Shown in pieces: positions 1 through 60,250 of a stretch of DNA of 60,250 nucleotides. The position numbers were made by a program, and so were the translations under genes. The DNA comes from a bacterium (GTDB taxonomy: Bacteria; Bacteroidota; Ignavibacteria; Kapaibacteriales; Kapaibacteriaceae). The stretch lies in contig DAITZZ010000008.1 in assembly GCA_036840065.1 (NCBI GenBank), positions 5,845 to 66,094 of the forward strand, given 5' to 3'. The notes below the pieces were generated by a model, which was not told where the DNA came from, ran no database searches, and saw only the letters and a list, made by a program, of their open reading frames with translations. Every line of letters starts with the position of its first letter. The stretch's first letter is position 1.

Positions 1-32
1 ATTACGGGATTACGGGATTACGGGATTACGGA
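1..32. repeat. 8-bp tandem repeat (ATTACGGG)x3 + ATTACGGA, overlapping the xseB 3' end; may continue beyond the window edge
   Basis: Read directly: attacggg attacggg attacggg attacgga. The xseB stop (TAA on minus, 18-20) lies inside the array. Confidence 0.9.
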
Positions 33-236
33 ATTTTCACCGCTGAGGGTTTGCACCTTTAGCTCTGCTTGTTCCAGGAAGGCGCGGCAACCGGCGGCCA
101 GGGCCATACCTTCTTCGAACAGCTGCAGTTGCTGATCGATCGGTGCATCACCGCGATCAAGAAGAGTGGCGATTTCCTCGAGTCGTTTGAGCTGTTCTTC
201 CAGGCTCTTTGGAGCCTCATCCTTTGTCTTAGCCAT
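18..236 (-). CDS. xseB: Exodeoxyribonuclease VII small subunit
   Basis: 72 aa, SLEEQLKRLEEIATLLDRGDAPIDQQLQLFEEGMALAAGCRAFLEQAELKV pattern; directly downstream of xseA. Confidence 0.93.
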   Translation of the reverse strand: MAKTKDEAPKSLEEQLKRLEEIATLLDRGDAPIDQQLQLFEEGMALAAGCRAFLEQAELKVQTLSGENSVIP

Positions 237-1449
237 TGGACGTACCTTTCATTGATTCGATGTTGGCAATCGCGTCGACGGTGGCCTGCACGACGTCATG
301 CTGACGTCGGATGTCGATCTTGTCGCCGGGCAGAAGAGCGACAGCGGCATTCAGAACTTGTCCGTCTCGTTCGATGACGGCATAGCCCCTTTGCAATGGG
401 GCCAGCGGGTGCAGACTCGTAAGGAGCGCAGCAGCGTGATCGATGCGTGTGCGCTCACGCTGGATGCGATTCGTGGCACTGCGTGCCAGCCGGGTCGACA
501 GATCGTCCACGCGCTGTGCGCGCATCAGGATGCGCTCGGTGATCCTGCGTGCAGCGCGTCCGTCCACGAACGCCGTGGCCAGCTGCTGCATGTCGGAGAT
601 GTTTCGACGAACATCGTCGGTCATCTCGCGGGTAAGGGCATCGAGAGCCATCAACAGGTCCTGACGTGTGACGGGCGTCACCATCTCGGCCGCTGCCGTT
701 GGCGTGGCGGCCCGCACGTCGGCCACCCAGTCGGAGATCGTTACATCCGTCTCGTGTCCAACGGCCGAGATCACCGGAGTACTGCTCGAACGGATGGCAT
801 CGGCCACCACCTGCGAGTTAAAGCACCAGAGGTCTTCGAGTGATCCGCCGCCGCGGCCCACAATGATCACATCGACATCGCAGCGATTGAGCTGCTCGAT
901 CGCCGCTGCGATGTCACGGGAAGCCTGCTCGCCCCCTTGGACGATCGTCGGCCGGAACACCACTTCGAGCGACGGGAAGCGCCGCTCGATCGTTGTGAGC
1001 ATGTCACGAATGACGGCTCCGGTGGGAGAGGTTGCAATGCCGACGCGTCGGATAGGTCGTGGCAGGGGGCGTTTGCGCCCCGGATCGAAATAGCCCTGCG
1101 CACCGAGGCGCTGCTTGAGTTCTTCAAACGCTCGGTGAAGGTCACCGATGCCCTCAGGACGCATGGCCATGCAGTCGATCTGGTACTTGCCCTGGGCGTT
1201 GTACACCGTCAGCCTGCCACGCACGACAACGCGCATGCCGTCCTGCGGGACAAAGTTCAGCGGACGCGTACGCCACATGACGCCGGAGATGGCCGCCTCG
1301 GCATCCTTGAGCGTGAAGTAGCGATGACCCGAACTGTGGAGTTTGTAGTTTGAGATCTCGCCCACGACCAGGACCTCGCCGATCCCGTTTTCGAGAAGGC
1401 GCTTGATCTCGCCGGTCAGAAGCGATACGCTGATTGCCTGTTCCGCCAT
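229..1449 (-). CDS. xseA: Exodeoxyribonuclease VII large subunit
   Basis: GEISNYKLHSSGHRYFTLKD, IIVGRGGGSLEDLWCFN, SAVGHETD, RAATPTAAAE motifs. Start moved to ATG 1449 (MAEQAISVS) because the longer ORF overlaps ispF. Confidence 0.95.
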   Translation of the reverse strand: MAEQAISVSLLTGEIKRLLENGIGEVLVVGEISNYKLHSSGHRYFTLKDAEAAISGVMWRTRPLNFVPQDGMRVVVRGRLTVYNAQGKYQIDCMAMRPEGIGDLHRAFEELKQRLGAQGYFDPGRKRPLPRPIRRVGIATSPTGAVIRDMLTTIERRFPSLEVVFRPTIVQGGEQASRDIAAAIEQLNRCDVDVIIVGRGGGSLEDLWCFNSQVVADAIRSSSTPVISAVGHETDVTISDWVADVRAATPTAAAEMVTPVTRQDLLMALDALTREMTDDVRRNISDMQQLATAFVDGRAARRITERILMRAQRVDDLSTRLARSATNRIQRERTRIDHAAALLTSLHPLAPLQRGYAVIERDGQVLNAAVALLPGDKIDIRRQHDVVQATVDAIANIESMKGTSNG

Positions 1450-1481
1450 AGGGGACAAAGATCGACATTCCATGCACACCG

Positions 1482-1489
1482 TAGATTTG
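1482..1489 (+). promoter_or_regulatory. Bacteroidota-type -7 promoter element TAGATTTG upstream of ispF
   Basis: Exact TAnnTTTG, ending 4 nt before the ispF ATG. Confidence 0.7.
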
Positions 1490-1493
1490 CACC

Positions 1494-1964
1494 ATGGTAG
1501 GATTCGGATTCGACGTACACCGGCTTGAAGAAGGCCGAAGGCTGGTGCTCGGCGGGGTGGAGATCCCCTCGCCCCATGGCACTGTAGCTCACAGCGATGG
1601 TGATGTGGTTCTGCACGCACTTGTCGATGCCCTTCTCGGCGCACTTGCACTGGGGGATATCGGGGAGCATTTCCCGGATACCGATCCCCGCTGGAAAGAT
1701 GCCGCCAGTTCGCGCTTTGTGGAGCATGCTGTGCAGCTCGTCAAACAACACGGGTGCGAGATTGTTAATGTCGATTGCGCGCTGGTTCTCGAATCGCCGA
1801 AGATCCTGCCTTACAAACAGGCCATGCGCGAACGCATTGCCGAGATGTGCGGCATTGCTCTGAACCGTGTATCGGTGAAGGCCACCACGAGCGAGCGAAT
1901 GGGATACGTCGGACGTCGTGAAGGCGTCCACGCCTTTGTGATCTGTGAAGTCCGGGAGGCATGA
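1494..1964 (+). CDS. ispF: 2-C-methyl-D-erythritol 2,4-cyclodiphosphate synthase
   Basis: GFGFDVHRL, HSDGDVVLHALVDALLGA, SVKATTSERMG motifs. Confidence 0.96.
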   Translation: MVGFGFDVHRLEEGRRLVLGGVEIPSPHGTVAHSDGDVVLHALVDALLGALALGDIGEHFPDTDPRWKDAASSRFVEHAVQLVKQHGCEIVNVDCALVLESPKILPYKQAMRERIAEMCGIALNRVSVKATTSERMGYVGRREGVHAFVICEVREA

Positions 1965-4264
1965 ACCTACTCGTCGTGATCGCCGCGCTTGTCCTGCAAA
2001 CAGTTGCAGCATGGGCCGATGCCGGTGAGCCCCTTCGACTCGTCATTGAGCGCTCGTTCAATGGTCGTCTGATCACATCCAACGGTGATACCCTGCGCTC
2101 CATGGTGGTGTATCAGCGTCCCGCCTGGGACCGCACGACAACGACGCTGGCCGTGTATGACCAGCAGGCGCCGAGTCCGGAGTTCGCCGATCGTGTGCCG
2201 CAGCTCGAAGTTGTGGACGCAGCGCGGTGGCGCTCCGGATTACTGATCCTGCATCGTGCCGAAGGTCGACTTGGCCTGCGGTGGTTTTCCGACTCTGATA
2301 GAAGCCGGCACATGGCGGATGCTATCGTGCCGGCGTCCGCATCCGACAGCACACGCCGCAGGGATCGACTCCATGTGGCTGAGCGTCTGATGATCGGACC
2401 AGACGGCCAGACGGCCATGATCAATGCTCATGGCACGCTGCTGTCGGTGGAGCTCGCGGGAAATGTCCTGTCACTTCGGCCGATCGAAACCGGTGTGCTG
2501 GCCTCGGGGTATGTGTCGCTTGCGAAGGGACCGGGATTCGTGATGGTCTATCGTAGCGGTCCGTCGGCCTTCCTTGCTCTTCTGGATTCGTCGATGAGGG
2601 TGATCTCGTCCGTGCTTGTGCCGCTGTCGGATGTTGTGCGCTTCGAGCAGGTCGGCTCTTCCGTACTTCTGTACTCGTCACTTGAGGGGGCTAATGGCTG
2701 TGTTGTGACCATGCTCGACCTTGAGACACGGTCGATGACCACGCGCTCGGTGCCGGTCGATGCATCGCGCGTTACGGGGCTGATGACCGATGGCGTGCGA
2801 TCGCTCGCGCTTCTGACCACGCGATCGGGTCGAGCAGAAGTTGTTGTGGTTCCCTTGTCACAGTCGTTGGACGAGCTGCCGGCAGGAACGGTCATTCCGG
2901 GTGAGTATGGATCGCCACGTCTTGTTCGGGCCTTTGGCGATACGGTGATGGCCGTCTTTACCGGTGGTGTGGCCATCGTAACAGGGGATGGAGATATCCT
3001 TGCAAGGGATGCGATCGAGCTACCGGTGTCGGATCTGGCGGAGGTGGTGCGCCTTGAGCGTGGTTATGAGATCAGCTCGCCTTCGTACTCGGTGCGCATC
3101 ATTGAGCATCCGCAGCGACTCTGGTTTGTGGCCCGCTCCTGGGAGTGGCTGCTGCGGTACGTGATACCGATGCTGTTTTTGTCGACCCTCGGAGTTCTGT
3201 ACTTCGTTTACCGCCGTCAGAAACGGTTCCTCGATGCGATGATCGATGCTCCCGGGTCAGGAGCGATTCTCTTCATCGACGTCAATGGCCGGCTCCTGCG
3301 CACCAACGAACGTGCAGCCGCATTGCTGCGAATCACGCAGGACGTTCCGATGGGGCGCATGTACTCGACATACATGAATCAGCCGGGTCTGGCACAGCTG
3401 TCGTCGTTTATTGATCGTGTCCGGCTTTCGCGGGACTCGCATTCTGAGCGGATAAGCACTCTTGTCGATGACGAGCTGCGCGAACTGATCATGACCTCTA
3501 CGCCGATCGTTGGAACCCTTGGCTCGTCGCGCGGACTGCTCTTTGCAGGAGTCGATATTACCGAGACGCTCGAACAGCGAAGACTGACAAACTGGGCCCA
3601 GCTGGCGCATGACATGCAGACCAATCTGTCGACCATTCGACTCAATGCCGAACAGATCCACGGAGATGTTCAACGGGGCGATGATGAACGTCGCCGCCGG
3701 ATCCTATTCCAGGTCGGAGTGCTGATCGACCGTGTGCGCGACCTTTTGGGAGTTGCGCGTTCGGAGGTCTTCCAGCGCACAGTGGTGCACAGTGCCGAGC
3801 TCTGTACGGAAGTCCGTCATGAGTTCGATGCAGCGATGTTTCCGCATGTGACGTTTTCAATGAAGCTACGCGGAACGCTGATGCTGGCCGATCGATTGAA
3901 GCTCACACGGGCCGTCCGCAACGCTGTCGAGAATGCCATAAAGGCGCTGCGTAATCAACAGGGAACGGTGGAGATCTCCACGTGGTTTGATCACTCGAAC
4001 GTTTTCATTTCGGTGAGTGACACCGGCGTGGGGATGGACCCGGAGACCATGGCCAATATGATGAAGCCCTACTTCAGCTCGTCCACCGATGGCACAGGGC
4101 ACGGCATTGGAACGATGATCATGCATCACGTTACGAAGTTGCATGGTGGCCGCATCCGCGTTACCAGCGAGCCTGGCAAGGGTACACAGATCGTGTTCCG
4201 TATTCCGCATGGAATGGAACCCAAGGAGAAGATCCGCGCATCAACGGCCGAGCGCGTATCATGA
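1961..4264 (+). CDS. Membrane sensor histidine kinase (large extracytoplasmic domain, TM, PAS-like, DHp, HATPase)
   Basis: Signal peptide; TM YVIPMLFLSTLGVLYFVY; H-box WAQLAHDMQTNL; N-box NAVENAIKA; G1 SDTGVGM; G2 GHGIG. Confidence 0.88.
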   Translation: MNLLVVIAALVLQTVAAWADAGEPLRLVIERSFNGRLITSNGDTLRSMVVYQRPAWDRTTTTLAVYDQQAPSPEFADRVPQLEVVDAARWRSGLLILHRAEGRLGLRWFSDSDRSRHMADAIVPASASDSTRRRDRLHVAERLMIGPDGQTAMINAHGTLLSVELAGNVLSLRPIETGVLASGYVSLAKGPGFVMVYRSGPSAFLALLDSSMRVISSVLVPLSDVVRFEQVGSSVLLYSSLEGANGCVVTMLDLETRSMTTRSVPVDASRVTGLMTDGVRSLALLTTRSGRAEVVVVPLSQSLDELPAGTVIPGEYGSPRLVRAFGDTVMAVFTGGVAIVTGDGDILARDAIELPVSDLAEVVRLERGYEISSPSYSVRIIEHPQRLWFVARSWEWLLRYVIPMLFLSTLGVLYFVYRRQKRFLDAMIDAPGSGAILFIDVNGRLLRTNERAAALLRITQDVPMGRMYSTYMNQPGLAQLSSFIDRVRLSRDSHSERISTLVDDELRELIMTSTPIVGTLGSSRGLLFAGVDITETLEQRRLTNWAQLAHDMQTNLSTIRLNAEQIHGDVQRGDDERRRRILFQVGVLIDRVRDLLGVARSEVFQRTVVHSAELCTEVRHEFDAAMFPHVTFSMKLRGTLMLADRLKLTRAVRNAVENAIKALRNQQGTVEISTWFDHSNVFISVSDTGVGMDPETMANMMKPYFSSSTDGTGHGIGTMIMHHVTKLHGGRIRVTSEPGKGTQIVFRIPHGMEPKEKIRASTAERVS

Positions 4265-4728
4265 CGCGTCAGACACTCGAGTCGCTTCGAGGACGGCGCC
4301 TTATGGCGCTCGATTATGGCATGCGCCGAATCGGTGTGGCGGTCTGCGACGAGTTGCACATTCTGGTTTCGACGCGTCCTGTGATCGACAACACGGCGTC
4401 GGTACTGGAGGATCTTCGCCGGGTGCTTGAGCGCGAGCGCACTGAGGTGCTCCTGGTGGGCGTGCCACGTCTCCACGACGAGCGCACCACGCCGATCATC
4501 CAAGAGATCGAAAAGTTCATCGTCAGCATCAGGGCCGCCTTGTCGATCCCGGTTCATGAGATCGACGAGGCCTTTTCGACAAAGGAGGCTCGCCGCGTCA
4601 TGATACAGTCGGGGATGAAACAGAAGCGACGCCAGACCAAGGGCGTCAAAGACCAGGTTGCCGCCGCCGTGATGCTCGAGTCGGTTCTGGAGGAAGTGCG
4701 ATCGCTCGGTCCGGGAGGTGTCATATGA
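4261..4728 (+). CDS. ruvX: YqgF/RuvX family RNase H-fold nuclease (pre-16S rRNA maturation / Holliday junction resolvase-like)
   Basis: ALDYGMRRIGVA, DEAFSTKEA, DQVAAAVML motifs; 155 aa. Confidence 0.92.
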   Translation: MTRQTLESLRGRRLMALDYGMRRIGVAVCDELHILVSTRPVIDNTASVLEDLRRVLERERTEVLLVGVPRLHDERTTPIIQEIEKFIVSIRAALSIPVHEIDEAFSTKEARRVMIQSGMKQKRRQTKGVKDQVAAAVMLESVLEEVRSLGPGGVI

Positions 4729-6095
4729 TCCGTTGCCGACATTGGCTGCTGCCGATATTCGTTCTTTGCACCCTGAGTACTGAGCCTCTTTCGGCACAGC
4801 GCCCAAACCGGGTGCAGCGTGCTAATATGGGAGAGTACGGAGACAGACTCTATGCCGATGCCATGATCGTTCCGCGTCTGAGTGGAGATTCGGCGGACCT
4901 GTTCGTCAGCTTCCGCGTAGCACACGATGCGCTCACCTTCACGCGGGTGACGGACATGAACAACAACGCCGGAAACTTCGCCGCCGAGTTCACACTCAGT
5001 GTGGAGGTCCGTGATTCGATCGGTATCATCCGCTCTCGCGTGCGGTTCAAGGACACGGCATACGTCAACTCCTATGATGCGTCGATCGACCGCAGTGCGA
5101 TGCACCACGGAAGCTGCCGCATCGGCATTGCACCGGGCACCTATAAGGTCGTGCTCGAAACTCTCGGTCAGCGCGAGTCCACCAAACGCACGGTCACGCT
5201 TTCGCAGCTTTCGTTCTCGCCATCAGCCAAGGGGCTGATCATTCCGGGATACATTGGCTCTGAGCGCCGGGATGGTTCGATGTGGACCATCGAATCACTC
5301 GTGTTCAATCGCAACGTGCCGTTCGGGGCCCGGCCATGCGTGGCGCTGTTTGTTACGCGTGACATGGCCTCTGCTACGTATGACTACGCGATCCGCCAGT
5401 TGCCGTATGGTCCGAAGGACATCCGCTGGTGGGTCGAGGCCGACTACACCGGCACCGTGCGCTCGCGTTCGGATCTTCTACTCGAGGGGCAGTTTGAGAC
5501 CAACCGCGCAGCACGGGTGGTGCTTGCCGAACAATCATCAAGAAGATATTCTACCATTGTCGTCCCCGTCGATGCGCCGCAACTTGTTCCGGGAAGCTAC
5601 GTGGTAAGGCTCGTGCGCCGGGGCAGTACCGACACGGTAGAGCTGCCCTTTCAAGTGCAGTGGGAGACCATGCCGCAGTCGCTGCGAACACTCTCTTACG
5701 CGCTCGAGTCGCTGGTCTACATCTGCCCTGAAGATCAGCTTGACTCGCTCGGCGATGGCTCGGATGCCGAGAACCGAGAGCGCTTGATGTCGTGGTGGCG
5801 ACGCAGCGATCCTACGCCCGAGACTGCCTATAATGAACGTCTGGCCGAGTACTATATGCGCGTCGATCATGCGGCTGTGGCCTTTAGCTCTGTCAATGAA
5901 CCTGACGGAACATTCACCGATCGCGGCAAGGTCTTCATTCTCTTCGGCCGTCCAACGAAGATCGAGAAGAAGCTCGCACGAGGGGGCTCATCGGTCGAAC
6001 TCTGGATCTACCGCAGTGGTGTTCGCAAAACGTTTGAGTTCGCCGTCAACGATGATGGTGTGTACAAGCTCAAGTCTTCTACTGACACCCGCTAA
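4725..6095 (+). CDS. GWxTD-domain secreted protein
   Basis: Signal peptide; C-terminal WWRRSDPTPETAYNE..EYYMRV..GTFTDRGKVFILFGRP..ELWIY block. Confidence 0.82.
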   Translation: MIRCRHWLLPIFVLCTLSTEPLSAQRPNRVQRANMGEYGDRLYADAMIVPRLSGDSADLFVSFRVAHDALTFTRVTDMNNNAGNFAAEFTLSVEVRDSIGIIRSRVRFKDTAYVNSYDASIDRSAMHHGSCRIGIAPGTYKVVLETLGQRESTKRTVTLSQLSFSPSAKGLIIPGYIGSERRDGSMWTIESLVFNRNVPFGARPCVALFVTRDMASATYDYAIRQLPYGPKDIRWWVEADYTGTVRSRSDLLLEGQFETNRAARVVLAEQSSRRYSTIVVPVDAPQLVPGSYVVRLVRRGSTDTVELPFQVQWETMPQSLRTLSYALESLVYICPEDQLDSLGDGSDAENRERLMSWWRRSDPTPETAYNERLAEYYMRVDHAAVAFSSVNEPDGTFTDRGKVFILFGRPTKIEKKLARGGSSVELWIYRSGVRKTFEFAVNDDGVYKLKSSTDTR

Positions 6096-6097
6096 GG

Positions 6098-6508
6098 TTA
6101 TGAGCCCTCGATGGGCTCCCAGCCTTCTCCCTCGCAGGGAGGTTCTTCGTTGGTCACATGCACATCCAGGATCGTGCATAGCTGGTTGGTAGGATTGAAA
6201 TGCCGGCACGCACCGCAGAGGGTGCCCACAGTGAGATCCTGTACCTTCTGATGAAACGTCTGGTACTGCAGCCAAGCAGGGTATACACCGAGACCCCAGA
6301 TGCTGAGCATCGCCGTCCACCATACGACAGTTGGCTCTGCAACCTGCGCCAGGGCAATGCAGCCAAGACCCAGCACCACAACGCGAAGCATGGCAGCGGT
6401 GACGATCGATCCCGTTGTGTAGTAGGGCTTGTCTGAGGCATTCTCCGGCTCGCGCATGCGGAGCAGAAAAACATCGATCCAGCGATCGTTCCTGCGCGTG
6501 TCACTCAC
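6098..6508 (-). CDS. Hypothetical membrane protein with two TM helices and a C-terminal Cys-rich motif
   Basis: GTG start overlaps the GT2 stop (GTGA); two hydrophobic segments; CGACRHF...LC...PC..W tail. Confidence 0.7.
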   Translation of the reverse strand: MSDTRRNDRWIDVFLLRMREPENASDKPYYTTGSIVTAAMLRVVVLGLGCIALAQVAEPTVVWWTAMLSIWGLGVYPAWLQYQTFHQKVQDLTVGTLCGACRHFNPTNQLCTILDVHVTNEEPPCEGEGWEPIEGS

Positions 6509-7728
6509 GAATCACCTCCGGTTCTTGCATAACTACGCCCCTTCCACTGAGATCCACGCGACGAGTACGCCCATCGTATGGAGTTGAGTCCGATGTACAC
6601 CGTCCACAGCGCCGTTATCGGCTGCACGGCGGCATGCCAGAATGGCATGCGAAAGCGCACACTGATCATCAGGCGGATCAGCGCGGCACAGAGCAGTGCG
6701 TAGGCCGACATCTGGATGATCGCTGACTGCTGCGCCGCTCCTGTTATGGTAAGCCCCATGATAAGCGTCACGATCGGAGCGGAATAGGTCAGAAGCAGAT
6801 GGCCGAGAAACAAGAGCGTGACCGGGAGGTTGTACTGCGTGGCCGGGAAGAGGTTCTTCGAGAACCCTTCGGTGACCTCTCTTGCGCCGGTGTACATGTG
6901 GCATGTGACGGCATCGGTACCATCGACAAGTGCAATGCGCAGTCCGGCTGATTTGACGGACCGTGCCAGAAACACATCTTCGACAAGTGAGTTCCACACC
7001 GCTGTGTGTCCGCCAATGGCCTCATAGCCGGCGCGTGAAAAGCACATGAACTGTCCGTTGGCAGCCGACAGTGACACACGCGGATTGCTCATGATGAGAC
7101 TGTTCGGCAGATAGGAGAAGTACAGAACGTGAACCATCGGGATCACGACATGTTCGCCAAATGACGAAAGTATCTGGTGCGGCACCATGGAAAACATCGC
7201 CAGATCGCGCTGTCGAAGAAACGCCACCGATCGTGCCAGAGTCGTCGGCTCGTGCCACGTGTCGGCATCAGTGAACAGCAGCACGTCAGCCTGCGTCTGT
7301 TGCGACAGCTGATGGCAGGCCCAGGACTTGCCAACCCATCCCTCGGGCAGGGGGCTGCCATTGATCACGCGAAGGTGCGCAAACTCGCTGGCAAGACGGC
7401 TGAGGATCTCTCCGGTGGCATCACTGGAAGCGTCGTTCAGAACGATCACTTCATAGTTGGCGTACGTCTGCGAGCACACGGAACGGACGCAGCGCTCAAT
7501 GCACCGTTCCTCGTTCCGAGCCGGTATGAGCACCGCCACACGTGGCAGGAGTTCACTGGCCGGCAGTGATGGAAACTTCGGAAGCCGCGCAAAGCGCACC
7601 AGATTGATGATGCTCACGGTCAGCAAAAGGCTCATCGCCGCGGCGTTGACCAGGCAGATCACGAAGAGGGTTGGCGTGAACCACTGCGCAATAGCTGCAG
7701 CGCCTGCGAAAGCTGTTGTGTCCGGCAT
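6505..7728 (-). CDS. Family 2 glycosyltransferase, carotenoid glucosyltransferase-like (CruC/CrtQ type)
   Basis: PARNEE, LNDASSD, GWVGKSWAC, FTDAD, SAANGQF, VEDV motifs; N- and C-terminal TMs; divergent from the crtC-like gene. Confidence 0.8.
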   Translation of the reverse strand: MPDTTAFAGAAAIAQWFTPTLFVICLVNAAAMSLLLTVSIINLVRFARLPKFPSLPASELLPRVAVLIPARNEERCIERCVRSVCSQTYANYEVIVLNDASSDATGEILSRLASEFAHLRVINGSPLPEGWVGKSWACHQLSQQTQADVLLFTDADTWHEPTTLARSVAFLRQRDLAMFSMVPHQILSSFGEHVVIPMVHVLYFSYLPNSLIMSNPRVSLSAANGQFMCFSRAGYEAIGGHTAVWNSLVEDVFLARSVKSAGLRIALVDGTDAVTCHMYTGAREVTEGFSKNLFPATQYNLPVTLLFLGHLLLTYSAPIVTLIMGLTITGAAQQSAIIQMSAYALLCAALIRLMISVRFRMPFWHAAVQPITALWTVYIGLNSIRWAYSSRGSQWKGRSYARTGGDS

Positions 7729-7732
7729 GCTT

Positions 7733-7740
7733 CGAAGCTA
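7733..7740 (-). promoter_or_regulatory. -7-type element TAGCTTCG for the GT2 operon
   Basis: TAnnTTCG variant ending 4 nt before ATG 7728. Confidence 0.55.
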
Positions 7741-7758
7741 CGAACCAGGCCGATTCGG

Positions 7759-7766
7759 TAGCTTTG
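7759..7766 (+). promoter_or_regulatory. -7 element TAGCTTTG for the crtC-like/mutL/cpcT-like operon
   Basis: Exact TAnnTTTG(C), ending 23 nt upstream of ATG 7790. Confidence 0.65.
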
Positions 7767-7789
7767 CGACCGAAACAGCCCCCTTCGCC

Positions 7790-8785
7790 ATGCATATCCT
7801 GTCCGGCCTCTCGAACGATCACGCACACCAGCTCAATGCGCCCGGTGCCTACGAATGGTGGTACGCCGATGCGCTGGATGCAGGGGGCGAGTGGGGCGTG
7901 GTGATGATCCTCTTTCGCGGTATGCCGATGTCTCCGGATTACCTTGCTGAGGCCAGGTCAATGACCGGCGGCTATGCCCTGAGTGTATACTACCGAGGCG
8001 TGCGAATAGCCTTTGCCTTTGGCGGACATCCTCTGCAGGAGTGTCGCTTTGATGTCAGTCAACCCGGTGTTTCAATGCCGTCCGGAGCTCTCGAGTGCGA
8101 CCCTGAAGGGATCAGCATGCATGTTGATGCGCCGTGCGGCACTGACGGTAGGCGTGCACGCGTGAATCTTCGCATGACCAAGGACACGGCGCCGTTGGTT
8201 CCCTCCGAGACCCATACCGAGGGTCATGCCTGGGTGCTGGCCTCTGCGCGCACGAGCGCGCAGGTGTCGATCGAGATCGATGAGGCGCACGGACCGGTGG
8301 TGCGTCATGACTTTGCCGGCATTGCCTATCATGATCATAACATGGGATCACGGGCAATGCCGATGGATTATCATGATTGGTACTGGGGCCGTTGCCACGG
8401 GCGCGATGCGACGTATGTGTTTCTTCTCACCAGGCGATCTGTCGATAACGTTACCTGGTTCGGACGCGTAACAAGCGACGGACGCGTCGAGGAGCTCGAC
8501 GAGGTGAGCATCAAGTTCTCTCGACGGCGCATCTCGATGTTGGGTCTGATCCACCACCGTCGTATCAGGCTCCGTGGGCGCGACCGCAGCGGTCACGTGC
8601 ACGAGGTGATCTGCTCCAACGATACTGTCTGCGAAGACGGACCTTTTTATCAGCGATACATTAGTTCATGGCGTATCAATGGTGACGAGTCAGCGCTTGG
8701 CACGTCCGAGTACATGAACGTTCAGCGCCTGGCGCAGCCGTGGATACGACCCTTCCTTCGACTGCCCTGGATGGTATCTTCGTGA
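7790..8785 (+). CDS. crtC: Carotenoid 1,2-hydratase (CrtC-like)
   Basis: PGAYEWWYADA, YHDHNMG, WYWGR, EDGPFYQRY motifs. Start moved to ATG 7790 because the upstream extension overlaps the GT2 gene. Confidence 0.72.
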   Translation: MHILSGLSNDHAHQLNAPGAYEWWYADALDAGGEWGVVMILFRGMPMSPDYLAEARSMTGGYALSVYYRGVRIAFAFGGHPLQECRFDVSQPGVSMPSGALECDPEGISMHVDAPCGTDGRRARVNLRMTKDTAPLVPSETHTEGHAWVLASARTSAQVSIEIDEAHGPVVRHDFAGIAYHDHNMGSRAMPMDYHDWYWGRCHGRDATYVFLLTRRSVDNVTWFGRVTSDGRVEELDEVSIKFSRRRISMLGLIHHRRIRLRGRDRSGHVHEVICSNDTVCEDGPFYQRYISSWRINGDESALGTSEYMNVQRLAQPWIRPFLRLPWMVSS

Positions 8786-8787
8786 CC

Positions 8788-10563
8788 ATGCAAAGTCGCA
8801 TTCACATTCTGCCGGAATACCTCGCCAATCAGATCGCCGCCGGAGAGGTCGTGCAGCGTCCGGAGTCTGTGGTCAAGGAGCTCGTCGAAAACTCCATCGA
8901 CGCCGGTGCCGGGTGTGTGACGGTGGTTGTTCAAGGGGCAGGAAAGAGTCTCATCCACGTCATCGATGACGGCGCTGGGATGTCGCGACCTGATCTTGAG
9001 CTCTGCCTTGTGCGTCATGCCACCAGCAAGATCCGGACTGAAGAAGACCTTCACCGCATTGCCACGCTGGGCTTTCGTGGTGAGGCCATGGCATCGATTG
9101 CTGCCGTGGCTGACGTTGAGGTGCGCACGCGAAGCAGGGACGAAGATCTTGGCTGGACGCTGACGTCGCATCCCGGAAAGCCCCTTGCCATTGCGCCTGC
9201 GACGAACGACGCGGGCACGCAGATCCTTGTGCGGCAGCTCTTTGCATCGGTCCCCGGACGGCGCAAGTTTCTCAAGTCAGACATGACGGAGTTCCGCTAC
9301 ATCAGCGAAACGATGCAGACGCTGGCATTGTCCCGCCCGAGCGTCCGCTTTGTCTTCTACGATGGCCCCAATCGGGTGTTTGATCTGCAGCCTGCGGACC
9401 TGCGCAGCAGGGTGGCCGACGTGCTGGGCGTCGACGCCGGACGAGCTCTTGTTGAGGTTAACAGCGCCGAGGCGGGCATCACGCTTACCGGATACGTTTC
9501 GCGACCGGAAATCGTCCGGCAGAATCGGGGCGGACAGTTCCTGTTTCTCAACGGACGTCCCATCAAGAGCCGGGCCCTTGCGCACGCCGTCAACCAGGCC
9601 TACGAGCATCTTGTTACCGACCGGCAGCATCCGGTCTTTGCGCTGTATCTCGAGATCGATCCCGAGCGCGTTGACGTTAACGTTCACCCACAGAAGCATG
9701 AGGTGAAGTTTGACGATGAACGTGCCGTGTTCCTTCTGCTGCAGGACTCGGTGATGCGCGCTCTTGCGCAGGCGAACATTATTCCGCCGATCATGTCCAA
9801 CGTGTCGATCGCCTCAAGCCCCCTTCGATCACTCGGCACGGAACCGATCTCGGGCGGCCTGATCGTCAACCGCATGACGGGCGAGATCCTACCGGCCAGA
9901 CGCGACAGTATGGACGGGGCATATCAGCCGGTGAGTACTCCGCGCTTTACCTCTGCCCATCAGCGCGCCCACGACATGCTGTTTGCGCCGGCTGACGTGC
10001 CCGAGGAGATGCTCGCTGTCCTGCATGCAACCTCCGAGCGCATCGTTTGCGTCATCCCTGCCGGAGTTATGGTCGTTCGTCCGGCGGCCGCCGCAGAGCG
10101 CGTGTTCTTCGAACAGATCCTCGATAGAGCGACGGGTGATCTTACGCCGCAGACTCTGCTCTTTCCCGTTGAGATAGTCCTTGATGCGCAGAGGCGTGCG
10201 CAGATCGCCGAGCATGGTGATGCGATCATGGCATCTGGCTTCGTGTTCGATCTTGGCGATGCCACCATGACGGTATCGGCCGTGCCATCAGTGGTCGCAC
10301 CGGGGGAGGAGCATTTGGTGATCGACGAGCTCATCAGCGCCATGTCGGACGTCGAGTCCGGCCCCAGTATCGACCGTCAACAAGCGCTCGTGGCGCACCT
10401 GGCGCGGCAGTATGCGCGGCGCAGCGTTTCGGCGATGACACCTCATCGGGCCGAGATCCTCGTTCGGCAGCTGCGCGCGTGCAATATCACGCACCACACA
10501 CCGTTTGGTCAGCCCACATTCGTGGTGATTCCCTTCGAAGAGATTGACTCGAGGCTTTCATGA
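8788..10563 (+). CDS. mutL: DNA mismatch repair protein MutL
   Basis: ANQIAAGEVVQRPESVVKELVENSIDAGA, HATSKI, TLGFRGEAMASI, VDVNVHPQKHEV; C-terminal endonuclease motifs degenerate (see findings). Confidence 0.96.
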   Translation: MQSRIHILPEYLANQIAAGEVVQRPESVVKELVENSIDAGAGCVTVVVQGAGKSLIHVIDDGAGMSRPDLELCLVRHATSKIRTEEDLHRIATLGFRGEAMASIAAVADVEVRTRSRDEDLGWTLTSHPGKPLAIAPATNDAGTQILVRQLFASVPGRRKFLKSDMTEFRYISETMQTLALSRPSVRFVFYDGPNRVFDLQPADLRSRVADVLGVDAGRALVEVNSAEAGITLTGYVSRPEIVRQNRGGQFLFLNGRPIKSRALAHAVNQAYEHLVTDRQHPVFALYLEIDPERVDVNVHPQKHEVKFDDERAVFLLLQDSVMRALAQANIIPPIMSNVSIASSPLRSLGTEPISGGLIVNRMTGEILPARRDSMDGAYQPVSTPRFTSAHQRAHDMLFAPADVPEEMLAVLHATSERIVCVIPAGVMVVRPAAAAERVFFEQILDRATGDLTPQTLLFPVEIVLDAQRRAQIAEHGDAIMASGFVFDLGDATMTVSAVPSVVAPGEEHLVIDELISAMSDVESGPSIDRQQALVAHLARQYARRSVSAMTPHRAEILVRQLRACNITHHTPFGQPTFVVIPFEEIDSRLS

Positions 10564-11201
10564 TCTCAGCGCAAACATTTGTTGTGCCGTTGTTCTTCAT
10601 CCTGCTTTTCTGTGGCGTAAATGCCGAGGCCGCCACGGGGCCGAAGAGTGACGTTGACATTGACACGCTGTCGATGTGGCTCACCGGATCGTTCTCCAGT
10701 CAGAAGCACTCCGAGGTCGACTCGGCGTATCACAATGTAGTACTCAACATGCAGCCCATCTGGAAGCAACGCACCGATGGCGTCTGGATCATTGTCGAGC
10801 AGGCAATGGCGTCAACTCCGGACACCCCATATCGTCAGCGCGTCTATCGTGTGCTTCGTGTGGAAGAGAACATGATCGAGATCGAGATCTTCACCTGGAA
10901 AGATCCCAAGCGTGTGGTCGGTGCCTGGCGCGACGTTGCCAAGCTTGATGACATGTCGCCATCGGATCTGGTGCGCCGTCGTGGCTGCGAGGTCTACCTT
11001 CAGCGCGACGAGGTGAAGTTTCTCGGAAGCACGCACGGCACGGCGTGCTCGAGTGGTATCCGCGGGGCTTCATACGCCACCAGCGAGGTGCAGATCTCGG
11101 CTAACGTCATCTCCAGCTGGGATCGTGGATTCACATCTGCCGGCGAGCAGGTATGGGGAGCCGTCAAGGGTCCGTATTACTTCCTGCGTCAAAAGCCCTA
11201 A
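10560..11201 (+). CDS. CpcT/CpeT family (T-type bilin lyase-like) protein with signal peptide
   Basis: WLTGSFSS, VEQA..PYRQRVY, RRGCEVYL, SWDRG...QVWG..KGPYYF motifs; hydrophobic N-terminus. Confidence 0.8.
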   Translation: MISAQTFVVPLFFILLFCGVNAEAATGPKSDVDIDTLSMWLTGSFSSQKHSEVDSAYHNVVLNMQPIWKQRTDGVWIIVEQAMASTPDTPYRQRVYRVLRVEENMIEIEIFTWKDPKRVVGAWRDVAKLDDMSPSDLVRRRGCEVYLQRDEVKFLGSTHGTACSSGIRGASYATSEVQISANVISSWDRGFTSAGEQVWGAVKGPYYFLRQKP

Positions 11202-11206
11202 TTTTG
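11199..11206 (+). promoter_or_regulatory. -7 element TAATTTTG upstream of the SDR/enoyl-ACP reductase gene, overlapping the upstream stop codon
   Basis: Exact TAnnTTTG(C), ending 34 nt before ATG 11241. Confidence 0.55.
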
Positions 11207-11240
11207 CCTTCTCTTCAATTCATTTACGGATCAAGCGATA

Positions 11241-12068
11241 ATGTCTTCTACACAGCAGTATGCACTGATTCTTGGCGTATCCAGTGGTTTCGGCCGTGCT
11301 GCCGCGCGTGCCATGGCAGAAGAGGGACTACACATCATCGGTGTGCACCTTGACCGTGCGGCGGGCATACAACAGGTAAACGAGCTCAAGACCGAGCTGA
11401 ACGAACTTGGTGTGCGGCACCTGTTCTTCAACCTCAACGCAGCCGATCCGGAGCGCCGTGCAGAGATCATGGATGGCATCCGGGATGAGTTTGAAGCCCA
11501 CCCGGGGTCGACCATCCGACTCATGCTGCATTCGCTGGCATTTGGTACGCTAAAGCCATTCATCTCCGATCAGCCTGCTGATTCGATCTCACAGAAGAAT
11601 CTCGAGATGACGCTTGATGTGATGGCCAACTCGTTGGTCTATTATGCTCAGGACATTGTCCGCAGGGGGCTTATGAACCCCGGTGGACGTATCGTTGGTC
11701 TGACCAGCGCCGGGGCCTCGCGCGTTCTTCCGATGTACGGCGCTGTATCTGCAGCCAAAGCTGCCATGGAAGCATACTGCCGGCAGCTTGGCATGGAGCT
11801 CGCACCGTATGGCATCACGGCCAACACCATCCGTGCTGGCGTGACGTCAACGCCGGCCCTTTCGAAGATCCCGGGCAATGACGTGATCGTGAACAATGCG
11901 CTGATGCGCAATCCATACCACCGTCTGACCACACCGGACGATGTTGCCAACGTGCTGCGTCTGCTGGTCAAGGACCACGCCTACTGGATCAATGGCGAGA
12001 CGCTGGGAGTTGATGGTGGAGAGGATGCCGTCGATCTGACCTGGTGGAAACCCGGATCAGAGGCGTAA
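11241..12068 (+). CDS. SDR oxidoreductase, FabL/FabI-like enoyl-ACP reductase
   Basis: LILGVSSGFG Rossmann motif; Y-x6-K catalytic motif YGAVSAAK; GVTSTPAL; INGETLGVDGG. Confidence 0.75.
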   Translation: MSSTQQYALILGVSSGFGRAAARAMAEEGLHIIGVHLDRAAGIQQVNELKTELNELGVRHLFFNLNAADPERRAEIMDGIRDEFEAHPGSTIRLMLHSLAFGTLKPFISDQPADSISQKNLEMTLDVMANSLVYYAQDIVRRGLMNPGGRIVGLTSAGASRVLPMYGAVSAAKAAMEAYCRQLGMELAPYGITANTIRAGVTSTPALSKIPGNDVIVNNALMRNPYHRLTTPDDVANVLRLLVKDHAYWINGETLGVDGGEDAVDLTWWKPGSEA

Positions 12069-12085
12069 AGCCCCTTCAACGGCAC

Positions 12086-13447
12086 TTAGAGGTACTCAAG
12101 CACATCATGGCGTGTTAGCACGCCGCTGATGCTTCCAAACTCGGTCACGACCACCAGCGGCGCATTGCGCAGCAGCTGGATACCCGTCTGCACGTCATTG
12201 TGAATGTCGACCGTCGGGCAGGGGGCTTCCATAATTGCCGTAACAGGCGACGTCAGAAGGTCGCGGTCATTGATCACGGCAGACATCAGGCGTGCCTCGC
12301 GGACCATGCCGCTGAGCGTTGCGCCGTCGATCACCGGCAGGTCACTGACTTCGTGCGAGCTCATCAGCGCGAGTGCTTCGGAGACGGTCGCCACTGGCGG
12401 CACGCTGACCACCGATGGGAGATGTCCTCGTGAGCGTTTTGCTGCTACGACATCGCGCACCGTAATGCGTTCGCGCTCAAGAAGGTCCTTTTCCTCAAGC
12501 CATTCGTCGGAGTGATGCTTCGTCAGGTAACGCTCTCCGGTGTCGCAGATGATCGCCACGACGACGGCATTCTCATCGAGCTTCTCGGCGATGCGCAGAG
12601 CTGCGGCCACATTCATGCCTGATGAGCCGCCACAGAATATGCCTTCCTGACGCGCCAGCTGACGTGCCATGGAGAAGGCCTCCTTGTCGTTGACGTTGAT
12701 GATCTCATCAACCAGGTTAAGATCGAGATTGTCCGGCAGTCGATCCTGGCCAACACCCTCAACAAGGTAGGGGAGTGATTCGATCAGGCGACCCGTTTCT
12801 TTGTAGACCTTCAGTGACGATCCGACCGGATCACCGGCAACGACCTTGATCGCCGGATTCATCTTCTTGAGGTAACGGGCCGTACCGCTGATTGTTCCGC
12901 CAGTACCCATGCCGGCCACGAAATGAGTGATCTTCCCATCGGTGTCCTGCCAGATCTCGGGTCCGGTCGTACGCTCATGTGCATCGGCATTGGCCGGATT
13001 ATCGTACTGATTCAGAATGACCGCTCCGGGGATCTCACCGGCCAGTCGCTGTGCGGTGTTGACGTAGTATTCTGGCGAGCTGGGCTTTGCAGCGCTTGGC
13101 ATGATCAGCACCTCACCGCCAAGAGCCTTGATGTAGCGTACGCGCTCGACCGACGCCTTGTCCGTGGTCACCAGCAGGCACGGATAACCCTTAAGCCGCG
13201 CGGCGATCGTCAGACCGATACCGGTGTTACCACTGGTTGGCTCAATGATCAGCGACCCCGGCTTGAGGCGACCACTGCGTTCGGCATCTTCGATCATTGC
13301 TATGCCGATGCGGTCTTTGATCGATCCGCCGGGATTGCGTGATTCGAGCTTTACCAGAACGGTTGCCTTGACGTTGCGTGCAAGGGCATTGAGTTTGATA
13401 AGGGGCGTCTTGCCGATGAGGTCGAGGACGGACGACTGAACGTTCAT
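12086..13447 (-). CDS. Cystathionine beta-synthase with C-terminal CBS domain pair
   Basis: NPGGSIKDRIG (PLP Lys), EPTSGNTG, GMGTGGT, VEGVG, CDTGERYLTK, plus two CBS repeats. Confidence 0.88.
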   Translation of the reverse strand: MNVQSSVLDLIGKTPLIKLNALARNVKATVLVKLESRNPGGSIKDRIGIAMIEDAERSGRLKPGSLIIEPTSGNTGIGLTIAARLKGYPCLLVTTDKASVERVRYIKALGGEVLIMPSAAKPSSPEYYVNTAQRLAGEIPGAVILNQYDNPANADAHERTTGPEIWQDTDGKITHFVAGMGTGGTISGTARYLKKMNPAIKVVAGDPVGSSLKVYKETGRLIESLPYLVEGVGQDRLPDNLDLNLVDEIINVNDKEAFSMARQLARQEGIFCGGSSGMNVAAALRIAEKLDENAVVVAIICDTGERYLTKHHSDEWLEEKDLLERERITVRDVVAAKRSRGHLPSVVSVPPVATVSEALALMSSHEVSDLPVIDGATLSGMVREARLMSAVINDRDLLTSPVTAIMEAPCPTVDIHNDVQTGIQLLRNAPLVVVTEFGSISGVLTRHDVLEYL

Positions 13448-15204
13448 GAGATCTGCTGTTCCAATTGTTGGCGTTCGTACATGTCAAAATACAGACCACG
13501 GCGCTGAAGAAGCTCGGCATGCGAGCCCCTTTCGATGATCCTGCCCTTGTCCAGCACGATGATCGTGCTGCAGCGCTGCACCGTGGAGATGCGATGTGAG
13601 ATCACGATGGTGGTGCGTCCCTTCATCACGCTTTCCAGGCCGCTCATGATGCGGTCTTCTGTCGATGCATCCACGGCAGAAAGTGCATCATCCAGGATCA
13701 GGATCCGTGGGTCGCTAACGATGGCCCGTGCCAGCGAGGTGCGCTGCTTCTGTCCACCCGAGAGCGTCACGCCGCGCTCTCCGACAACGGTGTCGAAGCC
13801 GCCAGGAAGCGTACTGATGTCCGTAGGCAGCTGAGCAATCTCGGCCGCGTGGGCGACCTCTTCGTCTGTGGCGGTTGGACGTCCGAAGCGGATGTTCTCA
13901 CGAATGGTATCGGAGAATAGAAACGACTCTTGAGGCACAACGGCTATCCCCGCGCGCAACGTCCCGAGCTGGTACTCGCGCACATCATGTCCGTCGATGA
14001 GCACCGCGCCTTGGCTGACGTCATACAGGCGGGGCAAGAGGCCGATGATCGAGGACTTGCCACTTCCTACGCTGCCGACAATGCCAAGGCTTTCTCCGGG
14101 ATCAATGCTGAACGAGACGTCCTGCAGGACATCTGAGCGTCCATCATACCGCAGTGAGACGTTGCGAAACTCTACCTTGCCGTTGATATGGCCCGTCGAA
14201 GCACGTCCCGAAACGATGGTCGAGGGGGCATCGATGATCGCTCCGAGTCGGCCGATCGATGCCGCACCGCGCTGGATCATGCTCGTGACCCAGCCGATGG
14301 CAGCGATAGGCCAGAGCAGCTGATTGAGGTAGATGAAGAACTGTGTCAGCTCGCCAACCGTGAGTTCGTTCCTGGCAACCAGCCAGCCGCCCACGCCGAT
14401 CACGATCACATAGCTGAGATTGAACAGCACCGTCATGCCCGGCATCATCAGCGCCTGAATGCGCGCAAGGCGCATGTTCTTGCTGTAGTAGTCGCGGCTG
14501 AGTTGATCGAAGCGTTCGGATTCATCTTCGCCACGCGCATAGGCCCGAACGACGCGGATGCCCGATGCCGTCTCCTGAGCATGTGTGGTGATATGCTCGT
14601 AATGCTCCTGCACGATGCGGTAGTTGGCATGGATACGTCGCCCGAGTCGATAGGTGAGTGTCGACACAAGCGGCACGGGAAGCAGGATTGCAATCGATAG
14701 CCAGCCGTTGAGGTTCACCATCCACGAGAGCGCGAAGGCAAAGGTGGTGATGGTATTGGCCGTATACATAATGGCCGGACCAATGAACTCGCGGACCGAG
14801 CCGATGTCATTGGAAAAGTGCGCCAGCAGAGAGCCGGTCGATCGGTCGTGAAAGAACTTTGACGGTTGCACGCGAAGCGCGTTGACAAAGTCGTTACGAA
14901 GGTCTTCTTCGACAAGGCGTGACATGACGATGATCGTACGGCGCGTGCAGAACATAAAGAACCCGCTGCCGATCGTCAGTGCAATGATCTGCGTGATCAG
15001 CCAGGCAATATCGGACTGCGTTGTGCCGGAGGACTTGACCGCGTCGATGGTCGAGCCGACCACATGCGGGACCGTCGTTGAACAGATATTCGACAGGGTA
15101 ATGAACAGCAGACCAAGGGCTGTGCGTGATCGATAGCGCTGAACGTATGGCAGAAGTCGGCGTAGTTCGCTCAGTGCCCCGGTCGTTGGTTTGGATTCAG
15201 ACAT
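13444..15204 (-). CDS. ABC exporter half-transporter (TMD+NBD), MdlA/YheI-like
   Basis: Multiple TMs; Walker [10 protein letters not shown]; LSGGQKQR; Walker B ILILDD. Start moved to ATG 15204, which overlaps the fbaB stop. Confidence 0.92.
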
Positions 15205-16268
15205 CAGGCGATCGTCACGTCCTGACAGAGGTAGACATCCTGAATGGCGTGCAGAAGCTCGACGCCTTCGTCCATTGGACGCTGGAAGGCCTTCCGTCCG
15301 GAGATTAGCCCCATACCACCGGCACGCTTGTTGATGACTGCCGTTGCCACGGCCTCGGCCATATCGTTCTGTCCGGAAGCACCGCCTGAGTTGATCAGCC
15401 CGATGCGCCCCATATAGCAGTTGGCAACCTGATAGCGGCACAGATCGATCGGGTGATCACTTGCAAGTTCACTGTACATGCGCTTGTCGAGTTTACCGTA
15501 ACTCGAACCGCCCATGTTCATTGCCTCAAAGCCGCCATTGTTTTCCGGAAGCTTCTGCTTGATGATGTCCGCTCCGATGGTCACGCCAAGGTGGTTGGCC
15601 TGACCGGTCAGGTCCGCCGACACGTGATAGTCCTTATCGGCCTTGAACGCCGGGTTGCGCAGGTAGCACCAGAGGATCGTCGCCATGCCCAGTTCGTGCG
15701 CAAGTGCGAAGGCCTCAGCGATCTCCACAATCTGCCGTCCGCTCTCGGGTGATCCAAAGTAGATCGTCGCCCCGATGGCCGCCGCACCCATGTCGTGCGC
15801 CTGACGCACAGTGCCGAACAGGACCTGGTCGAACTTATTCGGAAAGGTCAGCAACTCGTTGTGGTTGATCTTTACCACAAAGGGAATGTGGTGGGCATAC
15901 TGACGTGCCACGTTCCCGAGTACGCCGAAGGTTGATGCTACGGCATTGCAGCCCCCTTCGATGGCCAGCTCGACGATACGAGCAGGATCGAAGTAGATAG
16001 GGTTCTTGGCAAACGATGCACCGGCGCTATGCTCGATTCCCTGATCGACTGGCAGGATCGAAACGTATCCGGTGTTGGCAAGTCGTCCGGTGGAATGGAT
16101 CCATTGCAGGTTGTTCAGCACACGGTTGCTGCGGTCGGAGCCAACGAAAATGTCGCTCACCGACGACGGTGAGGGGACGTAGATCGACTCTTTCGGTATA
16201 GTCGAGCAGGCATGCTCAAGCAGGTAGGGGGCTTGTGGCCCCAGCAGAGACGAAATGCGATCGATCAT
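15204..16268 (-). CDS. fbaB: Class I fructose-bisphosphate aldolase (DhnA/FbaB type)
   Basis: [47 protein letters not shown]; GAGAGG upstream of ATG 16268. Confidence 0.94.
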
Positions 16269-16298
16269 CAGGTACCTCTCAAGTGGGGGATGCGGGTG

Positions 16299-16306
16299 CA
16301 AATCTA
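16299..16306 (-). promoter_or_regulatory. -7 element TAGATTTG for fbaB operon
   Basis: Minus strand reads ttcgTAGATTTGcacc, the same core as upstream of ispF. Confidence 0.7.
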
Positions 16307-16308
16307 CG

Positions 16309-16348
16309 AAAACGACGCGGGCGGCTCCGGAATCCCGGAACCGCCCGC
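16309..16348 (-). terminator. Intrinsic terminator of the VWA giant-protein gene
   Basis: Minus strand GCGGGCGGTTCCGG-gatt-CCGGAGCCGCCCGC (14 bp, one G-U pair) followed by gtcgtttt. Confidence 0.75.
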
Positions 16349-16379
16349 TGATGACTACAGCAATGATTGGATCGGCAGG

Positions 16380-19300
16380 TCAGCGTAGAACGTTGAAGGT
16401 CGTCGTTGCCGAGAACGGACCGCTGAGCATGCGAACGAAGTACACACCGTTGGCCAGGTCGGTGACGTTCACCGAGAGCTCGTACTGACCGGATGGAACC
16501 ACCGGACTGTGTACCTCGAGGACAAGATCACCCATGGAGTTGACGATCTGGAACGAGGTGGAAAGCGTCAGACCGGTCGTGTACGGGATCGTCAGCACAT
16601 CACGCACTGGATTGCTGCGTGGTGGCTGAATTCCTCCGCGGTTCGAGCCAAACTTTACCAGACGGCCAGTGGTGTTGCAGACTTCTGCCATCGTCACCGA
16701 TGAGCGATCGCCCACCGGAACAAGACAGTTGATCGGAGTAGTTACACTCATCTGCAGCGGAAGTGCCGAATCGGCGTTCAAGAAGACGTCGAACGTCGGC
16801 GTGACGAATACGCCCTGCTGGAGCGTCGAGCCCCCTGCCTGAGCATCAATGTCAACACGGCCGATCGCCGCCGTAGGTGTAAACGTCCAGCCGTTCATCT
16901 GCTGTGCACCGAGTGAACGGAAGCGTATTGATGCAGCGTCGTGCGTGATCGCGATAGCGAAGCTTTGCGGACGCGCCCCGGTGAATTCGGCGGCATCGTA
17001 GGACACGTTGATCGGTACGGCAACGGCCTGGCCGACACGACCTTCAGCGATAGTGCCGAAGCTGAACTGTACCGGAGTTGTGACGCCCTCGCCATCGATA
17101 CTGACGGTGAGCTTCAGACTCTGGTCATTCGGGATCGTGAAGGTTGCGGCTGTGCGTCCGATCACGCTTGGCTGGAACGTTACGGTGATGACCTTCGACT
17201 GACCGGGCTTGAGGACGAATCCCGTCGTCTGATCCAGCGTGAACGATCCGACATCACCACTGCCGATCGGTGCCTGGCAGGTGAGATCAAACTGCGTGCT
17301 GTTGTTGGTAATCGTAAACGTCGCCGTCCGGGTTGCACACGTGAGCGTCTTCGGGAATGTCACTGGATCCAGTGTTGATGCGTCGCGTCCGAGCCCTTCG
17401 ACAACAACCAGCGTGTCGGCATATGGTGGCACAGGGCCTGGGCCGGTTTTGGCGTCATGGCTGATGCGCACGTTCACACGGTTGTTTCCGACCACCTGCG
17501 GTGTGAAGGACACGGGGATCTCCAGCGGAGCTGAGTTCGGCTTGAGGGTGATCGGAAGTGTCGGGAGCGTGCCCGTGAGTGCAAATGCGGCTGTTGGAGA
17601 GTCGAAGGCGATCGTACCGATCACCAGATCGCTGGTCGGATCGGTGTTCTGGATCACGATCTTCCCGGTCTCCGGCGAGAGCGTCGAGACGGTCCAGGGT
17701 GAGAACGTGTACCCCGTTGCTTTGATCGCCGGGAGGAATCCGCTTCCGGTCACGCGGCCGGTCAGAGGCTGGCTCTCCTTGCCCTTGATCACGACTACGA
17801 CCTCGGCGCTGTGCGCGCCGCGCGTCTGGGGCGTGTATGTGACTGGAATCTTGAGTACCTCGCTGGCGGCCAGTCTCGTTGGAGCGGGCAGCGTGAAGAC
17901 GAAGTTCGGGTTCGATGGATCAGACAGTGTGATCGAGCTGATCTCGGCTGCTTCTGAGTTGAGATTGCTGATGCTGATCGCACCCGTGCCCGGAGTGAGC
18001 ACGCGCAGACGACCCAGATCGATACTGTCGATGATCACACGGGGCTCAATGATCTCAACTTCGATCGTTGAGATCTGTTCGCCACAGATCTCTGGTGGCA
18101 GACCGAAGTTGATCGTTGTGGATTTTACCCCTGGGGATGCAGCGAGGATGTCGAAATCGACGTCCAGACACCCGCCATTGGGAGCAAGGGTGAAAGGACC
18201 GGTGTTACGCACCACGATGTCGGCATTAGGCACCGTAACTCGAAGGTTTCCACTGATGGCAACCTTGCCGGAGTTCTTGATCATGCAGGTGACCTTCTGC
18301 TGGCGAGGCTGACCGAGGGGAACCTTGCCAAGATTCTCACGAGCAATGCTCTCGACATCGCATGGGGCTGTTGCAAGACCATCCAGGCTGAGCTGGACAG
18401 GTGAGCCACAGGTGCCGGCGATCTCAATCAGTGCCGTGCGGCTGCCGATGCCTTTCGGCGTGAAGATCAGCTCAATGTTGATCGACTTGCCAGCTGGAAC
18501 GACTTGGCCGATGATGTTGCCGGATAACTGAAAATCCGCGCTGTTTGCGCCGGCCACCGTCACGCTCTTTACCGCGACGTCGAAGTTTCCGATGTTGGTC
18601 AGAAGTGCCGTAGCCGTTGTCGACTGGCCCTGCTGGATGGTCTGAAAGGTAACCTTGTTCGGGCGGAACTCCAGCTGCGGTGCTTTCACCGAGAAGATGT
18701 TGTCGGAAACGTCACTGGAGGCCGGGGCCGACCCTTCCTTGTTGACGTATACATCGTCCGATCCCGGACCCGAGTTGTTCGGCAGGGTGATCCCCGGGGG
18801 GGTGAACGTGATCGGTCCGCGGAAGATATCGGTCTTGTATGCAAAGTTCAGTCGGTCGGTTGCCGACGTCTGCTGGTAGGCTCCCGTTGTTGGCTTGGTG
18901 CCGGTGGTAAATGCCAGTGGGTAGCCCTGCGAATCATACGTGACGTAGAAGTCACGGTCAGCGGCATTCGGGAACGCCGGCGAGGAAACGGTCGCACCCG
19001 TGCGGCTGATGCCAACCTCGGCATATCGCTGAAACTTCCCGGCTACGATCACCGTGACGTTACCGGCCGGGTCATACTGCAGACCAATGTCGGTTAGCAT
19101 TGCATAACTGATCCGCGTTGCCGTTCCTTTGGAGCCAGCCTGCCAGTCGAGCTTTCCTGTCGAGTCGAACTTAAACAGGAAGAAGTTGCGCTGATCGAGT
19201 GGACCTCTCGAGAAGGAGTAAGGACCGAAAGTAGCAGAAGGACTCGAGTAGTAGCCGGCAACGTAGTAATTGCCCCTGTTGTCGACCACACAGCCGATGA

Positions 19301-21098
19301 CCTTTTCCTCGTTGGAAGCTGATCCGGACAGGACGAGAACCTTCGAAGGGTCGATGATCTTGCCGTCACTGTCGAGCTCCACGAAATACCCGTCAATATT
19401 CCCTGCTGCACCGGTGACGTTCACCGGGCCGAACTTCGAGTTACCCTCGAAGAAGCCGGTGGCAAACACCTTGAAGCCACTTGGCAAGACGGCAACCGAC
19501 GTTGCGGTTTCATCACCGAAGCCACCAAGCCCCGTTGCCCAAGCATACTGACGCACCGGGCTGACACTGACGCGAACCTTGTAGTTAACGCCGGCACGCG
19601 GAGCGATCCACTTGTAGACAAGCCCCGTGGCCTGCGGGTCGATCGACTTCCACGTCGCGCCACCATCGTCGGAGTACTCCAGGTTGACCGGCTGTGTTGG
19701 TAGGACGCCGGCCCACTTGATCAGAATGGTATCGCACGTAGAAAAGAGCTCTCCGCCGACAGGGGACTGAAGAAGCACCACGCCCGTGCCACCGACGAGG
19801 GTGAACTTTGGCGGACATGGTGAGCCGGTAAAGGCCAGCTCGGCCTGGCGGAAGACCTGTGAAGAGCCCTGCTTGAATTCCACGCGAAGAACGCGTTTCG
19901 CACCGGGCGCAAGATTGAAAGGGGCGAACGTGGGCTGATTGAACGGGAAGTTCCAGTCCACCACACGGAAGTATGTCGATGGGGAGATGCTCTGCCCGGT
20001 CGCGGCAAAGGTTGCTCCGCGTGCCGTCAACGTGACGTTCGCAAATGACACTTGATTGGCGGCAGGATCGCCGCAGAACAGCACCGGATCACTGATCTCA
20101 ACACCCGACACGCTGTTGGGAGGAGTCACGACCGTCACATTGGCCGTAGGGTTTACGCCGCGGAGCATGGTAATGCCGGCCACACGTGTGCGCCCCTGCT
20201 CGGTGCAGGTGTACGGAGAGACCCACGTGATGCGGCAAATCTTCCGCACCTGTGTTTCGAGAGCCAGGAACGACATGATATCGACGAGCTTCGTTTCATC
20301 CGTCACGATCGACTTTCCGCCGGTTCCCTTGGAGAGGGCTTCGAGAGTCCAGTGCGTGGCAGGCTCGAGGATCGTCACGCTGTAGAAGCGGATACCCTGG
20401 GCCAGTAGCTTCTGTGTGTTGTCCGAAACAAACTTCGATTCACTCTTTGTTACCGAGACGTCGGCGATCCCCGGGTTCGGATGCCCGTCGGTGAGGAAGA
20501 AGACGTACTTGGGCAGGTTAGCCGGGCGCTTCTTGAAGAGGTCGTAAATATTCTTTGATGGGTCTTCAAACGGCAGCACGTAGTTCGTGTTGGTAAGCAC
20601 CTTCATCTTGGTGAGTGAGTCGATGATCGGCTTGGCCGAACTGGCCCATTCGACGGTGGTCTCGACTGTGCCCGAGAACGTTACGAGCGAGACGCGCGTT
20701 TCACCGGTGAACTTCACCTGGTTGACGAAGGCCCGGATGGCATCCTTGGCATAGTCAAAGCGCTTACGGCCCTGAACATCGTCGTCCATGGACTTCGATC
20801 GATCGAGGATGATCACGATGCTCGCTTCCGGGTCGCTCTGCAGAACATCACAGTCGTGCGTCACAGAGGCCGTGAGGTCGATCGGTGCGCCGCCCTGGGC
20901 TGTTTCCGTCACCCGGAAATCGGCCTTGGCAAGGTCGGTGATCGGGTTGCCCGTCGCGTCCAGCGCAATGTAGTCCACTGTGATCTTCGGGAACGACAGC
21001 GTGTTGACGCCGTAGACATTCAGTGACTGAGCGAGCGTTGCGGCACTGGCGATGGCCAGTAAAGCCAGACTCAGAAAAGCTGTTCGAAGCTGTTTCAT
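16380..21098 (-). CDS. 1572-aa secreted surface protein: VWA domain, beta-propeller-like segment, tandem Ig-like/ASH repeats, T9SS type A-like CTD
   Basis: Signal peptide MKQLRTAFLSLALLAIASAATLA; MIDAS DRSKS..T..FFLTDG; repeated LxNxG...F.P.. Ig modules; C-terminal SNPV..GVYFVRM..FNVLR. Confidence 0.85.
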   Translation of the reverse strand: MKQLRTAFLSLALLAIASAATLAQSLNVYGVNTLSFPKITVDYIALDATGNPITDLAKADFRVTETAQGGAPIDLTASVTHDCDVLQSDPEASIVIILDRSKSMDDDVQGRKRFDYAKDAIRAFVNQVKFTGETRVSLVTFSGTVETTVEWASSAKPIIDSLTKMKVLTNTNYVLPFEDPSKNIYDLFKKRPANLPKYVFFLTDGHPNPGIADVSVTKSESKFVSDNTQKLLAQGIRFYSVTILEPATHWTLEALSKGTGGKSIVTDETKLVDIMSFLALETQVRKICRITWVSPYTCTEQGRTRVAGITMLRGVNPTANVTVVTPPNSVSGVEISDPVLFCGDPAANQVSFANVTLTARGATFAATGQSISPSTYFRVVDWNFPFNQPTFAPFNLAPGAKRVLRVEFKQGSSQVFRQAELAFTGSPCPPKFTLVGGTGVVLLQSPVGGELFSTCDTILIKWAGVLPTQPVNLEYSDDGGATWKSIDPQATGLVYKWIAPRAGVNYKVRVSVSPVRQYAWATGLGGFGDETATSVAVLPSGFKVFATGFFEGNSKFGPVNVTGAAGNIDGYFVELDSDGKIIDPSKVLVLSGSASNEEKVIGCVVDNRGNYYVAGYYSSPSATFGPYSFSRGPLDQRNFFLFKFDSTGKLDWQAGSKGTATRISYAMLTDIGLQYDPAGNVTVIVAGKFQRYAEVGISRTGATVSSPAFPNAADRDFYVTYDSQGYPLAFTTGTKPTTGAYQQTSATDRLNFAYKTDIFRGPITFTPPGITLPNNSGPGSDDVYVNKEGSAPASSDVSDNIFSVKAPQLEFRPNKVTFQTIQQGQSTTATALLTNIGNFDVAVKSVTVAGANSADFQLSGNIIGQVVPAGKSINIELIFTPKGIGSRTALIEIAGTCGSPVQLSLDGLATAPCDVESIARENLGKVPLGQPRQQKVTCMIKNSGKVAISGNLRVTVPNADIVVRNTGPFTLAPNGGCLDVDFDILAASPGVKSTTINFGLPPEICGEQISTIEVEIIEPRVIIDSIDLGRLRVLTPGTGAISISNLNSEAAEISSITLSDPSNPNFVFTLPAPTRLAASEVLKIPVTYTPQTRGAHSAEVVVVIKGKESQPLTGRVTGSGFLPAIKATGYTFSPWTVSTLSPETGKIVIQNTDPTSDLVIGTIAFDSPTAAFALTGTLPTLPITLKPNSAPLEIPVSFTPQVVGNNRVNVRISHDAKTGPGPVPPYADTLVVVEGLGRDASTLDPVTFPKTLTCATRTATFTITNNSTQFDLTCQAPIGSGDVGSFTLDQTTGFVLKPGQSKVITVTFQPSVIGRTAATFTIPNDQSLKLTVSIDGEGVTTPVQFSFGTIAEGRVGQAVAVPINVSYDAAEFTGARPQSFAIAITHDAASIRFRSLGAQQMNGWTFTPTAAIGRVDIDAQAGGSTLQQGVFVTPTFDVFLNADSALPLQMSVTTPINCLVPVGDRSSVTMAEVCNTTGRLVKFGSNRGGIQPPRSNPVRDVLTIPYTTGLTLSTSFQIVNSMGDLVLEVHSPVVPSGQYELSVNVTDLANGVYFVRMLSGPFSATTTFNVLR

Positions 21099-21206
21099 GG
21101 TTGCTCCCACTCCGGACTGTTGTTGGTTCATGGAGATTCTCATAATTCTAAAGACTCGAACTGAAGTTTCGGTTACAGGTGAACACATCCTCAAACGTTC
21201 CTCCGC

Positions 21207-22241
21207 TCAAACCACCGCCTGCTCAAGAACGCGGAACGTTCTGGCCGTGGCGTCAAGCTCGGCGTTGACCCCAAGAGGCAACGTGAGCTTACTCTTGACG
21301 TGGCCGAAGGGCAGTCCGTAGACCACTGGAACGCCGAGCGACGCCAGTCGCTGCTCGAAGACCTGCTGGAGGCTTAACGATGGTCCGGAGATGGACGTTC
21401 CGCGAGCTTCACAGTCGCGGAAGTTGCCCAGCGCCACAGCCTTTGCAGATTGAAGCTTTCCGGCAAGCCAGAGCTGGGTCAGCATGCGGTCAACCCTGAA
21501 CGGCTCTTCGTTGACTTCTTCAAGAAACAGAATGGAGTCTGTCGTGTCAATCTCAAACTTTGTGCCAAGAGTGCTGACCACCAGTGCCAGGTTCCCGCCA
21601 GTTAGACGCCCCTGGGCTCTGCCCTCACTGATGACCGTCAGTCGCGAGTTCGTGAAGGTGGTCAGCGGCGGAGCATTCTCCGGCAGGATCACACCCTGGA
21701 GGGACTGCACGGTGAAGCTGTCGAATGTCGATGAGGCAACAGGGCCGTGGAAGGTGACAACGCCGCTGAGCTGATGCGCCGCGATGAGCAGGGCCGTGAT
21801 GTCCGAAAACCCCATGATGATCTTGCCGGCCTGACGGATCGCTTCGAAGTCCAGCATCGGTAGAATGCGCATTACTCCATAACCGCCACGGGCGCAGATC
21901 ACGGCATCGACCTCCGGATCTTCGATGAACTCCATGAACTCCGATGCTCGGTCCTGGTCGGGTGCCGACAGATACCCATTGCGGCGCGAGACATTCTTGC
22001 CCAGCTTTACACGCACGCCCCATTCACGGCACAGCGCCACAAAGTCGGCGATATCACCGGTTGATGCAGCGCTCGCAGGGCACACGATACCGACCGTCGA
22101 GCCGGGGCGCAGTCCTTTGGGTAGAACGCGCGTAAGGGGCTCACGGGTGCCGCTCTCAACCGACGCCAAAGCCCGAGCGCTGGCGGCACCTGCCGCCACA
22201 GCTGCTGTGGCCATGGTTGTAACGAAGGAACGTCGTTTCAT
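21207..22241 (-). CDS. LD-carboxypeptidase (peptidase S66) with Tat signal peptide
   Basis: MKRRSFVTTMATAAVAAG twin-Arg leader; ARGGYG, GFSDIT (Ser), FLEEVNE (Glu), PFGH (His). Confidence 0.9.
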   Translation of the reverse strand: MKRRSFVTTMATAAVAAGAASARALASVESGTREPLTRVLPKGLRPGSTVGIVCPASAASTGDIADFVALCREWGVRVKLGKNVSRRNGYLSAPDQDRASEFMEFIEDPEVDAVICARGGYGVMRILPMLDFEAIRQAGKIIMGFSDITALLIAAHQLSGVVTFHGPVASSTFDSFTVQSLQGVILPENAPPLTTFTNSRLTVISEGRAQGRLTGGNLALVVSTLGTKFEIDTTDSILFLEEVNEEPFRVDRMLTQLWLAGKLQSAKAVALGNFRDCEARGTSISGPSLSLQQVFEQRLASLGVPVVYGLPFGHVKSKLTLPLGVNAELDATARTFRVLEQAVV

Positions 22242-22283
22242 GCCGTGTTCTTTGTTTCGAAAAGGACACACTCCTGCAACCGA

Positions 22284-22291
22284 CAAATCTA
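22284..22291 (-). promoter_or_regulatory. -7 element TAGATTTG for the LD-carboxypeptidase gene
   Basis: Minus strand reads ttcgTAGATTTG, ending 42 nt before ATG 22241. Confidence 0.65.
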
Positions 22292-22379
22292 CGAATCTTT
22301 CGCCCCCTCGGTGATAGGTTTAGGAACGACGAAAATCGTGTGCGCGGCCCCCTCATCCGGCCATGATCGGGCATCTGCG

Positions 22380-22387
22380 TATATTCG
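22380..22387 (+). promoter_or_regulatory. -7-type element TATATTCG for tRNA-Ser
   Basis: TAnnTTCG variant ending 7 nt before the tRNA 5' end. Confidence 0.55.
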
Positions 22388-22394
22388 CCCTCTC

Positions 22395-22481
22395 GGAAAG
22401 GTGCAAGAGTGGTTGAATTGGCACGCCTGGAAAGCGTGTGTGCCGGCAACGGTACCGCGGGTTCGAATCCCGCCCTTTCCG
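22395..22481 (+). tRNA. tRNA-Ser, anticodon GGA; CCA not encoded
   Basis: Acceptor GGAAAGG/CCTTTCC with discriminator G; D-loop GAGTGGTTGAA; anticodon arm CACGC-ctGGAaa-GCGTG; long variable arm; T-loop GTTCGAATC. Confidence 0.96.
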
Positions 22482-22549
22482 CTAACCCATCGGGTTGGCA
22501 CGGACTTCCGTGCCGAACGGCCCAGGTTTTTGGTGTCCAAGAGTAACGC

Positions 22550-23008
22550 ATGAAGCTATTCGGACGGTCCCTCCCGACGGGTGCGGCAATGGTCGCAGGG
22601 TGGAGCGTCATCGGCCTTGCCGGTCTGGCAACCCTGGTTCTTCTTGGATCCTTTATCTGGCGCATTCTGCACCCGCCGATCTCACCATTGGCCGACGAAT
22701 CAGACCCACGCAGCGCCATCCAGCTTGAGGTCGTGAATGCCTCAGGGCGCAAAGGGGCTGGCAAGGCGGCACTTGACTTCTTCCGCCGCCGCGGTTTCGA
22801 CGTTGTCGAGATCACGACATCCGCCGAACGACCCCGCAGGACGTCGGTTGTCGACCGGGTCGGTGACCGGCAATCGGCACTGAAGGTTGCCCGCGTCATG
22901 GGCGTTGCCGACACGATGGTCGTGGCCGAGATCGATTCGATGCGTTTTCTCAAGGCCTCGGTCGTACTCGGCGCAGATCTCGACAACCTTGAACCCTTCC
23001 GCGACTAA
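22550..23008 (+). CDS. LytR C-terminal domain protein with N-terminal TM
   Basis: [23 protein letters not shown]...SVVLGAD, LytR_C pattern. Confidence 0.82.
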
Positions 23009-23054
23009 CCTCACACCTCAAACCTCACACCTCAAACCTCAAACCCCAAACCCA
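23007..23054. repeat. Heptamer tandem repeat (A/C)ACC(T/C)CA, about 7 copies, starting at the LytR_C stop codon
   Basis: aacctca cacctca aacctca cacctca aacctca aacccca aaccca. Confidence 0.88.
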
Positions 23055-23056
23055 TC

Positions 23057-23464
23057 TTGAAACCCCGCAGCACTAAAGGAAGAGCCGTTCTCTGCGCGCG
23101 TATGGCGCAGGAGAAGCTTGCTCACGATATTCTGATTCTCGACCTGACGGAGATCGAGACGCCCCCTGCCGATTTCTTCGTGATCGTAACGGTGGACTCG
23201 GAGGCCCAGATCAAGGCCGTCACGGATTCGATCGAGCATACCCTCAAATCCATGGGGTTCGGTTATCCAAATCACGAAGGAAAGGGAACATCCACGTGGG
23301 TGATCCTGGATTACTTCGATGTGGTCGTGCATGTTATGCTGGCCTCGGCGCGCGAGTTCTACAAACTTGAACGTCTCTGGGGAGATGCCAAGGCCTACAC
23401 TCTCAGTCCGTCGGGTACTCCCCGCGCCACAAAGCTCACTCCGAGGAGGGCCTCAGCCGTATGA
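23057..23464 (+). CDS. rsfS: Ribosome silencing factor RsfS (Iojap)
   Basis: EKLAHDILILD, ADFFVIVT, WVILDYFDVVVHVM..REFYKLERLWGDA; TTG start is uncertain. Confidence 0.94.
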   Translation: MKPRSTKGRAVLCARMAQEKLAHDILILDLTEIETPPADFFVIVTVDSEAQIKAVTDSIEHTLKSMGFGYPNHEGKGTSTWVILDYFDVVVHVMLASAREFYKLERLWGDAKAYTLSPSGTPRATKLTPRRASAV

Positions 23465-25104
23465 TGCAGAAGTACATCGAGGCCGAACTTCAGGCAGCGT
23501 GTGTGGCCGCTGGTCTGCAGATCGACGGGCCGATACCGTTTGGCGTACCGAAGCAGCAGGGTCATGGCCACTTGTCGACCAACATTGCCATGATGCATGC
23601 GAAGCAGATCGGCAAGCAACCCCGCGCACTTGCCCAGGAGATCGTCGACGGGGTAGCCCCCTCACCACTGATCGCCAAGCTGGAGGTGGCCGGTCCGGGG
23701 TTTATCAACGTGACGTTCAGCGACGCGGTGTATCATGCCATGCTGAGAGATCTCAACCTGCTGGGTGATGAGATCGGCCGCTCGGACTGCGGCGCAGGCC
23801 GAACTGCGAATATTGAGTACGTCAGTGCCAATCCTACAGGCCCTCTGCATGCTGGCCACGGACGCAATTGCTCTGTCGGCGATACGATCGCCAATCTGCT
23901 CGCGTGGAATGGTTATGGTGTCACCCGCGAGTACTACTTCAACAACGCGGGCAATCAGATGAACATGCTTGGAAAGAGCATCTACGTTCGTCTGCAGCAC
24001 GCGCTCGGAAATTCAGACATCGAGTTTCCCGAAGACGGTTACCATGGCGAATACATCCAGGAGATTGCAACGGCCCTGGCCTCCGAGCACGGTGAGGACC
24101 TGCGGGCCATGTCCGCTGACGATGCGATGGCCTTCTGCCGGAAGGCCGGAGAAGCATGGTGTTTCGAATCGATCAAGCGAACATTGAACGCGCTCAATAT
24201 CCACCATGATGTGTACTTCAACGAGGATTCGCTGTATGGTTCCGGGAAGGTCGCAGCTACAGTGGAAGAACTTCGTCAGCGTGGCCTCGTGTACGAAAAA
24301 GATGGTGCAACGTGGTTTGCACTGACGCAAGTCGGCAATCCACAGGATAAGGTCATTATCAAGTCTACCGGGGAACCCACCTACCGCCTGCCGGACATTG
24401 CCTATCACCGCGATAAGCTGGAACGGGGCTTTGACACGGTGGTGGACATCTTCGGAGCTGATCATATTGCCACCGTGCCGGATGTACTTGCCGGTGTCAA
24501 GGCACTCGGTTTTGATACCGATCGCGTGCGCGTGGTGATCCACCAAATGGTGACGTTTGTTGAGGACGGCCAGGTTGTAAAGTTCTCAAAGCGCAGTGGT
24601 AAGTCCTTTACACTTGATGACCTTATCGAAGAGGTCGGGGCAGATGTTGTCCGCTTCTTCTTCATTATGCGGGCCGTTGGCACACACCTGGAGTTTGATC
24701 TGGGGCTGGCCAAAGAGGAGGGCGACCGCAATCCGGTGTTCTACCTGCAGTATGCGCATGCTCGTATCTGCTCGATCCTTCGCAAGGCCCACGAACGTGG
24801 TGTGACTCTCGACACCGAGGCAGATCTATCGGTCCTGATCGACGCCCGCGAGATTGAACTGATCTCCATGCTGTCGCGCTTCCGGTCGACCGTTGAGCGT
24901 GCCGCCGAAAACCTCGAGCCGCACGTGATCGCCGAGTTCCTTCGAGACCTTGCCGGGGCATACCACAACTTCTACCACGACTGCCGGATTCTGGGTGCCG
25001 AGCCGGCACTGGAGTCGGCCCGTCTTCTGCTGGCGGACGTTACGCGGCGGGCGATGCGAAACGGGTTGCTCATTCTCGGCGTCGGCACACCCGACAGGAT
25101 GTGA
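23461..25104 (+). CDS. argS: Arginine--tRNA ligase
   Basis: IEYVSANPTGPLHAGHGR (HIGH), KFSKRSG, FYLQYAHARICSI. Confidence 0.97.
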   Translation: MMQKYIEAELQAACVAAGLQIDGPIPFGVPKQQGHGHLSTNIAMMHAKQIGKQPRALAQEIVDGVAPSPLIAKLEVAGPGFINVTFSDAVYHAMLRDLNLLGDEIGRSDCGAGRTANIEYVSANPTGPLHAGHGRNCSVGDTIANLLAWNGYGVTREYYFNNAGNQMNMLGKSIYVRLQHALGNSDIEFPEDGYHGEYIQEIATALASEHGEDLRAMSADDAMAFCRKAGEAWCFESIKRTLNALNIHHDVYFNEDSLYGSGKVAATVEELRQRGLVYEKDGATWFALTQVGNPQDKVIIKSTGEPTYRLPDIAYHRDKLERGFDTVVDIFGADHIATVPDVLAGVKALGFDTDRVRVVIHQMVTFVEDGQVVKFSKRSGKSFTLDDLIEEVGADVVRFFFIMRAVGTHLEFDLGLAKEEGDRNPVFYLQYAHARICSILRKAHERGVTLDTEADLSVLIDAREIELISMLSRFRSTVERAAENLEPHVIAEFLRDLAGAYHNFYHDCRILGAEPALESARLLLADVTRRAMRNGLLILGVGTPDRM

Positions 25105-25111
25105 TCCGTTG

Positions 25112-25999
25112 ATGGTCAGCCGCGAGTACTACTACGAACTTGATGCGCGCGGCGTCCTGACGCTTGATGGGGTAGTGCAGGACAACCCATGGTTTGTTGA
25201 CTTTTTCTTCCGACGCCTTGCTCCGACGGCCAATCCCGATTATCCCGAGTATCCGTACGTGAGCCGGTGTGGAGAGGAGATGAATTACCTGCGTGTGAGC
25301 GATACACCGATCGTTTATACCGGCTACCGAGACGGTCGCCTTGAGTACGCGCACTCGCTGTCGGTGGCCTTCGCGCCTGAACGGCTCTCCTACTCGGCCG
25401 ATGGTGTTCTTTATCACTGGGCACCGGTGGGCGAGCGCGGCCGGCTCGTTCCGCATGTAGCGGTTGAGATCGCCAGGAACATAGAGCCATGGGGGCCTTA
25501 CCATGCGTACCGCCAGAGCGGCTCTTCGATCGTGGTTCCGCTGACGCCGCTCTCTCATGGCGACGACCTTCAGATCCTGCGGCCTAAGCCTGAGAATCAC
25601 TGCATTGGTTGCGGCCAGGCCAATCCCAGCTCGCTGCGGCTGAGCTTTGTGCGCAGCCGGCATGACAAGGTCGTGCGCACGTGGATCCGTCCTGACGAAA
25701 AGCTGCAGGGGGCTCTTGGGATCACCCACGGAGGTATCATCTCGCTGCTCCTCGACGAGACAATGGGCAAGACGCTCAGTGCCGTCGGGATACGCGCGCC
25801 GACAGCCAGCCTGAAGGTAGACTTCCGACGTCCGATGATGATCGGACGGGAGTACGAGGTGCGCGCGTGGATACATGCGCAACAAGGACGCAAGCAGTTC
25901 GTCAATGCCGCAGTTGTTTCGGCGGAAGATCAAACCGTGATCGCTCAGGCCGAGGCTCTGTTCCTCCAATTGCGGTCACCGACCCACGACGTCCAGTAG
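25112..25999 (+). CDS. Fusion of a DUF4505 (C8orf82-like) N-terminal domain and a PaaI-type hotdog acyl-CoA thioesterase
   Basis: N-half REYYYELDARGVLTLDG..FFFRRL..YPYVSRCGEEMNYLRVSDTPIVYT..GVLYHWAP; C-half CIGCGQANP, HGGIISLLLDETMG, TASLKVDFRRP. Start ATG 25112 lies 7 nt after the argS stop. Confidence 0.8.
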   Translation: MVSREYYYELDARGVLTLDGVVQDNPWFVDFFFRRLAPTANPDYPEYPYVSRCGEEMNYLRVSDTPIVYTGYRDGRLEYAHSLSVAFAPERLSYSADGVLYHWAPVGERGRLVPHVAVEIARNIEPWGPYHAYRQSGSSIVVPLTPLSHGDDLQILRPKPENHCIGCGQANPSSLRLSFVRSRHDKVVRTWIRPDEKLQGALGITHGGIISLLLDETMGKTLSAVGIRAPTASLKVDFRRPMMIGREYEVRAWIHAQQGRKQFVNAAVVSAEDQTVIAQAEALFLQLRSPTHDVQ

Positions 26000-26001
26000 G
26001 G

Positions 26002-27276
26002 ATGAATCAACAACCGAACTTGCTGCTCTTCGGTGCCGTTCTCGGCACCACGCTTCTTCTCATTGACCTCTACGTGCTCGGGCATTGGACGGCGTTTGCC
26101 CGCCGACGTCACCTGAACCGCTGGTGGTACCGCGTGCCGTGGGCCATTGGCGCGGTGATGTTCATTACACTCGTAACGATGCTGCTTCGACGTCACTTCT
26201 TCCGAATGGACGGCTTTGATGTCTCGCTGCTGGGCTTCGTCTCGCTCTGGTACCTTCCGAAGTTCGGGATCGCGGCGGTTCTTCTGCTGCGTGATGCCGC
26301 ACGCGGCGTTGGAGCGATGTGGACGCGGCTGCGCCGCACGACTCCCGCCGGTCCGACGATGGTGAGTGACTCACCACCGGTCGAGCCTGCGGCATCAGTC
26401 GAACCCTCCCGACGGGCATTTCTGGGCACCGCCGCATGGTCAATCTCTGCCGTTCCTTTCGTCATGGTTGGAAGGGGCATGTGGAGTACACTCTACGACT
26501 TTCAGACGCGCCGCGTCGAGCTCACCCTCGATAGGCTGCCGCGAGCTCTTGATGGTCTGCGGATCGCACAGATATCCGACGTGCACGCAGGTTCGTTTCC
26601 AGATCATCGACCATTTGAAGAGGTGCGACGCATTATTGACGCTGAGCAGGCCGACCTGGTGGTCATCACCGGTGACTTCGTCAATCAGCGTCCGGGTGAA
26701 CTGTCCATGATCTCTCGGGAACTCGAGAAACTCCGCGCCCCCTACGGTGTGATGGCGTGTCTGGGCAATCATGATCACTACAACACGCCCGAAGAGCACC
26801 GCCAGTTGAAGAGCGCGCTTCGGTCCATGGGCGTCGATCTGCTGGTGAATACCAATCGTCGCATCGGCGTGGAAGGAAGTTCGATTCTGATCGCCGGCAC
26901 TGACAATACCGGTTTTCGTCAGTCATTTGCACGAATCGACCGAGCACTGGAAGGGGTTGGCCACCAGGAGCCGGTTGTGCTGCTGGCGCACGACCCGACA
27001 TTCTGGGATCGCGAGATCGTCGGACGTCACGAGGTCGACCTCATGCTTGCCGGACACACGCACGGCGGTCAGTTTGGCGTGCAGCTGCTGGGGTTCGAAT
27101 GGAGTCCTGCGCAACATGTCTACAAGCAGTGGGCTGGTCTCTACACCAAAGGCCAGCAGCGCCTGTATGTCAACCGCGGGATCGGTACCGTGGGGCCTCC
27201 GATGCGCATCGGTATTCCACCGGAGATCACCGTGTTTACGTTGCGCTCGGCCCCCTTCGACAAGGGGCTTGCCTAA
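26002..27276 (+). CDS. Membrane-anchored metallophosphoesterase (YkuE-like) with internal twin-Arg motif
   Basis: Three TMs, then SRRAFLG; DVH, ITGDFVN, LGNHDH, LLAHDP, LAGHTHGGQ motifs. Confidence 0.9.
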   Translation: MNQQPNLLLFGAVLGTTLLLIDLYVLGHWTAFARRRHLNRWWYRVPWAIGAVMFITLVTMLLRRHFFRMDGFDVSLLGFVSLWYLPKFGIAAVLLLRDAARGVGAMWTRLRRTTPAGPTMVSDSPPVEPAASVEPSRRAFLGTAAWSISAVPFVMVGRGMWSTLYDFQTRRVELTLDRLPRALDGLRIAQISDVHAGSFPDHRPFEEVRRIIDAEQADLVVITGDFVNQRPGELSMISRELEKLRAPYGVMACLGNHDHYNTPEEHRQLKSALRSMGVDLLVNTNRRIGVEGSSILIAGTDNTGFRQSFARIDRALEGVGHQEPVVLLAHDPTFWDREIVGRHEVDLMLAGHTHGGQFGVQLLGFEWSPAQHVYKQWAGLYTKGQQRLYVNRGIGTVGPPMRIGIPPEITVFTLRSAPFDKGLA

Positions 27277-28445
27277 CGTCCGGTTGAGAGGTATTGCAGG
27301 GCAGACTCGGCAAGAAGTGCGGCACCGATCTTCATCGATTCCTCCTCCGGCGCAAAACGCGGATTGTGCAGTCCCGGCATAGCGTCGAGCTGAGTCGGGC
27401 GCCCGCCCAGCATCCAGAAACAGGCTGGCATCATCTGAGAGTAGTACGCAAAGTCCTCGGCCCACATCTTGGGCTCGAAGTCCAGAACATTCTCCTGACC
27501 CACGACGTCCTGGGCCACGCGGCGTGCGAAGGCCACGGCCTCGTGACTGTTGATCAGCGGCGGATACCCCTTAGAGATCTCAAGCTCGCCCTCGCACCCA
27601 TGAAGCGCGCAGTAGGCCTTGGTCTGCTCGGTGAGAAACTCCCAGGCACGTTCGCGCCAGGCAGCATCGAATGCGCGTAGGGTCCCCTTCATCTCGACAA
27701 CATCCGGTATGATGTTCGTGGCCGAGCCGCCGTGAATGCTCGTGATGGTCATCACACCAGGGTCCAGAGGGTTACGATTCTTGGTGATCAGACTCTGCAG
27801 GTGATGAACCAGTCCTGTTGCCGCCATGATCGGATCGCGCCCCTTGTGTGGCTGCGCCGCGTGTGCTCCAAAGCCCCTGATCGTCCAGTACAGTTCATCG
27901 GCCGAGGCAAGCATCGGACCTGCCACAAAGGACACCTTTCCGAAGGGGGCGTCGGGGTCAATGTGCTGACCGAAGATGACCTCAGGGGTGGGATCTTCCA
28001 AAGCCCCTTGGCTGATCATGATGCTTGCACCGCCGGGCGTCTTTTCTTCGCCTGGCTGGAAGAGCAGCTTAACGGTGCCGCTCAGCGCTGACTCTCGTTC
28101 TTTGAGTAGCCGTGCCACGGCCAGGAGCATCGTCGTGTGCGTGTCGTGTCCGCAGGCATGCATCACGCCCGGACGAGCCGAGGCGTATTCCAGACCGGTC
28201 TGTTCATCGATCGGAAGAGCGTCAATGTCGGCGCGAAGAGCTACCGTGCGCCCGCCGCTGCCGATGTGGGCCACAATGCCCGTTGTTGCAACGCGGCGAT
28301 GTTCGATACCGAATGTCGTCAGTATGTGCGAGATGAAATCAGCCGTCTCGAACTCCTGGAAGGAAAGCTCGGGATGACGGTGAAGGTGGCGCCGCGTTTC
28401 GATCATCCAGGGATAGATCGACTCGAGGTATTCACGCGTTGTCAT
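27273..28445 (-). CDS. M20D family amidohydrolase
   Basis: RRHLHRHPELSFQE, ALRADIDALP, MHACGHDTH, FQPGEE, EDFAYY, LHNPRF. Start moved to ATG 28445, which overlaps the dapF end. Confidence 0.92.
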   Translation of the reverse strand: MTTREYLESIYPWMIETRRHLHRHPELSFQEFETADFISHILTTFGIEHRRVATTGIVAHIGSGGRTVALRADIDALPIDEQTGLEYASARPGVMHACGHDTHTTMLLAVARLLKERESALSGTVKLLFQPGEEKTPGGASIMISQGALEDPTPEVIFGQHIDPDAPFGKVSFVAGPMLASADELYWTIRGFGAHAAQPHKGRDPIMAATGLVHHLQSLITKNRNPLDPGVMTITSIHGGSATNIIPDVVEMKGTLRAFDAAWRERAWEFLTEQTKAYCALHGCEGELEISKGYPPLINSHEAVAFARRVAQDVVGQENVLDFEPKMWAEDFAYYSQMMPACFWMLGGRPTQLDAMPGLHNPRFAPEEESMKIGAALLAESALQYLSTGR

Positions 28446-29226
28446 AGTTGGCATCTCCACGAAGTTCGATGGATGTAATATGTCCTCCGTCCTCATTGAT
28501 CCGCACGGCAAGTCGACGTCCGCTGGGCGGAATGATCACGTAGTCATGCACGGCCGGCTTGCGCATCCACATCGAAAGAGCCGCGCTGACGGCACCCGTG
28601 CCACAGGCCTGGGTGACGGCCTCGACACCGCGCTCAAAGGTCGCAAGAAGTAGCATCCCGTCGGAATTGGTCTGAAGCATGTTGACGTTTACCCCGCGCG
28701 GAAACACCGGATGATGCCGAAGTCGGAAAATCAGCGGGTCGGAAGCATCGTGCAGAGCGTCGATCACCACATGGTCGCTGTTGACGTTCACATACCAGAC
28801 CGGAACCGGGACATCCTCCAGAGTTCCGGGCGCGAAGTATCGCAGCTGCGCCGGCGGAGGAAGGATCACGCTTACGGATCCGTCCGCGTGCGCCTCACCG
28901 GCATAGGCACAGCCATTGAAATTCAGCTGAAGTGCTTCAGCGGCTGATGCCCCAGAATCGAGACCATACCGCAGAGCGCAGCGCGCACCATTGCCACAGA
29001 GCATCCCGCGTGTGCCATCGGGATTATAAAACTCCGCCACGATGGTCGACGTCGAGATCGAGCGTATACGAAGCAGACCCTCGATCGGTCGGTGATCGGC
29101 ACGTGGATGAAGAGCGATGAGGTCGCGCACGGACTCTGCCGAGAGCTCGCCGGAGCCGGGAGCATCTTGACGGTCATCGAGCAGAATGAAGGTATTGCCC
29201 GCACCGCTCATGTGACGCAGGGTCAT
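28432..29226 (-). CDS. dapF: Diaminopimelate epimerase
   Basis: HMSGAGNTF, YNPDG..MLCGNGARC, GVNVN, FERGV..TQACGTGA. Confidence 0.93.
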   Translation of the reverse strand: MTLRHMSGAGNTFILLDDRQDAPGSGELSAESVRDLIALHPRADHRPIEGLLRIRSISTSTIVAEFYNPDGTRGMLCGNGARCALRYGLDSGASAAEALQLNFNGCAYAGEAHADGSVSVILPPPAQLRYFAPGTLEDVPVPVWYVNVNSDHVVIDALHDASDPLIFRLRHHPVFPRGVNVNMLQTNSDGMLLLATFERGVEAVTQACGTGAVSAALSMWMRKPAVHDYVIIPPSGRRLAVRINEDGGHITSIELRGDANYDNA

Positions 29227-30008
29227 GTCTGGGCCTCCAGGGCCGACACGAGCTCGGCATGTATCTGGCCGTTGGTTGCGATGATCGAATCAGCTCCGAG
29301 CGTGAACTGGCGTCCGCCATAGTGCGTGACTCTTCCGGCCGCCTCCTGCACCAACAGAACTCCGGCGGCCATATCCCAGGGCGAGAGGGCAACCTCCCAG
29401 TAACCGTCAAAGCGGCCATCAGCAACGTAGGCCAGATCGAGCGCTGCGCTGCCGAGGCGGCGCACCGGAAGCCCCCTGCCAACGATCGAAGCGAACTGAT
29501 CGATGCAGCCGCCCGGGTTGACGTCGACGTTGTACGGAAAACCCGTCACCAGAATGCTTGAGTCGAGCCTCGAGGTCGACGAGACGTGCATGGGTCGCCC
29601 ATTGCAGAAAGCCCCTTTGCCTGCTTCGGCCGTAAAGGTCTCGTGCAGAAGGGGCTGATGGATGACACCGCAGAGAATGCGCCCATGATGCACGGCGGCG
29701 ATCGAAACGCAGAATATCGGGATGCCATGAGCAAAGTTGACCGTTCCGTCGAGCGGGTCGATAACCCAGAGCAGCTCGTCAGGCCCGTGATGCCGGCCAC
29801 TTTCTTCGGCCAGAAACCCAGCATTGGGCGTATGCGCACGAAGCACATCAATGATGCAGCGCTCGCTGCGGTGATCGAACTCGGTCACGAGGTTGTGCCG
29901 ACCCTCTTTGGATTCGGTGCGATGTGTTGATCCGAAGCCACTGCGAAGGATGGCGCCGGCTTGGCCGGCAGCTTCGAGGGCAGCCTGAAGAAGAAGGTCG
30001 CTGGACAT
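29223..30008 (-). CDS. suhB: Inositol monophosphatase family (SuhB)
   Basis: LAEES, WVIDPLDGTVNFAHG, RRLGSAALDL, WDMAAG; alternative TTG start at 30026. Confidence 0.92.
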   Translation of the reverse strand: MSSDLLLQAALEAAGQAGAILRSGFGSTHRTESKEGRHNLVTEFDHRSERCIIDVLRAHTPNAGFLAEESGRHHGPDELLWVIDPLDGTVNFAHGIPIFCVSIAAVHHGRILCGVIHQPLLHETFTAEAGKGAFCNGRPMHVSSTSRLDSSILVTGFPYNVDVNPGGCIDQFASIVGRGLPVRRLGSAALDLAYVADGRFDGYWEVALSPWDMAAGVLLVQEAAGRVTHYGGRQFTLGADSIIATNGQIHAELVSALEAQT

Positions 30009-30018
30009 TTCCGTGTTG

Positions 30019-30648
30019 TTACCCAAGAACCGTGTTGGCCTCGTGCCGGATCAGCGTCGCAAGCATCTGCAGTCGGATATCCGCAGCCGCCTCGGCAATC
30101 GGGACGTACCTGTCCAACGTAGCCGAAACGTACAGCACAGGGTTCTTTTTAAGGTTGAAGTTCAGGCAGCGAAAATTATCCAGTCGGGCTGCGAGTTTCA
30201 CCAGTAGGCAGTCCTGACTTGCCTTTCGAAGACGTTCGGCATAGTAGGCGTCTACGCGCTCGGGGTCGACCTTTGCCGCGTCAAGATCCTTGGTGAGTGT
30301 CTCGACGATGTACGCCACATAGGAACCGAAGTTGTACTCCAAAACTTCACGGGTGATCGTCTTGGAGTCCTCCAGCACATCGTGAAGCAGAGCCGCAATG
30401 ATCACATCGGTGTCATAGATCTTCAGCTCATCCATGAGAATCATCACCGTGCGGGCGATGTGATCAAAGTATGGCGTACCATCGTTTCGAAGCTTGCCGG
30501 CATGGACTGAAGATGCCATTTCGAATGCATCGAGTACACGGTTTACCTGAATTGGGTCACCGTTGAGAAGCACCCGCGACTGCAGGTCTTCGGCCGTCAG
30601 CGTTCGCCTGTTGTAGTCAGGCATGGACTCATCAGAAAACCGTTCCAT
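30019..30648 (-). CDS. Stand-alone RelA/SpoT-type HD domain protein (small alarmone hydrolase/Mesh1-like)
   Basis: H..KLRNDGTPYFDH, AALLHDVLED, FGSYVAYIVETLTKD, VKLAARLDN. Confidence 0.85.
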   Translation of the reverse strand: MERFSDESMPDYNRRTLTAEDLQSRVLLNGDPIQVNRVLDAFEMASSVHAGKLRNDGTPYFDHIARTVMILMDELKIYDTDVIIAALLHDVLEDSKTITREVLEYNFGSYVAYIVETLTKDLDAAKVDPERVDAYYAERLRKASQDCLLVKLAARLDNFRCLNFNLKKNPVLYVSATLDRYVPIAEAAADIRLQMLATLIRHEANTVLG

Positions 30649-30650
30649 GC

Positions 30651-32339
30651 TCAGCTGGCCTTCCGTGCTGTCTTTGGCGAGGACCTCTGCATGAGTTCTT
30701 TCGCTCCGTTGAGCGACGTCTCCGTGACGTCTGCTCCGCTGAGGAGCATTGCCACGTCGCGCTGTGCTTCTGCCGAACCAATGCGAACAGCCGTGACGCT
30801 CGTTCGATCACCGGAGGAGCTCTTCGTGACGCGGATAAAGTTGTCCGCCAGCGATGCGATCTGTGCAAGATGCGTTATGCACACCAGCTGCAGGCGCTGC
30901 GCTAGCTGCTGCATGATCATGCCCACCGTGCGTGCAACTCGGCCGCTGATGCCCGTGTCGATCTCGTCGAGCACGACCGTTCCGGTTGGGATTCTTTCGA
31001 GCAACGCGCGCTTGATCGCCAGCATTACGCGCGAGAGTTCGCCCCCTGAGGCGATCTTGGCAAGGGGGCGAAGGGGTTCGCCGGAGTTGGCAGCAAAGAG
31101 GATCTCCACGCCGTCGGCACCCGTCGGCCCAAGTTCGCGTGGAGTGATATCGAGTCGCACGGATGCGGCCGGCATGCCCATCTCGTGCAGACTTGCATTG
31201 ACGAGCGTTGCGAACGACTCGCTGCCAGCGCGGCGCTGCTGACACAGTGTCGCTGCCAGCTCGCTGGCGGCTGACAGAGCAAGGGCATGCTCGCGCTCGG
31301 CATCGGCAAGTGCGTCATCGAGATGTTCCACCTCGTGCAGGTCACGGGCAACGGCCTCAAGTCGCTCGACGGCGTGTTCCAGTGAACCGTACTTGCGGAT
31401 AAGACGTTGTAACGACGCATGGCGCTGACGCATGTCTTCGAGGCGTTGCGGATCGCGGTCATCAGCATCGGCAAGAATAGCGGCACTCGCGGCGGCTTCC
31501 TTGCAGACGATCAGAGCCGACTCCAGATCCAACGCCACGCTTTGCATGTTCACATCGAATTGTTGGAGCTGCCTGACCGATTCGATGGCGCTGCGGATAA
31601 GATCGTAGGCCGACGGGTCTCCGGCGTAGAGACGTTCGCGGACGCTGACGGCAAGGCCAACAACGTGTTCTCCAGCTTCGATGCGCCGCAGTTCCATGGC
31701 GATCTCTGTGTCTTCACCCGGCGTGGGGCCGATCGACGCGATTTCATCGTGGATGAACTGCAGGCGGGCACGATCGGCGTCGGCGTCGCGTGCTCGTTGG
31801 CGAAGATCTTCGACCTGCCGCGCAGCGCGCGACAGGGTCTGATAGCGCTCGGACATCAATGATCGCAGTCCCGGGGCATCAGTGAGCGCAAATGCGTCAA
31901 AGGCGTCAAGATGTGTCGATGGTGACATAAGTCCCAGCGTGTCGTGCTGACCATGGACATCAACAAGCATGGAGGCCAGCTGACGCGTGATCGTGCTCTG
32001 CACGGGAGTGTCATTGATGAAGCTTCGTGACGCCCCCTGGGCGGCGATTTCTCGTCGAAGGACAACTTCCGGAGCTTCCCAGGAAAGCTCATGCGAGGAG
32101 ATAAACTCGCTTGCAGCAGGACGCCGGGAGATATCGAAGGTGGCCTCAATGACGGCCTTTCGAGCCCCCTGACGAACAAGGTCTGCCGAGACGCGTTCGC
32201 CCATGGCGGCGGCCAGTGCGTCGATAATGATCGACTTGCCTGCTCCGGTTTCGCCAAGCAGAACGGTCATCCCGCCATCGAATTCAAGATCAATCTCGTC
32301 GATGAGGGTAAATGATCGGATGGTCAGTCGTCGAAGCAC
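30651..32339 (-). CDS. recN: DNA repair protein RecN
   Basis: GETGAGKS, VDVHGQHD, KIASGGELSR, LDEIDTGISG, CITHLAQIAS. Confidence 0.96.
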   Translation of the reverse strand: MLRRLTIRSFTLIDEIDLEFDGGMTVLLGETGAGKSIIIDALAAAMGERVSADLVRQGARKAVIEATFDISRRPAASEFISSHELSWEAPEVVLRREIAAQGASRSFINDTPVQSTITRQLASMLVDVHGQHDTLGLMSPSTHLDAFDAFALTDAPGLRSLMSERYQTLSRAARQVEDLRQRARDADADRARLQFIHDEIASIGPTPGEDTEIAMELRRIEAGEHVVGLAVSVRERLYAGDPSAYDLIRSAIESVRQLQQFDVNMQSVALDLESALIVCKEAAASAAILADADDRDPQRLEDMRQRHASLQRLIRKYGSLEHAVERLEAVARDLHEVEHLDDALADAEREHALALSAASELAATLCQQRRAGSESFATLVNASLHEMGMPAASVRLDITPRELGPTGADGVEILFAANSGEPLRPLAKIASGGELSRVMLAIKRALLERIPTGTVVLDEIDTGISGRVARTVGMIMQQLAQRLQLVCITHLAQIASLADNFIRVTKSSSGDRTSVTAVRIGSAEAQRDVAMLLSGADVTETSLNGAKELMQRSSPKTARKAS

Positions 32340-32361
32340 GATGAATGCGGACAGAAATGGT

Positions 32362-32526
32362 TCAGAGCCGCGTCAGACGACGCTGGAAGAGTTTGAATGC
32401 TCCGTATCCACAGGCGGCGAGCAATGCCGCGCCCGCCAGAACATGCACTTCCTGTCCGACGTAAATGACCAGGATGGTGGCCACATAGGTTGTCAGAATA
32501 AGCGCGAGGATCCACAAGGCAGCCAT
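32362..32526 (-). CDS. Small 54-aa two-TM membrane protein (not in the ORF track)
   Basis: Hand-translated MAALWILALILTTYVATILVIYVGQEVHVLAGAALLAACGYGAFKLFQRRLTRL*; fills the hflX-recN gap with 6-nt and 22-nt spacers. Confidence 0.72.
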   Translation of the reverse strand: MAALWILALILTTYVATILVIYVGQEVHVLAGAALLAACGYGAFKLFQRRLTRL

Positions 32527-32532
32527 AGGTGC

Positions 32533-33834
32533 TCACAAAGCAGATGTGTGGGAGGGGACTTCGTTGGTGACGTATTGCCGATACTTGGCCGTGAAAGGCG
32601 CCAGCAGGTCGGCAGGCACGCGAACCGACAATAATACATCGGAATCTTCATCGCTTCGGCGCAGAACTTCGACCTCCGAATAGAGCCGAGCAACGATGTT
32701 CATACTCTCGTAGGGAATTCGCAGCGTGCGTAGAACGGCCGACTCTTCATAGGTCGATTGCATGACGTGAAGAAGCCGGTCGATGTTTAGCCCGCGATGA
32801 GCACTGACAAACACGCATCCGGGAGATTCGGCCTCGGCGTCATCAAGAAGTTCACGCTGCTGAACGTTGTCGATCTTGTTGAAGACGACGATCACCGGCG
32901 TATCTGAAGCGCCGAGTTCTGAAAGTGTTGACTCGACAACCGCCATGTGTTCGCGGTAGTGTGGGTTGGAGACGTCCACCACGTGAAGCAGAATATCAGC
33001 TTCGAGTGTTTCGGATAGCGTCGAACGGAAGGAAGCCACAAGCTGCGTTGGCAGTTTTCGAATGAATCCGACGGTGTCGGAGATAAGGGCCTTTTGTCCG
33101 GACGGCAGTGCAAACGTCCGCACCGTCGTATCCAGAGTCGCAAAAAGCTGGTCCTGCACATACACGTCGGCCTGAGTCAGCACGCGCATGAGGGAGGACT
33201 TTCCAGCATTGGTATAGCCCACCAGTGCGAACCGTGGCAGACCTTCCCGGCCTTTACGCTGCACCATACGCTGTACGTCGATCTCCTTGAGCTTTTCGCG
33301 CAGACGCTGCATGCGCGTGCGGTACATGCGACGGTCGGTCTCGATCTGTGTTTCGCCCGGACCCTTTGTGCCGACACCTCCGAACTGCTTGGAAAGGTGC
33401 GTCCACATGCGCGTCAGACGCGGCAGAAGATACTCGAGCTGAGCAAGTTCCACCTGCGTGCGAGCCTCCTGTGTGCGGGCATGCGAGGCGAAAATGTCCA
33501 GGATCACATTGCTCCGGTCGAGAACCTTGACCTTCAATGCCTCTTCGAGATTCCTCACCTGGGCGGGGGAAAGCTCATCATCGAACACCACGCATGATGC
33601 TCCGGAGGTGTCAACAAGCTCCTTCAGCTCCTCAACCTTGCCTTTGCCGAAGGCCGTCGAGATGTCCGGTCGTTCGCGTTCCTGGGTCAGACGACCCACC
33701 ACATCGACCCCTGCAGTGTCGAGGAGCATGACGAGTTCTTCAAGATGCTCATCGACGACATCCGGATCAGCCCCCTTTTTAATGACGGCTGAGATCACGG
33801 CGCGCTCTCTTGGCAGTAAACCTATATCGTGCAC
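32533..33834 (-). CDS. hflX: GTPase HflX
   Basis: FDDELSPAQ, QVELAQLEYLLPRL, GPGETQIETDRR, GYTNAGKSS, FATLDTT, SDTVGFI, NKID. GTG 33834 follows GAGG and lies downstream of a -7 element; ATG 33885 is the alternative start. Confidence 0.94.
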   Translation of the reverse strand: MHDIGLLPRERAVISAVIKKGADPDVVDEHLEELVMLLDTAGVDVVGRLTQERERPDISTAFGKGKVEELKELVDTSGASCVVFDDELSPAQVRNLEEALKVKVLDRSNVILDIFASHARTQEARTQVELAQLEYLLPRLTRMWTHLSKQFGGVGTKGPGETQIETDRRMYRTRMQRLREKLKEIDVQRMVQRKGREGLPRFALVGYTNAGKSSLMRVLTQADVYVQDQLFATLDTTVRTFALPSGQKALISDTVGFIRKLPTQLVASFRSTLSETLEADILLHVVDVSNPHYREHMAVVESTLSELGASDTPVIVVFNKIDNVQQRELLDDAEAESPGCVFVSAHRGLNIDRLLHVMQSTYEESAVLRTLRIPYESMNIVARLYSEVEVLRRSDEDSDVLLSVRVPADLLAPFTAKYRQYVTNEVPSHTSAL

Positions 33835-33860
33835 AGAACCTCGGTGTGGAATCAACGTCG

Positions 33861-33868
33861 CAAAAGTA
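33861..33868 (-). promoter_or_regulatory. -7 element TACTTTTG for the hflX-recN operon
   Basis: Minus strand reads ccgTACTTTTGc. Confidence 0.65.
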
Positions 33869-33899
33869 CGGCTCACGCTGGCCATCCTTGCATGTGGCG

Positions 33900-33907
33900 T
33901 AGATTTG
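33900..33907 (+). promoter_or_regulatory. -7 element TAGATTTG for the OstA-like operon
   Basis: gcgTAGATTTG, ending 6 nt before ATG 33914. Confidence 0.65.
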
Positions 33908-33913
33908 GTCGGT

Positions 33914-35200
33914 ATGCGAGTTGTTGTGATCATCATATTCATGCAATTGCTTGCCGCCGCCGTCATGCAGGCCCAGGACGGGATCGGCCCTGAGATCCCG
34001 ATCGTTCTGGAGAATGCCGACAGTCTCATTGGCAGCGGAACAGTTGATGCTTCAGTACGGACGTTTCAGGGTAATGTGCGTTTTTCACAGGGAAACGTGA
34101 CAGGGCGCTGTGACAGGGCTGTCCATGACGTGGTCCGCAACACGATCGAGCTCACCGGTTCGGTACTTATCCGACAGTCCGAGATGACCATTGCCGCCCC
34201 CTCTGTGCGCTATGATGGACGCGTATCGATCGCTTATGCACCTCGGGGGCTGCGTGTGGATCAGGGCCGAATGTCCATCACCTCTCGCACGGGCCGCTAT
34301 GACCTGCGCAGACGCATCGCCGTGTTCCAGCAGAACGTGCATGCCGTGGATGATTCGACCCGCATTTGGTGCGACTCTCTCGTTCACGACCGCACCGTCG
34401 ATACCATGCTGGCGGTTGGAAGCGTTGTGATCCAGGATTCGGGACGTCATTCGTGGTTTGGAGCCGATCAAGCGCGACGTGACGCAAACGCGGGGACGTT
34501 GAGGCTGACCGGATCGGCGCGGGCCTGGACTTGGCAGCACGGCAGAGGGCAATCCGCCGACACCGTCTTCATCGCTGCTGACGAGATGCGCACCGAATCA
34601 GCTGGTGAGAGTCTCACCCGACGCATGATCGCCATCGGCAACGTCAGGCTGGTGCGTGCCGAGGCAGCGGCCACGTCCGGAAAGATGGAGTATTCAGACG
34701 GGGATAGCCTGATCGACCTGACCGAGTCGCCGGTTGTATGGTCCGACTCCTCAGTCTTAGTGGCTGCGTCGATCCAGGCGCGCAGCTCGGGTGGGGAGAT
34801 CCGCACGATTGTCGGCGACGGTGATGCCGTTCTGATCTCCCGCTCGGATACGCTCTTACCGGAGAGATACGACCAGATCGTTGGCAAGCGAATCACGATC
34901 GCCATCCAGCCAGACTCCGTAAAAATGCTTACGGCTTCGGGTGATGCACAGAGCATCACGTTCCGTCAGGAGTCAGGCGATCGAAAGGGGCTTGCCAAGG
35001 TCGCCGCCGACACGATCAATGCCACCATCGTTGACAATGCTCTGACCGACGTATTCTGGCTTGGTGGCGTTAGCGGCGAGAATCATCCCGAGCGTCTGGT
35101 CAGTGGGCGCGAGGCCGAGTTTACGGTTCCGGGATTTCGACTCCCGCCACGTCGACCCATCTATGAACCTGCACCCATACGGCGTTCGATGTTGCGATAG
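33914..35200 (+). CDS. OstA/LptA/LptD N-terminal-like beta-jellyroll periplasmic protein
   Basis: Signal peptide; LENADSLIG..FQGNVRFSQG..CDRA; repeated GNV/GSV strands; ADT/GDS motifs. Confidence 0.75.
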   Translation: MRVVVIIIFMQLLAAAVMQAQDGIGPEIPIVLENADSLIGSGTVDASVRTFQGNVRFSQGNVTGRCDRAVHDVVRNTIELTGSVLIRQSEMTIAAPSVRYDGRVSIAYAPRGLRVDQGRMSITSRTGRYDLRRRIAVFQQNVHAVDDSTRIWCDSLVHDRTVDTMLAVGSVVIQDSGRHSWFGADQARRDANAGTLRLTGSARAWTWQHGRGQSADTVFIAADEMRTESAGESLTRRMIAIGNVRLVRAEAAATSGKMEYSDGDSLIDLTESPVVWSDSSVLVAASIQARSSGGEIRTIVGDGDAVLISRSDTLLPERYDQIVGKRITIAIQPDSVKMLTASGDAQSITFRQESGDRKGLAKVAADTINATIVDNALTDVFWLGGVSGENHPERLVSGREAEFTVPGFRLPPRRPIYEPAPIRRSMLR

Positions 35201-35229
35201 CCACGTCAAAGTCGTAACATGGCCGCGAT

Positions 35230-38200
35230 GTGAAAAGAGCCCCACTCATCCTCGTTGCCTTAGGTCTTGTTTTCGGTCTGCAGCTATCTGCGCAGATCGA
35301 GAAGGTGTTGCCGAAGCGGAGCTCATCATCACTGGAAGGAACGTCCTTCGTTGTCGGGTTCATGCAGAATGAGATCCTGGAGATCGGCGCTGACCCGCGG
35401 CTGCAAATCTTCATCTCGTCGCAGTACGATGCAACGGTAACCATCGAGTCGGCAGCATTGGGGCGAGTTGTCGTTCCGATCGCGGCAAAGACCGTGCACG
35501 TTGAGACGCTCAGCCCCTATCATGCCAACACCGCCTCGGAGATGGTCCAGCAGAAGAGCGTCTTTATCACATCGGACGTCCCGGTGGTTGTCTACGTTCT
35601 CAATACGCTCCTGCGGTCGACAGACTCCTATGCGGCAATCCCCATACGGCATCTCGGAACGCAGTATTACAGTGTCAACCGTCCAACAGACTATTACCTG
35701 CCGAACAACCGTGATCGCACGGCTACGATCCCGCGTGTGGGTGAGTTCATGGTCATGGCCGTTGAAGATGACACCCGTGTGACCATTACTCCCGCGGCAA
35801 CGACAGGCCGGATGGGTATCGCGGCCCGTACGCCGTTTAGTGTCAATCTCGACAAGGGCGACTGTTATCTCGTGCAGGCACGGGCCACGGGGCATGGCAG
35901 AGATGACCTTACGGGGTCGTCGATCAGTTCTACCAAACCTGTTGCCGTGATATCCGGCCATATGCGCAGTAGCATACCGTTGTCAATGGGCGGCTCGAAG
36001 GATCATCTTGTCGAGCAGCTGACGCCGGCAGATAAATGGGGACGTGCCTACGTTACAGCACCGCTTGCCATGAGCAACAGACCTGACATGTACAGGATCA
36101 TGGCGTCTCTGCCGGGGCAAACGATCCGACTGACCACCGCCAACGGACTGAAGAACTTTCAGCTATCAGCGGTGGGTGCTTGGGCCGACACGCTGCTCTC
36201 GGAGCCTGCTTCATGGAGTTCGGCCGACCCCTTCTTCATGGTCCAACTGATGTCGAGTCAGATCGATACTACACGATCCTTCGATCCGGCTATGGTGATC
36301 GTGCCACCGATCGAGCAGTTCGTGAACGAAACGCTGTTCCGGTTCCCAACGCTGGAACCGGACAACAGCATTCGCAATCAGCGCTTTTTCTATTGCATCA
36401 ACCTTGTGGCGACTCACGATGCCCTCTCGACGCTCAGGATCGACGGTCGATTGGCGACTGCCACGGCACCGCTGCTCGCAATGCAGGTCGTTCCCGGTAC
36501 GAGCATTCACTGGGCGCATGTATATCTACAGGAAGGTACGCACGTTGTCACCTGTGACAGCGGTTCATTCAGTGCCATCATGTACGGAACGTCAAGGAAT
36601 GACTCCTATGCCAATCTTGTGGGGCTGGCGTTTGAGCCTCTGAGAAAACGCGACGATACGCCCCCTGTGTATAGCTCGAAGATCGACTGCGGGACTGTCA
36701 CGGGCAGCATTCGAGACACCTCGCGCGACACAGCAAATCTCAAGGACGTTGCGGTGATTGGCTCCAGAACGTTTAACTACATCTGGTCGATCTCCGAGCC
36801 CCTTGACTCTGCGGGCAGCGTAGAGTTCCAGGCGAGCGTGCGCGACATGACCCGAGATGCACAGTTGGTTATCCACGCCTATGATGATCGAGGAAACGGC
36901 AAGGAATGGCTCTACCGATACGATGCTCCGCTGATCGATGTCGTCCGAGACGTTGTAATCGACGCTCAGCGGGGAAGAGAGCGTTGCACGACGGTGGTGA
37001 TCCGCAATAGGGACTCGACACCGGTGACCATTCGTGGGCTCAGCAGGCAGGGGAATCAACGCATCATCGTTACCGACCCATCCGGTCCTTTCACGATCAA
37101 TGCCCGGGATTCGGTCTCGGTGCGGGTATGCGCAACGCAGTGGGCCGACACCACGGTGATGGCCGCGTCGATCGACATTGAGCTGGCCTGCGGACTGTTT
37201 CGAACGTTCTACGTTAAAACGCGTGTCAGCTCAAGTATCACTGGCGATACGATCGACTTCGGTGACGTGCGTCTTGGTGACACAGCATGCGGGCGTGTGG
37301 CGATCATCAACAACGGAGATAGACCCACCGATCTTGAAAAGCTCATTGCCACGAGGCTCGACTCCAGTTTTGTACTTGATACCGCGGCGCTTGGTCTCCC
37401 ACGAACGATCCCAGCCGGTGATACGGTCTGGGTCGACGTTTGCGTCATACCGCGTCAGCAGGGGGCGATCACACGAATCGACTCTATCGTCTCATCCTCT
37501 GGAGTGGATGCGTGGATTGTCTGCCGGGCCCGCGGCGTGCAACCTCGTGTTGCATCGGTAGTGATCGACTGGAAAGAACGTCGTGTAGGTTCAATCAATG
37601 ACACGACGATCGTTCTGCGCAATACCGGCGATGGGTGGTGTCTGGCTGAACCCTCCCTTGCACCGGCTTCTTCAGCGTTCTTACTCTCGGGAGTTCCCAG
37701 TTCAGGGGCTCGACTTGATGCCGGGGACTCGCTACTGCTTCGAGCATCATTCCGTCCAATGACGCGCGATACTCTCTCAACGGTTGCGCCTGTAAGCATC
37801 GACTGGACTCCGCACGCGCCCGTGTCGATCACGTTGATGGGCATAGGGGTGATGCCGGATATCGCGCTGCAGGACGTGAACTTTGGCACCATCGTTATTG
37901 ACACGCAGCGAGACACTCTTGTTGACCTCATCACCACTGGATATTCGGGCGGGAACGCGGAGTTGCTCGTGCGGGCCATCAGTATTGTTGGTCCCGACTC
38001 ATCGAGTTTTGTGCTTCCTGCATCACTCTTCACCAGCGTCGGAACACGCCGCCCCCTTCCGTCACGACTTCAGGACGTTGTTGTCTTTGCTCCCACGCGA
38101 CTCGGCCTACATGAGTGTTTCGTCGATGTCGACCACGACGCCGTGCCGCACGGTCAGGTTGGGCGCAGCAGATTCCGGCTCTATGGCCGTGCCATCGACA

Positions 38201-39225
38201 GACCACGTCCGGATGTGACGCTTGATTTCGGCATGCGCCTGCGCGTTCGGCCATGCAGCGACGAACCCATCACCATTGTTTTGGACAATCAAGGCACGGC
38301 CCCGACAAGAGTCGATAGTGTTACCGTGAATCTCGGTGGTGACCTTTTGGATGTGAGCCGCAATGTTGGTCTGCTTGATCTTCTTCCCGGGCAGCGCTGG
38401 ACGTACTCGTTCACCCACCGGTGGAATGTTGAATCGGAACGACGCGCTACAATTCGTGTTGTGGATTCGGCGGGAGTCGTTCTGGTCGATACACTCGTGA
38501 TCGAGATCGTTGAGCCCAAGACCTCTATCGAAGCTTCATTCATGGATGGCTCGGGAAGCGCCGCCGGACCTGCGAGAATACGTCTCTTGGCTGGTCTTGC
38601 CGACGAACAGGACGTCGTTCTGCCGATCACGCTGCGTCTGAATATCGACAGGCGACGGTTCATTCTCGGACCTCTCGACTCCTCTCAGGTGGTACTAACC
38701 ACGCCTGCGGGGGCGAGGCTGATCCCGGCTTCCATCAGGCAGGATTCTGCACACATCGAGGTTCTCCTGACGGATGGCGCCAAGGGACCATGGACCATCG
38801 ACTGTAGAGTGTTGGGGACGGTGCTGTGGAAAGATCCCGACCCCGATAGCATGCGAGCAACTCTTCTGGGCACGCCCTGCTATCTCCCGAAACTATCGAA
38901 TGACGTAGAATTCGGTATCGATCCTTGCGGCTCGCGTCGGCGTATCGTGAACATTGGTTCCGTCAGAGGAATCACCCTGCGTCCGCTTGGCCAGCCATTC
39001 AGCCAGGTCATCGCATTGGAAGTCGAATCATCACTCAACGCAACCGCAACGGTATGGGCCGAGTCTCTTGCAGGCAGTCAATTTCTGTTGACCGAACATT
39101 TGTCTTTGCAAAAGGGACGTCAGCATTGTAATTTCTCTTGTTCGGGTTGGCCATCAGGGCTGTATAGGCTGGTGTTTATGCTTGAACAAGGGGTTGAAGT
39201 CACGAACATCATCATCGTCAACTAA
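35230..39225 (+). CDS. 1331-aa secreted protein: IgGFc-binding-like N-terminal domain, Ig-like/ASH repeats, divergent T9SS CTD
   Basis: Signal peptide; EGTSFVVGFMQN..LQIFISS, KDHLVEQL..WG..Y, DPAMVIVPPIEQF, YGTSRNDSYA; C-terminal GWPSGLYRLV..IIIVN. Confidence 0.82.
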   Translation: MKRAPLILVALGLVFGLQLSAQIEKVLPKRSSSSLEGTSFVVGFMQNEILEIGADPRLQIFISSQYDATVTIESAALGRVVVPIAAKTVHVETLSPYHANTASEMVQQKSVFITSDVPVVVYVLNTLLRSTDSYAAIPIRHLGTQYYSVNRPTDYYLPNNRDRTATIPRVGEFMVMAVEDDTRVTITPAATTGRMGIAARTPFSVNLDKGDCYLVQARATGHGRDDLTGSSISSTKPVAVISGHMRSSIPLSMGGSKDHLVEQLTPADKWGRAYVTAPLAMSNRPDMYRIMASLPGQTIRLTTANGLKNFQLSAVGAWADTLLSEPASWSSADPFFMVQLMSSQIDTTRSFDPAMVIVPPIEQFVNETLFRFPTLEPDNSIRNQRFFYCINLVATHDALSTLRIDGRLATATAPLLAMQVVPGTSIHWAHVYLQEGTHVVTCDSGSFSAIMYGTSRNDSYANLVGLAFEPLRKRDDTPPVYSSKIDCGTVTGSIRDTSRDTANLKDVAVIGSRTFNYIWSISEPLDSAGSVEFQASVRDMTRDAQLVIHAYDDRGNGKEWLYRYDAPLIDVVRDVVIDAQRGRERCTTVVIRNRDSTPVTIRGLSRQGNQRIIVTDPSGPFTINARDSVSVRVCATQWADTTVMAASIDIELACGLFRTFYVKTRVSSSITGDTIDFGDVRLGDTACGRVAIINNGDRPTDLEKLIATRLDSSFVLDTAALGLPRTIPAGDTVWVDVCVIPRQQGAITRIDSIVSSSGVDAWIVCRARGVQPRVASVVIDWKERRVGSINDTTIVLRNTGDGWCLAEPSLAPASSAFLLSGVPSSGARLDAGDSLLLRASFRPMTRDTLSTVAPVSIDWTPHAPVSITLMGIGVMPDIALQDVNFGTIVIDTQRDTLVDLITTGYSGGNAELLVRAISIVGPDSSSFVLPASLFTSVGTRRPLPSRLQDVVVFAPTRLGLHECFVDVDHDAVPHGQVGRSRFRLYGRAIDRPRPDVTLDFGMRLRVRPCSDEPITIVLDNQGTAPTRVDSVTVNLGGDLLDVSRNVGLLDLLPGQRWTYSFTHRWNVESERRATIRVVDSAGVVLVDTLVIEIVEPKTSIEASFMDGSGSAAGPARIRLLAGLADEQDVVLPITLRLNIDRRRFILGPLDSSQVVLTTPAGARLIPASIRQDSAHIEVLLTDGAKGPWTIDCRVLGTVLWKDPDPDSMRATLLGTPCYLPKLSNDVEFGIDPCGSRRRIVNIGSVRGITLRPLGQPFSQVIALEVESSLNATATVWAESLAGSQFLLTEHLSLQKGRQHCNFSCSGWPSGLYRLVFMLEQGVEVTNIIIVN

Positions 39226-39236
39226 GGCAATCGGGT

Positions 39237-40052
39237 ATGAGAAAGTTGGGTTACGCACTCCTGGCAACACTCCTCTTTGCGACGTCAACCACCGTTCTTG
39301 CTCAGCAGGAAATCGGTGCTCGCGCCACACCTCTGCAGCCAGCGCGGCGTTCCCCGAGGATCTACGTTGGCCCGGTGGCTGGTTACAACCGCTCGCTCCA
39401 CTCGTCGAGCTTTCAGTCGGTTGCCGGCGACGTCCTTTGCCCGACATTCACCAGTGGCACAGAGAACGGCTACTACGTGGGTATGTCCTTCGAGTACCTC
39501 CTTGGCAAGCCGCGTGAATCCAAGTCATCCATCATTGCCCGGGCCGTTTACAACACCTTCCCTGCGAACTTTTCGCAAGGGGGCGATACACTCCCGTCAC
39601 TCGACCCGAACACCGGCGAAAAGTACCTGAGTGCAATTGAGCATACGGCGGCGATCCAGTACTCAACGTTCGACATTGAGCTGATCTACAAGCTAAATCT
39701 CTTTAACTCGAGCTTCGGAGTGGTTGTCGGTCCAACGGCAGGCTTCGTTGTCGGTTCGGATCGCGTTCAGCGCATGTCGATCATTGATCCGGATAATGCG
39801 ACGTTTGAAGTCGTGCCGGGCGTTGAGTATGAGAACTTCAATCGAACACAGATCACGGCTCGTGATCAGATCGAAGGTCGCGCAGGCATGCGTCTTGCTA
39901 TCAAGGCCGGCGTGCAGTACGAGATCGCTGTTGGTCGCATTCTGGTGGTTCCATGTGCCTATTACAACTTCGGAATCACGAAGCTGAGCGACGCCGACAA
40001 CATTCGGGTCAATGCGCTTCAAGTAGGTGTCGACATCCGCTTCGCACTGTAA
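39237..40052 (+). CDS. Outer-membrane beta-barrel protein (PorT/OMP_b-brl-like)
   Basis: Signal peptide; amphipathic strands YVGPVAGYN, YYVGMSFEY, FGVVVGPTAGF, IKAGVQYEI; C-terminal QVGVDIRFAL. Confidence 0.75.
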   Translation: MRKLGYALLATLLFATSTTVLAQQEIGARATPLQPARRSPRIYVGPVAGYNRSLHSSSFQSVAGDVLCPTFTSGTENGYYVGMSFEYLLGKPRESKSSIIARAVYNTFPANFSQGGDTLPSLDPNTGEKYLSAIEHTAAIQYSTFDIELIYKLNLFNSSFGVVVGPTAGFVVGSDRVQRMSIIDPDNATFEVVPGVEYENFNRTQITARDQIEGRAGMRLAIKAGVQYEIAVGRILVVPCAYYNFGITKLSDADNIRVNALQVGVDIRFAL

Positions 40053-40081
40053 GTCCAGCCCACAACGTCTGATTCGACGAT

Positions 40082-40115
40082 CGATGCCCGCCCGAAAGCG
40101 GGCATCGCTATTTTT
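40082..40115 (+). terminator. Intrinsic terminator; its T-tract also reads TATTTTTG (40109-40116), a possible -7 element for the HIT operon
   Basis: CGATGCCCGC-ccgaaa-GCGGGCATCG (10-bp perfect stem) followed by ctattttt. Confidence 0.85.
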
Positions 40116-40157
40116 GTGCTTTACCTGTGCTCTGCACGATTGAGGACCACTCCGAAT

Positions 40158-40658
40158 ATGGATCAGCTTTGGGCAGCTTGGCGAGGCGAATACGTCAGAA
40201 ACCCGTCGGGGAGCAATCCAGGCTGCTTCCTTTGCGAGAGTGGGCGAGTTGACGCACCTTGCCGTGACTCCGGGGTTGTGTACGTGGCCCAACATTCGAT
40301 CGTTCTGCTGAACCGGTATCCGTACTCGCCGGGTCATGTCATGGTCGCTCCGCGAGTTCACGGAGGTGATTTTCAGAAGCTTGGTGACGAGGTTTATGAC
40401 TGCATGATGCGCTCCATGCGTCGAGCTGCGAAGGCTCTCGACCTTGCCTATGCTCCGCACGGAATGAACATCGGAATGAATCTTGGGTCTGCTGCGGGCG
40501 CAGGTGTGCCCGACCACTGTCATATCCATGTTGTGCCGCGCTGGAGTGGCGATACGAACTTCATGCCCGTGGTCGGTCAGGTCAAGGTTCTCTCCGAAAC
40601 ACTCGACACGACATGGCAACGAATTGCTGATGCGATGCATTCGCTTGGGGCACGCTAG
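40158..40658 (+). CDS. HIT family nucleotide hydrolase/phosphorylase
   Basis: LWAAWRGEY, CFLC, LNRYPYSPGH, NIGMNLGSAAGAGV, HCHIHVVPRW. Confidence 0.92.
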   Translation: MDQLWAAWRGEYVRNPSGSNPGCFLCESGRVDAPCRDSGVVYVAQHSIVLLNRYPYSPGHVMVAPRVHGGDFQKLGDEVYDCMMRSMRRAAKALDLAYAPHGMNIGMNLGSAAGAGVPDHCHIHVVPRWSGDTNFMPVVGQVKVLSETLDTTWQRIADAMHSLGAR

Positions 40659-41521
40659 TGGGCAGTGGCTTTGCACCGCAGAAGAGGTTCAGTCAGAACT
40701 TCCTCACGGACGTTTCAACTGCCCGGGCGATCGCTGAGGCATTGCAGATCGGTGCGGGTGATCACGTAGTTGAGATCGGTCCCGGCAAGGGGGCTCTAAC
40801 GGTGCACCTTTGTGAATCGCTTGCCGATCGCATTGTGGGCGTCGAGCTTGATGACCGTGCGGTCCAGTTCCTCTCGCAGCAGTCGTGGGTACGCTCGGGG
40901 CGCGTGCAGATCGTACGCGGTGATGCTCTTGCACTTCGTGTCCGAGACCTTCTCCCGAGCACCGATCGTCAGCACCGATGCGTCATCGGGAACATCCCGT
41001 ACGCCATCACCAGCCCCCTGCTCTTCTGGCTCTTTTCGCAGGCGCACGAAGTGTCTCGCGGTGTGGTCATGATGCAGCGTGAGGTGGCCCGGCGTTGTGT
41101 GGCCGGCGTGGGGTCGAAAGATTACGGGATACTCTCGGTAGCAACCTGGCTGCATGCACGCGCCCGGCTGATGTTTCACGTCAAACCCGGATCGTTCTTT
41201 CCTCGCCCCGATGTGACCTCATCAGTCGTGCGCTTTGAACTTCTGGCAGAACCACCAATGCACCTGCCCGTTGAGGACTTCATGGAGTTTGTGCGCGCAG
41301 CGTTCTCGCAACGTCGCAAAGTGATGACCAATGCCTTGGCCGACTGGGCTCGTCGACACAACCTCGACCTCAAATCAGCGTCAGTGATTGGCGCTGTAGA
41401 CCTTGCCAGAACGCGGGCCGAGGAGTGTCCACCTCAACTGCTGGGCGAGATCTTTTTGGGCTTGGTCCGGCAAGACGTTGGGAAAATGAATCGTCAAGTA
41501 CCGGAGGGTACGAACGGATGA
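40658..41521 (+). CDS. rsmA: 16S rRNA m6,2A dimethyltransferase KsgA/RsmA
   Basis: KRFSQNFL, VEIGPGKGALT, GNIPYAITSP, MQREVARR, FFPRPDVTS, AFSQRRK. Confidence 0.95.
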   Translation: MGSGFAPQKRFSQNFLTDVSTARAIAEALQIGAGDHVVEIGPGKGALTVHLCESLADRIVGVELDDRAVQFLSQQSWVRSGRVQIVRGDALALRVRDLLPSTDRQHRCVIGNIPYAITSPLLFWLFSQAHEVSRGVVMMQREVARRCVAGVGSKDYGILSVATWLHARARLMFHVKPGSFFPRPDVTSSVVRFELLAEPPMHLPVEDFMEFVRAAFSQRRKVMTNALADWARRHNLDLKSASVIGAVDLARTRAEECPPQLLGEIFLGLVRQDVGKMNRQVPEGTNG

Positions 41522-42462
41522 CGCGAATGAGTATTCGAGACGCTTGGAGTATTCTGAAGAGCGATTTCGTCGCGGCCGACGTTTACGCCGCCGTCATGAT
41601 GACACTCTATGCCATCATGGCAGTTGTCTGTCATAACTCCATCGTAGGCAGTGTGTCGGTTGTCTGGACGAACGTCCTCATCATGACTCTTATTGCCGCT
41701 AGCATCGTACTCGTGCGCCTAACAGGTTCGGCGGCGGTGACGTTTGTCCGATACTTCTATGTGGTTCCGATCATCTACATGATGTATGATCAAACGCATC
41801 TCTTTGTGCCGGTCGTTAACCCCCACCTGTATGACAACGTGCTGATCGCGGCTGATCGAGCGCTGTTCGGGCAGGATCCCACGGTTTGGCTTTCGCATTT
41901 CGCTAATCCGTTTCTCACAGAGTTCCTCCAGATCTGCTATTTCCTCTTCTACTTCATGCCGGTATCTCATGCCATAGAGCTTTGGATGCGCGGCGAAACC
42001 GAAAAGGTTATACACTTCGCGCGGATGATGGCGTTTATGTTCTTTATCTCGTACGTGCTGTATTTCCTCTTGCCTGCCGTTGGACCGCGTTTTACGCTTC
42101 ATGACTTTGCCTTGACCAACACCGAGCTACCAGGAATCTGGTTCACCGAGACCCTGCGCAGCATCGTGAACATCGGTGGGGGAGTGATCGTTGGTACTGC
42201 TGATCCTGCCAGCGTTGTCAACCGCGACTGTATGCCCAGCGGCCACACGATGCTCACCATGGTGAACATTATCCTGGCCTTTCAAAACCGAAGCCGGCTC
42301 CGCTACGTGTTTTTACTATTGGGCACGGGGCTCATTTTTGCCACCGTGTACCTACGGTACCACTATGTTGTCGATCTCATCGCCGGAGCGATGCTCGTAA
42401 TTGTCTGTATGCCACTTGAAATTCATGTGGATAAGTTCATTCGCCGATTGGCTCGAAAATGA
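41518..42462 (+). CDS. PAP2 superfamily membrane protein, Aur1/IPC-synthase-like
   Basis: Multiple TMs; LPAVGPRF, DCMPSGHT, TVYLRYHYVVDLIAG. Confidence 0.82.
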   Translation: MTRMSIRDAWSILKSDFVAADVYAAVMMTLYAIMAVVCHNSIVGSVSVVWTNVLIMTLIAASIVLVRLTGSAAVTFVRYFYVVPIIYMMYDQTHLFVPVVNPHLYDNVLIAADRALFGQDPTVWLSHFANPFLTEFLQICYFLFYFMPVSHAIELWMRGETEKVIHFARMMAFMFFISYVLYFLLPAVGPRFTLHDFALTNTELPGIWFTETLRSIVNIGGGVIVGTADPASVVNRDCMPSGHTMLTMVNIILAFQNRSRLRYVFLLLGTGLIFATVYLRYHYVVDLIAGAMLVIVCMPLEIHVDKFIRRLARK

Positions 42463-42689
42463 ACTTTTCCGCTGTTTTGGATGTAACCAATCTTGTCCGG
42501 CGCTGTTATTCAGGTTGTCGCGGTAGATGTCAACAGTATTCCTGTTGATTTCTCTTCGACAAATGCAAGTTGGAAGTAACCGATTTTCGGTTATTTTATC
42601 CGGGTCCTGGCACGAATTGCCCATAGCAATATCGTGTCATCAAGTTGAAAGTCTAATCACTATCCCATTTCATTTTTAGGAGAAAGTCC

Positions 42690-45600
42690 ATGCGACTTCT
42701 TTCCAAACTGTTCTGCGGTATTCTTGCGAGCGTCGTGCTCACGCTGGCGGGATTTACCTCCGTAACAGCATCAGACGTCAAATCGTCTGAGCGTCGGGGA
42801 ACAATGGTTCTGACCGAAGGCCGCAACTACGTTGTCGGCTTCCCGCAGGTCTGGGCCAGTACGTCGGAAAAGGCTTTGAAGCCAGCTATGCAGTTGTTCA
42901 TCTCGGCCAAGCAGCGCACCAAGGTGCGTGTCCGCACCCCGGCTCTGATTAACGACAATGCACGTCTCGACCGTGAATTCACGGTAGAGGCGAACAAGGT
43001 TCTGAAGATTCCGATTACGGAAAGCTACATGCCTACCGCATCGGAGACAAAGACGGGATATGGCATTGTGGTTGAAGCCAACAAGCCTGTTTCTGTTTCG
43101 ACGTTCCAGGCATGGATGGGAAATGGTGAGCTTGCTCGTCACCTTCCTGTTGAAGCGTGGGGTCGTGCGTATTACACCGCAAACATGTATCAGGATCGCT
43201 ACGGCAACAATTCCGGATACAAGTATCGTCCGTCACAGATTCTTGTTATCGCCGCACGCGACAACACGGTTATCTCCTACACGCCAACTTGGGACACCGA
43301 AGGGGGCATGGAAACACCGCCAGTTCGCAAGGGCCAGACGGCAACGGTGACCCTTGAAAAAGGCGAAACGTTCCTGATCCGCGGAAAGATCGACGAGAAC
43401 ATGAACAAGGAGTGGTCGACAGACATGTCGGGCACATTCATTCGTTCCACCAAGCCATTTGCCGTCGTTTCAGGACACACCAAGGTTGCGATCCTTCGTT
43501 ACCCAGACGTGCTTCCTCCGACCGGTATGTTCGCCGCCGAAGCGCACTTTGTTCGCAACAACGTGCACGATGCTCAGCTTCCAGTCGAAATGGCCGGCAC
43601 AGAGTTCGTGACGATCCCAACGATGTATACGTCGGTTCGTGCCAACCCGGTTGGAACGACAGGCGCCGAGATCGGTATCGAAGACGACCGTGGTGATGTG
43701 GTTCGCTTCATCGCTCTTGAGGACGACACCAAGATCTTCCGGATGCGTAGCTCGGGCGACGGTCTCGCCGCTGAGCGTACGCTTCGTCGTGGTGAGTCGC
43801 ACATCGTTCCCGTTATGTCCATCGCAACGTTCTGGAAGTCTGACAAGCCGGTTCTGGCTACGCAGTATGGAAAGTCGTATGCGAAGGTTCTTCCTCCTGC
43901 CTTTGGCAAGGATGGTGGTGACAACACGCAGGGACATCCAACGGTTGAAGCTGGCATGCCGATGATGGAATACGTTCCATCGGTTGACCGCTGGACGAAC
44001 TATGGTGTCTTCTCGGCTCCCGAGGGGATGGACAACTTCATGAACATTGTCTACAAGACGGACGAGATCAACAAGATCAAGTTCGACGGCAAGAACCTCG
44101 GCTCATCTGTTGGTGGAGCATCGTTCAAGATCCAGGGTACGCCATACTCGGCTATCCGCGTGAGCGTATCGGTTGGTGATCACTATCTCGAATCCAATGA
44201 GCCGAACGTTCGTTGGATGGCTTGGACGTACGGATCACTCGACGGTATGCAGATGGGTCGTGCATACGGCACGCCGATCTCTGTGGATGTATCGATCCCA
44301 TGCGATGATTCGCTGTACGTAAAGGACACACCGATCTGCGGCGACATCGACGCAGAAGGCCAGATCATCCAACTTGGTGGTAAGTGCGGCTCGATCTTTG
44401 CCGTCTATCCCGAGGAACTCTCGAACTACCGTCTTGAAGTTGATCCTGACTTCGTCGGTGGTGACACCATCGTCAAGTTCAAGCTTATCGTCGAAGACAA
44501 GACGAAGGATGCTATGGCCGTTGTGCGTGTCGTAACGCGTTCGGGCAAGTTCGTCGAGAAGACCTACCAGTACACGGCGGACAAGATCAGCTGGACCCCA
44601 GCAAAGATCGATTTTGGTACAATTGCCTTTAACACGCCAGAGACGAAGACGATGACGATCACGAACCTCAGCAAGGATCGTCCGGTCAACGTCAAGAAGA
44701 TCTTTGTTCGCTCAGCCGCGCAGGTCTTTAAGATCGCTCCTCCGGGCGGCTTCGTACTTGGCCCTAGCCAGTCCCGCGATATCTCGATCACGGCAACGAT
44801 TCAAACAGCTCCACTTGTGCTCGACACAGTGCTGGTTGAACTTGATTGTTACACGCAGAAGACGACAGAAGTCCGTGTACGTGGCGAACAGCCACAGATC
44901 TTTGTCGGTGATGCAAATTGGGGTCAGGTCCCTGCGAGCTCACCTGGCATTCGCCGTAAGGTTGAGATCATCAATGGTAGCCGCGTTGAGCTCATTGTTA
45001 CGGGCTTCCAGGAAAGTCTGCTTGATGGAACGGGCAAATTCTTTGAACCAACGACGCTTGACGGCAAGCCGCTGGCCTCTGCATTCCCGATGACGATTCC
45101 TGGCAATGGCAAGTATGAGTTCTTCGTGTCATACTCGCCAAAGGGCGAAGCGAATGTGCCTCACACCGTTTCGGTGCCGTTCTACTCGAACGCAACGGAA
45201 GTGGATTCGCTCGCTGTGCTGACAGGTTCGGGCGTAACGTTCAATCTCGCAGTCGTAACTGAGCCATGGAACGAGCGTGTGATCGACAACATTCAGCGTG
45301 GACTGAGCATCAATGAGTATCGCAAGACAGTCACGTTCTCGAACTTTGGTGACCAACCGATTTCGTTCAACGCTCCTGTCATCCGTGGAACAGATGCTGC
45401 TGCCTTCCGAATCGTTGATAACGGCACGGCTGGCTCATTCCCAATTCAGCTTGTTGGCAAGGGTGACGGTCAGTCCCGTACGATCACCGTGGCATTCGTT
45501 CCAAACGAACTGCCTGGTCGCGGTGCCGAGCGCAACAACTACAAGGCCGAGCTCGTCTTCCCAACCAACTCTTCGGAGCAGAAGGAAGTCTCTGCTGAGC

Positions 45601-47192
45601 TCGTAGCTACCGCATGGCAGCCACACGTGAAGGGTGCCGATCTGGACTTCGGTCAGTTTAACCGTGGCGAAGCAGCGATCGTGAAGAACATTCAGATCGC
45701 GAACATCAGCAAGGATGACGAGTCTAACCCAACAACGGGCAACACGTCGGGCACGTCGAACGTGATCGTCACGGGTATCCGTCTGCTGGACCCGAACTCT
45801 CCGTTCGAACTGCTCAATGCTCCAACGCCGCAAAGCCCATGGATGATCAAGCCAGGTGAGGTTCCAACGGACCTTCAAGTGCGCTTCGATCCAAAGCTTT
45901 CCGGTACGTACTCAACGCCGTTCGTCATCGAGACGAATGTTGGTACCAACGGTCAGGCCCCTTATCAGCCACAGTATACGATCAAGGCACAAGTACAGGG
46001 TGGTGACTTCTATCCAACGGGTGGAAGCGTCAATCAGTACGTCCACAAGGATGCCATCATCAATGTCACCGTCAAGCACGACGAGAACGTGACACGTCGA
46101 TTCCAGTTTGCGGACATGGTCGAAGGTGCCGATGCTGCTCGCTTTACTGTTCTTCCGAACAAGGCAACAGGCGCTTACTACATCGATGTTGCTCCGGGTG
46201 AAACTGGCGTCATTGAAGTACGCTTCTCACCTGATCGTGTTACACTCATGGCAAATGGTCAGCGTGACATTGCTACTCCGAAGGCTGCTGCTCAGAGCCT
46301 CATCAGCCGCAACGATGAGTTCAAGGGAACTCTGAAGATCACAGACGAGCTGACGAAGATCGAGAAGGAAGCACCGGTCTCCGGAAATGGTCTGTACCTT
46401 GAAACAACAAACATGATCGGTGAAGGCTATCAGGCTGCGCCGGGTGGTTCGGTTGACGTTGCCGTTGAGCTCAAGGCAGATCCAGAGTCGCTTGACAAGG
46501 CTGACCTGACAGAACTCCGCGTTCGTCTCTCGTACGATCCGCGTATTGTTAAGCCTCGCTCGGGCAAGGCAGACATCATTCTGGCCGGAACACAGATGGA
46601 AGGCTGGACAGTTGTTAACGATCCGGTTCCTTTCGGTAAGCCAAGTGATGACTTCAACTCGATCGAAATCGATCTTGCCGATCAGCGCGCCACGAAGTCG
46701 CCACTGCGCAACATCGATGTGCCTGCCTTCAAGGTCAAGTTTGATGTCTTCCTGAATCAGTCCAAGCAGGGCACGTTCTCGACACCGATCAGCGTGTACA
46801 CGTACTGGAATGATCATGATCGCTCTGGCAACGACGAGCGCTACGTGCTCTTCCGTGACATCCCTGGCAAGATCACACTGACGCTCCCATGCGCCAACGT
46901 GAAGCGCCTTGTTGGTGTCAGCGGCACTCGCTTCTCGGTAGCTCCGGTCCGTCCAAATCCGGTCGTAAGCACTGGTGTGATTACGTACGGTGTAGGTATC
47001 GCAGCTCCAACACGCGTTGATCTCTTCAACGCGATGGGCGAGAAGGTTGCAACTCTTGTAGATCAGAAGCTCGAGGTTGGAACGTATGACCTTACGGTTG
47101 ACGCAAACATGCTGCCAGCCGGGACCTACTACTTCCAAGTTCTGTCCGGACCGTTCACAAGCGAGCCGCAGACGCTGACGATCGTCAAGTAA
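42690..47192 (+). CDS. 1500-aa secreted protein: IgGFc-binding-like N-terminal domain, Ig-like/ASH repeats, T9SS type A CTD
   Basis: Signal peptide; EGRNYVVGFPQ..MQLFISA, RHLPVEAWG..YY, SGHTKVA, MMEYVPSVDRW; C-terminal PNPV..GTYYFQV..LTIVK; AGGAGA upstream of ATG. Confidence 0.88.
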   Translation: MRLLSKLFCGILASVVLTLAGFTSVTASDVKSSERRGTMVLTEGRNYVVGFPQVWASTSEKALKPAMQLFISAKQRTKVRVRTPALINDNARLDREFTVEANKVLKIPITESYMPTASETKTGYGIVVEANKPVSVSTFQAWMGNGELARHLPVEAWGRAYYTANMYQDRYGNNSGYKYRPSQILVIAARDNTVISYTPTWDTEGGMETPPVRKGQTATVTLEKGETFLIRGKIDENMNKEWSTDMSGTFIRSTKPFAVVSGHTKVAILRYPDVLPPTGMFAAEAHFVRNNVHDAQLPVEMAGTEFVTIPTMYTSVRANPVGTTGAEIGIEDDRGDVVRFIALEDDTKIFRMRSSGDGLAAERTLRRGESHIVPVMSIATFWKSDKPVLATQYGKSYAKVLPPAFGKDGGDNTQGHPTVEAGMPMMEYVPSVDRWTNYGVFSAPEGMDNFMNIVYKTDEINKIKFDGKNLGSSVGGASFKIQGTPYSAIRVSVSVGDHYLESNEPNVRWMAWTYGSLDGMQMGRAYGTPISVDVSIPCDDSLYVKDTPICGDIDAEGQIIQLGGKCGSIFAVYPEELSNYRLEVDPDFVGGDTIVKFKLIVEDKTKDAMAVVRVVTRSGKFVEKTYQYTADKISWTPAKIDFGTIAFNTPETKTMTITNLSKDRPVNVKKIFVRSAAQVFKIAPPGGFVLGPSQSRDISITATIQTAPLVLDTVLVELDCYTQKTTEVRVRGEQPQIFVGDANWGQVPASSPGIRRKVEIINGSRVELIVTGFQESLLDGTGKFFEPTTLDGKPLASAFPMTIPGNGKYEFFVSYSPKGEANVPHTVSVPFYSNATEVDSLAVLTGSGVTFNLAVVTEPWNERVIDNIQRGLSINEYRKTVTFSNFGDQPISFNAPVIRGTDAAAFRIVDNGTAGSFPIQLVGKGDGQSRTITVAFVPNELPGRGAERNNYKAELVFPTNSSEQKEVSAELVATAWQPHVKGADLDFGQFNRGEAAIVKNIQIANISKDDESNPTTGNTSGTSNVIVTGIRLLDPNSPFELLNAPTPQSPWMIKPGEVPTDLQVRFDPKLSGTYSTPFVIETNVGTNGQAPYQPQYTIKAQVQGGDFYPTGGSVNQYVHKDAIINVTVKHDENVTRRFQFADMVEGADAARFTVLPNKATGAYYIDVAPGETGVIEVRFSPDRVTLMANGQRDIATPKAAAQSLISRNDEFKGTLKITDELTKIEKEAPVSGNGLYLETTNMIGEGYQAAPGGSVDVAVELKADPESLDKADLTELRVRLSYDPRIVKPRSGKADIILAGTQMEGWTVVNDPVPFGKPSDDFNSIEIDLADQRATKSPLRNIDVPAFKVKFDVFLNQSKQGTFSTPISVYTYWNDHDRSGNDERYVLFRDIPGKITLTLPCANVKRLVGVSGTRFSVAPVRPNPVVSTGVITYGVGIAAPTRVDLFNAMGEKVATLVDQKLEVGTYDLTVDANMLPAGTYYFQVLSGPFTSEPQTLTIVK

Positions 47193-47213
47193 GTCACGTT
47201 GAAAATGTACGCG

Positions 47214-47254
47214 ACACCCTCTCTCGGGGAACCGAGAGAGGGTGTTGTGTTTTA
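47214..47254 (+). terminator. Strong intrinsic terminator
   Basis: ACACCCTCTCTCGG-ggaa-CCGAGAGAGGGTGT (14-bp perfect stem) followed by tgtgtttta. Confidence 0.9.
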
Positions 47255-47258
47255 TAGG

Positions 47259-47266
47259 TACCTTCG
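47259..47266 (+). promoter_or_regulatory. -7-type element TACCTTCG
   Basis: TAnnTTCG variant just after the terminator, ending 29 nt before ATG 47296. Confidence 0.45.
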
Positions 47267-47295
47267 TTCGTGTGTTTCATTTCCAGCGATCGACC

Positions 47296-48822
47296 ATGAT
47301 CAAAATGTTCTCCTGCAGTTCGTTCTTGCATGGCTTCTTTGTCATCCTAACCTGCATCGCGTTGTCTGCTCAGGAACCTGGCACGATACCGTGGACGCCC
47401 AAGGTCAATGCTCCGATGGAACGTGTCAGCATATTCGTGCCGGCGCGGTTCTCATCACTTGGTCTTGACCCAGTTGCCAATGGTGTGTCTGTACCAGTGG
47501 GGTGGAAGGTGAGTGTCTTTGCGGCTACTGGACTCAACAAGGCACGGTTCATGGCCTGGGGACCCGATTCCACGCTCTTCGTTGCGAACATGAATGGCAA
47601 CAATGTCCTCGCACTGCCTGATCGCAATAAAGACGGCGTCGCCGACACGGTGATCGTCGCGGCCAGGGGGTTTTCCTACGGACACGATGTACGTTTTGTC
47701 CGAGATACCATGTACGTTGCTCAGGAGGCTTCACTCGTGCGGCTCTGGCGCAGTAACACGCAGAGTCTGATATACGATCAGCGGCTTACGATCATTGACA
47801 AGGCGGCTCAGGGCAACCAGCTGGGTGGAAACCACCGAACCCGGACTGTGGTGCTTGATACAAACAGAGGCAAGATCTATTTCAGTGTTGGTTCGCGAGG
47901 CAACGCCGATCGTGAGGCTGAGAGAGCACTCATCGAAGAGTATGACTATTCCGGAACGGGCCGACGCGTCTTTGCCTTAGGAGCACGCAACTGTGTTGGT
48001 ATGACCTTGCATCCACGAACCGGCAAGCTGTGGGCAAACAACAATGGCAGTGATCTTCAGGGTAACAACATCCCGCCGGAGTGGATCGATATCGTGCGTG
48101 ATGGTGGCTTTTATGGCTATCCGTATGCCTATCATCACCAACGATTCTTCAGCTTCGGGGGTGATTATGCGGACTTGCTCCCGATCACTTCAGCCGACTC
48201 GGCTCGTGTGCGATCCATGTCGCCCCCTGCAGCACTTGTTGATGCACATTGTGCGCCCATGGCTCTCGAGTTCACTCCTTCGGGCTTTGGACATGGATAT
48301 GATAATGGGCTCTTTTTGGTGATGCGCGGCTCGTGGAACAGGACGCCTCCTAGCGGCGCAAAGGTCGTGTTCCTGCGATTCGATTCGGACCTCGACACCA
48401 TCGCCAATAGCGTTGAGGACTTCTGCACGGGATTCATCCGTGACACAAATAACCAGGCAACGCGGTGGGCTCGTCCCGTTGGTCTTGCTCTGGCAGCAGA
48501 TGGTTCGGTCTACCTGTCACTGGATGAGGGTAAACAGTGTATTCTAAAGTTTACGCCACCGACCAAGCCCACCTCCGTCCTCGAAAACGAAGGCATGCGA
48601 CGCGACTTTGCCCGGTGGGCCGACGAGCGTTTGCGTCTGTGGATCTCCGGCGAAAATGCAAACGTAACCGTGAGCGATATCAGCGGCCGCGTCGTCTATT
48701 CTGCCACTCTGGCAGGGGGCGAGCAGGTGATCGATACATCATCGTGGCCGGCTGGTACCTTTTTGGTGCGGACGCAATCTGATGCATCGGTTTCGAGCGC
48801 GACGATCCACCTCGCCCGCTGA
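47296..48822 (+). CDS. PQQ-dependent sugar/sorbosone dehydrogenase-like beta-propeller protein with T9SS-like CTD
   Basis: ARFMAWGPD, HRTRTV, YFSVGSRGN, GARNCVGM, GGFYGYPY, AHCAPMALEF, RPVGLA; C-terminal SDISGRVV..PAGTFLV. Confidence 0.82.
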   Translation: MIKMFSCSSFLHGFFVILTCIALSAQEPGTIPWTPKVNAPMERVSIFVPARFSSLGLDPVANGVSVPVGWKVSVFAATGLNKARFMAWGPDSTLFVANMNGNNVLALPDRNKDGVADTVIVAARGFSYGHDVRFVRDTMYVAQEASLVRLWRSNTQSLIYDQRLTIIDKAAQGNQLGGNHRTRTVVLDTNRGKIYFSVGSRGNADREAERALIEEYDYSGTGRRVFALGARNCVGMTLHPRTGKLWANNNGSDLQGNNIPPEWIDIVRDGGFYGYPYAYHHQRFFSFGGDYADLLPITSADSARVRSMSPPAALVDAHCAPMALEFTPSGFGHGYDNGLFLVMRGSWNRTPPSGAKVVFLRFDSDLDTIANSVEDFCTGFIRDTNNQATRWARPVGLALAADGSVYLSLDEGKQCILKFTPPTKPTSVLENEGMRRDFARWADERLRLWISGENANVTVSDISGRVVYSATLAGGEQVIDTSSWPAGTFLVRTQSDASVSSATIHLAR

Positions 48823-48825
48823 TTG

Positions 48826-50091
48826 CTACCCGCTGATCACCACTCGCCGGAGCGTGTCTGCAACGAGCTGTGTGATCTGTCCGGAAGATCCCGTGTTTCG
48901 GCTCACGAACCTGTTGCAGTGCTCGCGTGAGGCCGTCCGCATTTGATCGCCTTGAATCGCCGTTAACCAATCTGCGGTGTCCTTCGGCGTGCGAATGATC
49001 GTCAGAGCTTCATACTGCATGAGTCCCCGAGCATCGCGGGAGCGCTCGATGGCCGGACCGCAGGCCACCGGAATACCGAAGCCCGCTGGCTCGGCCAGGG
49101 AGTGGACGCCGACGCCGAATCCTCCACCAACGTAGGCCGCATCGGCCGCTGCATAGAGTTGAAGGAGTTTGCCGACAGAGTCGACCACGATATGGGGCGA
49201 GGCAGAGACCAGTTCATCGAGGGTGATCTCTGACAACCGGCGGCAGGGGATACGTTGTTCGATTGCCGACACAGCCCGCGCTGTAGGCTCGTGCGGCACA
49301 ATCACCAGGCGCCAGTCACCGGCCGACACCCCACGCCATGCCTCGAGCAACAGTGCTTCGTCAGCAGGCCACGTGCTTCCCAGCACAAGTGTATGTCCGT
49401 GCCACGGTGGAAGCTCACGCGGCGCCCGCAGCGCAGCATCCCGCCGCTGCAGAATGCGATCCATGCGCGTGTCGGGCTTCCATTCAATCTCTCGCCCAAG
49501 CAGTATTGCAAGATCATGAGCATCCTGTTGACTCACGGCGATGACCGTGTCGATCATCCGGTAGAGCCGACGAGTAAATCTCCGAAGAACGACGTTGCGG
49601 CCCGTGGACGGCATCGTGGCGTTGACGAGCATGGTGACGATCCGTCGATGGTGCAATATGCTGATCATCACGGGCCAGAGATCATACCGATCAATCACGA
49701 CTACCGATGGTCTGATGATATCGATGAGCTCGCTCATTGCACGCGGTTGGTCTACCGGAAGGTACAGAGCGTGATCAATGCACGCCTGACGCGCCGCATG
49801 CTCACGTCCTGAAGCCGATGTGCACGTGCTCACGATGCACACCTCGGCAAAGGATGCACGAAGCTGCTCGATGACAGGGATCAGCTGCTCAAGCTCTCCC
49901 ATTGATGCCGCATGGAACCATACGCGCGGACGCGTCTCGAACGCCAGCCTGTCCTTGGCCTGCTGAAGAAGCCGCGACTCGTCGCGTCGTCGCCTTGCAA
50001 GCTTCTCGTTGAAGGGGGCCAGCACGAATAGCCCCATTCGAATCAGAGGCACCACGAGGCCGCGGTAGAGAGTCGATGTCAGCGGCCCCAT
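48826..50091 (-). CDS. waaA: 3-deoxy-D-manno-octulosonic acid transferase
   Basis: VWFHAASMGE, LGSTW..DE, VPHEP, VDSVGKL..LY, YVGGGF..HSLAEPA..GP. Confidence 0.9.
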   Translation of the reverse strand: MGPLTSTLYRGLVVPLIRMGLFVLAPFNEKLARRRRDESRLLQQAKDRLAFETRPRVWFHAASMGELEQLIPVIEQLRASFAEVCIVSTCTSASGREHAARQACIDHALYLPVDQPRAMSELIDIIRPSVVVIDRYDLWPVMISILHHRRIVTMLVNATMPSTGRNVVLRRFTRRLYRMIDTVIAVSQQDAHDLAILLGREIEWKPDTRMDRILQRRDAALRAPRELPPWHGHTLVLGSTWPADEALLLEAWRGVSAGDWRLVIVPHEPTARAVSAIEQRIPCRRLSEITLDELVSASPHIVVDSVGKLLQLYAAADAAYVGGGFGVGVHSLAEPAGFGIPVACGPAIERSRDARGLMQYEALTIIRTPKDTADWLTAIQGDQMRTASREHCNRFVSRNTGSSGQITQLVADTLRRVVISG

Positions 50092-50103
50092 GGGGTGCAG
50101 GCC

Positions 50104-50886
50104 CTAGCGTCCGGTAAAGACGGCCGGCCGCTTTTCGAGGAATGCTGCCGTTCCCTCCGTGAAGTCCACGGTGCCGCACGTGCGACCGAATATGCTGGCC
50201 TCGACATGCATGCCCTCCAATGACGATGTGTCAGCTGCGGCCAGAGTGGCCTCCAGACATGCGCGAAGCGCCAGAGGGGCTTTGGCCGCCAGTGTGGCTG
50301 CGAAGGTCATCGTTGACTCGACAAGTTCTGCGGCTGGATATACCCGGTTGACCAGGCCGAGACGATGAGCCTCCTGTGCGGTGATCATATCTCCGGAAAG
50401 GATCAGCTCAAGGGCCTTGGCCATGCCGACAAGACGTGGCAATCGCTGCGTGCCTCCGTACCCCGGGATGATGCCAAGATTGATCTCCGGCTGCCCGAAC
50501 CTGGCGCTCTCGGCCGCAAAACGCATGTGGCACGCCATGGCAAGTTCGCATCCTCCGCCAAGGGCGAAGCCGTTGACAGCGGCGATGACGGGCTTGCCGA
50601 AGCGCTCGATGAGAGAGAACACCCGTTGCCCGCGTTCGGCAAACAGACGACCACTGTGGGCGTCTTGCGCATGAAGCTGCGCGATGTCTGCTCCGGCAGC
50701 AAAAGCCTTGCTGCCTGACCCCGTGATCACCACCACGTGGGTGCTCGCATCGGCCTGCAGATGCCGCAGCGTGTGCTCAAGGGCATCCAACAAATCCGCA
50801 TTGAGCGCGTTGAGCTTATCCGGGCGATTGAGCGTGATGGTCGCAACACCATCATGCTGGGCAAGGAGTATCGTGTCGTTGATCAT
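50104..50886 (-). CDS. Enoyl-CoA hydratase (crotonase)
   Basis: LNRPDKLNAL, FAAGADI, NGFALGGGCELAMAC, GQPEINLGIIPGYGGTQRL. Confidence 0.93.
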   Translation of the reverse strand: MINDTILLAQHDGVATITLNRPDKLNALNADLLDALEHTLRHLQADASTHVVVITGSGSKAFAAGADIAQLHAQDAHSGRLFAERGQRVFSLIERFGKPVIAAVNGFALGGGCELAMACHMRFAAESARFGQPEINLGIIPGYGGTQRLPRLVGMAKALELILSGDMITAQEAHRLGLVNRVYPAAELVESTMTFAATLAAKAPLALRACLEATLAAADTSSLEGMHVEASIFGRTCGTVDFTEGTAAFLEKRPAVFTGR

Positions 50887-50890
50887 GTCG

Positions 50891-50898
50891 CGAAACTA
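50891..50898 (-). promoter_or_regulatory. -7-type element TAGTTTCG for the crotonase-waaA operon
   Basis: tcgTAGTTTCG, ending 4 nt before ATG 50886. Confidence 0.55.
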
Positions 50899-50989
50899 CG
50901 ATGACTGCCCGCCATGTGTTCCGCGTTGACTGGTGCATGTGAATAACTCCGCACTTTCGGCTCGGCGAGGTGCCATAACTTTCCCTGCT

Positions 50990-52459
50990 ATGCTTCGCGT
51001 TCTGACACGACAATACCCGGGCTGGTGCAGGATCATCACGGCGGTGCTGATGATCCTCGAGTTCAGCCTATGTGGTGTTGACCTCCCTGCAGCGCAGAAG
51101 GCACGACGTTCGAAGGCGACGGTCAAGCAAGCCACAAAACAGGTCAAACGGACCGCGCGCAGACGCCGAGTGCGGCGATCCCGGCCTGCCCGCCCCTTTG
51201 CCATCACATCACTTACTCCGATCAAGGACTCATTGATCGGTCAGGGGGCTCGCTACATCGAGTATCGGACCAATGGCCGAACGCCGATCGTGGTGCATGC
51301 GCTCCTGGTAGATCGGTCCATCCCCGGAAATGCCCTGCGCCTGGTGAAGGCCGAAGATCACACCTTCGGCCTTGAGCGACTGGGTGAGATGGCCCAGAGG
51401 TTCTCGTCAACCTCACGGCATACAGTCTATGGCCTGGTCAATGGCAACTTCTGGCGTGCCGTGCGTAACACGCTCATCGGTCCGTGCGTGATCGATGGCG
51501 AAGTGGTTGAGATGAACAGCTACAAGAAATGGTCGAGTGCCTTCTTTGACGTGCGCAGCGGTATGACGATCGACACCTTTACGATCAGCGGAATGGTTCA
51601 GATCGGTGGCCGTCAGATGCCGATATCCACGGTGAACCACCGCGATGATCAGGGGGTCGTGGTCTATAACTCCTATGCAGGAAACACCGTCCCGTACGTC
51701 AGCCCAAAGCAGATCGAGCGGGCCTATCAGGAGGCCATCAAGGACACCGTGTTCATCGAGCAGGACTCTACGGAAGCGGCGCTTACGCAGGATGTGCTGC
51801 GCCAGGAGATCGCCCGTGCGCGACGCGAGCGCGACGCTGAATACCCGATGCTCAAGATCCGCGTTCGGTACCTACGCTCCCCGAGCGTCAATGTGCCGAT
51901 CCCCTGCGAAGTGCTCAGCGCCGACACGGCAACCGTGACCATGCCCATACGCGGTGCGGTGGTGTCCGTGCCGAGGTCGACCTTTATTGGCGGCGAGATA
52001 CCGAAGATCGGCGATACCGTGATGCTTCTCTACCGAACGAACATTGCCCCGCAGACACCGTTTATGAATGCTGTTTGCGGCACTCCACGCCTTGTGCGAA
52101 AGGGAAGTGCCAAACATGAAGCGCTGCTCGAGGGAAGTACCGGACAGCGATTCATCAGTCATGCGCTGGCCCGCTGTGCCGTGGGTACCGATTCAACCGG
52201 AAGCCGCCTGATGCTTGTGGCCGTGCCGGCTGATCGGCCAGAACGCAAGACCGTCGGAGCCACGCTTCAGCAGATGTCGCAGATAATGGCGCTTCTCGGC
52301 TGCCGCGATGCGCTCAATCTCGATGGAGGGGGCTCGGCAGGCATGGTCGTCGGCGATGACCACGTGTTCTTTGAAGGGGTCGACCCGCTGACGCGGCGCG
52401 TCGGTCTCGGAATTGGACTGGTCAAGCTCTCAAAGATCCTGCGAGGCGGTGTCCGCTGA
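50990..52459 (+). CDS. Phosphodiester glycosidase (NAGPA-like) family secreted protein
   Basis: VNGNFW, CGTPRLVRKG, ARCAVG, GATLQQM, DALNLDGGGS; Arg/Lys-rich segment after the signal; start uncertain. Confidence 0.8.
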   Translation: MLRVLTRQYPGWCRIITAVLMILEFSLCGVDLPAAQKARRSKATVKQATKQVKRTARRRRVRRSRPARPFAITSLTPIKDSLIGQGARYIEYRTNGRTPIVVHALLVDRSIPGNALRLVKAEDHTFGLERLGEMAQRFSSTSRHTVYGLVNGNFWRAVRNTLIGPCVIDGEVVEMNSYKKWSSAFFDVRSGMTIDTFTISGMVQIGGRQMPISTVNHRDDQGVVVYNSYAGNTVPYVSPKQIERAYQEAIKDTVFIEQDSTEAALTQDVLRQEIARARRERDAEYPMLKIRVRYLRSPSVNVPIPCEVLSADTATVTMPIRGAVVSVPRSTFIGGEIPKIGDTVMLLYRTNIAPQTPFMNAVCGTPRLVRKGSAKHEALLEGSTGQRFISHALARCAVGTDSTGSRLMLVAVPADRPERKTVGATLQQMSQIMALLGCRDALNLDGGGSAGMVVGDDHVFFEGVDPLTRRVGLGIGLVKLSKILRGGVR

Positions 52460-52471
52460 CGCACCTGCGGC

Positions 52472-53704
52472 TTACTTGTCGTAGAGCAGATACTTGCGGC
52501 GAGTAAGAAGAAACTCCTCGTAGCCACGGGTAAACAGAATGTCGATACGGGACAGTTGAGCCCCCTGACAGAGGGCCACGATCACGTCGCTTCGACCAAT
52601 GGCCTTGGCCAGGGTTTTGCCGTTCGATGTCTTGATGAGCGTGTCGGGAAAGGCCTGCGGGAACTGCCGTCGAACTTCCCACATCAGCAGTGACAGCGCT
52701 TCCATCGGACGCCAGTTTCTGTTCGGAAAGAGAAAGTAGCCGTCGCAGATCTCTCCGGAGAACTTGCCCCCACGCGGCTTGAAACGCGCCTTCACGAGGT
52801 TGAGTCCTCGGTCCTTGAGGCCGTTGATGATCGACGGACTGAAGCTAAGTCCCGGAGCGCCGATGATCTGGAAGGGCATGTTCGTCCCCATACCGATGCT
52901 GAGCAGTCCAAGCTCTCCCAGAACTCCGGCAACAGAGTATCCGCGGATAGATTCCACGGACGGGATATTGGGGCTTGTGGGATACCATGGACGGTCGAGC
53001 TTCTCCCACGTTTCCGAACGAAGCCAGCGCTTGCACTTGACCACTGTCAGCATGCATCGCTGCTTTTTCCGCATGGGGTTCTGCGTGAGCCAGTGCTCTT
53101 CGTTGGCCATGGTGGCAAGCTCACCCAGCGTGCAGCCGTGCACGTAAGGGATCGGAAGTCTACCAATGAACGATCGCAGCGAATCATCGATCAGTCCGCC
53201 GCTAACGATCAATCCACCGAGTGGATTCGGACGGTCGAGCACCATGCAGGGCTTGTTGAACTGCGCACAGGCATCAAGCACCTCGATCATTGTCGACATA
53301 AACGTGTACGAGCGAACGCCAATGTCCTGCAGGTCCACAACCACCACGTCTGCATCGGCAAGCATCAATGAGTCAGGACGACGAGTTGAGCCATACAGCG
53401 AGCGGACCGGACGTTCAAACAATGAATCGTCCTCGACGTTCTTTCCCGCCTCAATGATGCCGTAAAATCCGTGCTCGGGAGTAAGAATCCGAAGCAGTGT
53501 CAGATGCGGTGTTGATGCGAACTCCTCAGCCGTTGATGTTCCACGGAAGGTCTGTGCTGCGGCATGACTGACAAGTACTACGCGCTTTCCCTTCAAGAGA
53601 GCGAAGTCCGACTCGATGAGATTATCGACGCCGAAGCGCACATCGATGGCCAGGGCCGCGCACGTAGAAAGCACGAATGCAAAAAGATTGATAATGGTCT
53701 TCAT
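52472..53704 (-). CDS. Exo-beta-N-acetylmuramidase NamZ-like (DUF1343)
   Basis: Signal peptide; PEHGF, VDLQDIGVRSYTF, VLDRPNPLGG, HGCTLGELA, PTSPNIP. Confidence 0.88.
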   Translation of the reverse strand: MKTIINLFAFVLSTCAALAIDVRFGVDNLIESDFALLKGKRVVLVSHAAAQTFRGTSTAEEFASTPHLTLLRILTPEHGFYGIIEAGKNVEDDSLFERPVRSLYGSTRRPDSLMLADADVVVVDLQDIGVRSYTFMSTMIEVLDACAQFNKPCMVLDRPNPLGGLIVSGGLIDDSLRSFIGRLPIPYVHGCTLGELATMANEEHWLTQNPMRKKQRCMLTVVKCKRWLRSETWEKLDRPWYPTSPNIPSVESIRGYSVAGVLGELGLLSIGMGTNMPFQIIGAPGLSFSPSIINGLKDRGLNLVKARFKPRGGKFSGEICDGYFLFPNRNWRPMEALSLLMWEVRRQFPQAFPDTLIKTSNGKTLAKAIGRSDVIVALCQGAQLSRIDILFTRGYEEFLLTRRKYLLYDK

Positions 53705-53724
53705 GTGGTCTCCTCGGCAGGGGG

Positions 53725-54654
53725 CTACCCAGCCGTAAATGTCGATCGCGGATGAAACAGGGTGTGCACTTCCCGGACGTAGTCCCGATCGATATGCGTG
53801 TAGATCTGCGTGGTTGCAATGTCGGCATGCCCGAGCATTTCCTGGACCGCTCGCAGGTCTGCACCGCCTTCAAGTAGGTGCGTGGCAAACGAATGACGAA
53901 AAAGATGTGGATGCTGATGTGTGGTGATCACGGACTGCTGAGCTCCCTGCTGAATGATCTTCAAGACGGCCATGCGAGAGAGTCTGCGTCCGCGAGAGCT
54001 CAGAAATAACACGTCGTCCGTATCGGCAGTAGTGATCAGCTGACCACGCGCCTGCTGCTGGTAGCGTTCGATCCATGAGAGGGCCTCTGCACCGATCGGT
54101 ACGAGGCGTTCCTTGGAACCTTTACCGAAGACGCGCAGAAGTTCGACGTCGCGCATCACGTCGGACTGACGAAGAGAGATCGTTTCACTTACCCGCAGAC
54201 CGCAGGCATACATGGTCTCGAACATGGCGCGGTTGCGCAAACTGTACCGATCCTCAGCGTTGAACGCCTCGAGAAAGCCGATCATCTCCTGCACGGACAG
54301 ACACTCGGGAAGCTGCCGCCGTGGACGGGGCATGTCGATGGCTTCCGTGACATCACGGTCAAGCCGGCCATTGCCGACAAGAAAATGCTGGAGGTGCCGC
54401 ACCGAGGCCAGGTAGCGGGCGCGGCTTGTGGCCGAGAGTTCGAGTGCGGCAAGATGCTCGAAGAAGCCCCTGACGTTCTCAAGTGTGGCCTCGCAGAAGG
54501 AGCTCAGGCCCCGCTCGTGCAGGTACCCACCATACTGCGTTACGTCATGTCGATATGCCTCAGTTGTCGTTGCTGCAAGGCCCCGTTCAAGTCGCGCATA
54601 ATGAATGAACTGCTTGATGTCGCGCTCAAACGCTGCTGGAAGTTCGCGTCTCAT
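53725..54654 (-). CDS. xerD: Site-specific tyrosine recombinase XerD
   Basis: RNRAMFETMYACGLRVSE, GKGSKERLVP, HPHLFRHSFATHLLEGGADLRAVQEMLGHADIATTQIYTH. Confidence 0.93.
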   Translation of the reverse strand: MRRELPAAFERDIKQFIHYARLERGLAATTTEAYRHDVTQYGGYLHERGLSSFCEATLENVRGFFEHLAALELSATSRARYLASVRHLQHFLVGNGRLDRDVTEAIDMPRPRRQLPECLSVQEMIGFLEAFNAEDRYSLRNRAMFETMYACGLRVSETISLRQSDVMRDVELLRVFGKGSKERLVPIGAEALSWIERYQQQARGQLITTADTDDVLFLSSRGRRLSRMAVLKIIQQGAQQSVITTHQHPHLFRHSFATHLLEGGADLRAVQEMLGHADIATTQIYTHIDRDYVREVHTLFHPRSTFTAG

Positions 54655-56795
54655 GCAGCTGATTCGTCGCTGGGCCGAACTTCCATGTAGCGCACCCGTT
54701 GATGCGATGAGCCGAGCAGCGAGTTAACGAAGGATTCACGGATGAGATTCAGATCGCTGGTCGTCAGCGGCGTGTCATCCAGCTGTCCATCGGTAAATCG
54801 GTCCGTAAAGATCGAGTCGACAGCCCGTTCAATCTCCTCGCGATTGCCCGATTCGACCAGCCGGGAGAGTGCCTCGGCTGCATCGGCAAGCATGACGATC
54901 GCCGTTTCCTTTGAGTCGGGCTTCGGCCCTGGATAACGGAACTCCGCGGCATCGACCGGCGCGCCTTCGGCCTCCTCGACGGCCTTGGCATAGAAGTGCT
55001 TGATGAGGATCGTACCATGATGCATCGGAATGAACTTCCAAATCCTATCGGGAAGCCGGTACTCCCTGGCCAGATCGATTCCATCGGTGACATGCTGACG
55101 GATGATCTCGGCACTTTTACGAGGTGTCAGTCGATCATGCTTGTTGCCGATGTCGATTTGATTCTCGATGAAGTACTCGCTCTTGGTGATCTTTCCGATG
55201 TCGTGGTAGAGCGCACCAACGCGCGCAAGCAGGGGATTCGCACCGATGGCCGCAGCGGCCGTTTCGCTCAGATGCATCACCGACATCGTGTGCTGATAGG
55301 TGCCCGGGGCGACCTGGTTGAGCTGATGGATCAGAGGATGATTGATGTCGTCAAAGTCCTCCAGGCGCAGATCTGTTGCCACATTCAGCGTCCGCTCCAT
55401 GAGCAGGATCGCCGCAACGGCAAGCAGTGGAGAGATGATCGCATTGACAACCGTGCCGCCAAGCTTTGTTGCAAGGTTGAGAAGGGGCGTGCCATTCTCG
55501 AGTTCGATCGAAAGGGTAACAATCACCAGACCCGACAGGATGGCCAGGATCGAGGTGAAGATCTGTGTCCGGCTGCGCAGGTTCGTAGCCGAGTAGGCAG
55601 CCATCACGCCCCCTGCGATCATCACCACCGCGATCACGTGATCATTACCCCGGGCAGCCGCCACAGAAAGCGCACACGAGAGCGTGACAACGATAGAGGT
55701 GCGCACGTCATAGAGGATCGACACGAGCATGGCAAAGCCCGGAACGACGATCGTATACTCCAGAGGCAGAGACGTCGGCAGAGCAATCGACAGCCACCCG
55801 AGACCAGCAGAGGCAACCGGCATGGCCAGAAGAGCTGCCAGCTGGCCGTTGCGAACAAAGGACGTGTAGCGCACAAAGTACAGGTACAGGCAGACGATGG
55901 CGATCAGCACAAGGGCATGTCCGGCCGATCCGAGCGCAACGAGGAACGAAAACTGTGAGGTCGAGCGGATATACTCGGCGTAACGATAGGAGGCCAGACG
56001 ACTCAGCAGATGCTCGTCAATCCGATCGCCTTTACGAATGATAATGTCGCCCTTTCGAACGATCTCCTGCGTGATCGATACTCCCTGCTCGGCAAGGCGC
56101 TGCTGCTGCTGCCACACAGCCCGATCAAGGCGCAGCGTGGGAACAACGGATGCATGCAGACGAGCGCGCAGCACTGGCCTCAGGTTACTTGGCGCAGAGA
56201 TGAGCAGGTGATCAAGACTCTCTGCAACGGCGGCCGAATCACGCAGACGATCATGGCGGCAGGCCACGGACTCGCTCCCGTCAGCATCGAGCATCATCGG
56301 ATCTGCTCGCGGAATCTGGCGCAGATCAACGTCGACGATCTCGCCGGCATCAGCCCCATACAGACCCCGAATCGCCGGCTCAGCAATGTCCGTGATAAAC
56401 TTGTCGAGTTCGATGCTGCCATTGGACGCCGAGCCAGCCGACGACAATCGCTGCAGCGCCCGCGTCAGCGGCTCGCTTGTTCTCCGGACGTACGCAGGAA
56501 CCTGAGCGCGAGCTGCCGCACGATCCAGAGAGACCGAGTCGACGTTCCTCTGAACCGGAAACGGATAATCGGCCACCAGAGACTCTTCGGTCCATGTCGT
56601 TCCCATTCGTGAGCGATCAAACGCCGCCTGTCGGATCTCGCCAAGACGTCCGGGAAGAAACGCCATCATAAGGAGCGTTGCCACGGTGATGATCACGGCG
56701 CGCAGCGTCGACGATCGATTCAGCCCGTCCTGCGACTGAGCCTCACGTCCGTCATCGCGGATCTGTTCGAACAATGTTGGTCGATTGCGTGCCAT
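54651..56795 (-). CDS. 7TM-HD family phosphohydrolase (PgpH-like cyclic di-AMP phosphodiesterase)
   Basis: Extracellular domain, multiple TMs, then APGTYQHT, YHDIGK..YFIENQ, HHGT, FRYPGPKP, MLADAAEA. Confidence 0.88.
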   Translation of the reverse strand: MARNRPTLFEQIRDDGREAQSQDGLNRSSTLRAVIITVATLLMMAFLPGRLGEIRQAAFDRSRMGTTWTEESLVADYPFPVQRNVDSVSLDRAAARAQVPAYVRRTSEPLTRALQRLSSAGSASNGSIELDKFITDIAEPAIRGLYGADAGEIVDVDLRQIPRADPMMLDADGSESVACRHDRLRDSAAVAESLDHLLISAPSNLRPVLRARLHASVVPTLRLDRAVWQQQQRLAEQGVSITQEIVRKGDIIIRKGDRIDEHLLSRLASYRYAEYIRSTSQFSFLVALGSAGHALVLIAIVCLYLYFVRYTSFVRNGQLAALLAMPVASAGLGWLSIALPTSLPLEYTIVVPGFAMLVSILYDVRTSIVVTLSCALSVAAARGNDHVIAVVMIAGGVMAAYSATNLRSRTQIFTSILAILSGLVIVTLSIELENGTPLLNLATKLGGTVVNAIISPLLAVAAILLMERTLNVATDLRLEDFDDINHPLIHQLNQVAPGTYQHTMSVMHLSETAAAAIGANPLLARVGALYHDIGKITKSEYFIENQIDIGNKHDRLTPRKSAEIIRQHVTDGIDLAREYRLPDRIWKFIPMHHGTILIKHFYAKAVEEAEGAPVDAAEFRYPGPKPDSKETAIVMLADAAEALSRLVESGNREEIERAVDSIFTDRFTDGQLDDTPLTTSDLNLIRESFVNSLLGSSHQRVRYMEVRPSDESAA

Positions 56796-56815
56796 TCTGG
56801 TGCGGAACAGGGGGC

Positions 56816-57607
56816 TTACCGGCCCGAAAAGTTCGGACGTCGCTTTTCAAGAAATGCCTGCACGCCCTCACGGTAATCGGCCGAATCGCCGGCGCGCTGC
56901 TGATACTCGGCCTCGAGTTCAAGCATCTCGTCGAGTGAATGCGTCAGCCCCTTCTGCAGGAGCATCTTCACAAAACCATAGGACTGCGTAGGACCCTGCG
57001 CGTATTGCGAGGCCAGCGACTGTAGTGCCGAAACAAATGCCTTCGGATGCGCGACGCTGTTGACCAGACCCATCTCGAGCGCCTGCTCGGCAGTGATCGG
57101 AGCGTTGAGTGTAGCAAACTCAAAGGCCTTGGCATAGCCCATCATGCGGGGGTAAAACCACGTGGCGCCAGAGTCGGGGATCAGGGCAATGCCGATGAAT
57201 GCTTCGACGAGTTTCGCAGATGCGCTCATTACACGCGCGTCGGCGGCAAGTGCCAGCGACAGGCCCGCACCGGCAGCCACGCCATTGATGCCGGCGATGA
57301 TCGGCTTGGGCATCTCGCGCATCAGGCGGATGATGGGATTGTAACGACGGTTGAGCGAGTCGCGCAGGTCGCGCTTGTCGCCGGACTTCGGAGCATCCTT
57401 CAGATCCTGACCGCTGCAGAAGGCCTTGCCGGCACCCGTGAGCACCACGCAACGCACATCGTCGCTGTCGCGCGCAAAGGCCAGAGCATGCTGCAGGTCG
57501 GTGGTGAGCTGCTCGTTAGCGGCATTGTAGGAATCGGGACGGTTGAGCGTGATGGTGAACACGCCACCGTCGAGACTCGTCAGCAGTGTTTCGTAGCTGG
57601 TCATCAC
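56816..57607 (-). CDS. paaG: Crotonase-fold isomerase, PaaG-like
   Basis: GKAFCSGQDL, YNPIIR, NGVAAGAGLSLALA, IALIPDSGATW, DYREGVQAFLEKR. Confidence 0.75.
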   Translation of the reverse strand: MMTSYETLLTSLDGGVFTITLNRPDSYNAANEQLTTDLQHALAFARDSDDVRCVVLTGAGKAFCSGQDLKDAPKSGDKRDLRDSLNRRYNPIIRLMREMPKPIIAGINGVAAGAGLSLALAADARVMSASAKLVEAFIGIALIPDSGATWFYPRMMGYAKAFEFATLNAPITAEQALEMGLVNSVAHPKAFVSALQSLASQYAQGPTQSYGFVKMLLQKGLTHSLDEMLELEAEYQQRAGDSADYREGVQAFLEKRRPNFSGR

Positions 57608-58386
57608 TTACCCTTCCATTCAGGTTTGCGCTTCTCGACAAATGCCGCCATGCCTTCCTTCTGGTCTTCAGTGGCAAAGAGCATGTAGAAGTTCTTGCGT
57701 TCAAATTCCAGTCCACCTTCAAGCGTGGTGCTGTGTGCCTTCAGCACAGCCTCTTTGGCCAGTCGTGCGGCGATCGGTGCCTTGGAGGCCACGTCGCCGG
57801 CAAGGGCAAAGGCTTCTTGAAGGTAGAATGCCACCGGCACAACACGATTGACCAAACCCGCTGCCTGCGCTTGGACAGCCGATATCATTCGTCCGGTTAG
57901 AACGATCTCCATCGCAAGAGCCTTGCCCACGGCGCGCGTAAGACGCTGCGTTCCGCCGGCGCCCGGCATCACACCGATGTTGATCTCCGGCTGACCGAAC
58001 TGCGCCGTATCGCTGGCAACGATCATGTCGGCATGCATCGCCAGCTCGCAGCCCCCTCCAAGTGCAAAGCCGCTCACAGCAGCGATGATGGGCGTCTTGA
58101 CCTGACGAATACGCTCCCAGCGCGCGAACTGATCACGTGCCAGCATGGTTGTGAGCGTAGCATCGGACATCTCGGTGATGTCGGCTCCGGCCGCAAATGC
58201 TTTCTCGCTCCCGTGGATGACGATGCAACGGATAGCCTCGTCGGCATCGTAGGTTTCAAAGGCCTCGACGAGCTCGATCATTGTCTGCAGACTCAACGCA
58301 TTGAGCACGGCCGGACGGTTGAGCTGGATCGCGCCGACGCCCGGCTGAGGGACGTAGGTGCGAATGCACGTAAATTCAGTGTTCAT
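57604..58386 (-). CDS. paaF: Enoyl-CoA hydratase, PaaF-like
   Basis: LNRPAVLNAL, FAAGADI, GFALGGGCELAM, GQPEINIGVMPGAGGTQRL, TEDQKEGMAAF; start moved to ATG 58386. Confidence 0.75.
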   Translation of the reverse strand: MNTEFTCIRTYVPQPGVGAIQLNRPAVLNALSLQTMIELVEAFETYDADEAIRCIVIHGSEKAFAAGADITEMSDATLTTMLARDQFARWERIRQVKTPIIAAVSGFALGGGCELAMHADMIVASDTAQFGQPEINIGVMPGAGGTQRLTRAVGKALAMEIVLTGRMISAVQAQAAGLVNRVVPVAFYLQEAFALAGDVASKAPIAARLAKEAVLKAHSTTLEGGLEFERKNFYMLFATEDQKEGMAAFVEKRKPEWKGK

Positions 58387-58413
58387 ACGCTCTGTGTTAG
58401 TGAAGGTCGAGGC

Positions 58414-58421
58414 CAAAAATA
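58414..58421 (-). promoter_or_regulatory. -7 element TATTTTTG for the paaF-paaG-7TM/HD-xerD-namZ operon
   Basis: Minus strand reads tggTATTTTTGg, ending 27 nt before ATG 58386. Confidence 0.6.
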
Positions 58422-58425
58422 CCAC

Positions 58426-59118
58426 ATGGATAACCTCTATTGCGCGCAACTTGAGAAGGGGGCTTCGGCCGTCCCGCTCGACGATGACCTGAGGCGTCAC
58501 ATTGCTGCCTTGCGGCTTCGTGAGGGGGAGCACGTGCGCGTGCTGAATGGCCGCGGACTGGTTGCCACCTGTCGGTTGCTGCGCAGTGGGCAGGGGGCAA
58601 CGCTTACGGTTGAAAACACAACCGAGCATGCCGAAGCCGTGCCGTCGATCACGGTTGCGCTTGGCGTTCTGGATCACCGGGAGCGTTTTGAGATGGCTGT
58701 CGAGAAACTCACCGAGCTCGGCGTCAGCCGAATCGTGCCGCTCGTGTGTGACCGTGCTCAGCATCTGCGCTCATCGGCTGATCGACTCCAAGCCAAGGCC
58801 ATCGCCGCCATGACGCAGTCCGGCAATCCGTTTCTGCCGGTGATCGATGCTCCCACAGCGTTGGATGCGCTTGAGATTGCCGGTGCGCTTGTGGTCATCG
58901 GCGATGCCGACGGCGAGCAATGCCACGCCGATGCGGAACATGTTCGCATGGCTGGGCGCATTGTTGTTATCGTTGGACCCGAGGGCGGGCTCTCGGAACG
59001 CGAACTTGCCAGTCTCAAGGGGCTGGCCGACACGCGGCTCTGGCGCATTGGCCAGCTGCGTCTGCGCGCCGAGACAGCTGCGGTTTCCATCGCGTCCGTT
59101 CTGCGAAGCATGTTGTAG
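58426..59118 (+). CDS. rsmE: 16S rRNA m3U1498 methyltransferase RsmE
   Basis: HIAALRLREGE..VLNGRG, EKLTELGV, IVGPEGGLSERE, IGQLRLRAETAA. Confidence 0.93.
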   Translation: MDNLYCAQLEKGASAVPLDDDLRRHIAALRLREGEHVRVLNGRGLVATCRLLRSGQGATLTVENTTEHAEAVPSITVALGVLDHRERFEMAVEKLTELGVSRIVPLVCDRAQHLRSSADRLQAKAIAAMTQSGNPFLPVIDAPTALDALEIAGALVVIGDADGEQCHADAEHVRMAGRIVVIVGPEGGLSERELASLKGLADTRLWRIGQLRLRAETAAVSIASVLRSML

Positions 59119-59130
59119 GTCAGCCCCCTG

Positions 59131-59170
59131 AAAACAAAAACGGGAGACGCGCATCGTGCACATCTCCCGT
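59131..59170 (-). terminator. Intrinsic terminator between convergent genes; T-tract favours the minus-strand gene
   Basis: Minus strand ACGGGAGATGTGCA-cga-TGCGCGTCTCCCGT (stem with G-U pairs) followed by TTTTGTTTT. Confidence 0.8.
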
Positions 59171-59191
59171 TGTTTCAGCGTTCAGGATCTA

Positions 59192-60250
59192 TCAGCGCGT
59201 CACGACGATCGGCATTGCCGTTGATGAGCCGTTGATGGTGACGACCAGTGAGTAAGCGCCGGGCGCGAGCGTGTCGACAGGAAGCGTCAGCAGGCGGATC
59301 TGCGGCTGAAGCGTTTCATTGACCAGTGAGATGCGCTCGCCGGTGACGCTGATGATGTCGGCCGTCAGATGGCCGCCGCGCTCGAGAACGATCTCTGCCA
59401 TCCCGGAAGTAGACATCGGATTTGGAGAAACGCGGATGGTCGAAGCCAGGCCCTTGTCGTTCTCATTTACCGAGGTTGGCTCAGGAGGGAACATGCGCAG
59501 TGTGACAGGACGGTGATCCGACACGGTGGTCGAATACGACGTCAGGTACCGCTCAGGCGATTCAAGTGTAGCGCGGTGCAGTTGAAGACCACGCGCACGG
59601 AAAAGAACGTGATCGAGGAAGCCGCGGTTGAAGCCAACGTAGGACGAAAGGCCTTGACGCTCGAGATCGGCCGTTGCTGCCGTCCAGCTTGCATCGTTCA
59701 GAAAGACAGAGTAGCACGACGGCAATGTTGAGTCGACTGTGGTGCCGAGAAGTCGGTCGTTGAAGTCGCCCACCACGATCACATTCGAGTCCTTATAGAA
59801 GTTGTTCAGGTACTCATGAAATGTCTCCGCATCGGTCTTGCGACGATCGTAGTCATCGGCCGCCGTTGAGTCACTCGTAGCTTTGGCGTGAATGTTGAAG
59901 ACGACCACTTTGAAGTCGGCGAGGTTACTCCACGAAAACGTCATGCGGAACGGGAACCGCCCATTGCCCCACGCGCGGGCGCCACCGTTAACGGCCAAGC
60001 CCGTGGATACCGGTGTGACCGTTGCCGGATTGTAGATGTAGGCAAGCTTTTGATCGGATGTTACATCGCTTGCAAAAAAGCGCTTGTAGCCACCTTTGAT
60101 GGAATCTGATAGCGTGGCAAGGGCCTCGTCGCTCAGGACTTCCTGCAGAGCATAGATGTCGGCCTTGATCGTATCCATCACCGTGCGGATGCGCTGGCGC
60201 TGCAGGTCCTTGTTCTTTGGACCGCGAGTGGTGTCGGCAAAACCGAACCA
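59192..60250 (-). CDS. Endonuclease/exonuclease/phosphatase family secreted protein with T9SS CTD (5' end outside the window)
   Basis: Frame stays open to the window edge (WFGFADTTRGPK...); DIYALQEV, HAKA, VGDFND, LDHVLF, SDHRPV; C-terminal SPNP..PGAYSLV. Confidence 0.88.
   Translation of the reverse strand, partial: WFGFADTTRGPKNKDLQRQRIRTVMDTIKADIYALQEVLSDEALATLSDSIKGGYKRFFASDVTSDQKLAYIYNPATVTPVSTGLAVNGGARAWGNGRFPFRMTFSWSNLADFKVVVFNIHAKATSDSTAADDYDRRKTDAETFHEYLNNFYKDSNVIVVGDFNDRLLGTTVDSTLPSCYSVFLNDASWTAATADLERQGLSSYVGFNRGFLDHVLFRARGLQLHRATLESPERYLTSYSTTVSDHRPVTLRMFPPEPTSVNENDKGLASTIRVSPNPMSTSGMAEIVLERGGHLTADIISVTGERISLVNETLQPQIRLLTLPVDTLAPGAYSLVVTINGSSTAMPIVVTR

Follow-up and report, generated by a model that had tools for sequence, protein, structure and literature searches.

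Three giant secreted proteins, A, B and C, are encoded in the analysed stretch of 60,250 nucleotides (the window), which also carries two enzyme cargos (Table 1). Protein A consists, in this order, of a VWA head, an SBBP-like region, a choice-of-anchor D Ig stalk, a cohesin-like domain, a Cys/Arg linker (the stem) and a type A CTD. Heads of B and C are IgGFc_binding, so that Pfam and NCBIfam return the heads named in the preliminary description; with the same models the Ig stalks of all three are choice-of-anchor D / HYDIN-like. Starts resembling Sec signal peptides (charged, with a hydrophobic core, A-x-A/S-like) are seen, by inspection only, at Met33 in A and at residue 1 in B and C. The true start of A is likely Met33, at 21098; residue 33 opens the signal-peptide-like stretch MKQLRTAFLSLALLAIASAATLAQS, recognised by eye. 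The ORF of the EEP nuclease/phosphatase is open to the window end. Genes of the T9SS machinery (SprA/Sov, PorV, PorU, PorZ, PorK-N) are not found within the 60-kb window.

Table 1. Genes, junction features and comparator linkers in the window.
Feature	Position	Strand	Evidence
Gene A, giant secreted protein	16380..21194	-	ORF list, translation, Pfam, NCBIfam
A, cohesin-like beta-sandwich, ORF residues 1373-1502	16689..17078	-	AlphaFold, Foldseek, local HMM
A, partner Cys at -16, Cys1490	16725..16727	-	translation
A, linker core C-NTTG-R-LVKF-G, Cys1506 to Gly1516	16647..16679	-	translation, alignment
A, type A CTD with N-terminal extension, residues 1520-1604	16383..16637	-	PF18962, AlphaFold
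Gene B, IgGFc_binding head, Ig stalk, divergent cohesin-like domain, Cys/Arg linker, atypical CTD-like tail	35230..39225	+	ORF list, translation, Pfam, NCBIfam
B, partner Cys1217	38878-38880	+	translation
B, linker core C-GSRR-R-IVNI-G, Cys1233 to Gly1243	38926..38958	+	translation
B, CTD-like tail	38968..39222	+	profile-profile comparison
Gene C, IgGFc_binding head, Ig stalk, cohesin-like domain, Cys/Arg linker, type A CTD	42690..47192	+	ORF list, translation, Pfam, NCBIfam
C, cohesin-like beta-sandwich, residues 1237-1397	46398..46880	+	AlphaFold, local HMM
C, Tyr1385 at the -16 position	46842-46844	+	translation
C, linker core C-ANVK-R-LVGV-S, Cys1401 to Ser1411	46890..46922	+	translation
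C, type A CTD, opens F-S-V at +14 to +16; predicted cleavage context F|SV	46932..47189	+	PF18962, local CTD HMM, AlphaFold
Sugar-dehydrogenase cargo (gene 47242-48822), PTSVLEN linker, comparator	48568..48588	+	translation
EEP nuclease/phosphatase cargo (gene 59192-60181 or longer), PTSVNEN linker, comparator	59459..59479	-	translation

The three 14-residue peptides first noticed translate as quoted, at 16638-16679 (minus strand) in A, 38926-38967 (plus) in B and 46890-46931 (plus) in C. Their original pattern has no further match in the six-frame translation of the window; 3 are seen and 0.0015 are expected from its amino-acid composition, and chance is no explanation. From the peptide end to the protein C-terminus there are 85-86 aa in A, B and C. 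The last Arg of each peptide is 9 residues before the N/Q of N/Q-P (9-10 had been reported), and the translations likewise bear out Cys 16 residues upstream in A and B, Tyr there in C, and the differing PTSVLEN and PTSVNEN linkers of the enzyme cargos. The three occurrences are not independent, because all sit in a single C-terminal module, some 240 aa long and homologous between the proteins; their shared spacing is due to inheritance of the whole module by common descent.

All three proteins had been called T9SS cargo. By Pfam threshold this holds for A only: with PF18962 (cutoff 27) its CTD scores 30.3 bits within the whole protein and 34.7 bits in the tail alone, and with TIGR04183 it scores 17.7 bits, under the cutoff of 23. 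The CTD of C remains under the PF18962 cutoff of 27 (16.8 and 21.6 bits, E 2.7e-4), though it is clearly homologous to the tail of A; with the local CTD HMM it reaches 82.7 bits. The B tail has no Pfam or TIGRFAM CTD match, and its homology to the A and C tails is established by profile-profile comparison only (hhalign 94.7%, E 6.4e-8). In the alignment, CTD motifs B (I-x-Y-x-x-G), D (G-x-Y) and E (terminal K/R) are present in proteins A and C and nearly all relatives, but not in protein B, where only the GxY of motif D is kept and motifs B and E are missing. The protein B tail carries the family-invariant SLQKGxxHCNFSCSGW and ends in IIIVN, with Asn as the last residue and no terminal Lys/Arg. 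This CTD is atypical.

Two AlphaFold models (proteins A and C; mean pLDDT 86-87) have a confident domain on either side of the motif core, and the core alone has low confidence or no secondary structure. In A, the cohesin-like strands occupy tail residues 9-138 (pLDDT mostly >85), the linker falls below 50 at residues 146-148 (block 141-150 averages 53) and the CTD forms a beta-sandwich at residues 169-238. In C, the strands span tail residues 12-172 (pLDDT about 90), the linker is below 50 at residues 177-185, and from residue 190 on pLDDT reaches about 90 or higher. Both models finish a nine-strand sandwich without the motif, the fold ending 4 aa before the Cys. The region matched by the Pfam and TIGRFAM CTD models opens with the N of N/Q-P, which lies 22 residues beyond the Cys and 9 beyond the last Arg. 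Since the core lies between two confident domains, the motif is neither the last cohesin strand nor part of the CTD models PF18962 and TIGR04183, either of which would have refuted the idea by the terms of the preliminary description; as modelled, the stem belongs to neither flanking fold. The input alignments are shallow (23-25 sequences), so low pLDDT could mask a real strand packed on one domain. The chain from +14 (counted from the motif Cys) is modelled confidently against the CTD, so that the core of the motif may be more accessible than the bond proposed to be cut.

Top Foldseek matches of the upstream fold are the cohesin modules 2jh2, 2w1n and 2vo8, with TM (target) of 0.77-0.79; for 2jh2, 2vo8 and 2o4e the range is 0.67-0.79. 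The local HMM gives 146.9 bits for the cohesin-like domain of A and 174.1 bits for that of C. The match of C to Pfam Cohesin is weak (E 0.2, 12.3 bits vs a cutoff of 24.1), and no member reaches the PF00963 gathering score (matches in 6/25 members, best E 4.4e-4).

The module recurs in relatives of the window proteins. Its pre-CTD profile, compared with 1.84 billion representative proteins, yields 30 matches, about 26 of them true members, in all of which the module stops 75-85 aa short of the C-terminus. All 25 homology-retrieved relatives have both the Cys and the Arg, two of the 6 invariant columns in a 322-column alignment. Gapped columns number 4/100 after the Cys vs 147/222 before it. 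The conservation score is highest for the motif, at 0.64, against 0.54 for the CTD and 0.45 for the cohesin-like part; no segment of the module is better conserved than the stem. Codons for Cys, Arg and Leu differ synonymously among orthologues, a sign of protein-level selection. Wider sampling gives C-x4-R-[LI]-[VI]-x-h-[GS]-x3-[FY]-[AGS]-[LVI] as the conserved core. Among 68 non-redundant relatives, position +14 is aromatic in 57, +15 is A/G/S in 48 and +16 is L/V/I/M in 63; indels between -22 and 0 are not observed, and the distance from Cys to C-terminus is 97-100 residues in all complete proteins. A census of 185,579 species genomes with a degenerate DNA pattern adds 47 in-frame cases, in each of which translation stops 98-100 codons past the Cys; 41 further matches lack such a reading frame and are random. 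An HMM of the cohesin part only matches directly upstream in 41/47 of these cases and partially in 2 more. Several MAGs contain 2-3 copies, and a single genome can encode several paralogues that differ in their heads. Members, from Kapabacteria-like MAGs, have VWA, IgGFc_binding or Ig_7/PKD/CBM_4_9 heads, the last contributed by the census; different heads on one tail support a recurrent C-terminal module.

Neither the profile search nor the cohesin-part HMM finds the motif away from a CTD or the cohesin-like domain without one; the census, which required PNP at +21, could not find motif copies lacking a CTD behind them. Generic CTD proteins lack the motif (0/29 protein-search sequences, nor is it in locus L025). 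Family tails, once aligned, match PF18962 at E of 1 or less in 24/25 cases, and no NCBIfam or Pfam model exists for the cohesin-like domain or the Cys/Arg stem. In the window proteins and in no fewer than 68 non-redundant relatives, the module was inherited as a whole. Because it invariably accompanies one specific cohesin-like domain, the motif belongs to a three-part module and is not a free-standing pre-CTD signal. The C-x4-R half of the initial consensus holds, and its C-terminal half, [GS]-[SG]-x-R, is local to the lineage of the window. The final Arg is present in only 4/25 and 11/68 relatives, so a motif framed by Cys/Arg and a second Arg was wrong as a family feature. A free Cys is a trait of one subfamily only: 47/68 members possess a partner Cys, 38 of them at -16 and 9 at -15. 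Tyr occupies -16 in about 19/68, most without a partner Cys, and the motif Cys is still invariant there; the IgGFc_binding subfamily that includes protein C is mostly without the partner. The Cys-x4-Arg linker between a cohesin-like domain and a T9SS tail is real and strongly conserved, and the host is an uncultured Kapabacteria-like bacterium.

Known T9SS cleavage sites are in the coil that follows the last mature domain and leads to the folded CTD, with a small residue preferred at +1 and, in P. intermedia, an aliphatic residue at +2 (consensus PT/GI) (PMC11969387). The P. intermedia type, P-T followed by small and aliphatic residues, is absent in the three giant proteins, which have [FYG]-[GS/I]-[IVT] at +14 to +16 instead; the enzyme cargos have P-T-S-V, with PT-SV at the equivalent place. 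The module comprises the cohesin-like beta-sandwich, the 14-residue stem and the type A CTD, and we propose that the stem is the PorU cleavage/attachment junction, a reading with about an even chance of being right; its position would match the published sites (PMC11969387). T9SS export would come first, and a PorU-type sortase would then cut in the junction, most likely between the aromatic +14 and the small/aliphatic +15/+16, releasing a CTD of 84-85 aa. The G-I-T of protein B at +14 to +16 does not fit this predicted site. The C-x4-R-h-h-x-h-G stem would stay as the mature C-terminus beside the anchor point. Its Cys could, in roughly two thirds of the members, form a disulfide with Cys(-16) or Cys(-15), which belongs to the final hairpin of the cohesin-like domain; a Cys(-16)-Cys(0) bond would fasten the stem there. 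Together with the hydrophobics after it, the invariant Arg may offer a non-primed-side surface to the processing or attachment machinery. Cleavage by P. gingivalis PorU is reported as sequence-independent (PMC4804311), so the mechanism known from there does not demand a conserved recognition stem. That the tripartite tail is a separate T9SS cargo class, its Cys/Arg stem read at the mature C-terminus by a dedicated step, is distinctly unlikely; candidates for such a step are sequence-specific recognition by the sortase, capture through a disulfide by a partner in the outer membrane, and head-to-tail assembly by way of the cohesin-like domain. If so, giant adhesin-like proteins would be anchored or polymerised otherwise than by the sequence-independent A-LPS attachment of Porphyromonas.

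The stem could be a purely structural extension of the cohesin-like domain, its disulfide and R-h-h-x-h edge strand or cap stabilising the last domain of the stalk without a T9SS role. The constant adjacency to the same domain (41/47 by HMM, 2 partial), the frequent partner Cys (47/68), the rigid spacing from -22 to 0, the alternation of hydrophobics typical of a beta-strand, and low pLDDT explicable by shallow alignments are all consistent with it. It is nevertheless rather unlikely: the Cys persists in the Tyr(-16) members, which mostly lack a partner, the sandwich is complete without the motif in both models, the domain never occurs without the CTD, and spacing on the CTD side is as rigid as on the cohesin side, which an upstream-only feature would not need.

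Very unlikely is a docking or polymerisation peptide, adding after CTD removal as a strand to the cohesin-like domain of another molecule, or bonding to it by an intermolecular disulfide, to give a surface layer or fibre. A conserved linear peptide does adjoin a protein-protein interaction fold of cohesin-like type, the subfamily of protein C mostly lacks the partner Cys, paralogues with different heads coexist in a genome, and the T9SS components PorK and PorG use an essential intermolecular disulfide, according to bioRxiv 10.1101/2025.03.18.644022. Against this, no dockerin-like partner is identified, most members have an intramolecular partner Cys, and no data require intermolecular contacts. 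The slimmest probability is given to the invariant Arg as a dedicated endoprotease site for PorU-independent release or activation, as when Arg-gingipain matures type V pilins. The Arg, followed by conserved aliphatics, does stand inside the only flexible stretch, and PorU is itself a gingipain-type C25 peptidase. However, gene neighbourhoods of the loci are housekeeping, with no linked protease, the other cargos of the window lack Arg at the equivalent place, and published T9SS sites prefer a small P1', not a basic P1.

The reading of the stem as a PorU junction agrees in several respects with type A T9SS cargo such as P. gingivalis RgpB and the long CTDs of P. intermedia (PMC11969387, PMC4560394). 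Proteins A and C likewise have a seven-strand beta-sandwich tail with motifs B (Y..G), D (GxY) and E (terminal K/R), a short coil leads from the last mature domain into the CTD, the expected +1/+2 positions are occupied by small and aliphatic residues, and the predicted fragment of 84-85 aa is near the published long-CTD range of 69-82 aa. Unlike that cargo, the non-primed side is strongly conserved here (invariant Cys and Arg), whereas known systems are described with little or no sequence requirement on that side; one specific cohesin-like domain always precedes the junction, lengths are fixed within 3 residues, and the tail of protein B lacks motifs B and E. With clostridial cohesins (2jh2, 2w1n, 2vo8, 2o4e, 5nrk; PF00963) the upstream domain has a nine-strand beta-sandwich in common (Foldseek probability 1.0, rmsd about 3 A), but sequence similarity is below the Pfam threshold, with weak profile matches only, and no dockerin partner is known for it. 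Unlike scaffoldin repeats, it is single per protein and stands beside a T9SS CTD. In each of A, B and C the stalk matches choice_anch_D (NCBIfam NF012200), a family of Ig-like domains that accompany alternative C-terminal sorting signals; NF012200 describes the stalk, not the junction.

Proteins A, B and C, three giant proteins of the window with a VWA head (A) or IgGFc_binding heads (B and C), end in a common C-terminal module of about 240 aa. The module consists of a cohesin-like beta-sandwich, a Cys/Arg linker (the stem) and a T9SS C-terminal domain (CTD). Residue positions are counted from the motif Cys (position 0). HYDIN/ASH/choice-of-anchor D Ig-like stalks are present in all three proteins (Pfam, NCBIfam). 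Exact translation reproduces the three motif peptides at their coordinates (Table). The pattern of the preliminary description, C-x4-R-[LI]-V-x-[FIV]-[GS]-[SG]-x-R, matches three times in the six-frame translation of the window, always in these peptides. The end of each match lies 85-86 residues from the C-terminus, and with the amino-acid composition of the window itself 0.0015 matches would be expected by chance. Translation also confirms that position -16 is Cys in A and B and Tyr in C, that the last Arg is 9 residues away from N/Q-P, and that the two enzyme cargos (sugar dehydrogenase and EEP nuclease/phosphatase) carry the linkers PTSVLEN and PTSVNEN.

Table. Positions of the features described in the window.
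Feature	Position	Strand	Details
Protein A, ORF	16380-21194	-	1604 aa; VWA head
Protein A, motif peptide	16638-16679	-	CNTTGRLVKFGSNR
Protein B, ORF	35230-39225	+	1331 aa; IgGFc_binding head
Protein B, motif peptide	38926-38967	+	CGSRRRIVNIGSVR
Protein B, CTD-like part	38968-39222	+	
ORF downstream of gene B	39237-40052	+	271 aa
Protein C, ORF	42690-47192	+	1500 aa; IgGFc_binding head
Protein C, motif peptide	46890-46931	+	CANVKRLVGVSGTR
Enzyme-cargo P-T-S-V linker	48568-48588	+	
Enzyme-cargo P-T-S-V linker	59459-59479	-	
PAS histidine kinase	1961-4264		
GWxTD-domain protein	4725-6095	+	
Enoyl-CoA hydratase/isomerase paralogue	50104-50886	-	
Tyrosine recombinase	53725-54654		
7TM-HD receptor	54651-56795		
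Enoyl-CoA hydratase/isomerase paralogue	56816-57607	-	
Enoyl-CoA hydratase/isomerase paralogue	57604-58764	-	
EEP nuclease/phosphatase	59192-60250	-	

PF18962 (Por_Secre_tail) exceeds its cutoff in A alone of the three (30.3 bits; 34.7 bits with the tail alone). Protein C stays under cutoff (21.6 bits, E 2.7e-4) and B gives no match to this model. Matches of CTD models start at the N of N/Q-P, 9 residues past the last Arg of the pattern, so the motif lies outside existing CTD models. Neither Pfam nor NCBIfam significantly matches the ~150 aa preceding the motif (Cohesin, E 0.2 in C), and the releases searched describe no cohesin-like/Cys-Arg junction.

A HMMER profile of the pre-CTD region and motif, with the CTD left out, gives 30 matches among 1.84 billion representative proteins, ~26 of them true members. 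These are of the VWA type (~1570 aa) or the IgGFc_binding type (~1330-1500 aa), or fragments of either. The profile match stops 75-85 aa short of the C-terminus in all true members, and the Cys stands 97-100 residues from the C-terminus in every complete member protein. Six columns are invariant in an alignment of 25 tails: the Cys, the Arg, one Leu of the cohesin-like part, and Gly, Gly and Tyr of the CTD core. Column statistics rank the core C-x4-R-[LI]-[VI]-x-h-[GS] highest in conservation of all segments (0.64; upstream domain, 0.45; CTD, 0.54). Gapped columns number 4 of 100 past the Cys, versus 147 of 222 ahead of it. The last Arg of the pattern is kept in 4/25 relatives; the position after it is aromatic in 22/25. 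Because the Cys, Arg and Leu codons differ synonymously among orthologous loci, selection acts on the protein; nucleotide-level constraint on the motif is excluded by the same variation.

Tails of A and C are 97-99% identical to those on contigs CALRYC010000010.1 and CANHFG0100001xx, and 78-91% identical to those of Ca. Kapaibacterium ZLKRG33, where the A-C spacing is also ~30 kb. A shorter VWA orthologue (~1080 aa, without roughly 500 aa of A) occurs in two Ca. Kapaibacterium genomes (loci L005 and L006), directly followed in both by a conserved ~650-aa ORF (L005, 3367-5322; L006, 3426-5360). A word-indexed protein search with a three-sequence profile yields 4 close orthologues. The same type of search with motif and CTD together, which scored 633 candidates and served as a negative control and not as a census, returns a few family members (B family included) and motif-free generic CTD proteins. 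The motif is absent from all generic CTD proteins taken from the protein search (0/29 sequences), and from one further locus (L025).

The census across species used a degenerate DNA pattern for C-x4-R-[LIMF]-[VIM]-x-h-G-x10-P-N-P, with one genome for each of 185,579 species. It matches 89 stretches. In 47 of these the frame stops 98-100 codons past the Cys with a CTD at the end; one more stops after 97 codons with a tail that is not CTD-like; the other 41 are random, with frames that end too soon or continue too far. An HMM of the cohesin-like columns alone, without Cys, motif or CTD, matches immediately ahead of the Cys in 41 of these 47, partially in 2 more, and nowhere else in these 47 proteins. 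The census adds further IgGFc_binding paralogues (L092, L058, L103), a VWA+SBBP protein (L079) and proteins of 700-1300 aa with Ig_7, PKD and CBM_4_9 domains (L104, L030, L105). Two or three copies occur in each of several MAGs (L037/L087/L103; L030/L034/L093; L056/L100/L104). Two ORFs with the junction (CAGDMRLVNVG, CGGELRLVNIS) lie in one 8-kb locus (L100, contig JAZKFS010000021.1), which suggests local duplication of such cargos.

Source records are labelled mostly Candidatus Kapaibacterium, Kapabacteria, Ignavibacteria or Bacteroidota, with a minority deposited as Armatimonadota, Patescibacteria, Hyphomicrobiales or Chitinophaga. Near-identical or clearly orthologous contigs bear conflicting names (L001, L016, L020, L024, L030, L032, L079 and others: Chitinophaga pinensis, Ignavibacteria, Melioribacter, Patescibacteria, Hyphomicrobiales, Armatimonadota). 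Many MAG labels on these contigs are probably wrong.

In 68 non-redundant junctions, which are biased by their collection at positions 0, +5 to +10 and +21 to +23 and unbiased at -16 and +13 to +16, position -16 is Cys in 38 and Tyr in 19, and 9 have Cys at -15. The free Cys suspected in C is a subfamily feature and not a general one. Position +13, the supposedly conserved final Arg, is Arg in 11; +14 is F/Y in 57, +15 is A/G/S in 48 and +16 is L/V/I/M in 63. Conservation does not rest on that Arg, as first described, but runs on to an aromatic-small-aliphatic triplet. The motif itself is real, and the two alternatives raised with it, a last strand of a generic cohesin/Ig fold found also away from CTDs and a part of an existing CTD model, do not displace it. 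It is conserved at the junction as a pre-CTD motif, but is inseparable from one cohesin-like domain, and its three copies in the window are paralogous modules rather than independent occurrences.

AlphaFold2 models of the tails of A (240 aa, 25-sequence alignment) and C (275 aa, 23 sequences) have mean pLDDT of 86.3 and 87.1. In both, a nine-strand sandwich stops 4 residues ahead of the Cys, the CTD sandwich starts ~27 residues past it, and the motif core is the only internal low-confidence stretch (A: residues 146-148 below 50, block 141-150 mean 53; C: residues 177-185 below 50). From the +14 aromatic on, the chain of C is at pLDDT ~90 or more and adjoins the CTD. As the sandwich ends before the Cys, the CTD starts later and the motif core is of low confidence, the models place the motif outside both folds, as a conserved linear junction segment distinct from the last cohesin strand and from the CTD. 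By Foldseek the upstream domain groups with cohesin modules 2jh2, 2w1n, 2vo8 and 2o4e (target-normalised TM 0.67-0.79); its sequence profiles match Pfam Cohesin and PDB cohesins weakly. A Foldseek match to the CLIPPER/DUF11 isopeptide domain 9ifr is, according to its preprint, generic beta-sandwich similarity and has no bearing on the motif. Origin of the motif as a partial CTD duplication, from a loose likeness to the CTD-internal 'dllGrvV' hairpin, is rejected (-3.8 bits).

The tail of B is homologous to the other tails (hhalign 94.7%, E 6.4e-8, gapless). Its CTD-like part has an invariant SLQKGxxHCNFSCSGW with two extra Cys, is highly conserved within the B family, and matches no Pfam or TIGRFAM CTD model. 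The C-terminus is IIIVN in place of a basic last strand; motifs B and E are both absent. This tail may have become a derived sorting domain or may have ceased to work with the T9SS. The 271-aa ORF begins 12 nt downstream of gene B, with a weak outer-membrane beta-barrel match (OMP_b-brl) under cutoff (E 8.5e-5); its product could be a partner or anchor protein.

Elsewhere in the window, a 9-kb stretch has three enoyl-CoA hydratase/isomerase paralogues, with a tyrosine recombinase and a 7TM-HD receptor between them. The GWxTD-domain protein adjoins the PAS histidine kinase. The EEP nuclease/phosphatase frame remains open up to the edge of the window; the gene may thus lack its 5' end here.

The motif is best explained, with moderate confidence, as a conserved junction stem that either includes the point of cleavage and attachment by the sortase or stays behind at it. 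The fixed spacing on either side suggests a single functional unit made up of stem, cohesin-like domain and CTD. In most members a disulfide between Cys(-16/-15) and Cys(0) would pin the stem to the cohesin-like domain. The obligate association with that domain and the common partner Cys favour a purely structural stapled cap; this reading is rather unlikely, weakened by the Cys being invariant even in members mostly without the partner and by an equally rigid spacing to the CTD. That the stem serves the cohesin-like domain as a docking or polymerisation peptide, or takes part in an intermolecular disulfide, is improbable, and dedicated cleavage following the invariant Arg slightly more so. 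Known Cys or Cys/Arg motifs do not fit: the sulfatase formylglycine motif C-x-P-x-R differs in spacing and requires Pro, phosphatase C-x5-R requires a P-loop fold, and the lipobox Cys requires an N-terminal signal context. For the junction stem we infer cleavage, disulfide state and any PorU recognition; a role in processing or anchoring is plausible from its position.

T9SS cargo processing is thought to rest on the CTD fold and to demand little of the sequence where cleavage occurs. Here the junction is under stronger constraint than the CTD itself, with invariant Cys and Arg and fixed lengths either side, and is reused beneath at least three kinds of heads, in several copies per genome, in an uncultured lineage. 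Literature searches gave nothing relevant on a cargo pre-CTD Cys motif or on T9SS in Kapabacteria, and no study of T9SS cargo processing in this lineage. If read by the sortase or attachment step, the stem would give T9SS anchoring its first defined non-primed-side signal and offer a handle to predict cargos retained on the cell. Should the stem be no more than a disulfide-stapled cap, domain and linker still form a definable unit, unmodelled in Pfam and NCBIfam, that would help the annotation of giant surface proteins in MAGs of Kapabacteria and Ignavibacteria.

In P. intermedia, CTD cleavage has been mapped experimentally to the coil that joins the folded CTD to the mature domain preceding it, with the consensus PT/GI and long CTDs of 69-82 aa; G/S/A is generally preferred at +1 of the cleavage site, with a conserved Ile at +2 (PMC11969387). 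Motif B of the present family is I-x-Y-x-x-G at Cys+30 to +35, which puts the Cys/Arg stem within the expected cleavage zone. The conserved [FY]-[AGS]-[LVI] at Cys+14 to +16 fits the published preference for a small, then an aliphatic residue; cleavage at this triplet would release a CTD of 84-85 aa. Both enzyme cargos share P-T-S-V-[LN]-E-N, 82 and 93 aa from their C-termini, at a place equivalent to the junction of the giants. Its P-T-S-V is similar to PT/GI, and it may be the 'standard' cleavage motif of the window organism. The known proteins nearest to A, B and C are type A T9SS cargos.

What the first reader, a model, noticed from the sequence alone, without database searches (positions are those of the whole stretch)
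25112..25999. Bacterial DUF4505 (C8orf82-like) domain fused to a PaaI acyl-CoA thioesterase: a Rosetta-stone clue for an uncharacterised eukaryotic protein
Seen: one uninterrupted 295-aa ORF. Residues ~1-150 read REYYYELDARGVLTLDG..FFFRRL..YPYVSRCGEEMNYLRVSDTPIVYT..VAFAPERL..GVLYHWAP. The C-terminal half has CIGCGQANP and HGGIISLLLDETMG, typical of PaaI hotdog thioesterases. Knowledge (recalled from memory, needs verification): human C8orf82/DUF4505 reads roughly REYFYYVDHQGQLFLD..FFSRL..FPFLSPCGRERNFLRCEDRPVVFT..PFEP.RL..GRLYHPAP. It is known to me as a mainly eukaryotic protein of unknown function, predicted mitochondrial. Inference: the fusion suggests DUF4505 acts in acyl-CoA metabolism. 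The gene follows argS and precedes a metallophosphoesterase, and three crotonases lie elsewhere in the window. I do not recall a description of this fusion.
Basis: partly seen in the sequence, partly recalled or inferred. Interest (0 to 1): 0.8.

Follow-up and report, generated by a model that had tools for sequence, protein, structure and literature searches.

The report
DUF4505 fused to THEM4-like thioesterase
A freshwater Kapabacteria-type bacterium encodes one protein that joins a domain related to the uncharacterised human mitochondrial protein C8orf82 to an acyl-CoA thioesterase resembling human THEM4/THEM5, which gives a testable but unproven hint that C8orf82 works with CoA thioesters.

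Summary
Window 25112-25999 (+) is a real 295-aa gene. Residues 3-124 match Pfam DUF4505 (65.6 bits, cutoff 27.3) and residues 203-276 match the 4HBT hotdog family (39.2 bits, cutoff 20.6).

The fusion is not an artefact. I collected 148 fused sequences at 32-96% identity. It is in one frame in all 38 GTDB species found of the window's clade.

The thioesterase half is not PaaI proper. Its closest solved relatives are human mitochondrial THEM4 and THEM5. The positions aligned to THEM4's catalytic Asp and Thr, the HGG motif and a CxxC pair are invariant in all 148.

A profile of the bacterial N-domains retrieves vertebrate C8orf82 (E 4e-19). Its predicted fold matches only DUF1285, a proposed nucleotide-ligand binder.

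Extra hints at a CoA link are a DUF4505-GNAT fusion in a spirochaete, a CoA-transferase neighbour in Leptospiraceae, and a published prediction linking C8orf82 to the ETF complex. Gene neighbourhoods are otherwise inconsistent, and nothing shows ligand binding.

Verdict: a well-supported Rosetta-stone lead. It is annotated piecemeal in databases but described in no searchable paper. The functional inference remains an inference.

The parts
25112..25999 (+). Complete gene for the 295-aa DUF4505 + hotdog thioesterase fusion protein (stop codon included)
   Evidence: ORF and translation; two Pfam domains above cutoff; 85 same-architecture clusters; AF2 model with pLDDT 94.6 and pTM 0.86
25118..25483 (+). 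DUF4505 (PF14956) HMM match, residues 3-124. The predicted structural domain continues to about residue 146 (window 25549).
   Evidence: 65.6 bits. The N-domain model has pLDDT 94.8. Its only significant PDB fold matches are DUF1285 structures 2re3 and 2ra9, TM 0.61-0.64. The bacterial profile retrieves vertebrate C8orf82.
25259..25285 (+). Most conserved DUF4505 motif, V50-S-R-C53-G-E-E56-M-N58. E56 is invariant family-wide. C53 and N58 are at least 90% conserved in the family alignment A5 (C53 127/148 and N58 114/148 among fused sequences).
   Evidence: Alignments A1, A2 and A5; counts over 148 fused sequences
25601..25612 (+). CxxC pair (C164-I-G-C167) in the segment leading into the hotdog domain, followed by the xxNP motif
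   Evidence: C164 and C167 are invariant in 148 of 148 fused sequences. The same motif is present in the standalone bacterial hotdog 2prx.
25718..25939 (+). 4HBT (PF03061) hotdog thioesterase HMM match, residues 203-276
   Evidence: Best PDB sequence hits are THEM4 (E 9e-11) and THEM5 (E 1e-7). Best fold hits are THEM4, 2ov9 and THEM5.
25727..25804 (+). Catalytic stretch H206-G207-G208 ... D215 ... T231. These align with THEM4 construct positions 113, 114, 122 and 138, inferred to be His152, Gly153, Asp161 and Thr177.
   Evidence: HMMER alignments. All five positions are invariant in 148 of 148 fused sequences. The catalytic role of THEM4 Asp161 and Thr177 is recalled from memory, and the paper could not be retrieved.
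23461..25104 (+). argS (arginyl-tRNA synthetase), ending 7 nt upstream; probably the same transcription unit, preceded by rsfS at 23057-23464
   Evidence: Pfam. Synteny is conserved in all 38 GTDB species found of the clade.
26002..27276 (+). Membrane metallophosphoesterase (4TM_phosphoesterase + Metallophos) starting 2 nt after the fusion's stop codon. It is the most tightly attached neighbour within the clade.
   Evidence: Pfam; precomputed domains in related loci. It lies directly downstream of the fusion in every locus of the clade: typically 2-30 nt, 139 nt in L045 (tblastn HSP limits, so approximate).

Best explanation
The gene encodes a two-domain cytoplasmic enzyme. Shown: the C-terminal half is a THEM4/THEM5-type hotdog-fold thioesterase with a complete catalytic set (an HGG motif, plus the Asp and Thr that align with THEM4's catalytic residues). 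The N-terminal half is a true member of the DUF4505/UPF0598 (C8orf82) family, with a confident predicted fold resembling DUF1285. Inferred: the enzyme hydrolyses acyl-CoA (or acyl-phosphopantetheine) thioesters as a hotdog dimer or tetramer. The DUF4505 domain would be a non-catalytic or accessory ligand-binding module that recognises the nucleotide/pantetheine part or the acyl part of the substrate, or an effector, and so selects, delivers or gates substrate for the thioesterase. By Rosetta-stone logic, standalone DUF4505 proteins, including human mitochondrial C8orf82, would act on or with CoA-thioester enzymes; THEM4/THEM5 and the ETF/beta-oxidation system are the obvious candidates. In this lineage the gene is a conserved housekeeping gene in the block rsfS-argS-fusion-membrane phosphoesterase.
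For: Both domains score above Pfam cutoffs. The AF2 model is confident: pLDDT 94.6, pTM 0.86 for the whole chain, which suggests a defined domain arrangement. THEM4 and THEM5 are the top hits by sequence and by fold. H206, G207, G208, D215 and T231 are invariant in 148 fused sequences spanning 32-96% identity, so the thioesterase is under purifying selection together with the N-domain. The fusion is kept in one frame in all 38 GTDB species found of the clade. It also occurs in at least 17 representatives at 50% identity, including lineages with quite different neighbourhoods. The bacterial N-domain profile retrieves vertebrate C8orf82 at E 4e-19. A second, independent fusion joins DUF4505 to another CoA-thioester enzyme, a GNAT acyltransferase, in a Spirochaetales MAG. 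The standalone Leptospiraceae copy sits next to a family-III CoA-transferase, with a thiolase nearby. The DUF4505 fold matches only DUF1285, for which a nucleotide-based ligand in a conserved cleft and Nudix neighbours were proposed (PMC2954208). A coevolution/deep-learning interactome preprint links C8orf82 to the electron-transfer-flavoprotein complex, which accepts electrons from acyl-CoA dehydrogenases.
Against: No ligand binding or enzyme activity was tested. Gene neighbourhoods are not consistently about CoA or lipids: argS and a phosphoesterase in this lineage, dtd in another, an ABC-F gene in a third, and AhpC-like plus NAPRTase in a fourth. A standalone copy sits beside a glycosyltransferase and a rhodanese. 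The GNAT fusion is one small cluster, and the CoA-transferase adjacency is one lineage. DUF4505 has an invariant Glu and highly conserved Cys, Asn, His and Arg, which looks more like an active site than the DUF1285 cleft, where no strictly conserved residues were found. The domain may therefore be catalytic rather than a passive binder. The DUF1285 link is seen only in structure; there is no sequence signal. I had no access to model coordinates or PAE, so I could not check whether the conserved N-domain face points at the thioesterase active site.
Confidence: 0.55

Rival explanations
1. Redox-gated thioesterase. DUF4505 (conserved Cys53) and the invariant CxxC ahead of the hotdog domain would form a thiol switch that turns the thioesterase on or off under oxidative stress. 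DUF4505 would then be a redox-sensing module rather than a CoA-binding one.
For: C164 and C167 are invariant in 148 of 148 fused sequences and C53 is present in 127 of 148. A thioredoxin-fold AhpC/Redoxin gene (CNHCPYV motif) lies divergently next to the fusion in eight loci representing seven distinct arrangements of the window's clade (L003/L004, L040, L044, L045, L046, L049, L050) and in the distant P0084 lineage. The DUF1285 paper proposed signalling under oxidative stress. PMC5814406 carried that idea over to C8orf82.
Against: The AhpC-like gene is absent from this window and from most loci of the clade. The P0249 lineage lacks Cys53 but keeps the fusion. The CxxC motif also occurs in standalone bacterial hotdog proteins that have no DUF4505. 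The oxidative-stress idea for DUF1285 was itself speculative.
Confidence: 0.15
2. DUF4505 is itself an enzyme acting on the same pathway intermediate, so the protein is bifunctional, with the hotdog domain releasing or editing a thioester product. An exotic version is a link to translation quality control, for example hydrolysis of aminoacyl-CoA or aminoacyl-pantetheine thioesters made as side products by aminoacyl-tRNA synthetases.
For: There is an invariant Glu56 with highly conserved Arg4, Tyr8, Cys53, Asn58, Asp64 and His102 across bacteria and eukaryotes. Three of the four fusion lineages examined have an immediate neighbour related to translation: argS and rsfS, dtd overlapping by 17 nt or separated by 1 nt, and an ABC-F gene. 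That aminoacyl-tRNA synthetases can aminoacylate CoA is recalled from memory (Jakubowski 1998) and was not checked here.
Against: No known catalytic fold or motif matches. The PDB fold search gives only DUF1285, which has no known activity. Translation genes are common housekeeping neighbours and I chose the category after seeing the data. Standalone copies show no such neighbours.
Confidence: 0.12
3. DUF4505 is a protein-protein adaptor or assembly-factor domain, for example for a flavoprotein partner such as ETF. The fusion to a thioesterase would be a lineage-specific convenience that says little about the eukaryotic protein's biochemistry.
For: The interactome preprint groups C8orf82 with candidate assembly factors and links it to components or assembly factors of the ETF complex. 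One eukaryote-type protein carries an LYR-like N-terminal domain fused to DUF4505. From general knowledge, LYR proteins are adaptors, and ETFRF1/LYRM5 regulates ETF. Contexts are variable.
Against: The fusion is maintained, with all catalytic residues intact, down to 32% identity and in several lineages, which argues for a direct functional coupling. The LYR match is below the Pfam cutoff (21 bits against 24.8) and does not recur outside one small cluster. No etfA or etfB genes were seen next to any bacterial copy.
Confidence: 0.13

Closest known systems
Human THEM4 (CTMP1) and THEM5 (CTMP2/ACOT15), mitochondrial type-II hotdog acyl-CoA thioesterases (PDB 4gah, 4ae8, 4ae7)
   Same: They are the best sequence matches (E 9e-11 and 1e-7 over about 92-99 residues) and the best fold matches (Foldseek E about 7e-11, TM 0.72 on the target) to the C-terminal half. 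The HGG motif, the catalytic-position Asp and Thr, and the GRK motif align.
   Different: THEM4 and THEM5 carry a mitochondrial presequence and a short N-terminal region, not a DUF4505 domain. No CxxC motif shows up in the aligned THEM4 or THEM5 stretch. The activity and chain-length preference of the bacterial protein are untested.
UPF0598 protein C8orf82 / Pfam DUF4505 (PF14956)
   Same: Residues 3-124 score 65.6 bits against a cutoff of 27.3. The bacterial profile retrieves the duck C8orf82 orthologue at E 4e-19. Pairwise identity is 42% over 76 aa. Signature motifs are shared: REYFY, FLxFFFxRL, YPxxSxCGxExNY and GxLYH.
   Different: The eukaryotic proteins are standalone, usually with an N-terminal presequence and a 7-11-residue insertion after the first hairpin. 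Here the domain is fused to an enzyme and starts at residue 1.
DUF1285 (PF06938) structural-genomics proteins SPO0140 (2re3) and Sbal_2486 (2ra9)
   Same: They are the only significant PDB fold matches to the N-domain model (E 4e-6 to 2e-5, TM 0.61-0.64, 124-144 aligned columns). The literature proposes a nucleotide-type ligand in a conserved cleft and notes Nudix neighbours.
   Different: There is no detectable sequence similarity. DUF1285 lacks strictly conserved residues, whereas DUF4505 has an invariant Glu and several near-invariant polar residues. Whether the Nudix neighbour of DUF1285 is a CoA pyrophosphatase is my recollection only and was not tested.
PaaI / THEM2 (ACOT13) clade of hotdog thioesterases
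   Same: Same superfamily and the same position for the catalytic Asp at the start of the central helix. The fold matches at E about 1e-8 to 1e-7.
   Different: It fails the PaaI equivalog model (20.5 bits against 118.9) and TIGR00369 (27.8 against 36.6). PaaI sequences match only at E about 0.5. There is no phenylacetate-degradation gene context.

Membership tests
Pfam DUF4505 (PF14956) / UPF0598 C8orf82 family | HMM score above the curated gathering cutoff | tested here: met
   65.6 bits (68.0 for the N-half alone) against a cutoff of 27.3, covering profile positions 9-150 of 177
Pfam DUF4505 (PF14956) / UPF0598 C8orf82 family | Demonstrable homology to a named vertebrate C8orf82 orthologue | tested here: met
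   The bacterial N-domain profile hits P0219, 'UPF0598 protein C8orf82 homolog [Aythya fuligula]', at E 4.4e-19. BLASTP gives 42% identity over 76 aa, E 1e-15.
Pfam DUF4505 (PF14956) / UPF0598 C8orf82 family | Same biochemical function as the eukaryotic protein | not testable with these tools
   The function of C8orf82 is unknown. The literature offers only an interactome prediction and a CRISPR-screen hit.
Hotdog-fold 4HBT thioesterase superfamily (PF03061) | HMM score above cutoff and a hotdog fold | tested here: met
   39.2 bits against 20.6. Foldseek returns 519 PDB matches at E <= 0.001; all 50 top-ranked matches listed are hotdog thioesterases.
THEM4/THEM5-like acyl-CoA thioesterases | Catalytic Asp on the central helix, Thr on the following strand, and an HGG backbone motif | tested here: met
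   D215, T231 and H206-G207-G208 align with THEM4 construct positions 122, 138 and 113-115 and are invariant in 148 of 148 fused sequences. The mapping to Asp161 and Thr177 and their catalytic role rest on an inferred numbering offset and on memory.
THEM4/THEM5-like acyl-CoA thioesterases | Acyl-CoA hydrolase activity | not testable with these tools
   Requires an enzyme assay
PaaI (TIGR02286 equivalog, phenylacetyl-CoA pathway thioesterase) | Score above the equivalog cutoff; paa operon context | tested here: not met
   20.5 bits against 118.9. The neighbours are rsfS, argS, a metallophosphoesterase and an M20 peptidase, with no paa genes.
DUF1285 (PF06938) | Sequence-profile membership | tested here: not met
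   No PF06938 hit at E <= 1. DUF4505 profiles do not hit 2re3 or 2ra9 at E <= 10.
DUF1285 (PF06938) | Shared three-dimensional fold | tested here: met
   Foldseek E 4.2e-6 to 1.6e-5, probability 1.00, TM 0.61-0.64. The next-best hits are at E > 0.1. This rests on a predicted model, not a solved structure.

The most novel reading that the evidence does not exclude
DUF4505 is a previously unrecognised CoA- or acyl-phosphopantetheine-recognising module, distantly related in fold to DUF1285. Human C8orf82 would then be a mitochondrial acyl-CoA or acyl-ACP sensor or delivery factor that works with THEM4/THEM5 or the ETF/beta-oxidation machinery. That would assign a first biochemical role to a conserved 'dark' mitochondrial protein found across eukaryotes.
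Probability: 0.35. Interest if true: 0.75.

Novelty: new variant of a known kind. Interest (0 to 1): 0.55.

Why it matters
C8orf82 (UPF0598) is conserved from protists to humans, is listed in mitochondrial proteomes, and has no assigned biochemical function. A natural, strongly conserved fusion to a THEM4/THEM5-type thioesterase, together with a separate GNAT fusion, narrows the hypothesis space to CoA-thioester chemistry. It also names concrete human partners to test: THEM4, THEM5 and ETF. The finding ties DUF4505 by fold to DUF1285, another orphan family with solved structures, so a result on one could inform the other. For the bacterium itself the finding is ordinary: a housekeeping thioesterase with an accessory domain.

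Tried and rejected
(1) Sequence-level link between DUF4505 and DUF1285: none. The Pfam scan at E <= 1 and the profile searches of PDB at E <= 10 found nothing.

The accepted scan used a clade-specific peptide pattern, so it counts only the window's own clade (38 species) and is not a census of all prokaryotic DUF4505.

(3) Single origin of the fusion: neighbour-joining trees of the 140-column domain do not resolve it. In one tree the fused sequences sit together in the leaf order. In a bootstrapped tree they intermix with standalone prokaryote-type copies, giving 0 of 60 replicates for an exclusive clade. An earlier run was invalid because of a distance-formula overflow, and one timed out.

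(4) Recurrence of the LYR-DUF4505 fusion: not found outside its own cluster, and the LYR hit is below cutoff, so it counts only as a hint. The Coq4-DUF4505 protein P0180 looks like a gene-model merge with an unspliced intron and was discounted.

(5) A consistent neighbour theme for standalone copies: none. Two apparent 'standalone' copies turned out to be eukaryotic.

(6) Primary paper for the THEM4 catalytic residues: not retrievable, so that point rests on memory plus the alignment.

(7) Taxon names for the other fusion lineages: the sources give none.

(8) Model coordinates and PAE are not exposed, so the interdomain interface could not be analysed.

(9) The crotonases as context: rejected, since they are 24-33 kb away on the opposite strand.
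Full report
**Observation.** Pfam places DUF4505 (PF14956) on residues 3-124 at 65.6 bits against a cutoff of 27.3. It places the hotdog family 4HBT (PF03061) on residues 203-276 at 39.2 bits against a cutoff of 20.6, and each half scores independently. GC3 of the frame is 0.70, like its neighbours. The gene starts 7 nt after argS. It ends 2 nt before the most likely start (ATG 26002) of a membrane metallophosphoesterase.

**The fusion is real and old.** A search of 5.8 billion proteins returned 85 clusters with the same two-domain architecture at 41-96% identity. NCBI names them 'DUF4505 family protein' and JGI names them 'acyl-CoA thioesterase PaaI-like protein'. A scan of GTDB species representatives found 38 species, mostly labelled Candidatus Kapaibacterium, Ignavibacteria or Melioribacter. 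One of them, MAG RE-18aug17-124 (locus L015), is 98% identical to the window. In all 38 the two halves lie in one frame. The block S66 peptidase, LytR_C, rsfS, argS, fusion, metallophosphoesterase, M20 peptidase, dapF and IMPase is conserved. An exhaustive HMMER search with a profile of the N-domain alone found 916 relatives among 1.84 billion representatives. These include at least 17 further fused representatives at the 50% identity level. Across the 148 fused sequences I collected, identity to the window ranges from 32% to 96%.

**The thioesterase half.** It is not PaaI in the strict sense. The PaaI equivalog scores 20.5 bits against a cutoff of 118.9, and TIGR00369 scores 27.8 against 36.6. 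The closest solved proteins by sequence are human THEM4 (E 9e-11) and THEM5 (E 1e-7). The closest by fold are THEM4, the Rhodococcus protein 2ov9 and THEM5, ahead of THEM2 and PaaI. In the HMMER alignment, H206-G207-G208, D215 and T231 fall on THEM4 construct positions 113-115, 122 and 138. With an inferred offset of 39 these are His152/Gly153, Asp161 and Thr177. I recall those as the catalytic residues of THEM4, but I could not retrieve the paper. All five positions, together with E216, K220 and a CxxC pair (C164, C167) just before the domain, are invariant in all 148 fused sequences. I infer an active thioesterase. THEM4 and THEM5 are both mitochondrial (PMC11258604).

**The DUF4505 half.** The bacterial profile retrieves a protein named 'UPF0598 protein C8orf82 homolog' from a duck at E 4e-19. 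Family-wide, Y8, G14, E56 and F87 are invariant. R4, Y6, S51, C53, N58, V68, G98 and H102 are at least 90% conserved. AlphaFold models are confident for the whole protein (pLDDT 94.6, pTM 0.86) and for the N-domain alone (pLDDT 94.8). A PDB fold search with the N-domain gives only three significant hits, all of them DUF1285 structures (2re3 and 2ra9; E 4e-6 to 2e-5, TM 0.61-0.64). Everything else is at E > 0.1. There is no sequence-level signal for that relationship. The DUF1285 paper proposed a nucleotide-based ligand in a conserved cleft and noted Nudix hydrolases next to most family members (PMC2954208). A 2018 paper had already threaded C8orf82 onto that fold (PMC5814406). No structure of DUF4505 itself has been solved.

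**Distribution and other architectures.** DUF4505 occurs in three forms:
- fused to the hotdog domain;
- as standalone proteins of about 145-170 aa that start at residue 1 and group with the fused forms (for example in Leptospiraceae);
- as eukaryote-type proteins with presequence-like extensions and a short insertion.

Some 'standalone' hits are in fact eukaryotic. It is therefore not an essentially eukaryotic family.

Pfam scans of the unusually long members found these architectures:
- A DUF4505-GNAT acyltransferase fusion in a Spirochaetales MAG on a 1.07 Mb contig. This is a second, independent fusion to an enzyme that uses acyl-CoA.
- An LYR-like domain fused to DUF4505 in a eukaryote-type contig. 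The LYR hit is below cutoff and does not recur outside one cluster, so it is only a hint.
- A Coq4-fragment fusion that looks like a gene-model merge.

**Genomic context.** Within the window's clade the neighbours are housekeeping genes. The tightest link is to the downstream membrane phosphoesterase. Other fused lineages differ:
- In one, the fusion directly follows dtd, overlapping by 17 nt or separated by 1 nt, with meaB nearby.
- In another, it sits divergently from an ABC-F gene, with an acyl-CoA dehydrogenase three genes away.
- In a third, it lies between a divergent AhpC/Redoxin gene and NAPRTase.

The same AhpC-like gene (CNHCPYV motif) is inserted between argS and the fusion in the more divergent members of the window's clade. 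The standalone Leptospiraceae copy follows a family-III CoA-transferase, with a thiolase nearby. Another standalone copy sits between a glycosyltransferase and a rhodanese. No single partner is universal.

**Literature.** 'DUF4505' appears in no searchable paper. 'C8orf82' appears in 39, none of them functional. The most relevant are an interactome preprint that links C8orf82 to components or assembly factors of the ETF complex and a CRISPR screen in which loss of C8orf82 partly restored apoptosis in BAX/MARCHF5 double-knockout cells. Among the top-ranked results of two co-mention searches (20 of 67 and 12 of 145 papers listed), none mentions C8orf82 together with THEM4, THEM5, ETFRF1 or acyl-CoA thioesterases.

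**Interpretation.** It is shown that this is a natural, strongly conserved two-domain protein combining a C8orf82-family domain with a catalytically intact THEM4/5-like hotdog. It is inferred that the enzyme hydrolyses acyl-CoA-type thioesters. It is also inferred that DUF4505 is an accessory ligand-binding or gating module for the nucleotide/pantetheine or acyl part of the substrate, so that standalone DUF4505 proteins, human C8orf82 included, act with CoA-thioester enzymes. I put this at about 0.55.

The rivals are:
- a thiol-redox switch, supported by the invariant CxxC, the conserved Cys53 and the recurrent AhpC-like neighbour;
- a catalytic DUF4505, supported by the invariant Glu and the conserved polar constellation, possibly tied to translation quality control given the argS, dtd and ABC-F neighbours;
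- a pure protein-adaptor role, as the ETF prediction suggests.

None is excluded.

**Novelty and score.** The architecture is recorded in databases, with each annotation pipeline naming only one half. I found no paper that describes it. The sharper pairing with mitochondrial THEM4/THEM5, the GNAT fusion and the recurrent AhpC-like neighbour appear to be new observations. As a kind of system it is a known enzyme fold with a new accessory domain, so I rate it a new variant of a known kind. Its value is as a concrete, cheap-to-test lead for a dark human mitochondrial protein. Interest is 0.55.

Noticed in passing
L003 5399-5959 (-), L005 5413-5976 (-); also L040, L044, L045, L046, L049, L050: A thioredoxin-fold AhpC-TSA/Redoxin gene of about 186 aa (motif F[MI]CNHCPYV) lies divergently, immediately upstream of the fusion. 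This is seen in eight loci (seven distinct arrangements) of the window's clade and in the distant P0084 lineage, with about 50% identity between the lineages. It is absent from this window. Together with the invariant CxxC pair, it hints at a redox link.
   Followed up: partly
P0109 (Spirochaetales MAG, MBE7439628.1): An independent fusion of DUF4505 (N-terminal) to a GNAT acetyltransferase domain (residues about 207-325), found on a 1.07 Mb bacterial contig. This is a second case of DUF4505 joined to an enzyme that uses acyl-CoA.
   Followed up: partly
P0194 (ENA, 497 kb contig); P0180 (Logan, 25 kb contig): Two eukaryote-type proteins carry extra N-terminal parts ahead of DUF4505. One has an LYR-motif-like domain (21 bits, below the Pfam cutoff) and does not recur outside its own cluster. 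The other has a Coq4 C-terminal fragment and looks like an unspliced gene-model merge.
   Followed up: partly
L012 5272-6625; L014 5547-6891: In the P0237/P0239 lineage the fusion gene overlaps dtd (D-Tyr-tRNA deacylase) by 17 nt or follows it by 1 nt. With argS and rsfS in the window's clade and an ABC-F gene in the P0249 lineage, three of the four fused lineages examined have a translation-related immediate neighbour. This is unexplained.
   Followed up: no
P0089 (JGI, 281 aa): A DUF4505 domain is followed by about 140 residues with no Pfam hit and none of the HGG, Asp or Thr catalytic motifs. It may be a degenerate, inactive hotdog domain.
   Followed up: no
L017, L018, L029, L031, L032, L045, L050: Several GenBank MAG records that carry the Kapabacteria-type syntenic block are titled with unrelated taxa (Chitinophaga pinensis, Patescibacteria group, Hyphomicrobiales, Didemnitutus, Bradyrhizobiaceae). 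These are probably taxonomic mislabels or binning errors.
   Followed up: no
window 22395-22482 (+): tRNA-Ser (anticodon GGA) lies between the LD-carboxypeptidase gene and the LytR_C gene. It is the only Rfam or ARAGORN hit in the window.
   Followed up: yes
window 56816-58764 (-), 50104-50886 (-), 53725-54654 (-), 54651-56795 (-): Two tandem enoyl-CoA hydratase genes; one is 386 aa, with an unannotated N-terminal extension of about 140 aa. A third crotonase lies 6 kb away. A tyrosine recombinase (XerC/D-type, Phage_integrase) and a 7TM-HD receptor lie between them.
   Followed up: partly
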